DNA of 20,000 bases from an uncultured virus (IMG/VR IMGVR_UViG_3300003410_000004) (taxonomy: Duplodnaviria > Heunggongvirae > Uroviricota > Caudoviricetes): the IMG/VR virus record IMGVR_UViG_3300003410_000004; one strand, 5' to 3'. Every line of letters begins with the position of its first letter. Positions within the stretch are counted from its first letter, which is position 1. Under the pieces are notes generated by a model. The model had not been told where the DNA came from. It worked only from the letters and a program-made list of their open reading frames with translations, and made no database searches. Made by a program: the position numbers and the translations under genes. Positions 1 through 20,000 of this stretch are shown piece by piece.

Positions 1-282
1 TTAGAACTCGTGGAGAAGAATGATCAGGAAATATACGGTATGATCGAACAGACAAAAAGAGAAAACGATAAAGACTATGTTCAACTAGAGAATCGTATCC
101 AAGAGTCTCATGAAATCCTGTTAGGCGAAATCAAGCAACTTCATAATGAGATGAAGAACCATCACGAATTAGTATCGTCACGTTTGAGTAAATTGGAACA
201 ATGGCGTTGGATTCTCGTAGGTGGTGCTATTGTTTTAGGTTTCGTAATTTCCAAAATCCCTCTAGAAATTATTTTTCAATAA
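1..282 (+). CDS. Partial (5'-truncated) coiled-coil protein with a C-terminal transmembrane helix (XhlA/holin-like architecture)
   Basis: Frame open from base 1 to TAA at 280-282; heptad-like E/K/L-rich body followed by LSKLEQWRWILVGGAIVLGFVIS hydrophobic segment. Confidence 0.6.
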   Translation, partial: LELVEKNDQEIYGMIEQTKRENDKDYVQLENRIQESHEILLGEIKQLHNEMKNHHELVSSRLSKLEQWRWILVGGAIVLGFVISKIPLEIIFQ

Positions 283-287
283 TTGCC

Positions 288-316
288 TTGACAAATGTGT
301 AACAACAGTGTAATAT
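288..316 (+). promoter_or_regulatory. Sigma70-type promoter upstream of primase
   Basis: TTGACA 288-293, 17-bp spacer, TAATAT 311-316 preceded by TG. Confidence 0.75.
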
Positions 317-325
317 TACACTGTT
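304..325. repeat. Perfect 22-bp palindrome overlapping the -10 box (operator-like)
   Basis: AACAGTGTAATATTACACTGTT equals its own reverse complement; followed by self-complementary TAATTAATTA (325-334). Confidence 0.9.
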
Positions 326-344
326 AATTAATTATGGGTATAGT

Positions 345-1376
345 ATGTCATTTCAAACTGATCTGTCGTTCATGCACGACATATCGCACCGTCTTGTGCG
401 ATTCACTAAGAAGAAAGACAACCTCTATAACTTCCGCTGTCCGTATTGTGGAGACTCTAAGAAGTCTAAGATCAAAGCGAGAGCATTCCTGTATCGTAAG
501 AAAAACGACATGTACTTCAGGTGTCACAACTGTGGTCAATCAACCACGTTTGGGAACTTTCTAAAGTATATCGATGCGGAGAAGTACAAAGAGTATGTAC
601 TTGAGCGATACAAGAATGGAGAGTCTCAGAACCCATCTGCGAAGGTGTCAGTAGCATCTAAAGAAGTTAAAGACGTAACCTACCAGAAAGTGCGTATGCC
701 TACCAGAGACGCTCTCAGTAGTCAGAGAACGATATCTAGTCTACCAGAGACGCACCCTGCTCGTAAGTATGTCGAGAATCGACTGATTGACATTAAGTAC
801 TTTGACGACTTATACTTCATCCCAAAATTCTACAAATTCCTTGACAAAATTGACCAGTTGGGTTATAAGTATAATGAGGAAACCGATCATCCTCGTTTGG
901 TGATTCCATTCCGTGATAAGCATGGTACTCTACTTGGATTTCAAGGTAGAGCATTCGGTGAGGAGAAACCTAAGTATCTGACTACAATGATTGCGCAAGC
1001 ACCAAAGATATTTGGGTTTGATCGCCTCAACTTCAATGAGATAGTCTATATCTTAGAAGGTCCTATTGATGCGATGTTCGTTCCCAACTCACTCGCAATG
1101 GCAGGTGCAGATACTGACCTGTCAGGAGAACAGTTTGTCTTTGTGTATGACAATGAACCTCGATCCAAAGAGATCGTCAATCGTCTACAGAAACGTATTG
1201 ACAATGGTGATAAGGTTGTGATATGGTCTGACACCATCAAACAAAAAGATATGAACGACATGCGTAAAGCAGGTGTGTTCACTGATGCACAGGGTGCAAA
1301 AACTCTTATAGATAACAATACCTATCAAGGTTTGATTGCTAAAGCAAAATTAGCGGAATGGAAAAGATGCGAATAG
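345..1376 (+). CDS. gp61: T4-like DNA primase (gp61 family)
   Basis: N-terminal zinc-binding motifs NFRCPYCGDS...FRCHNCG; RLVIPF...GFQGRAF; TOPRIM motifs EGPIDAMF, YDNEPR, KDMND. Confidence 0.96.
   Translation: MSFQTDLSFMHDISHRLVRFTKKKDNLYNFRCPYCGDSKKSKIKARAFLYRKKNDMYFRCHNCGQSTTFGNFLKYIDAEKYKEYVLERYKNGESQNPSAKVSVASKEVKDVTYQKVRMPTRDALSSQRTISSLPETHPARKYVENRLIDIKYFDDLYFIPKFYKFLDKIDQLGYKYNEETDHPRLVIPFRDKHGTLLGFQGRAFGEEKPKYLTTMIAQAPKIFGFDRLNFNEIVYILEGPIDAMFVPNSLAMAGADTDLSGEQFVFVYDNEPRSKEIVNRLQKRIDNGDKVVIWSDTIKQKDMNDMRKAGVFTDAQGAKTLIDNNTYQGLIAKAKLAEWKRCE
680..753 (+). repeat. Direct repeats within the primase linker
   Basis: CTACCAGAGACGC at 700-712 and 741-753; core CTACCAGA also at 680-687. Confidence 0.8.
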
Positions 1377-1855
1377 ATGTAGTAGATAATGAAGTACCCC
1401 TTGAGTTAATCGGTGATCTTCAAGTACTTTTACCTAAACTAAGTTGGAAGGTTGAGTATGACTTATATAACAATATGCGTGTTCGTAGTGGTTTGTCTGC
1501 GGATTTGTCAGGTTCTTGGATAGATCGTTTCGGCAATGTTGCTGAAAAGTTTCTAACTGATGATGATTTACAGATATCCAGAGCATATATAAACCTGTTC
1601 GCTCCAAATGAAGTCTGCTATCCTCACGTTGATGGATGTCATACTACTGTATTATTCTACTGTAATTTTAATACTAGGATGGAACAGTGTGGAGAGACAG
1701 TATTTTTTGATGAACGTGGTGAAATTATAAAATCAGTTTTACCAAAAATGGGTAGAATGGTCTTGTTTGATGGGAATATTTTGCACAGCGCAAGACCTCT
1801 CAATAATGACTATAGATATAGCGTAGCACTAAAAATGGTGAAAAATAATGATTGA
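1367..1855 (+). CDS. 2OG-Fe(II) oxygenase (prolyl-hydroxylase-like phage family); alternative start at 1358
   Basis: RAYINL...YPHVDG (HxD), TTVLFY, GETVFFD, PKMGRMVLFDGNILHSARP (distal His), RYSVALK (2OG-binding Arg). Confidence 0.9.
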   Translation: MRIDVVDNEVPLELIGDLQVLLPKLSWKVEYDLYNNMRVRSGLSADLSGSWIDRFGNVAEKFLTDDDLQISRAYINLFAPNEVCYPHVDGCHTTVLFYCNFNTRMEQCGETVFFDERGEIIKSVLPKMGRMVLFDGNILHSARPLNNDYRYSVALKMVKNND

Positions 1856-2327
1856 TCCAAAAACTCTTTCAAATAAAGAGCATTATGAATGCGAGGTTGA
1901 AGTATTAGATAATATGATACCTCATGATAATTTAGAACGACTATTTTCTCATATAATTAAAAGTGAAGATATTTCTTTACTTGCAGAAGATATTGCAACT
2001 GCAGTTTGTGTGGAGATTTTTCGACTTAATGAAGAAGATGTAAATTTGAAAAACTTGCAAATTACAAAAGTTTCTAAGGAAGAACCTTTTGTTGCAAGAC
2101 GATCTGGTGTTGAAAAGCAGGATTCCTATGTAACTGTCGTACTCAATAGCATATGGCATAAATGGTGTGGTGGTGAGTTCATCGTATTTGAAAAGGGTGA
2201 AGCAAAAGAGATTATCTCTGCACACCCAGGACGTGTCATAGTATCCTATGGTAACAATTGGATTGATGTTGCAACACCAAAGCACCACGATTCCCCCTTA
2301 TACTTACTACAATTTCAAGTAGTTTAA
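1848..2327 (+). CDS. Degenerate 2OG-Fe(II) oxygenase-fold protein lacking the HxD...H ligands
   Basis: Keeps VEVLDNMIP, W..GGEFIVFE, IISAHPGRVIV, parallel to the upstream gene, but no HxD, distal His or Arg at equivalent positions. Confidence 0.6.
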   Translation: MIDPKTLSNKEHYECEVEVLDNMIPHDNLERLFSHIIKSEDISLLAEDIATAVCVEIFRLNEEDVNLKNLQITKVSKEEPFVARRSGVEKQDSYVTVVLNSIWHKWCGGEFIVFEKGEAKEIISAHPGRVIVSYGNNWIDVATPKHHDSPLYLLQFQVV

Positions 2328-2344
2328 TTTAATCGGAGTAATAA

Positions 2345-4642
2345 ATGACAACCATCGATAATCTTTTCGTGGTGAAGTCTGGTGGACGTAAAGAAGAACT
2401 AGACATCGAGAAAATCCAGAAGATGACACAAGAAGCGTGTGTCGGTTTGTCTGGAGTATCATCATCACAAGTAGAGATGAATTCTGGAATCCAATTTTAT
2501 GATGGAATTCCAACAGAAGATATTCAGAAAATTCTAATCAAGTCAGCGGCAGACCTCATTACACTTGAGAACCCTAACTATCAATACGTTGCCGCTAGAC
2601 TTCTTGCATTCTCTTTGCGTAAGCAGGTGTATGGTCAGTATGACCCAATCCCACTGAAAGAGATTGTTGAGTGGAATATCAAGCGTGGTGTCTATGATAA
2701 AGATTTGTTGTCATATTACGATGATGAAGAGTGGACTAAACTCGATGGTATGATGGATCATGATCGTGATCTGCAGTTCACTTATGCAGGTTTACAGCAG
2801 GTAGTAGACAAGTACCTAGTACAAGATCGTTCCTCTGGAGACATCTACGAAACCCCACAGGTGATGTATATGTTGATCTCTGCGACTATCTTTGCACAGT
2901 ATCCAAGAGATAAGCGTATGCAGTATGTACGCAGATACTACAATGCTATCAGTCAGTTCAAGTTGAACATTCCCACACCAGTAATGGCAGGGGTTCGTAC
3001 ACCAATCCGGCAGTTTGCGTCATGTGTACTCGTTGACGTAGACGACACATTGGATAGTATCTTCCACAGTAACAGTGCTGTTGGATACTACATTGCACAA
3101 CGTGCAGGTATTGGATTGAACGTTGGTCGTATCCGCGCAATCAAATCAAAGATTCGTGGTGGAGAGGTAGAACACACTGGTGTGATTCCATTCCTCAAGA
3201 TGTATGAAGCGACTGTTCGTTCATGTACTCAGAACGGTGTGCGTGGTGGTTCTGCTACAACTCACTTCCCATTCTGGCACAAAGAGATTGAAGATGTAAT
3301 CGTACTGAAGAACAACAAGGGTTCAGAAGACAACCGTGTTCGTAAACTCGACTACTCTATTCAGTTGTCCAAGTTGTTCTATGAGCGTTTCCTGAAGAAT
3401 GAAGATATCTCATTGTTCTCACCTCATGATGTGCCTGGACTCTACGATGCTTTTGGTTACCCAGAGTTCGATGAACTGTACACCAAGTATGAGAATGATC
3501 CTCGTATCGACAAGAAGACTATCAATGCTCGTGAGTTGGGTATTGATATCCTGAAGGAACGTGCAGAAACTGGTCGTATCTACTTAATGAATATGGATCA
3601 TGTTAACTCTCATAGTTCGTTCAAAGACAAGGTGAGTATGTCTAACCTATGTCAAGAGATCACACTACCAACCACACCAATCAGCAATGTTGATGGAACT
3701 GATGGCGAAATTGCACTTTGCATCTTGTCAGCAGTGAACGTAGGTGGTATAAGTAACACTGACGAATTGCAGAATCTTTGTGATCTTGCAGTTCGCGCAC
3801 TAGACGAATTGATTGACTATCAAGGGTATCCTATCCCTGCCGCAGAGAAATCTACGAAAGCGAGACGTTCACTTGGTATTGGTTACATTGGTCTAGCACA
3901 CTACCTAGCGAAAAATAAAGTCAAGTACGATGATCCAGAAGCGTGGAAACTCGTAGATGAACTTACAGAGTCGTTCCAGTACTTCTTGCTCAAAGCGTCT
4001 GTAGACGTAGCGAAAGAGAAAGGTAAGTGTGAGGCGTTTGAAAGAACTAAATATGCAGACGGTATCTTACCAATCGACACATATAAGTCGGATGTTGACG
4101 ATATCGTAACTCCAAACTACAAGCGTGATTGGGAAGAACTACGTTCCGAAATTCAGGAACATGGTTTGCGTCACTCTACACTATCCGCACAGATGCCATC
4201 TGAATCTTCTTCAGTGGTCTGTGGTGAAACAAATGGTATTGAACCCCCTCGTGACTACTTGTCCGTGAAGAAGTCAAAGAAGGGAACACTCAAGCAGATC
4301 GTGCCTGGATACCATACTTTTAAGAATCACTATACATTGCTATGGGATATGAAATCCAATGAGGGTTACATCAAGGTGGTTGCAGTGATGCAGAAATACT
4401 TTGACCAAGCAATCTCTGGTAACTGGTCTTACAATCCAGAGAACTATCCAGATAATGAAGTACCAGTGTCAGTAATGGCACAAGATTTTCTTAATACTTA
4501 CAAATACGGTTGGAAGACATCATACTATCAAAATACTTACGACAGTAAGAAAGATGATGATATCGAGGAGACTCCAACTGAACAACCATTAGAAGCATTA
4601 CCAGACGATGACGGTGAAGTCTGTGATGCCTGTGCAATTTAA
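2345..4642 (+). CDS. nrdA: Ribonucleotide reductase class Ia, alpha subunit
   Basis: N-terminal ATP cone; RQFASC, SNLCQEI, EIALCILS catalytic Cys/Asn/Glu; TSYYQN tyrosine pair; C-terminal CDAC; uninterrupted 765 aa; GGAG RBS. Confidence 0.98.
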   Translation: MTTIDNLFVVKSGGRKEELDIEKIQKMTQEACVGLSGVSSSQVEMNSGIQFYDGIPTEDIQKILIKSAADLITLENPNYQYVAARLLAFSLRKQVYGQYDPIPLKEIVEWNIKRGVYDKDLLSYYDDEEWTKLDGMMDHDRDLQFTYAGLQQVVDKYLVQDRSSGDIYETPQVMYMLISATIFAQYPRDKRMQYVRRYYNAISQFKLNIPTPVMAGVRTPIRQFASCVLVDVDDTLDSIFHSNSAVGYYIAQRAGIGLNVGRIRAIKSKIRGGEVEHTGVIPFLKMYEATVRSCTQNGVRGGSATTHFPFWHKEIEDVIVLKNNKGSEDNRVRKLDYSIQLSKLFYERFLKNEDISLFSPHDVPGLYDAFGYPEFDELYTKYENDPRIDKKTINARELGIDILKERAETGRIYLMNMDHVNSHSSFKDKVSMSNLCQEITLPTTPISNVDGTDGEIALCILSAVNVGGISNTDELQNLCDLAVRALDELIDYQGYPIPAAEKSTKARRSLGIGYIGLAHYLAKNKVKYDDPEAWKLVDELTESFQYFLLKASVDVAKEKGKCEAFERTKYADGILPIDTYKSDVDDIVTPNYKRDWEELRSEIQEHGLRHSTLSAQMPSESSSVVCGETNGIEPPRDYLSVKKSKKGTLKQIVPGYHTFKNHYTLLWDMKSNEGYIKVVAVMQKYFDQAISGNWSYNPENYPDNEVPVSVMAQDFLNTYKYGWKTSYYQNTYDSKKDDDIEETPTEQPLEALPDDDGEVCDACAI

Positions 4643-4654
4643 GGAAGGGACTAA

Positions 4655-5755
4655 GTGACAAGCGTATTCAACAAAAATGTAGTTGACTACAAGAAGCAAC
4701 CGATGTTTTTCGGTGAAGATCAGCAGATGCAAAGATACGATGAATTCAAGTATCCTATCTTTGATAAGTTGACGCAGAAACAGTTGGGATTCTTCTGGCG
4801 TCCAGAAGAGGTGTCGGTGCAGAAAGATCGCTCCGACTACCAACAGTTGCGTCCAGAGCAGAAGCATATCTTTACCTCTAACCTCAAGTATCAGATTCTT
4901 TTGGATTCGGTACAGGGTAGAGGTCCTGCTCTTGCATTCTTACCATTCTGTTCGATTCCAGAGTTGGAAGGTTGTATTCTTGCGTGGGATTTCATGGAGA
5001 CTATCCATAGTCGTTCATATACCTACATGATCAAGAATCTATATCCAAACCCAAGTGATGTGTTCGATCACGTTATCGATGATGAACGTATCATGGAACG
5101 TGCAGACTCGATCACTAAAGCATACGATGACTTCATCGACTATGCGAATCGATACAAACTAACAGGTGAAGGTAACAGCAAGGAACTCAAGCGTAAGTTG
5201 TGGAGAGCATTGGTAACGGTAAACATCCTTGAGGGTATCCGTTTCTATGTGTCATTTGCCTGTACTTTCGCATTCGGTGAGTTGAAAATGATGGAAGGTT
5301 CTGCTAAGATCATTTCTTTCATTGCTCGTGATGAGTCTCAGCACCTTGCTATTACTCAGCACATCATCAAAGCATATCAGAAGAATGAAAATGACGTTGA
5401 GATGCTTGAAGTGATGCAGGAAGAAGAAGAGTGGATGTACCAAGCATATAAAGATGCTGTTGATGAAGAGAAGCGATGGGCAGAGTATCTGTTCAAAGAT
5501 GGATCAATGATTGGTCTGAATGAAAAACTTCTTGGTGATTATGTTGAGTGGATTGCTAACAAGCGTATGCGAGCAATCGGTTTAAAGGAAATATTCGACA
5601 TCAAGCGTAATGATAACCCACTACCTTGGACACAACATTGGTTGAACTCAGGTGGGTTGCAGAATGCACCACAAGAAACTGAGATTGAATCTTACATTAT
5701 TGGTGGTATCAAGCAAGACTTGACTGACGATACACTGAAAGGGTTTTCACTGTAA
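4655..5755 (+). CDS. nrdB: Ribonucleotide reductase class Ia, beta subunit
   Basis: FFWRPEE, LLDSVQ, ETIHSRSY (radical Tyr), LEGIRFY, RDESQH di-iron ligands; APQETEIESY tail; GTG start after AGGAAGG. Confidence 0.98.
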   Translation: MTSVFNKNVVDYKKQPMFFGEDQQMQRYDEFKYPIFDKLTQKQLGFFWRPEEVSVQKDRSDYQQLRPEQKHIFTSNLKYQILLDSVQGRGPALAFLPFCSIPELEGCILAWDFMETIHSRSYTYMIKNLYPNPSDVFDHVIDDERIMERADSITKAYDDFIDYANRYKLTGEGNSKELKRKLWRALVTVNILEGIRFYVSFACTFAFGELKMMEGSAKIISFIARDESQHLAITQHIIKAYQKNENDVEMLEVMQEEEEWMYQAYKDAVDEEKRWAEYLFKDGSMIGLNEKLLGDYVEWIANKRMRAIGLKEIFDIKRNDNPLPWTQHWLNSGGLQNAPQETEIESYIIGGIKQDLTDDTLKGFSL

Positions 5756-5913
5756 TGCCTACTAATAACTATACCTGCAGTGACTGTGAAGCATACTTTG
5801 CAGTCACTCATAAACAAGATGAAGAATTCTTTACTGTCAACATGTGTCCGTTCTGCGGTGCTGAAGTAGAGATGGATGAAGACTTTGAAGAAATTGAGGA
5901 AGATGATGAGTGA
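5755..5913 (+). CDS. Small zinc-ribbon protein (FmdB-like, CxxC...CPxCG) with acidic tail; absent from the ORF track
   Basis: Hand translation MPTNNYTCSDCEAYFAVTHKQDEEFFTVNMCPFCGAEVEMDEDFEEIEEDDE* (52 aa); TAATG overlap with the nrdB stop. Confidence 0.85.
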   Translation: MPTNNYTCSDCEAYFAVTHKQDEEFFTVNMCPFCGAEVEMDEDFEEIEEDDE

Positions 5914-6310
5914 AGTTGATCTAAATGCATATAAAGACTTTGTACAAGCAGTGACCAGTACAGAGTCGAATGAGTTGGATGCGATGGTATCGCGTCTTGG
6001 TGAGTTGAATGAAAAAGTGAATATTCCCCTGCTGATGACAGGTGCTATTGGAATCTCTGCAGAAGGAGGCGAGTTTGTTGAAATCGTTAAGAAGTGTGTT
6101 TTCCAAGGAAAACCTATGGATGATGATACCATATATCACGCAAAGCGAGAACTTGGCGATATTATGTGGTATTGGATTAACTCATGTCGTGCATTGGGTT
6201 TAGACCCCAATGAGGTGATCCAAGGTAACGTTGATAAGTTAATGTCACGTTACCCTGGCGGTCACTTTGATGTGTTCTACTCTGAGAACAGGGTAGAAGG
6301 CGACTTGTAA
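5906..6310 (+). CDS. mazG: MazG-like nucleotide pyrophosphohydrolase (start more likely 5903/5906 than 5876)
   Basis: AEGGEFVEIVKK and RELGDIMWY (ExxE...ExxD), NVDKLMSRYP; GAGGA RBS at 5896-5900. Confidence 0.9.
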   Translation: MSEVDLNAYKDFVQAVTSTESNELDAMVSRLGELNEKVNIPLLMTGAIGISAEGGEFVEIVKKCVFQGKPMDDDTIYHAKRELGDIMWYWINSCRALGLDPNEVIQGNVDKLMSRYPGGHFDVFYSENRVEGDL

Positions 6311-6855
6311 TGTATTATGCAGGGATTGACTACTCCCTAACGTCACCTGCAATCTGTTTAACGCGAGACTTCTCTGAACAGACTACTCGTTACTACTATC
6401 TTACTAATAAGAAGAAATATGACGGTAGGTTCATGGGCGGCACATGTCAGGGAAGTCTCGCGTTTCCCTATTCCTCTCAAGAAGAACGGTTCGACAACAT
6501 ATCGAATTGGGTAATGGCAGTATTGTCAGACTACGATGTAAAGCATGTGTTCATCGAAGATTATGCGATGGGTGCGAAAGGTCGAGTGTTCCATATCGGA
6601 GAAAACACTGGTTTATTGCAACATAAACTGTGGAAAGATAAATACTCATTCACGAAGATTGCTCCAACCGTAGTTAAGAAACATGCTACTGGTAAAGGAA
6701 ACGCAAAGAAAGAACAGATGTACGATGCGTGGATAGACCGATTTGGTGGTAATCTTATAGAAGAGTTTAGTCAGAACAAACTGGACAATCCAGTGACTGA
6801 CATTATCGATGCATTTTATATCGCGGAAACAGGCGCATGTTCATTGGAATCTTAA
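6310..6855 (+). CDS. RuvC-like / RNase H-fold nuclease (Holliday junction resolvase-like)
   Basis: GIDYS (Asp1), VFIEDY (Glu), PTVVKKHATGKGNAKKEQM, DIIDAFYIA (Asp pair) match RuvC motifs. Confidence 0.8.
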   Translation: MYYAGIDYSLTSPAICLTRDFSEQTTRYYYLTNKKKYDGRFMGGTCQGSLAFPYSSQEERFDNISNWVMAVLSDYDVKHVFIEDYAMGAKGRVFHIGENTGLLQHKLWKDKYSFTKIAPTVVKKHATGKGNAKKEQMYDAWIDRFGGNLIEEFSQNKLDNPVTDIIDAFYIAETGACSLES

Positions 6856-7889
6856 TCTTTTTATCAGGTATATTCGTATCTGGTGTCGCGGCATACTACT
6901 CCATCATGGGGTTGATTGCTATCTTTGCTTCAGCACAATTTGCTATCGCAATCATGGGGGTATCCCTTGAGGTTGCTAAATTGGTGACTGCCGCTTGGTT
7001 ACACTACAACTGGAAGAAAGTCAACTTCCTGATGAAAGCATACCTATCGTCTGCAGTCGTTCTATTGGTGTTCATCACCTCTATGGGTATCTTTGGATTC
7101 CTCTCTAAAGCGCATATCGATCAGACGATCAATGCAGGTGACAATACCGTAGTCATTGAGCGCATCGAGCAAAGAATTGCTCGTGAACAGCGTACCATAG
7201 CAGACTCTGAGCAAGTTATCTCTCAGTTAGATCAAGCAGTACAAACCCTGATGGATTATGATCGTGTTAGAGGTAAAGACGGTGCTATCGCAGTAAGACA
7301 GTCGCAGAAAGAAGAACGTGATATGCTTGCAGGTATCATCACCGAAGCGCAAGATGCTATCGATGTACTGGAAGATGAAAAACTTAACCTCAGTAAAGAA
7401 CAGATCGCACTGGAAGCAGAGGTAGGACCTCTCAAGTATATTGCTGAACTGATCTACGGTGATGAAGCGAAAGATCACTTTGATGAAGCAGTACGTTGGG
7501 TAATCATTCTATTGGTGTTCGTATTCGATCCACTTGCGGTGACGATGCTACTTGCCGCTAACGTATCATTTAAAGAGTCTCGTAAGCGTGTAGTACCAGT
7601 GGAGAACATTAGTTCGTTTGAGGAGATTGACGATGATGATATCGAAAGTTTTACCGATTTTCAGAGCAACCAACCACTTGAAGAAACCACCTCGATTAAT
7701 CCAGAAACGGGTGAAGAAGTCAGATTGCGTGAAACCGACTTTGGATCGGAAGGCGTAGTACTCGTGCCAGATATCACAATGACTGAAGATGAAGTTGCAG
7801 AAGCGAAGAAAATCTTCAGAGAAAAATCTGATCCATCCACACTATGGGATAAATTTTGGAAACATAAGCAGGAACGTGATAAGTTATAA
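6837..7889 (+). CDS. Membrane protein: three N-terminal TM helices, long coiled coil, one further TM helix, acidic tail
   Basis: Hydrophobic N-terminus (SIMGLIAIFA, LEVAKLVTAAWL, FITSMGIFGFLSKAH), coiled coil, VGPLKYIAE, IILLVFVFDPLAVTMLLAA. Confidence 0.8.
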   Translation: MFIGILIFLSGIFVSGVAAYYSIMGLIAIFASAQFAIAIMGVSLEVAKLVTAAWLHYNWKKVNFLMKAYLSSAVVLLVFITSMGIFGFLSKAHIDQTINAGDNTVVIERIEQRIAREQRTIADSEQVISQLDQAVQTLMDYDRVRGKDGAIAVRQSQKEERDMLAGIITEAQDAIDVLEDEKLNLSKEQIALEAEVGPLKYIAELIYGDEAKDHFDEAVRWVIILLVFVFDPLAVTMLLAANVSFKESRKRVVPVENISSFEEIDDDDIESFTDFQSNQPLEETTSINPETGEEVRLRETDFGSEGVVLVPDITMTEDEVAEAKKIFREKSDPSTLWDKFWKHKQERDKL

Positions 7890-7921
7890 AAAACTTTGGC
7901 AATATAACAAAATAATCTAAG

Positions 7922-7953
7922 AAGGGGGTTGACAATGTTCGCCCCCTTTTGTA
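7922..7953 (+). terminator. GC hairpin with T-tract (putative intrinsic terminator) enclosing a -35 box
   Basis: AAGGGGG (7922-7928) pairs with CCCCCTT (7942-7948), followed by TTGT. Confidence 0.55.
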
Positions 7954-7957
7954 TTAT
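7929..7957 (+). promoter_or_regulatory. Sigma70-type early promoter
   Basis: TTGACA 7929-7934, 17 bp, TATTAT 7952-7957; AT-rich upstream sequence. Confidence 0.8.
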
Positions 7958-7988
7958 ATGAGGGTAAGTTGATGAGAGAGAAAAAATT

Positions 7989-8270
7989 ATGTTCCGTATT
8001 CCAGATTTCTATGATATTACTCCTAACATGGAGTTCAAACACGCCGTAGATATTGTGACTCGTCATGGTCGTGGTGACTTACTTGAAGGTATGAATGCAC
8101 TGGATCGCGCTTTCACCGAGTTCTGTGAAGGACAGCGAGCATTCTATGCATGTGAGACTGATTATATGGTGTTTGCAGATGAAGATGACTTCTATGATCA
8201 CTATGGTGTTGAGTGTAGTGCATACAACGTTGTGTTTGAGAATATGGGAAAACTTTTTGAAAAAAAGTGA
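7989..8270 (+). CDS. Hypothetical acidic early protein
   Basis: 93-aa ORF behind promoter and GAGAGAG RBS. Confidence 0.75.
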   Translation: MFRIPDFYDITPNMEFKHAVDIVTRHGRGDLLEGMNALDRAFTEFCEGQRAFYACETDYMVFADEDDFYDHYGVECSAYNVVFENMGKLFEKK

Positions 8271-8308
8271 AAAAAAGTGTTGACAAGTGTTGCACAATGC
8301 ACTAAACT
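8260..8308 (+). promoter_or_regulatory. Sigma70-type early promoter with phased A-tract UP element
   Basis: A7 tracts at 8260-8266 and 8270-8276; TTGACA 8280-8285, 17 bp, TAAACT 8303-8308. Confidence 0.8.
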
Positions 8309-8338
8309 GACCTTGTTGAATTGAGAGAGAGATTGATT

Positions 8339-8593
8339 ATGAATTTGAACGATATGATGAAACTTGCAGAGCGTGGACATGAGTTCATTCGTTACATGAA
8401 AGACTTCTACTGTTTAGATGCTGACGGTATCTATGCTGAAGAGTTCCAGTTCACTGAAGAAGAAATCGTTGACGGTATGAACGAATACTTCAAGAGCGAA
8501 CAAGTAATGAAAGATATTATGAAGTACGGTGCTGACACTGTTGATCGTGAAGCAGTCCGTGATATTATTTTGACAATGCGAGGTGAAGTATAA
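8339..8593 (+). CDS. Hypothetical acidic early protein (ATG 8339 preferred over TTG 8321)
   Basis: GAGAGAGAG RBS upstream of ATG 8339; D/E-rich ORF ending DTVDREAVRDII. Confidence 0.75.
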   Translation: MNLNDMMKLAERGHEFIRYMKDFYCLDADGIYAEEFQFTEEEIVDGMNEYFKSEQVMKDIMKYGADTVDREAVRDIILTMRGEV

Positions 8594-8922
8594 TGATGTA
8601 CGTTGTAACTACTACTGCGCTTGAGAACTATGGCGCACACTGTGAGTCTGGTAAGTTTGCTGATGGTAAAGCATACTGGAAGTTTAAGTCTGGTACAGAC
8701 TACATCGTGGAAGGGTTAGACCGTCCACAAGACGCAATGGCGTTTGTCGCCGCTCTTGGTATCGAGAACGGTATCGGTTGGAAAGAGTTCCCTGCAGAGG
8801 TGTTAACCTACGAAGAGTGGGAAAGTCAGTTCAATGACGATGAGTGGGGTCGTGAGTACAAAGAGTTCAAACTTGAGTACATGAAGCGAGTCAACCCATT
8901 TGAGATGATGGAGGCGGCATGA
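8593..8922 (+). CDS. Hypothetical phage protein
   Basis: 109 aa, TAATG coupling, GAGGTG RBS; ENYGAH...YWKFKSG motif. Confidence 0.75.
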   Translation: MMYVVTTTALENYGAHCESGKFADGKAYWKFKSGTDYIVEGLDRPQDAMAFVAALGIENGIGWKEFPAEVLTYEEWESQFNDDEWGREYKEFKLEYMKRVNPFEMMEAA

Positions 8923-9026
8923 TGTTAGATTATATCGCTGTTCGGTTAGCACAAGCATTCTTGCTATGTGCGCTGTTCCTTGGTCTGATTGACTTGGTTT
9001 ATTATTGCCTTGACTTATTGCGGTAA
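8919..9026 (+). CDS. Small single-TM peptide; absent from the ORF track
   Basis: MMLDYIAVRLAQAFLLCALFLGLIDLVYYCLDLLR* (35 aa), GGAGG RBS, ATGA overlap with the upstream stop. Confidence 0.55.
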   Translation: MMLDYIAVRLAQAFLLCALFLGLIDLVYYCLDLLR

Positions 9027-9038
9027 CTAGTCTATACT
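9010..9038 (+). promoter_or_regulatory. Sigma70-type promoter
   Basis: TTGACT 9010-9015, 17 bp, TATACT 9033-9038. Confidence 0.75.
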
Positions 9039-9064
9039 GTGAATAAATGATGAGAGGAGTTGTT

Positions 9065-9280
9065 ATGAATATGAATGACATGTTAGACATCTACAACGAA
9101 ATGAGTCTGGTACGTTCTGTTTTGAACATGCCAGAAGTTCGTTCTATTGCTAACGAAGAAGTCTATCGTATGGTAGATCAACGTTGTGTTAAACTTGCAG
9201 GTGAAATCGCTGAGTATGAAGCGATGGTTGATGAACTTGCAATGCGCTTTGAAGGAGATATTGCGAATGTCAAAGGTTAA
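9065..9280 (+). CDS. Hypothetical helical protein (ATG 9065 preferred)
   Basis: GAGGAG RBS at 9054-9059. Confidence 0.7.
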   Translation: MNMNDMLDIYNEMSLVRSVLNMPEVRSIANEEVYRMVDQRCVKLAGEIAEYEAMVDELAMRFEGDIANVKG

Positions 9281-9464
9281 GTCTGCGTATTGGGATGAGA
9301 TCAATTCTATGGAATATGATCAAGAACCTGACCCAGAGGTTCCAGAAAATCCCTCTTTCGTGTCCTATGTCAATCAATTGATTGATGATTGCCGCCCTCC
9401 TATTGACTATCAGGCATACATAGATTACTGTCGGCAGATGGAGCGTGAAGCGAATGAAGGTTGA
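9267..9464 (+). CDS. Hypothetical acidic protein (ATG 9267 preferred)
   Basis: AGGAG RBS upstream; MSKVKSAYWDE... Confidence 0.65.
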   Translation: MSKVKSAYWDEINSMEYDQEPDPEVPENPSFVSYVNQLIDDCRPPIDYQAYIDYCRQMEREANEG

Positions 9465-9660
9465 AGAACTGTACGGTTTTGTCCGTACCCATTTCGAGGG
9501 TGACAGTTATCACGATATCGTGAGTAATGTGATACTGTCTATGAAGCGTGAGAAACCGTCTCTATATGAGAAGTACGGTTTGTCAATGGTAAAGGATGCA
9601 GTGTACCAAATGCAAAAGAATGGTACATCTGATTTATTGGGAAACTACTATGAAAATTGA
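9454..9660 (+). CDS. Hypothetical protein
   Basis: Tiles between neighbours with short overlaps; GGAG upstream. Confidence 0.6.
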   Translation: MKVEELYGFVRTHFEGDSYHDIVSNVILSMKREKPSLYEKYGLSMVKDAVYQMQKNGTSDLLGNYYEN

Positions 9661-9880
9661 ACTCTATTCAAAAGAGAACTGTAAGTATTGTGAGATGTCT
9701 GCGAGGGCATTAGAGCAAGCAGGATTTGAATTCACCACTAAAAAACTTGATGTGGATTTTGATCGTGAATTTGTAGTGAATAATTTTCCCACTGCAAGAA
9801 CATTTCCTATTGTTGTAATCAATGGGGAGATGCTTGGTGGATTCCAAGAATTATCGTTAATGTTAGAAAGGATTAAGTAA
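9650..9880 (+). CDS. Glutaredoxin (NrdC/NrdH-like RNR reductant)
   Basis: MKIELYSKENCKYC (CxxC), ARTFPIV (cis-Pro), LGGFQEL; start at ATG 9650. Confidence 0.92.
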   Translation: MKIELYSKENCKYCEMSARALEQAGFEFTTKKLDVDFDREFVVNNFPTARTFPIVVINGEMLGGFQELSLMLERIK

Positions 9881-10128
9881 TGGATCGTGAAACTATGGTA
9901 GAGCAGTTGCGTAGCAAGGTTTGTACTGTTACGTTTACTAAAGTGAATGGTGAAGAGCGTGTGATGGAATGTACTCTGATGGATAGTGCTATCCCTGAGT
10001 CTAAGCGTCCTAAAGACGACTCAAATGGTGTACAGCGCACCATCAATGTAATCTCTGCGTTTGATGTTCGCAAAGCAGATTGGCGTTCATTCCGCGTAGA
10101 AAATGTAAAAGAGTTCGTATGTCCATAA
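9880..10128 (+). CDS. WYL_2/DUF2693-like SH3 beta-barrel protein
   Basis: VTFTKVNGEERVMECTL...FDVRKADWRSFRVENV signature, recalled as widespread in T4-like phages. Confidence 0.8.
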   Translation: MDRETMVEQLRSKVCTVTFTKVNGEERVMECTLMDSAIPESKRPKDDSNGVQRTINVISAFDVRKADWRSFRVENVKEFVCP

Positions 10129-10844
10129 AGATTGGTTGGACACCATGTGGTAATGATTGGGATGGTTCGTTATCTGTTAACGAACTGTTCCATGAAACTC
10201 CAGAATTACTGAAGGTGTCTGAGTTAGTTGATGGTGATGCTAAGTATTGTCCATCAATTCGCGAATTTTATAAGAATGTATATGCTGTTCGTATGCCTTG
10301 GACAGTTGTGGTTGCTTTTAGTGAATCGGGAACTCCATATTTCGATTTATCTAAATCACTACATAAAGTCGCAATCGATGAGAATATCCAAGTTGAGAAG
10401 ACTCCTAATGGTGGATATTCTATACAGATAATGCTTAATAACATGTTTGTGTCTGACACCAAAGGTGTTGTGTTGGAAAACATGCCTCCCATTCTTCATC
10501 GGGTGCGAGAAGAAATTCAATACTTAAATGGCGCATTAGATATCTACAGTTGGCAGAGATCACTACATTTTGGGTTCCACATACCTAAACAGGTTGTAGA
10601 TGATTGCGCTTCAAATGAATTATCACTTGAATTTAAGAAAGGAGATGTGGTACAATACTTCCGTGTGAGAACTCCAAACAACGAATCGACTAATCTAGTC
10701 ACTCTTGGAGAGAAGAGTCTTCCCACACTAAGTCGTTATGCAAAAAGATGTGAACTGAGTACAAGGTACTTTAAAGCATTTAGTTTGAAAGAGGTGTTTA
10801 ATCGTGTCGCGAACCGTAGACCGAAAAAGTTCATTAAAGACTGA
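10119..10844 (+). CDS. Hypothetical beta-rich protein (KYCP...Y..RMPW family, possibly DUF6065-related)
   Basis: ATG 10119; KYCPSIREFYKNVYAVRMPW, LDIYSWQR, FKKGDVVQY. Confidence 0.6.
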   Translation: MSIKIGWTPCGNDWDGSLSVNELFHETPELLKVSELVDGDAKYCPSIREFYKNVYAVRMPWTVVVAFSESGTPYFDLSKSLHKVAIDENIQVEKTPNGGYSIQIMLNNMFVSDTKGVVLENMPPILHRVREEIQYLNGALDIYSWQRSLHFGFHIPKQVVDDCASNELSLEFKKGDVVQYFRVRTPNNESTNLVTLGEKSLPTLSRYAKRCELSTRYFKAFSLKEVFNRVANRRPKKFIKD

Positions 10845-11352
10845 TCCTGTCTCAAAGAAGAGACTATCAGATTTAGAGAAACGTCTATTGAATGATTGTG
10901 GTCATTTAGTAGTCAAAGCGAAGTATAAGAGTAATTTACTCAAGACTCGCACAGATGGCACTAAAGTGTACATGTATGAGAAAGTGGGTAAAGACTACAC
11001 CATTTTCGCTGATGGTAACTATGTCATGCGTGATATTACTGATGTAAAGCAGAAGTGGATCATGCCTGACATATCAGCATATACCAAACCAAAGCGTTCT
11101 GATGTTCATCGTAGTATGGAAATCGACATTATGGAATTAATTGAGACTGTCGAGAAACCCACACGAAGAGCAATCATGAAGCAATTTCGCCTTGACAAAG
11201 CGAACAAAGAAGAGTATAGTGAGATTAAGAACCTGTCACCTGCACTGAAGCGTAGGATTGATACTCTGATTGAGGGTAGATTCTTGGAAGAAGAGTTTAT
11301 TCCTAAATATAAGAGAAAGGTTCTCGTAAAGAGCAAATTCAAATATGTGTAA
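10804..11352 (+). CDS. Basic hypothetical protein with a possible C-terminal winged-helix domain
   Basis: GTG start 7 nt after GAGGTG; EIDIMELIE..KPTRRAIMKQF...LKRRIDTLIEGRFLEEE pattern. Confidence 0.6.
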   Translation: MSRTVDRKSSLKTDPVSKKRLSDLEKRLLNDCGHLVVKAKYKSNLLKTRTDGTKVYMYEKVGKDYTIFADGNYVMRDITDVKQKWIMPDISAYTKPKRSDVHRSMEIDIMELIETVEKPTRRAIMKQFRLDKANKEEYSEIKNLSPALKRRIDTLIEGRFLEEEFIPKYKRKVLVKSKFKYV

Positions 11353-11361
11353 GGAGATGCA

Positions 11362-11553
11362 ATGTCGCCAATTGATCACACTATCCTAGCGTTACTCTGG
11401 TCTGCAGGTATCGCAATTATCTTTTACATGAAAGGTAAGAGAGCAGTAGTTGAGAATATCGTAGAGGGTGTCCTCAATGAACTTAAAGAACAGAAATTTA
11501 TCAAAACTAAAATAGTCGATGGTGAGGAAGAATTAATCCGTCATCCAGACTAA
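11362..11553 (+). CDS. Small protein with N-terminal TM helix
   Basis: AAGGAG RBS; ILALLWSAGIAIIFY hydrophobic run. Confidence 0.75.
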   Translation: MSPIDHTILALLWSAGIAIIFYMKGKRAVVENIVEGVLNELKEQKFIKTKIVDGEEELIRHPD

Positions 11554-11568
11554 ACAAAAGGTTATATT

Positions 11569-12429
11569 ATGGCAATCCTAGTTGACTTGAACCAAACGAT
11601 GATATCAAATCTCATGCAGAATCTTCAGGGTTCAAGTGAGATTGATCCAGAACTTGTGCGCCACATGGTGTTCAATTCCCTACGCTCATACAAAAAGAAG
11701 TTCGGAGCAAAGTATGGGGAACTGATCATTTGTTGTGATAACAAGAACTATTGGCGCAAGCAAGAATTCCCTTACTACAAAGCATCACGAAAGAAAGATC
11801 GAGAGAAGTCTGATTACGATTGGTCTGCAATCTTTGAGACTCTGAACAGTATTCGTGATGATATCAAACAACATGCACCATACCTAGTGATCGAGGTACA
11901 ACACGCTGAAGCAGATGATGTTATTGGTGCAATCATTCGCGAAGTCAAAGGTGGTGCATTAGTCACCGACTCAGAGCAATATCTAATTATCTCTGGAGAC
12001 AAAGACTTCCAACAACTGCAACAGTATCCGCAAGTAGACCAATACTCACCGATTATGAGTAAGTTCCTGAAGTGTGCTAACCCTATCGGTTACTTGCGTG
12101 AGCATATTATTAAAGGAGATCGAGGTGACGGTGTACCAAACGCACTCAGCGATGACGATGTATTTGTTAATGGAGGACGCCAAAAACCAGTTAGCAGTAA
12201 AAAACTCGCTGAATGGATCAAAACAGACGAAATCCCCCCCGAAATCAACCCAGATAAATATAGAAGAAATCAACGATTAGTTGATCTGACTCAAATGCCA
12301 GATGAGATATATAATCAGGTAGTTGAGCAATTCCAACAGCGTGATGTGAAGGGTACAAAGCGAACCCTGATGGATTATTTCATCCAAAATCGTATGAGAC
12401 TTTTACTTGAATGCATTGAAGAATTTTAA
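11569..12429 (+). CDS. rnh: T4-type RNase H (5'-3' exonuclease, FEN/PIN fold)
   Basis: ILVDLNQ, CCD..NYWRK..FPYYKASRK, AEADDVIG, ISGDKDFQQL, IIKGDRGDGVPN, RNQRLVDL. Confidence 0.95.
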   Translation: MAILVDLNQTMISNLMQNLQGSSEIDPELVRHMVFNSLRSYKKKFGAKYGELIICCDNKNYWRKQEFPYYKASRKKDREKSDYDWSAIFETLNSIRDDIKQHAPYLVIEVQHAEADDVIGAIIREVKGGALVTDSEQYLIISGDKDFQQLQQYPQVDQYSPIMSKFLKCANPIGYLREHIIKGDRGDGVPNALSDDDVFVNGGRQKPVSSKKLAEWIKTDEIPPEINPDKYRRNQRLVDLTQMPDEIYNQVVEQFQQRDVKGTKRTLMDYFIQNRMRLLLECIEEF

Positions 12430-12446
12430 TCTGGAGAACTTTAATA

Positions 12447-12923
12447 ATGCGCCAAAACATCTATGAATTTTTGAAGAGTGTGAATGACGCCAAATCAAAA
12501 GCGGAGCGAGTTCGTATGTTACAATCATACGATGTACGTCCTGTTAAGAATATCCTCGCAATGAACTTTGATAAGAACATTGAATTTGATCTACCAGAAG
12601 GTGCGCCTCCATTCAAGCGTGACACCAACGAACCTATGGGTATGTCAAATACCGATCTGTTCAATGAGGGTAGACGCCTTGCTCGATGCTTGAAAACTGA
12701 TCCTATTGATAAGTTGCGTAAAGAAGCGATGTTCATCCAGATTCTAGAGGGTTTGCACTATACAGAAGCAGACTTGGTAGTTGCCGCAAAGGATAAGAAC
12801 CTACACTCAATGTTCCCTAACATTGATCGTGAGATTGTCCGTAAAGCGTTCCCTACTCTGCTGACTGATATGAAACCAAATCAGTATACCAAAGACCAAG
12901 AGCGTTTCCAGAAAGATGACTGA
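12447..12923 (+). CDS. Conserved T4-like phage protein (DUF6433-like), typically next to rnh
   Basis: IYEFLKSV..AKSKAERV, NFDKNIEFDLPEGAPPF, LRKEAMFIQILEGLH..EADLVVAAKDK. Confidence 0.75.
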   Translation: MRQNIYEFLKSVNDAKSKAERVRMLQSYDVRPVKNILAMNFDKNIEFDLPEGAPPFKRDTNEPMGMSNTDLFNEGRRLARCLKTDPIDKLRKEAMFIQILEGLHYTEADLVVAAKDKNLHSMFPNIDREIVRKAFPTLLTDMKPNQYTKDQERFQKDD

Positions 12924-13089
12924 ACAAGTTCGTTTCACCGCTACAGTAGAGCATGATCCAGAAACTGGAGAGATGGTTCTACCATTAGAACCTGAAATCC
13001 TAGACCAATTAGGGTGGGGTACTGATGATGTGTTGAAATGGACTGACAACGGTGATGGTACGTTCACTATCACAAAAGTGGATAAATAG
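12916..13089 (+). CDS. AbrB/MazE/SpoVT-like DNA-binding protein; absent from the ORF track
   Basis: MTEQVRFTATVEHDPETGEMVLPLEPEILDQLGWGTDDVLKWTDNGDGTFTITKVDK* (57 aa), swapped-hairpin pattern. Confidence 0.8.
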   Translation: MTEQVRFTATVEHDPETGEMVLPLEPEILDQLGWGTDDVLKWTDNGDGTFTITKVDK

Positions 13090-13093
13090 TGCT

Positions 13094-13447
13094 ATGACTG
13101 AACAAAAACTCACTCCAGAACAAAGTCTTGAGTTCCTCAAGAAACGCACAGTAACGGTTACTCGTGAGAGTGATGGTTCCACTCGTGTGGCAGAAGTGCG
13201 CAGACACCCATCTCGTGGGTTGGAAACCCTTGACGGTACAGAGATTACACTGTATTATGTTGATCAATCTGTACAGGAGGGTGAGTTGAGATTTCCATTG
13301 ACCCTTCAGTATATTGAAGGAGAAACTTGGACATCAGAGATTGATGGTGAATCGTGGAGTACCACGTTTCGTATTCCAGAACCTCTATTAATCAATGAGT
13401 ATATTTCTCGCACAAAGGTTGAAAATTCAAAAAAGGTGAAATACTAA
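13094..13447 (+). CDS. Hypothetical protein (ATG 13094 preferred)
   Basis: Starts 4 nt after the AbrB-like stop; 117 aa. Confidence 0.65.
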   Translation: MTEQKLTPEQSLEFLKKRTVTVTRESDGSTRVAEVRRHPSRGLETLDGTEITLYYVDQSVQEGELRFPLTLQYIEGETWTSEIDGESWSTTFRIPEPLLINEYISRTKVENSKKVKY

Positions 13448-13617
13448 TGGGAAGAACAAGTAAAGAAAGTGAAGAAGAGCGCAAGCGCAGAGAATTCTAC
13501 GAAACTTATGCTAGAGCATTAGAAGCAACTGGTGGAGAAGAAGTGGATTCTCTCACATTTCGCAAGAAAATGCGCGAACTAAACGATAAAAAACCACTTA
13601 ATCCTAAAAATGATTGA
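13447..13617 (+). CDS. Small charged hypothetical protein; absent from the ORF track
   Basis: MGRTSKESEEERKRREFYETYARALEATGGEEVDSLTFRKKMRELNDKKPLNPKND* (56 aa); TAATG coupling, AGGTG RBS. Confidence 0.65.
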   Translation: MGRTSKESEEERKRREFYETYARALEATGGEEVDSLTFRKKMRELNDKKPLNPKND

Positions 13618-13681
13618 TGTATACACAGGACTGCTACTCGTCTTAGCAGTCCTTCTTTATTTCTGCAAAGACGATTTCTAA
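13610..13681 (+). CDS. Possible 23-aa hydrophobic micropeptide
   Basis: MIDVYTGLLLVLAVLLYFCKDDF*; overlaps the upstream stop and spans a hairpin; no clear RBS. Confidence 0.3.
   Translation: MIDVYTGLLLVLAVLLYFCKDDF
13627..13663 (+). terminator. Putative intrinsic terminator
   Basis: Perfect 10-bp stem AGGACTGCTA (13627-13636) / TAGCAGTCCT (13644-13653), 7-nt loop, followed by TCTTTATTTC. Confidence 0.65.
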
Positions 13682-13696
13682 AGAGAACCTTATATT

Positions 13697-13888
13697 ATGA
13701 AAGTCAAAATTGAATTAGACCTCACCCCAGAAGAAGCAAAAGAACTATTCATACCGTCAGATAAGCAATCTGAATTCGGTATGATGTTATATAATGCATA
13801 CACAAAAGCAGTAACTGATACTGTTTGGCAACACGTTGATCCTCATAATTTTACAGGAATGAACAAAAATGCGCGTGAAGATCGGTAA
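13697..13888 (+). CDS. DUF6489-like small protein
   Basis: MKVKIELDLTPEEAKELF.P.D N-terminal signature. Confidence 0.6.
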   Translation: MKVKIELDLTPEEAKELFIPSDKQSEFGMMLYNAYTKAVTDTVWQHVDPHNFTGMNKNAREDR

Positions 13889-14474
13889 ATACCCAAGTCG
13901 ATTTACTTGTAGAATCCACACAAACTATATGAACGAAAAGTATAGTTTTTTGGATTGGACTGCAAAGCAGAATTGGTATGAGAACTTTCTTGAAAAAGTA
14001 GAAGACACTATCCAGTGGGTGTATGACCACACAGTCAACATAATCATTGACAACTTAAATCAGAAGGTCAACGTTCATATTGACCATTGGGATACTTGGT
14101 CAATGGATCATACCTTAGCACCTATCATCCTACCAATGCTCAAGCAATTGAGAGACAACAAACACGGTTCGCCGATGGTTGATGATGAAGATGTTCCAGA
14201 AGAACTGCGCAGTAAATTTGACCCATATTCCAGAACACCAGACTTATTTGCTGATACGATTGAGTATGATATAGCAGAAAAATGTCACGATGCTCTAATC
14301 CATGAGAAGTGGGATTGGGTTATGAATGAGATGATCTATGCGTTTAATTGTAAAGCGAATAAAGATGATGTGTATATGCGCATTGAAGATCAAGATGAAA
14401 TGAGAAAAGAACAAGAACGCATTTCAAATGGATTCCGTCTGTTCGGTAAGTATTACGAAGGGTTGTGGGATTAA
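13869..14474 (+). CDS. Conserved hypothetical phage protein
   Basis: IDHWDTWSMDHTLAPIILPMLKQL, WDWVMNEMIYAF, RISNGFRLFGKYYEGLWD. Confidence 0.8.
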   Translation: MRVKIGKYPSRFTCRIHTNYMNEKYSFLDWTAKQNWYENFLEKVEDTIQWVYDHTVNIIIDNLNQKVNVHIDHWDTWSMDHTLAPIILPMLKQLRDNKHGSPMVDDEDVPEELRSKFDPYSRTPDLFADTIEYDIAEKCHDALIHEKWDWVMNEMIYAFNCKANKDDVYMRIEDQDEMRKEQERISNGFRLFGKYYEGLWD

Positions 14475-14677
14475 TGAAGTGGTTAGACCTCATCACAAAG
14501 ACTCCTGAACAGCGCATGATCGAGAATCTTGAAGCGCAGATGCTAAGTGGTATAGAAACCATGAAGGGTGCGCAAGAAACTATCGAATTTCAATCAAAAA
14601 CCATCGCTGAATTAACACTACATATCCTAGAATTACAACGAAAAATTAAGGAACTTCAGGATGACCAAGATAGTTGA
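14474..14677 (+). CDS. Small coiled-coil protein
   Basis: TAATG coupling at 14472-14476; heptad pattern. Confidence 0.65.
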   Translation: MKWLDLITKTPEQRMIENLEAQMLSGIETMKGAQETIEFQSKTIAELTLHILELQRKIKELQDDQDS

Positions 14678-15035
14678 CTTGTCAACACGCCGTAATAATA
14701 CCCCTGAGACGCCCTCAGACGCCCTACAAGACGCGAACTACGATAAGGTGGATGAACTCCAGTACTCGTGGGGAAAAGTCTTTATGGACATGCTAGATGA
14801 AGCGGAAATCGGAGACAATTCTGAGGAATTCTGGAGAATCTACGCACTATTTGGAGAGACATTCCGCGCACTACTTTGCTATGACCAAAATTTACAACAT
14901 CCATTCCATGATCTCGCTGAGAAAATGATTGATGTTGAGTTTGAGAATGATGATGCAATCATCTATTATAAAGATGTACACCTATATGTGAGTGAGTTCC
15001 CCCTAATCGATGAAGACGGCAATACATCTATTTGA
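14661..15035 (+). CDS. Hypothetical acidic protein
   Basis: 124 aa, AAGGA RBS. Confidence 0.7.
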   Translation: MTKIVDLSTRRNNTPETPSDALQDANYDKVDELQYSWGKVFMDMLDEAEIGDNSEEFWRIYALFGETFRALLCYDQNLQHPFHDLAEKMIDVEFENDDAIIYYKDVHLYVSEFPLIDEDGNTSI

Positions 15036-15627
15036 TCTCAATGACACACTATGTGAGTATTGGGAGAAAGAATTACATGATGACACCAAAGAGTGGTTGA
15101 TCAACTTCTCTAAAAAGCATCCAATCAGCATAATCTCAGGGGGTTCTGTACAGAGTATCCTTACTAAGATAGGTGATGTGAAGCATCACTGTGGTATGGT
15201 TCTTGGATACTCTGGTATGGAAGTCATGACTGCTAATGACTACGTTGCACCAAAGCAGATTGAGTTTCCTAACGATCTCATTGAGTATATTCTTGACTGG
15301 CACGAAGGTGTTGAGGTTACAGAGAATACTACTACCCTCTATATCCCCAAAATCAAAGGGGAAACACGCAAGAAACTGGTGAAAGACCTAAATAACGATT
15401 TCCCAGAGTTCGATACCGTCTACGACAACAGAGACTACGGTATCACTGTTCAAGCATTCAATAAGTCTTTCGCACTACCCTACTTCAAGACTCGCGTGGT
15501 GTTTTACACTGACGGTACAAATCGATACACATTCGATAACCAAGCGTGTAAAGCGTTCAAGAGAGCAGGACATACGATAGTTCCTGTCAATGAACCTTGC
15601 GACTTCATTAGAAAAATACAATCATAA
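15010..15627 (+). CDS. Degenerate HAD-superfamily (phosphomannomutase-like, class IIB) protein
   Basis: IHLFDLNDTL (motif I, DxN), ISIISGG (II), FNKSFAL (III Lys), VFYTDG....D (IV), ending VPVNEPCD. Confidence 0.55.
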   Translation: MKTAIHLFDLNDTLCEYWEKELHDDTKEWLINFSKKHPISIISGGSVQSILTKIGDVKHHCGMVLGYSGMEVMTANDYVAPKQIEFPNDLIEYILDWHEGVEVTENTTTLYIPKIKGETRKKLVKDLNNDFPEFDTVYDNRDYGITVQAFNKSFALPYFKTRVVFYTDGTNRYTFDNQACKAFKRAGHTIVPVNEPCDFIRKIQS

Positions 15628-15632
15628 AAGTG

Positions 15633-15660
15633 TTGACCTTTCCGATCATTGTGGTATTAT
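15633..15660 (+). promoter_or_regulatory. Sigma70-type promoter with extended -10
   Basis: AAAAGTG-TTGACC 15633-15638, 16 bp, TGG-TATTAT 15655-15660. Confidence 0.65.
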
Positions 15661-15686
15661 TACTATGTTGATTGAGAGAGGTTTTT

Positions 15687-15788
15687 ATGGAATACACACA
15701 AAATTACTACGATGTGATTCTTCTTGGTGGCGTATTGGTCGCCGCTGTTGTTTATCTTGCAATGAAAGGTAATTTGAGAAAGTGGTAA
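15687..15788 (+). CDS. Small single-TM peptide; absent from the ORF track
   Basis: MEYTQNYYDVILLGGVLVAAVVYLAMKGNLRKW* (33 aa), GAGAGG RBS, first ORF after the promoter. Confidence 0.65.
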   Translation: MEYTQNYYDVILLGGVLVAAVVYLAMKGNLRKW

Positions 15789-15925
15789 AATTGCACACCA
15801 AGACAATGATTATATGGGATGACTTGTTCGTCCAGTTATACGTTGGTGGTCAAGATAAGTGGAACATTCTTCCTGAGTGGGAGAATCGCGTCAAGAAGAT
15901 GAAGAAATATAAAGGTGAATTATGA
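15782..15925 (+). CDS. Small hypothetical protein (start GTG 15782 or ATG 15806)
   Basis: ...MIIWDDLFVQLYVGGQDKWNILPEWENRVKKMKKYKGEL*; ATGA overlap with the next gene. Confidence 0.45.
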   Translation: MVKLHTKTMIIWDDLFVQLYVGGQDKWNILPEWENRVKKMKKYKGEL

Positions 15926-16125
15926 TTGATATGCTGAAAGAGATCACTGGTACAGTTGGTGAATTCCGTTACCCTGAGAATGTCTACTATGTGCGTGGTG
16001 ATCGTCTAGTAGCATTCTACCCTGAAGGTAACCCTGATGGGTTTGTCATCTATAAGAAACCTATGCGTTTCAGTAAAAAAGGTCGTAAGTTTGAAACACT
16101 CGCGAAAGGATTAAAATCATTATGA
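15922..16125 (+). CDS. Hypothetical protein
   Basis: AGGTG RBS; LKEIT...YKKPMRFSKKGRKF. Confidence 0.7.
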   Translation: MIDMLKEITGTVGEFRYPENVYYVRGDRLVAFYPEGNPDGFVIYKKPMRFSKKGRKFETLAKGLKSL

Positions 16126-16526
16126 CAGAGAACACGCCACTAGAAGAACAGTTGGATGAATCAACTCAACAGCGATATAAGAACTCTGCTATGTCCAAAG
16201 CAGGTAAACTTGCGATGGAACTTGCACAAGAGCGTAAGCGTCTACGTCAAGAACTAGAAGAACTCCAAGCAGAAGCGGATGATCTGCGTCCTACTACGCC
16301 TACTGGTACAGTCGATTGGTACGTTAAGTGGGCGGCAATGTTCCTAACAGTGTTTGGGGTGTTCTTCATGTCTGCTAACCAGATTATGTTTGGTCAGATT
16401 GCATACATCATCAGTTCAGTTGGTTGGGTGTTTGTTGGTATGCAGTGGTCAGACAGAGCGATTATGATTGGTAGTGCGATTACAGGTACTGCAGTTGCTA
16501 TGAATTTGATGGGTAGTTTGGTATGA
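16122..16526 (+). CDS. Coiled coil fused to a DUF6552-like three-helix membrane domain
   Basis: QERKRLRQELEELQ coil, then DWYVKW, GWVFVGMQWSDRAIM TM segments. Confidence 0.65.
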   Translation: MTENTPLEEQLDESTQQRYKNSAMSKAGKLAMELAQERKRLRQELEELQAEADDLRPTTPTGTVDWYVKWAAMFLTVFGVFFMSANQIMFGQIAYIISSVGWVFVGMQWSDRAIMIGSAITGTAVAMNLMGSLV

Positions 16527-16708
16527 ACGTAGAAGTTCCTAACTCTAAGATACCCACAAAGGTTTTGATTGATGAATTATATGATCGTGTAGATGATCAG
16601 TTGTACGCACCAGAAAAGCGAGCAGACGACTATATGGAATGTCTCAGCAATGGACAGAAAGAACTCCTACATGATTTACTAGAAGCGATAAGGAAGAGAT
16701 GCGGATGA
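16523..16708 (+). CDS. Hypothetical protein
   Basis: ATGA overlap; 61 aa. Confidence 0.6.
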   Translation: MNVEVPNSKIPTKVLIDELYDRVDDQLYAPEKRADDYMECLSNGQKELLHDLLEAIRKRCG

Positions 16709-16887
16709 AATGTATAAATTTAATTATTGCCATACTTGTGTCACTGAATGTGATAGGATATGCAAGTTATTTAAGAATCACTGAAGGTAGTGCAGGTTTT
16801 CTGTCTACTCTTGGAGCAATCGTTGCTATGTTCATTATCGGTGTTTCTGTGACTGAATTTGGTAGAATGACTAGGAGATCAAGATGA
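16699..16887 (+). CDS. Small two-TM membrane protein
   Basis: INLIIAILVSLNVIGY and FLSTLGAIVAMFIIGVSV; basic tail. Confidence 0.6.
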   Translation: MRMKCINLIIAILVSLNVIGYASYLRITEGSAGFLSTLGAIVAMFIIGVSVTEFGRMTRRSR

Positions 16888-17261
16888 GTAAATTTGTAAT
16901 GGTTGATACCATATCAATGTTCCGTATGCGGTATGTGGTAGAAGTTCCAGATGATGTGGGTGAAGAGATGTACTTNAAAGATGGCACACGATCATTCCCC
17001 TGCACACCAGAAGAGTATGCGAAAGATACCGTAACATGTGGAGATGTGCGTGAGTTCTCACAGGAACATCTCGATGAGGTGATTTCATCTTGTCGTGAGG
17101 TGACCAAGGAAGAAGCAGTCGCACAATGGCGTCAGGATAATAGTTCATTTAGTTCTTGGAGTGATGATTTTATCACAAAATCAGCGATTACTGAGGTTGA
17201 TTTCAGTATAAATGAATATTATGAAGAAGAAGAGCGCAGATGGCACCAAAGCGGTGAATAA
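16884..17261 (+). CDS. Hypothetical phage protein
   Basis: AGGAG RBS; VMVDTISMFRMRYVVEV, EFSQEHLDEVI. Confidence 0.75.
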   Translation: MSKFVMVDTISMFRMRYVVEVPDDVGEEMYXKDGTRSFPCTPEEYAKDTVTCGDVREFSQEHLDEVISSCREVTKEEAVAQWRQDNSSFSSWSDDFITKSAITEVDFSINEYYEEEERRWHQSGE

Positions 17262-17263
17262 AA

Positions 17264-17644
17264 ATGATAACCTATAGCACCAACATGATGGGTCCAGTAT
17301 CAATGGATTGGTATAGTAAACGAGGACTGACTAAAAAAGTTAGAGAAGTTCTCAAAGAAGGTCAAACGATTTATCCCAAAGGTCTTGGTGCAGGTGATGT
17401 ATGGGAATACGAGGAAGTCACCACATACTATGCAGGTGGGCGAATTGATATTCGNGGTGTNCCNGGCGACGATTATTGGAATGGTTGGCACGAGTATAGT
17501 GTAGCACCCATGCATGGTGAAGATTGGAATGCACTGGGGGATTATCTTTGGGACTTGACAACCGAAGAACTCTTACCGTATGATACACTCATAGAACAGT
17601 TTGAAACACATTACGGTAAACGGATAAGGTGGGCAGATGAGTGA
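17264..17644 (+). CDS. Hypothetical phage protein
   Basis: 126 aa; all three Ns fall at third codon positions. Confidence 0.75.
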   Translation: MITYSTNMMGPVSMDWYSKRGLTKKVREVLKEGQTIYPKGLGAGDVWEYEEVTTYYAGGRIDIXGXXGDDYWNGWHEYSVAPMHGEDWNALGDYLWDLTTEELLPYDTLIEQFETHYGKRIRWADE

Positions 17645-18233
17645 GAAATTAACAGAGAAAGAGATTGAAGAACTCCGTGTCAAGAAACAAGCAATCAAAG
17701 AAGAACTCTATGATGCTGTGAAAATGGAGATGTTCAAAGCAAGTTCTGAACTGGAAGGTATTGATATGGATGAAAAACAAGAAAAAGCATTAGACGGTCT
17801 TGCCAAGTTATCGCAACAAATGGAAGAGAGACGTATTCAACACGAGGAAGAAAATGATGCGTGGTGGGATGGTCTAACTGAGAAAGAACGAGAAGATGCG
17901 TTCTATGCCGTATGTAAGCGTATTCACCAAGCAGAGTTAATGGATCACGGCACTTATCGTCATGCTCTATATGATGTGTTTGGTTTTGATGGTGGTATGT
18001 ATATGCATGGTATGAACTGCGGTTTCATGGCAATTCATAATGCTATCGGTGATGGTGAAGAATATCAAGCAATGCGTGGCGTAAATCGTCTTGAGGTGAT
18101 TGATGAAAATGGTCGTGCATTGGTAAAATACCTTAAAAAATATGAAAAATTGCGGTATGAATTACAAGACGATAACCGAACACTAAAGATATTTGTAAAT
18201 AAAATTAATAGTGTTTTTACGGAGAACCTATGA
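17637..18233 (+). CDS. Hypothetical multi-module protein
   Basis: N-terminal coil, central YRHALYDVFGF module, C-terminal VNRLEVID...LQDDNRTLKIFV module. Confidence 0.75.
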   Translation: MSEKLTEKEIEELRVKKQAIKEELYDAVKMEMFKASSELEGIDMDEKQEKALDGLAKLSQQMEERRIQHEEENDAWWDGLTEKEREDAFYAVCKRIHQAELMDHGTYRHALYDVFGFDGGMYMHGMNCGFMAIHNAIGDGEEYQAMRGVNRLEVIDENGRALVKYLKKYEKLRYELQDDNRTLKIFVNKINSVFTENL

Positions 18234-18430
18234 CTAATTTTAGTGAATTGTTTGATGAGTTTCTTGACAACCATGCAGAAAAACTTGTTGTAGAGGAACT
18301 GAAAACCTACTACAAACTGACAGATGTAAATGATGAATCTGGTATCCGATGGGCGATTGACCGTGTGTTAAAAGACTACATGACAACCCAAGACTATGTT
18401 GAGTGGCGAAGGGAGAATGGTAAAGTATGA
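18230..18430 (+). CDS. Hypothetical protein
   Basis: GGAG RBS, ATGA overlaps. Confidence 0.7.
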   Translation: MTNFSELFDEFLDNHAEKLVVEELKTYYKLTDVNDESGIRWAIDRVLKDYMTTQDYVEWRRENGKV

Positions 18431-18756
18431 TTGATGAAACAATGCAGATACCTGCAGAACAAGGTATCACACCAGACTCATGGGTGATTATCGAAGTCAA
18501 CCATGAGGGTAAACAGTTTCAGAAGATCATCTCTGGTTGGTCTGGTGGATACCTTGATGGTGATGCGTGGCGACTATCGAGTCCCATCAAGAGAATGAAA
18601 ATTAGTTTAGATAAAGACTACTTTACGGTTGACACAGAGTCAGGTTCGTTCTATACTTTATATAAAGATCGTCAAGGGTTGCGAATGAGTAACGCAGGAA
18701 TTTACAACCAACTTAAAGAACAATTTGGTGATGCTATAGAGATCATTACATTATGA
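18427..18756 (+). CDS. Conserved hypothetical phage protein
   Basis: PDSWVII...GWSGGYLDGDAWRLSS...TESGSFY motif. Confidence 0.75.
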   Translation: MIDETMQIPAEQGITPDSWVIIEVNHEGKQFQKIISGWSGGYLDGDAWRLSSPIKRMKISLDKDYFTVDTESGSFYTLYKDRQGLRMSNAGIYNQLKEQFGDAIEIITL

Positions 18757-19172
18757 ACATTAAACACGCGCCTATATTCAACACAGAAGAAGTATGTAAA
18801 CGCTATTCAGAGAAAGATGGTATAGAAGTAACCTATGTTTGTACAACTGACCTTGTTGCTTCTGATGTGCCTGTAGACGTATTCTTTCGTGAGACTCCAC
18901 ATCCTCAATTTGGTAACCGCTACTTTGGTTTGTACTACGATCATATTCGTGACCATGTGATGATTACCAATGCTGATATGGTGGAAGAACTGCAATTTGG
19001 TATGATCAATGATAAGGATGACCAATGGTGGTACTCAGCGAGTCATCATGATTGCATCTTTGTTGATGAAGGTAATAAGATGATTGACGGTGGAAGAGTA
19101 TACATTCGTAGTAGTGGTGGTGCTACCGTGTTTAGAGTGAAAGATGGACAGTTTGTCAAAGAGGCAGAATGA
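18753..19172 (+). CDS. Hypothetical phage protein
   Basis: PHPQFGNRYFGL, YSASHHD, IDGGRVYIR. Confidence 0.75.
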   Translation: MNIKHAPIFNTEEVCKRYSEKDGIEVTYVCTTDLVASDVPVDVFFRETPHPQFGNRYFGLYYDHIRDHVMITNADMVEELQFGMINDKDDQWWYSASHHDCIFVDEGNKMIDGGRVYIRSSGGATVFRVKDGQFVKEAE

Positions 19173-19396
19173 TGTTAGAAGTACTATTGGTGTTCGCAAT
19201 GAACGGTGGGTTGGCAAATGTCTCAGATAGGGTATTTACTTCCTATGGAGAATGTGCTATCTTTGTTAATGAGTTAGTGAAAAAAGATGTCGTCAACAGC
19301 GACTACGGTTTCATGTTCTATTCTGATGACGGTGACANGTTCGTAGGACAATGCATCGAGAAATCAGAATGGGAACGTTATATAAGTCCGAAATGA
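19169..19396 (+). CDS. Small protein with hydrophobic N-terminus (possibly exported)
   Basis: GAGG RBS; MMLEVLLVFAM; two Cys. Confidence 0.6.
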   Translation: MMLEVLLVFAMNGGLANVSDRVFTSYGECAIFVNELVKKDVVNSDYGFMFYSDDGDXFVGQCIEKSEWERYISPK

Positions 19397-19405
19397 GGTA
19401 ATATC

Positions 19406-19615
19406 ATGTGTGGTGGAGTATATGAAGAAGATTTTAAATATCTTAAAAGCAATGCTCCAAGGAAGGACAACGAAGTTTCCAAGAAGGAAGAACAAATGCG
19501 TATGGAATCTAGAAACCGAAGGGTGATGGGTGACATCAAGTTCATGACTGCAGGAGACTTTATGTCTGAACAAGATGATCCTTATGTCACGTTAGGGAGT
19601 GATCCACAAGAATGA
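19406..19615 (+). CDS. Hypothetical protein
   Basis: GAGGT RBS; 69 aa. Confidence 0.6.
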   Translation: MCGGVYEEDFKYLKSNAPRKDNEVSKKEEQMRMESRNRRVMGDIKFMTAGDFMSEQDDPYVTLGSDPQE

Positions 19616-19875
19616 ATAGAAGAGAAGAACTGCTAACTATCCTCGCAGAAGAATGCGCAGAAGTCATTGTAGAGTGTAGCAAGATCAAACGATTCGGTGA
19701 GTCATCCGTCTATGAGGGAGAAACTGCTATGGATCGTCTGGAGAAAGAACTTGGTGATCTGTACTGCATGATCGACTTGCTACATGGAGAAGACATGATC
19801 TCATACACCAAGTTGGATGAGTACGCAAACAAGAAACACGAAAAACTTAGACAATGGAGTAACCTATTCTCATGA
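19612..19875 (+). CDS. Second, short MazG-like NTP pyrophosphohydrolase
   Basis: ILAEECAEVI..CSK..RFG and LEKELGDL (ExxE...ExxD). Confidence 0.8.
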   Translation: MNRREELLTILAEECAEVIVECSKIKRFGESSVYEGETAMDRLEKELGDLYCMIDLLHGEDMISYTKLDEYANKKHEKLRQWSNLFS

Positions 19876-20000
19876 TTACATTAAAGCAAACCACACCTGA
19901 TGATTGCTATGAGTATACAGCAGTTCGCGAAGTCACTATGACTCTCACATCAGAAGCGTCTCTCACTGAGATGCTAGACGCATTTGGACAATTCCTGAGA
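19872..20000 (+). CDS. Partial (3'-truncated) hypothetical protein
   Basis: MITLKQTTPDDCYEYTAVREVTMTLTSEASLTEMLDAFGQFLR..., open to the window end; ATGA overlap. Confidence 0.65.
   Translation, partial: MITLKQTTPDDCYEYTAVREVTMTLTSEASLTEMLDAFGQFLR

What the first reader, a model, noticed from the sequence alone, without database searches (positions are those of the whole stretch)
1..20000. Apparent complete absence of RGCY (AGCT, AGCC, GGCT, GGCC) across 20 kb
Seen: reading every GC dinucleotide by eye, each GCT or GCC was preceded by T or C, and each AGC or GGC was followed by A or G. I found no RGCY, in core genes or accessory ORFs. If G+C is about 40% and bases are independent, about 200 would be expected. 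Established: RGCY is the CviJI target and contains the AluI and HaeIII sites; phages purge host restriction sites, and 5mC sites can erode by deamination. Inference: total loss of such a degenerate motif points to a strong, long-acting RGCY-directed restriction, methylation or sensing system shared across the host range. That system may be uncharacterised, and the motif gap could serve as a host-prediction signature.
Basis: partly seen in the sequence, partly recalled or inferred. Interest (0 to 1): 0.85.

Follow-up and report, generated by a model that had tools for sequence, protein, structure and literature searches.

The report
Marine phage genome purged of RGCY
This piece of an uncultured marine T4-like phage has been rewritten, codon by codon, so that the four-letter DNA word RGCY never occurs, which is the footprint of a DNA-cutting enzyme that has not yet been identified.

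Summary
The window holds 0 RGCY. About 198 are expected from base composition, 57 from a second-order Markov model, and 79 +/- 7 from 1000 synonymous-codon shuffles (minimum 60).

- **How it is achieved:** absolute codon-context rules, plus one amino-acid change. A conserved Trp-Pro in the primase is Trp-Ser here.
- **Extent:** the purge covers non-coding DNA and lineage-specific genes. It also holds in a 103-kb contig of the sister lineage: 0 AGCT/AGCC/GGCT against 472 expected.
- **Relatives:** 6 of 6 cultured cyanomyoviruses are 2- to 7-fold depleted.
- **Not depleted:** T4-like phages of Aeromonas, Vibrio and Acinetobacter; cyanopodoviruses and a cyanosiphovirus; and picocyanobacterial DNA, which over-represents RGCY at 1.1-1.7 times expectation.
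- **Published methylomes (Hiraoka 2022):** RGCY is the commonest methylated motif of marine myoviruses. By my calculation from their tables, those genomes hold RGCY at only 0.10-0.23 of expectation.

Best reading: selection against an endonuclease that cuts unmethylated RGCY. This lineage is the end-point, with no sites left. I did not find the nuclease. A host-encoded enzyme is slightly more likely than a phage-encoded one. Deamination erosion and artefact are rejected.

This scan has noted RGCY purges before on other DNA. My literature searches found no published account.

The parts
1..20000 (.). Whole window: zero RGCY (AGCT, AGCC, GGCT, GGCC) on both strands, in coding and non-coding DNA
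345..1376 (+). gp61-type DNA primase gene; 0 RGCY
   Evidence: PHROG phrog_47 DNA primase, E 4e-79; 40-49% identity to the primases of G002 and six cyanomyoviruses
1224..1229 (+). Trp-Ser (TGGTCT) where G002, S-SSM4 and MED4-213 have Trp-Pro (TGGCCA or TGGCCT). Trp-Pro is the only dipeptide that forces an RGCY, and here it has been replaced
   Evidence: Codon alignment; coordinates; Trp-Pro occurs 0 times in 5,615 residues against 2.9 expected
2345..4642 (+). nrdA (ribonucleotide reductase large subunit); 0 RGCY, against 2-5 in three cyanomyovirus orthologues
4655..5755 (+). nrdB (small subunit); 0 RGCY
5876..6855 (+). MazG-like pyrophosphatase and RuvC-like resolvase genes; 0 RGCY
11569..12429 (+). 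T4 RNase H-type 5'-3' exonuclease gene; 0 RGCY
13869..19875 (+). Ten ORFs with no relative in G002, 12 cultured phage loci or 77 IMG/VR loci. These lineage-specific genes are equally free of RGCY
   Evidence: tblastn; counts
3007..3010 (.). The only readable CCGG in the window (32 expected). A second one is masked by N at 17461-17466

Best explanation
The window comes from a lineage of marine T4-like myoviruses, sister to the cultured cyanomyoviruses (Kyanoviridae), that has eliminated every RGCY from its DNA. It did so under selection by an endonuclease that recognises unmethylated double-stranded RGCY, the specificity of chlorovirus R.CviJI. Related myoviruses take the same route part of the way: they hold RGCY at 0.1-0.6 of expectation, and published methylomes show that they methylate what is left. 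With no sites left, this lineage would need no RGCY methylase; none is seen in the roughly 25 kb held. Shown here: the purge, its codon-level mechanics, its spread over the tree, the contrast with hosts and with other phages, and the coupling of depletion with methylation in published data. Inferred: that the agent is a nuclease, and where it is encoded. My preferred version is that it is host-encoded and carried by a minority of strains, as the NgoMIV-type system found here is. Broad-host-range myoviruses would then sum that pressure over many strains.
For: Statistics: 0 observed against 198, 57 and 79 +/- 7 expected; 0 against 29.6 in non-coding DNA. Strand symmetry: AGCC and GGCT are both 0, so the target is duplex DNA and not RNA. 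Codon rules are absolute. Ala after a codon ending in a purine is GCY in 0 of 100 cases, against 77 of 194 after a pyrimidine (Fisher p = 2e-17). AGC is followed by a purine in 16 of 16 cases, and GGC in 19 of 19. Lys/Glu/Gln before a CTN leucine end in A in 47 of 47 cases. Where they end in G, the leucine is TTR in 25 of 25. Trp-Leu is TTR in 4 of 4. An amino acid was changed: conserved Trp-Pro became Trp-Ser in the primase. Antiquity: the sister contig G002 (77% NrdA identity, 102,947 bases) has 0 AGCT/AGCC/GGCT against 472 +/- 16 from a synonymous shuffle, and 4 of its 11 coding GGCC are forced Trp-Pro. The two form a clade with support 97. Relatives: 6 of 6 cultured cyanomyoviruses lie at 0.14-0.57. 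Other restriction-type words are purged in lineage-specific sets, as restriction avoidance predicts: CCGG is 1 of 32 here and 0 in 5 of 6 cyanomyoviruses; CGCG is 0 of 51 in G002. Hosts do carry rare type II systems. An NgoMIV-family nuclease (CCGG core) sits beside an N4-type methylase in 2 of the 12 host loci examined, out of 301 genomes searched. That methylase is 41% identical to the S-SSM4 phage methylase. SinI- and EcoO109I-type nucleases lie beside C5 methylases. Published methylomes: RGCY is the commonest methylated motif of marine viral genomes (9 V-MAGs; passages and Data S2). The eight RGCY-methylating genomes for which I retrieved length and G+C hold RGCY at 0.10-0.23 of expectation by my calculation. 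Not an artefact: three further studies' marine metagenomes hold 35-43% of the window's words, and cultured phage genomes show the depletion too.
Against: No RGCY nuclease or RGCY methylase was identified in the window, in G002 or in any host genome. To my recollection, the only RGCY enzymes on record are from chloroviruses. Hosts of the cultured relatives do not look like carriers. Picocyanobacterial loci over-represent RGCY (29 Prochlorococcus-labelled loci at 1.32-1.70; 14 Synechococcus/Cyanobium loci at 1.07-1.49). C5 methylases occur in 37 of 301 genomes, and N6/N4 methylases in 65 of 301. All 5 cyanobacterial bins of Hiraoka 2022 had 0 methylated motifs, although m5C is poorly seen by that method. 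P-SSP7, Syn5 and P-SS2, which infect the same host genera, are at 1.29-1.37. This is weak evidence against a host enzyme, because those phages are not purged of CCGG either (0.43-0.72), and a host nuclease for CCGG does exist. The host of the window's own clade is unknown: no psbA or hli was found in 103 kb of G002.
Confidence: 0.75

Rival explanations
1. The RGCY nuclease is encoded by the myoviruses themselves, or by co-infecting relatives, as in chloroviruses. It would shred the RGCY-rich host chromosome for nucleotides or attack rival phages. The phage would be immune through site loss plus methylation, and the window's lineage would be immune by absence alone.
For: The depletion follows a phage lineage and not a host. 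Myoviruses are depleted, while podoviruses and a siphovirus of the same host genera are not. Hiraoka 2022 likewise finds methylation confined to Myoviridae and Phycodnaviridae, and states that host defence systems do not account for it (section 20). Host DNA is 1.1-1.7 times enriched in RGCY while the phage has none, which is an ideal self/non-self marker. Cyanomyoviruses do carry nuclease-methylase pairs: Syn33_057, annotated as a restriction endonuclease, overlaps a methylase gene and has relatives in 40 phage records, including P-HM2. The only RGCY nucleases I can recall are viral (CviJI family).
Against: No candidate gene was found. The Syn33 pair has a DPPY (adenine-type) methylase, so it is not RGCY-directed, and it has no relative in the window or G002. 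S-PM2 and S-CAM1 keep 21-30% of their RGCY but have no PF01555 or PF00145 methylase, so they would cut themselves. That argument is weakened by V24, a Bellamyvirus with modified RGCY and 0 recognised methylase genes. The graded depletion across the tree (0 to 1.1) fits a variable outside pressure better than an all-or-none self-immunity. CCGG shows the same myovirus-only purge, and a host nuclease does exist for it.
Confidence: 0.25
2. Mutational erosion: an RGCY cytosine methylase, phage or host, methylated these sites for a long time, and methylcytosine deamination removed them without selection.
For: RGCY is methylated in related phages. The one amino-acid change seen (CCN to TCT) is a C-to-T change.
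Against: Zero of about 80-200 sites here and zero of about 470 in G002 cannot be a mutational equilibrium. The deamination products RGTY and RACY are not enriched (0.96 and 1.19, against 1.06 and 1.10 in undepleted P-SSP7). The methylation reported is mostly m4C and not m5C. The codon-context rules have no exception at all.
Confidence: 0.03
3. Artefact of library construction, assembly or masking: RGCY sites lost or hidden in the record.
For: The window carries 5 N. CviJI has been used to make shotgun libraries (recalled, not from a call).
Against: The N are resolved by an identical contig and hide no RGCY. The reading frames are intact, and the missing sites are replaced by synonymous codons and not by gaps. 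Three other studies' metagenomes hold 35-43% of the window's sampled words, and their contigs laid across all 30 bins of positions 1-16975. A 103-kb relative and six cultured phage genomes show the same trend.
Confidence: 0.01

Closest known systems
Restriction-site avoidance in virulent phages (surveyed by Rusinov et al. 2018, PMC6286503, seen as search listing and abstract only). Classic cases recalled, not from any call: Staphylococcus phage K without GATC, Bacillus phages without GGCC
   Same: A short word recognised on duplex DNA is removed genome-wide by synonymous choices. Several restriction-type words are purged in lineage-specific sets. The purge is more complete in a virulent, broad-host-range phage type than in podoviruses or temperate-like phages.
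   Different: The word is degenerate and half of it is non-palindromic (AGCC/GGCT), so it is equivalent to only 3 bases, yet the purge is total over 20 kb. No cognate host enzyme is known. The hosts of the cultured relatives mostly lack cytosine methylases.
R.CviJI / M.CviJI of chlorovirus IL-3A
   Same: Identical recognition word. The system is virus-borne, with a virus that protects its own DNA. It is the only enzyme family I know of with this specificity.
   Different: CviJI belongs to a eukaryotic algal virus, protects by m5C, and does not purge its sites.
m4C RGCY methylation of marine Myoviridae-like viral genomes (Hiraoka et al. 2022, PMC8919816; read: passages, section 20, Data S1-S3 rows)
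   Same: Same motif, same habitat and same phage type. One of the genomes is a Bellamyvirus, which is a cyanomyovirus genus. By my calculation those genomes are also 4- to 10-fold depleted in RGCY.
   Different: Those phages keep and methylate 300-690 motif sequences each, whereas the window's lineage keeps none. In the passages I read, the authors do not remark on the depletion and leave the function of the methylation open.
Earlier notes of this scan on other DNA (e1-5883609, lake T4-like phage; e1-5999553, freshwater giant virus)
   Same: RGCY, and in the lake phage also CCGG, almost absent. GGCC survives where Trp-Pro forces it. The enzyme is unidentified.
   Different: Those are other genomes and habitats. 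Here even Trp-Pro is gone. I could add the host/podovirus contrast and the published methylome link. The lake-phage note says the habit is shared by phages of very different bacteria; three non-cyanophage T4-likes tested here are not depleted.

Membership tests
Restriction-site avoidance (anti-restriction by site elimination) | Word count far below composition-, Markov- and codon-aware nulls | tested here: met
   0 against 198, 57 and 78.9 +/- 6.6
Restriction-site avoidance (anti-restriction by site elimination) | Depletion symmetric on both strands and present in non-coding DNA, so the target is duplex DNA and not a codon or RNA signal | tested here: met
   AGCC and GGCT are both 0; non-coding DNA holds 0 against 29.6
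Restriction-site avoidance (anti-restriction by site elimination) | A cognate nuclease of that specificity exists in the hosts | tested here: inconclusive
   No RGCY enzyme was identified. Host-family genomes carry SinI-, EcoO109I- and NgoMIV-type nucleases in a minority. The host of the window's clade is unknown.
Restriction-site avoidance (anti-restriction by site elimination) | Other phages of the same hosts show the same avoidance | tested here: not met
   P-SSP7 1.29, Syn5 1.29, P-SS2 1.37. The same three are also not purged of CCGG, so the criterion is weak for these phage types.
Virus-encoded restriction-modification of the chlorovirus (CviJI) type | The virus encodes an RGCY endonuclease | tested here: not met
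   No nuclease or methylase family beyond replication and repair enzymes in 30 window ORFs (PHROGs, Pfam, PADLOC, NCBIfam). None in 115 of 121 G002 ORFs scanned, apart from an SNase-like protein. Only about 25 kb of the window's own genome is known, so absence is not shown.
Virus-encoded restriction-modification of the chlorovirus (CviJI) type | The virus protects its own RGCY by methylation | not testable with these tools
   There are no sites to methylate here. Relatives do methylate RGCY, according to Hiraoka 2022 Data S2.
Kyanoviridae (T4-like cyanomyoviruses) | T4-type replication and structural core with closest similarity to cyanomyoviruses | tested here: met
   NrdA is 67-71% identical to cultured cyanomyoviruses and 42-46% to other T4-likes. 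G002 carries gp23, gp20, gp18, gp43 and UvsX, among others.
Kyanoviridae (T4-like cyanomyoviruses) | Photosynthesis genes (psbA, hli) that mark a cyanobacterial host | tested here: not met
   No PF00124 or PF00504 match in G002 (103 kb, 57% complete) or in the contigs of the window's phage. The clade branches outside the cultured cyanomyoviruses. The records are fragments, so the host stays open.

The most novel reading that the evidence does not exclude
The ocean's dominant T4-like myoviruses run a chlorovirus-style system. A phage-borne nuclease of CviJI-like RGCY specificity, in a family not yet recognised, shreds the RGCY-rich host chromosome or rival phages. The phages stay immune by stripping RGCY from their own DNA and methylating the remainder. 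The window's lineage would be the first case of complete immunity by absence, needing no RGCY methylase. That would explain why RGCY is the leading methylated motif of marine viruses, a function the authors of that survey could not assign.
Probability: 0.25. Interest if true: 0.85.

Novelty: new variant of a known kind. Interest (0 to 1): 0.62.

Why it matters
T4-like myoviruses are among the most abundant phages in the sea. A total purge of a word as short as RGCY, held across lineages that differ by 23% in NrdA, means that something RGCY-specific has cut DNA in these infections for a very long time. The published methylome survey found RGCY methylation to be the commonest viral mark and could not explain it. 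Depletion and methylation together point to one unidentified nuclease. To my knowledge, none of this specificity is known from bacteria or phages. Finding it would settle whether picocyanobacteria, or another host, have an unrecognised defence, or whether these phages use site-specific cleavage to tell host DNA from their own. The motif gap is also a simple sequence marker for this phage radiation in metagenomes, although not for a host.

Tried and rejected
- **Enzyme in the window:** PHROGs, Pfam, PADLOC and NCBIfam scans gave no methylase or restriction nuclease. ESM Atlas look-ups of two unassigned ORFs (10080-10844 and 17637-18233) gave nothing usable: best score 0.88 with a poor model for the first, no hit for the second.
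- **The 'restriction endonuclease' Syn33_057:** no Pfam family, no match to a solved structure, no relative in the window, G002 or the other loci held. Its partner methylase is adenine-type.
- **S-SSM4 N4-type methylase:** no relative in the 80 IMG/VR loci, the window or G002.
- **Ongoing-selection test:** contigs from four other marine metagenome runs were laid on positions 1-16975. Of the 40 listed variant positions, 0 create RGCY against 1.26 expected, so the test has no power. A further 759 variants were not shown.
- **Window's own genome:** not held. A 30-base exact search of viral contigs found nothing.
- **RGCY as a search pattern over whole records:** I fetched the DNA and counted in scripts instead.
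- **Maximum-likelihood tree:** did not finish in time. The tree cited is FastTree with SH-like support only.
- **Methylome genome LC629478:** not in the phage collection.
- **Literature:** searches for RGCY or restriction-site avoidance in cyanophages found only Hiraoka 2022 and general surveys. Subscription journals are not covered.
- **tRNA genes:** often carry AGCT or GGCC in relatives. None in the window, L004 or G002.
- **Segment 7900-9100:** its high depth in the laid runs has no match among cultured phages.


Full report
**1.

The window has 40.4% G+C and 651 GC dinucleotides, yet AGCT, AGCC, GGCT and GGCC each occur 0 times. Base frequencies predict 198 sites and a second-order Markov model predicts 57.

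A stricter null shuffles synonymous codons within each of 30 reading frames. This keeps the protein sequences and the window's own, already adapted codon usage. It gives 78.9 +/- 6.6 sites, and none of 1000 shuffles falls below 60. The 3,332 non-coding bases hold 0 against 29.6 expected.

The five single N cannot hide a site. An identical public contig (G001) reads four of them, and none gives RGCY, although one hides a CCGG. The flanks of the fifth allow no GC.

**2. How the gap is written**

The rules have no exception:

| Context | Count |
|---|---|
| Ala written GCY after a codon ending in a purine | 0 of 100 |
| Ala written GCY after a codon ending in a pyrimidine | 77 of 194 (Fisher p = 2e-17) |
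| Ser AGC followed by a purine | 16 of 16 |
| Gly GGC followed by a purine | 19 of 19 |
| Lys/Glu/Gln before a CTN leucine, ending in A | 47 of 47 |
| Lys/Glu/Gln ending in G, leucine then written TTR | 25 of 25 |
| Lys/Glu/Gln before proline, ending in A | 16 of 16 |
| Trp-Leu written TGG TTR | 4 of 4 |

Trp-Pro is the only dipeptide that forces an RGCY (TGG CCN). It is absent from 5,615 residues, against 2.9 expected.

In the gp61 primase, G002, S-SSM4 and MED4-213 share a Trp-Pro that is Trp-Ser (TGGTCT, 1224-1229) in the window.

AGCC and its complement GGCT are both zero, so the constraint acts on duplex DNA and not on RNA or on one coding strand. The deamination products RGTY and RACY are not enriched: 0.96 and 1.19, against 1.06 and 1.10 in the undepleted P-SSP7.

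**3. What the DNA is**

All plausible genes lie on the + strand. They include:

- gp61 primase
- two 2OG-Fe(II) oxygenase-like proteins
- NrdA and NrdB
- MazG
- a RuvC-like resolvase
- glutaredoxin
- T4 RNase H
- many small ORFs without family

NrdA is 67-71% identical to cultured cyanomyoviruses, S-PM2 being the best, and 42-46% identical to T4-like phages of Aeromonas, Vibrio and Acinetobacter.

Three IMG/VR contigs (L004, L005 and G001) are identical to the window where they overlap (G001 but for the window's N positions). L004 adds 4,983 bases upstream, also without RGCY. Marine metagenomes from three further studies hold 35-43% of the window's sampled words.

In a FastTree NrdA tree, the window's phage is sister to G002 and L083 (support 97). 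That clade is sister to the cultured cyanomyoviruses plus a large group of contigs with about 33% G+C (SH-like support only; 69 of 94 candidate rows had 85% or more NrdA coverage and were used).

G002 (102,947 bases, 57% complete) carries the T4-type structural and replication core plus Hsp20, peptide deformylase, a CobS-like ATPase, tryptophan halogenase and carbamoyltransferase. I scanned 115 of its 121 ORFs, leaving out NrdA, NrdB and four ORFs that cross locus boundaries.

G002 has no psbA or hli and no tRNA genes. The host of this clade is therefore not established.

**4. Spread of the purge**

G002 has 0 AGCT, 0 AGCC, 0 GGCT and also 0 CGCG. A synonymous shuffle predicts 472 +/- 16 for the three RGCY words and 51 for CGCG.

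Twelve GGCC survive in G002. All are followed by a purine, and 11 of 12 are preceded by a pyrimidine. Of the 11 in ORFs, 4 are forced Trp-Pro and 7 are Ala GCC after a G-ending codon, three of them after Met ATG, one the start codon.

| Group | RGCY observed/expected |
|---|---|
| 80 IMG/VR loci around NrdA relatives | 0.00 to 1.33 |
| 55-row clade holding the window and the cyanomyoviruses | 0 to 1.1 |
| Rows outside that clade | 0.69 or above |
| S-SSM4 | 0.14 |
| Syn33 | 0.16 |
| MED4-213 | 0.17 |
| S-CAM1 | 0.21 |
| S-PM2 | 0.30 |
| ACG-2014f | 0.57 |
| Aeromonas PX29 | 0.83 |
| Acinetobacter fHyAci03 | 1.03 |
| Vibrio K388 | 1.18 |

The cultured-phage figures come from 26-42 kb samples around nrdA. 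In Syn33 the surviving sites cluster in the 2-kb bin that holds psbA and psbD (13 sites).

CCGG behaves alike. It occurs once in the window against 32 expected, and 0 times in five of the six cyanomyoviruses.

**5. Hosts and other phages of those hosts**

A psbA search returned 80 cyanobacterial loci.

- The 29 loci L094-L122 (28 labelled Prochlorococcus, one Synechococcaceae) have RGCY at 1.32-1.70 of expectation.
- The 14 loci labelled Synechococcus, Cyanobium or close kin have 1.07-1.49.
- I did not count the other 37 loci, which are other cyanobacteria plus one mislabelled bin.

Host DNA therefore goes the opposite way from the phages.

P-SSP7 (1.29), Syn5 (1.29) and the first 50 kb of P-SS2 (1.37) are not depleted. 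P-SSP7 and Syn5 are podoviruses; P-SS2 is a siphovirus.

| Gene family | Picocyanobacterial family genomes with a match |
|---|---|
| C5 methylase (PF00145) | 37 of 301; 0 of 5 genomes reached through named loci |
| N6/N4 methylase (PF01555) | 65 of 301 (56 above the cut-off) |

Some multi-hit bins in the PF01555 search probably carry phage contigs.

Next to the C5 methylases lie SinI-type and EcoO109I-type nucleases and a Vsr (18 of 20 ORFs scanned, two duplicates left out).

Two of the 12 best N6/N4 loci hold an NgoMIV-family nuclease, which has a CCGG core, beside an SPPY (N4-cytosine type) methylase. That methylase is 41% identical to the S-SSM4 phage methylase.

So a rare host system fits the CCGG purge. 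The podoviruses are not purged of CCGG either (0.43-0.72). The fact that they keep RGCY therefore says little against a host enzyme.

**6. Methylation**

I read Hiraoka et al. 2022 (PMC8919816) in passages, in section 20 and in rows of Data S1-S3.

- They report RGCY as the commonest methylated motif of marine viral genomes (9 V-MAGs), mostly m4C.
- Methylation is confined to Myoviridae-like and Phycodnaviridae genomes.
- The motifs are not shared with prokaryotic bins.
- The function is left open.

Their tables list 300-686 RGCY 'motif sequences' in genomes of 102-248 kb. All ten full-motif counts are even, as both-strand counting requires. Against a both-strand expectation, that is 0.10-0.23 for the eight genomes I could size.

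| Genome or bins | What the tables show |
|---|---|
| P113 (filed as prokaryotic) | 224 kb, 0% completeness; by my reading a phage |
| V24 (a Bellamyvirus) | modified RGCY, no recognised methylase gene |
| Five cyanobacterial bins | no methylated motif |
| Bins with AGCT m4C (six of nine looked up) | all six archaeal |

Among the cultured phages, PF01555 methylases are present in S-SSM4 and MED4-213 (SPPY type) and in Syn33 (DPPY type). They are absent from S-PM2, S-CAM1, ACG-2014f, P-SSP7, Syn5 and P-SS2. PF00145 is absent from the five records searched.

G002 has a 518-residue ORF with an SPPY methylase domain behind an unassigned N-terminal half.

**7. Reading**

The evidence points to selection by an agent that recognises, and most likely cuts, unmethylated RGCY:

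- total loss of the word
- symmetry on both strands
- perfect codon-context rules
- an amino-acid replacement
- persistence across deep divergence
- co-occurrence with other restriction-type purges
- pairing of depletion with methylation in relatives

I put 0.75 on that. Where the nuclease is encoded is open.

*For a host enzyme:* the graded depletion across the tree, and the precedent of CCGG with its NgoMIV-type host system.

*Against a host enzyme:* cytosine methylases are scarce in picocyanobacteria, and no RGCY methylation is seen in hosts.

*For a phage-borne enzyme of the chlorovirus type:* the restriction of the purge to one phage lineage, the RGCY-rich host DNA, and the existence of nuclease-methylase pairs in cyanomyoviruses (Syn33_057/058, in 40 records).

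*Against a phage-borne enzyme:* no candidate was found, and that pair is adenine-type.

Deamination erosion and artefact are rejected (sections 1 and 2).

**8. Novelty**

Restriction-site avoidance is textbook. New here:

- the word itself, RGCY, whose only known enzymes (as I recall) are chloroviral
- the completeness of the purge
- the habitat and the phage group
- the link to an unexplained published methylation

My seven literature searches found no account of RGCY depletion in cyanophages or marine myoviruses. Subscription journals are outside that library.

This scan has noted RGCY purges before on other DNA: a lake T4-like phage and a freshwater giant virus. Those are unchecked AI notes and not independent support.

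Noticed in passing
window 3007-3010 and 17461-17466; whole window: CCGG is almost absent too: 1 readable site plus 1 masked by N, against 32 expected. CCWGG and GGWCC occur 4 times each against about 19 expected. CCGG is 0 in 26-42 kb of five of six cultured cyanomyoviruses.
   Followed up: partly
G002 = L088-L093 (102,947 bases): The sister contig has a different purge set. CGCG is 0 (51 expected by codon shuffle). By base composition, GATC is 0.25 and CCGG 0.29 of expectation. The 12 surviving GGCC are all GGCCR and 11 of 12 are YGGCCR. This could mean that an overlapping methylated motif of the TGGCCA/YGGCCR type shields them.
   Followed up: partly
L090:11079-12635 (G002): A 518-residue ORF with a C-terminal SPPY (N4-cytosine type) methylase domain behind about 290 residues of no known family, in a genome almost free of RGCY. 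Its target is unknown.
   Followed up: partly
L192:2207-3611 (Syn33, GU071108.1 38206-39610): A gene annotated 'restriction endonuclease' (216 aa, no Pfam family, no match to a solved structure) overlaps a DPPY methylase gene. Relatives at 61-100% identity lie in 40 cultured cyanomyovirus records (Syn33, S-RIM12, S-MbCM100, ACG-2014a, P-HM2). This looks like a phage-borne restriction-modification pair of unknown specificity.
   Followed up: partly
L200:1348-3141 and L204:583-2442 (two host-family genomes, G+C 0.58-0.59): NgoMIV-family restriction nuclease beside an SPPY methylase that is 41% identical to the methylase of cyanophage S-SSM4. The phage methylase probably derives from, or counters, this kind of host system.
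   Followed up: partly
host-family genomes, e.g. G265:C1:367329-368483 and L199:1150-3390: Two recurrent long methylase ORFs in small (1.3-1.9 Mb) genomes. One is about 690-730 residues with a C5 methylase domain, at a similar chromosomal place in several genomes. The other is about 680-750 residues with a DPPF N6/N4 domain. Their partners and targets were not examined.
   Followed up: no
window 7925-9056: Contigs from four other marine runs pile up here at summed word depth up to 55-65, against about 4-8 on most bins outside nrdA/nrdB. The segment holds three small ORFs without family. It has no match among cultured phages, so it may be a widely shared small cassette.
   Followed up: partly
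window 13696-16508: In two runs of one study, contigs join 16508 back to 13696 with 16 other letters between (depth 100 and 31). This suggests relatives with a rearranged or duplicated accessory region.
   Followed up: no
Hiraoka 2022 Data S1, bins CM1_5m.P113 and CM1_5m.P15: Two bins filed as prokaryotic (224 kb and 209 kb, 0% completeness, 33% and 28% G+C, about 350 CDS each) look like large phage genomes. P113 carries the viral motif set RGCY, CCWGG, GATC and CATG.
   Followed up: no
L188 (P-SSP7): The podovirus P-SSP7 is depleted in GGCC alone (0.10), while AGCT is at 1.98. That is a different, HaeIII-type avoidance in a phage of Prochlorococcus MED4.
   Followed up: no

Follow-up and report, generated by a model that had tools for sequence, protein, structure and literature searches.

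Absence of GCWGC and recoded Ala-Ala codon pairs in a genome fragment of a T4-like phage

The survey of Rusinov et al. (2018, PMC6286503) reports complete or nearly complete elimination of restriction sites in about a tenth of the genomes of viruses and finds such elimination almost only for the sites of orthodox type II systems and in non-temperate phages. GCWGC is the site of TseI (PMC3643589), and GCWGC (LmoJ2) sites are rarer in the lytic Listeria phages A511 and P100 (cited in PMC10059834), so GCWGC depletion itself has been published. As regards methylation of this word, the account of Hiraoka et al. (2022, PMC8919816) gives it for one marine Chloroflexi genome only; a GCWGC methyltransferase is listed for Lake Biwa Chloroflexi with no restriction partner (PMC6329791), and GCWGC methylation therefore need not mean restriction.

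The window, i.e., the whole stretch of 20,000 nucleotides analysed here, belongs to a fragmentary contig of a T4-like phage, whose 92 proteins include T4-like head, tail and replication proteins; no integrase domain was found among these 92 proteins of the fragment, and a search for an extension of the contig past the window end returned 0 matches. The virus is probably one of marine bacteria.

Loss of GCWGC against null models

Direct counts gave 0 GCAGC and 0 GCTGC both in the window, for which the preliminary description had already noted their absence, and over the entire 74,049-base contig. The number of sites expected in the window, put at about 19 in that description, is 19.1 from base composition, 13.1 under a maximal-order Markov model and 12.2 ± 2.5 under an RGCY-free codon-swap null (minimum over 100 samples, 5). 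The codon-swap nulls leave the proteins and codon usage unchanged and keep RGCY forbidden; for the contig, they predict 53.2 ± 4.2 sites, and 52.4 ± 3.9 if 79 other depleted words are forbidden as well, so that the deficit persists when lower-order k-mer bias is taken into account. On the coding strand of the contig, the RGCY-free null predicts 32 GCAGC and 21 GCTGC, and neither occurs. The Ala-Ala frame contributes 40 of the 52 expected sites, about three quarters, and the two remaining frames contribute 12.3, again with 0 observed; the loss is total in all three frames, and, since it extends to the frames outside Ala-Ala pairs, it indicates selection at the DNA level and not codon-pair bias. 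Both RGCY-free variants are missing too (GCAGCA, 0 vs. 27 expected; GCAGCG, 0 vs. 13).

The related word GCSGC is in excess in the contig (57 vs. 20.9 expected), which excludes GCNGC or GCDGC as the target, and the one-base neighbours GCWGD/HCWGC are kept (752 vs. 628). A merged target SCAGC, joining GCWGC and CCAGC, is likewise rejected, since CCAGC is depleted only in this phage (G000) and kept in its relatives. Neither shorter-word composition nor codon use accounts for the depletion of the site, which affects both strands and all frames and is sharply specific.

Recoding of Ala-Ala pairs

All eleven Ala-Ala pairs named earlier for the window were found, and each starts with GCC or GCG (Table 1). 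The same is true for 54 of the 54 pairs of the contig (plus-strand ORF set), against only 339 GCS codons among its 1383 Ala codons. GCA and GCT had been described as the common Ala codons; together they make up 242 of the 329 in the window (GCA 172, GCT 70), but GCT is no commoner there than GCG (73), and GCC is used 14 times. At orthologous Ala-Ala sites of non-avoiding loci, GCA or GCT comes first in 344 of 405 cases. In the 4 loci that represent this phage population, the tmRNA tag ANDSTYALAA ends in GCG GCA, as against GCW-GCN in 35 of 35 other loci. The observed-to-expected ratio of the Ala-Ala dipeptide is 0.60 here, 0.72–0.82 in six other avoiders and 0.98–1.33 in five non-avoiders; the avoidance pressure would then reshape not only the tmRNA tag of the phage but dipeptide content as well.

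Table 1. The window and the Ala-Ala codon pairs within it (positions are those of the window).
Feature	Position	Strand	Codons	Remarks
Window	1..20000	.		GCWGC-free; equals G000:C1:54050-74049 of the 74-kb T4-like phage contig, GCWGC-free throughout
nrdA	2345..4642	+		Three Ala-Ala pairs, conserved in relatives
nrdA SAAD	2546..2551	+	GCG GCA	Non-avoiding relatives GCW-first 15/16
nrdA VAAR	2591..2596	+	GCC GCT	Non-avoiding relatives GCW-first 42/56
nrdA PAAE	3839..3844	+	GCC GCA	Non-avoiding relatives GCW-first 81/89
VAAY	6888..6893	+	GCG GCA	350-aa membrane protein
TAAW	6990..6995	+	GCC GCT	Membrane protein
LAAN	7554..7559	+	GCC GCT	Membrane protein
VAAL	8749..8754	+	GCC GCT	
MEAA	8914..8919	+	GCG GCA	C-terminus
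VAAK	12783..12788	+	GCC GCA	
VAAV	15741..15746	+	GCC GCT	33-aa ORF 15687-15788
WAAM	16332..16337	+	GCG GCA	

Possible causes of the avoidance

The loss is best read as avoidance, of the ordinary kind, of a type II restriction site of the host, and a host endonuclease is probably its agent. GCWGC (GCAGC on either strand) would be the target of a type II restriction endonuclease in the hosts, phage DNA with unmethylated GCWGC would be cut by this enzyme and the sites eliminated, and the encoding of Ala-Ala only as GCS-GCN would be a consequence of site avoidance; we infer that such an endonuclease has long persisted in the host lineage. The assignment of the site to the TseI/ApeKI type, made in the preliminary description, agrees with the missing words and is not unique: the asymmetric GCAGC, taken on the two strands together, covers exactly the sites that GCWGC does, so that a palindromic enzyme of the TseI/ApeKI/LmoJ2 type and a type IIS enzyme are indistinguishable from the sequence. 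BbvI-type IIS enzymes recognise GCAGC, and, judged by their sites, enzymes of this kind would fit equally well.

GCWGC is one among roughly twenty purged words, and most of those purged with it are palindromes or degenerate palindromes. Five (RGCY, GCWGC, CGWCG, RGATCY and GWGCWC) are common to a deeply diverged clade, the helicases of which are only about 62% identical; near-duplicates are numerous among the related loci, which do not count as independent samples, and the NrdB tree was built with a quick method, not a careful one. Within this clade, loss of one of GCWGC and RGCY almost always goes with loss of the other; other phages have lost GCWGC and kept most RGCY words, or the reverse, which makes the two pressures separable. 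The proposal of a second restriction pressure, independent of RGCY, accordingly holds as regards independence, given also that the deficit survives the RGCY-free and 79-word nulls, but the pressure is not a "second" one, being one of roughly twenty, and restriction is the best inference as to its nature. In other avoiders, the surviving GCWGC sites are preceded by G at 9 of 11, a preference not accounted for by plain restriction alone; such sparing of GGC is present in relatives and absent in this phage (GGCAGC, 0 vs. 7 expected; AGCC/GGCT, 0 vs. 150).

It is very unlikely that the sites were lost to escape methylation, with a host or phage methyltransferase modifying GCWGC and a modification-dependent nuclease (type IIM or IV) cutting the product. 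The phage does have a 528-aa amino-methyltransferase-like gene (67% identical in G311), GCWGC is among the type IIM sites treated by Rusinov et al. (PMC6286503), and orphan GCWGC methyltransferases exist; however, the 528-aa family is very widespread (3082 matches) and shows no particular link to avoiders, a domain of a modification-dependent nuclease was found neither in the 92 proteins of the contig nor in 51 selected proteins of relatives, and avoidance is weak for modification-dependent enzymes according to the same survey.

Very unlikely, too, is self-avoidance, in which a sequence-specific nuclease encoded by the phage would degrade host DNA and spare the phage genome, protected by lacking the site. 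The candidate is a 398-aa gene located after gp41 (L003:6417-7610), the product of which has conserved E..D..SxK residues and ESM Atlas feature matches of 0.93–0.94 to clusters with RE_HaeIII, Endonuc-MspI and R-HINP1I on 10–19% of members; a full-length homologue of this gene (43–100% identity) is present in each of the 30 GCWGC-free loci among the 80 homologue loci. This association is, however, confounded with descent, and 45 of the 75 homologue loci of the gene keep GCWGC, loci with homologues of 45–48% (L468, L469) and 39–41% (L473–L478) being among the keepers. Loci with distant homologues have no lost 4-mer in common, and, in a crude scan for motifs, 1 of 51 of these loci had a methyltransferase-like ORF. 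Comparison of the 398-aa protein with Pfam, PADLOC and PDB yielded no match, a homologue of the gene is missing from the fragments of the second avoiding lineage, and about twenty purged words are not explicable by one enzyme; the genes common to both avoiding lineages and absent from non-avoiders include no nuclease. That the conserved HaeIII/MspI/HinP1I-like gene of the clade encodes an active nuclease cutting host DNA at GCWGC or RGCY, the phage having erased the site instead of methylating it, is likewise very unlikely; if true, it would be a phage-run restriction system without the modification half and a new way to tell self from host DNA.

A mutational decay, in which host methylation of GCWGC cytosines would lead to C-to-T loss with no restriction involved, is highly implausible: aquatic bacteria have GCWGC methyltransferases with no listed endonuclease, but the loss is total rather than partial, and the reading is largely refuted by the replacement spectrum, where GTWGC/GCWAC, the products of deamination, show no excess (231 vs. 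220 ± 10) and GCSGC, which requires a W-to-S change, does (57 vs. 21). A translational codon-pair bias against GCA or GCT before another Ala codon, or a side effect of RGCY and shorter-word bias, can practically be dismissed, since, for all that Ala-Ala pairs make up 40 of the 52 expected sites and the RGCY and GCWGC losses coincide in this clade, such a reading is refuted by the frame test (0 vs. 12.3), the deficit stays with RGCY and 79 words forbidden, the RGCY-free GCAGCA and GCAGCG are missing, and other phages use GCW-GCN freely or lose just one word set.

As to the hosts supposed under restriction-site avoidance, the msmA gene, carried by relatives and absent from this contig, hints at marine alphaproteobacteria. 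The lead is weak, because 44 of 76 msmA-bearing viral loci keep GCWGC, and so does the SAR116 phage HMO-2011 (98 vs. 131 expected), the only isolate phage with an msmA relative, in which three other shared words are purged. Cellular msmA was detected in 1 of 401 alphaproteobacterial genomes (E ≤ 1e-100), in 2 of 401 across the phylum (1e-60) and in 1 of 9 in one family, with a best identity of 72–73%. The permuted tmRNA was dropped as a host marker, because two-piece tmRNAs of phages can derive from another host class, as reported by Buchholz et al. (PMC9004378); the ANDSTYA tag occurred in 23 metagenome loci, all of viral appearance, two tag matches among 301 alphaproteobacterial genomes were chance ones inside protein genes, and the tmRNA of the second avoiding lineage had no close cellular match among 401 genomes. 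T4-like contigs in GTDB (32 loci, gp23 identity 52–71%) included none from this clade, and rubredoxin homologues gave no useful host name; the host and the GCWGC enzyme were found by none of these tmRNA, GTDB, rubredoxin or msmA searches. If host restriction is what is being avoided, a stable GCWGC/GCAGC endonuclease is to be expected in some abundant uncultured aquatic bacteria that two distantly related phage lineages target, and the purged words, taken as a list, form a fingerprint that could be matched to long-read methylomes for host finding.

Comparison with known systems

The recognition sites of TseI/ApeKI (GCWGC) and of BbvI-type enzymes (GCAGC) are exactly the word set missing here. 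As in phages described by Rusinov et al. (2018, PMC6286503), short and mostly palindromic words have been fully eliminated by synonymous change from a T4-like dsDNA phage; unlike the cases described there, about twenty words are purged at once, with an effect at the protein level (the reduced Ala-Ala content). The marine Myoviridae-like genomes of Hiraoka et al. (2022, PMC8919816) also involve RGCY, but, as described, they keep and methylate it along with other motifs, whereas the present clade removes it. With the Listeria phages A511 and P100 and LmoJ2 (PMC10059834), the contig shares the identical word and the proposed cause, and its phage may, like those, be a large lytic myovirus; in the account given of those phages, the host system is known and the sites are fewer, as are those of GCNGC, whereas the present contig has no GCWGC at all and an excess of GCSGC. 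The strategy has long been known from phages; the contig is an unusually clean instance of it and, on the likely reading, adds a very clean example.

Loss of GCWGC at the DNA level

The window forms the final 20 kb of G000, a 74,049-base virus contig (40% G+C) with a T4-like gene set including terminase, sheath, portal, gp23, UvsW, gp43, gp41, primase, nrdA and nrdB. The closest isolates by NrdA, marine cyanophages and Pelagibacter phage HTVC008M, share only 70-73%, so G000 is without a close cultured relative; judging from these NrdA relatives, the phage appears to be marine. No photosystem gene was found in 92 scanned G000 proteins.

As the preliminary description had stated, neither GCAGC nor GCTGC occurs in the window; both are missing from the whole of G000 as well, and GCAGC tops the depleted 5-mers of each. 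The roughly 19 sites expected earlier agree with the base-composition value of 19.1. When synonymous codons were swapped with proteins, codon usage and the RGCY ban held fixed, 12.2 +/- 2.5 sites were expected in the window (minimum 5 in 100 samples) and 53.2 +/- 4.2 in G000 (minimum 43 in 60 samples). The deficit persists with all 79 other depleted words forbidden too (52.4 +/- 3.9 in G000), and is not explained by lower-order or other word bias. The purge is real and very clean, and it is a sharply bounded effect at the DNA level: GCSGC (GCCGC or GCGGC) is enriched (57 vs 20.9), and one-base neighbours are kept (752 vs 628). Ala-Ala pairs would account for 40 of the 52 expected sites and the two remaining frames for 12.3, and both classes are empty; these zero counts, the GCSGC excess and the undepleted neighbours rule out codon-pair bias.

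Recoded alanine pairs and surviving sites

All 11 Ala-Ala pairs named earlier were found in the window, each beginning with GCC or GCG, as do 54 of 54 pairs in the plus-strand ORF set of G000 (from a simple caller, possibly with some false ORFs), where these codons make up 339 of 1383 Ala codons. The claim that GCA and GCT are the common Ala codons holds less well, failing for GCT (70 in the window vs 73 GCG). That the pairs were recoded is supported by loci keeping GCWGC (5 kb or longer, many of them near-duplicates): at pairs conserved with G000, 344 of the 405 aligned cases have GCA or GCT first; the 147/147 GCC or GCG first codons in avoiding loci are circular by selection. Ala-Ala dipeptides stand at 0.60 of within-protein expectation in G000 and 0.72-0.82 in six other avoiding contigs, vs 0.98-1.33 in five non-avoiding phages; RGCY avoidance may contribute part of the G000 deficit, and three contigs retaining AGCC/GGCT show a deficit too.

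The G000 tmRNA, flanked by hsp20 and by a gene downstream of the clamp loader, encodes the tag ANDSTYALAA, met in viral-looking contigs only. Its final two codons are GCG GCA in the four loci of the G000 phage population and GCW-GCN in 35/35 other loci bearing the tag; the Rfam tmRNA consensus also has GCUGC there. A second avoiding lineage carries the tag ANDNYAPEMALAA, alphaproteobacterial in type.

Among 425 loci measuring 5 kb or more, 124 have GCWGC at or below one quarter of expectation. In these 124, 11 distinct sites survive; nine are preceded by G, a share expected from shuffles to be 11-19%. G000 has no surviving site (GGCAGC 0 vs 7). GGCC is the best-surviving RGCY word in the related contigs G001 and G311.

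Features of G000 and compared loci
Feature	Location	Remarks
Permuted (two-piece) tmRNA	L002:15912-16249 = G000 34912-35249	Outside window; Rfam tmRNA_permuted 94.8 bits, alpha_tmRNA 52.1 bits
Permuted tmRNA	L207:13264-13660	Intervening segment ~180 bases longer than in close relative L206
398-aa gene after gp41	L003:6417-7610 = G000 42417-43613	PD-(D/E)XK-like residues; candidate nuclease
528-aa amino-methyltransferase-like protein	L002:5343-6926 = G000 24343-25929	Very large unnamed family, 3082 hits
msmA	L301:10734-11795 and L305:3919-4971	Pfam match to catalytic domain only
Phage-encoded rubredoxin	L001:13284-13448	Between uvsY and uvsW
Avoiders with surviving sites	L164, L240, L241, L299, L300, L266, L355, L360, L361	9/11 GGCAGC

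GCWGC among other purged words

The proposed independence from RGCY is supported by nulls banning RGCY and by phages that lost one word set and not the other; the two pressures are therefore separable. In three contigs of a second, larger phage lineage (G313, G314 and G316; CheckV completeness 16-22% for 42-56 kb), GCWGC is absent (0 vs 53, 44 and 42) with AGCC/GGCT at normal level, and loci L232, L225 and L237 likewise retain most of their AGCT. The reverse is seen in locus L160 (RGCY 0 vs 44, GCWGC 14 vs 10) and in four overlapping loci (L325, L327, L328, L339), which lack RGCY and retain GCWGC. Within G000's own clade the losses go together: gp41 is matched in 33 loci, of which 29 have no GCWGC and at most one RGCY, and 4 keep both; one of the 29 gp41 proteins belongs to G000's own population, the rest being 60-65% identical.

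The pressure, called a second one, is indeed separable from RGCY, but it is not the second of two: about twenty words besides GCWGC are absent or nearly so in G000, including RGCY, CCGG, CCAGC, CGWCG, RGATCY, GWGCWC, YACGTR, YTCGAR, GAGACC, CTTAAG, GGTACC and CCATGG. G000 and the related contigs G001, G311 and G312 have RGCY, GCWGC, CGWCG, RGATCY and GWGCWC (also YACGTR and CTTAAG) in common, beyond which their words differ; such a pattern would be expected if some host enzymes were constantly encountered and others changed. CCAGC (4 vs 55), CCGG, YTCGAR and GAGACC are lost in G000 and kept in sister contigs, where GATC and GANTC are depleted strongly, far more than in G000; these differences may mark a different host. 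Many-word purging is usual in the group, yet Melnitz, HTVC008M and contig G320, which also show it, retain GCWGC, and 3 of 78 T4-like loci chosen by gp23 avoid it.

Probable cause, host and parallels

A host type II endonuclease would cut incoming phage DNA at unmethylated GCWGC, and selection would then have stripped every such site from the phage genome; given the observed loss and substitutions, such an enzyme is the probable cause. The suggested TseI/ApeKI-type site fits, though not uniquely: the double-stranded GCWGC site set equals that of asymmetric GCAGC, which makes a type IIS enzyme like BbvI, recognising GCAGC, an equally good fit. Rusinov et al. (2018, PMC6286503) describe such elimination as nearly confined to type II systems of the orthodox kind and to non-temperate phages.

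A methyl-directed nuclease is an improbable cause, despite a methyltransferase-like gene in G000; this 528-aa gene is clustered with PLP-enzyme-like, Asp/Arg hydroxylase-like, dCMP deaminase and second methyltransferase genes, possibly a DNA modification locus. Slightly less credible still is self-avoidance, in which the putative 398-aa nuclease would cut host DNA and spare a phage genome lacking the site: the gene is kept across the G000 clade and resembles, by ESM Atlas features, clusters in which 10-19% of the members carry HaeIII, MspI and HinP1I families, but 45 of 75 loci with a homologue retain GCWGC (among them two at 45-48% identity), no homologue was found in the fragments of the second avoiding lineage, and Pfam, PADLOC and PDB gave no match. 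Decay through cytosine methylation is disfavoured, deamination products in G000 being at expectation (231 vs 220) while GCSGC rises.

For the host of the presumed endonuclease, msmA (methanesulfonate monooxygenase alpha) and the second-lineage tmRNA tag give a lead, no more, to marine alphaproteobacteria. The two avoiding lineages are distantly related, yet msmA is present in one member of each (86% mutual identity); the G000 fragment has none. An msmA relative occurs in ~690 viral stretches; 32 of 76 msmA-bearing viral loci, a set biased by query and duplicates, avoid GCWGC.

The sole isolate-phage relative of msmA is in SAR116 phage HMO-2011 (72%), a gene described in PMC4928673 and PMC4433239. 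HMO-2011 retains GCWGC (98 sites vs 131, counted over 50 of its 55 kb) and purges CGWCG, RGATCY and GWGCWC; in its locus L424 (1-50000) the counts are 0 vs 157 for GATC, 0 vs 23 for CGWCG and 0 vs 36 for GWGCWC. No open-access report of GCWGC loss in this marine clade was found by title or abstract start. Restriction-site avoidance is itself an established strategy, and GCWGC is under-represented in Listeria phages A511 and P100, according to PMC10059834.
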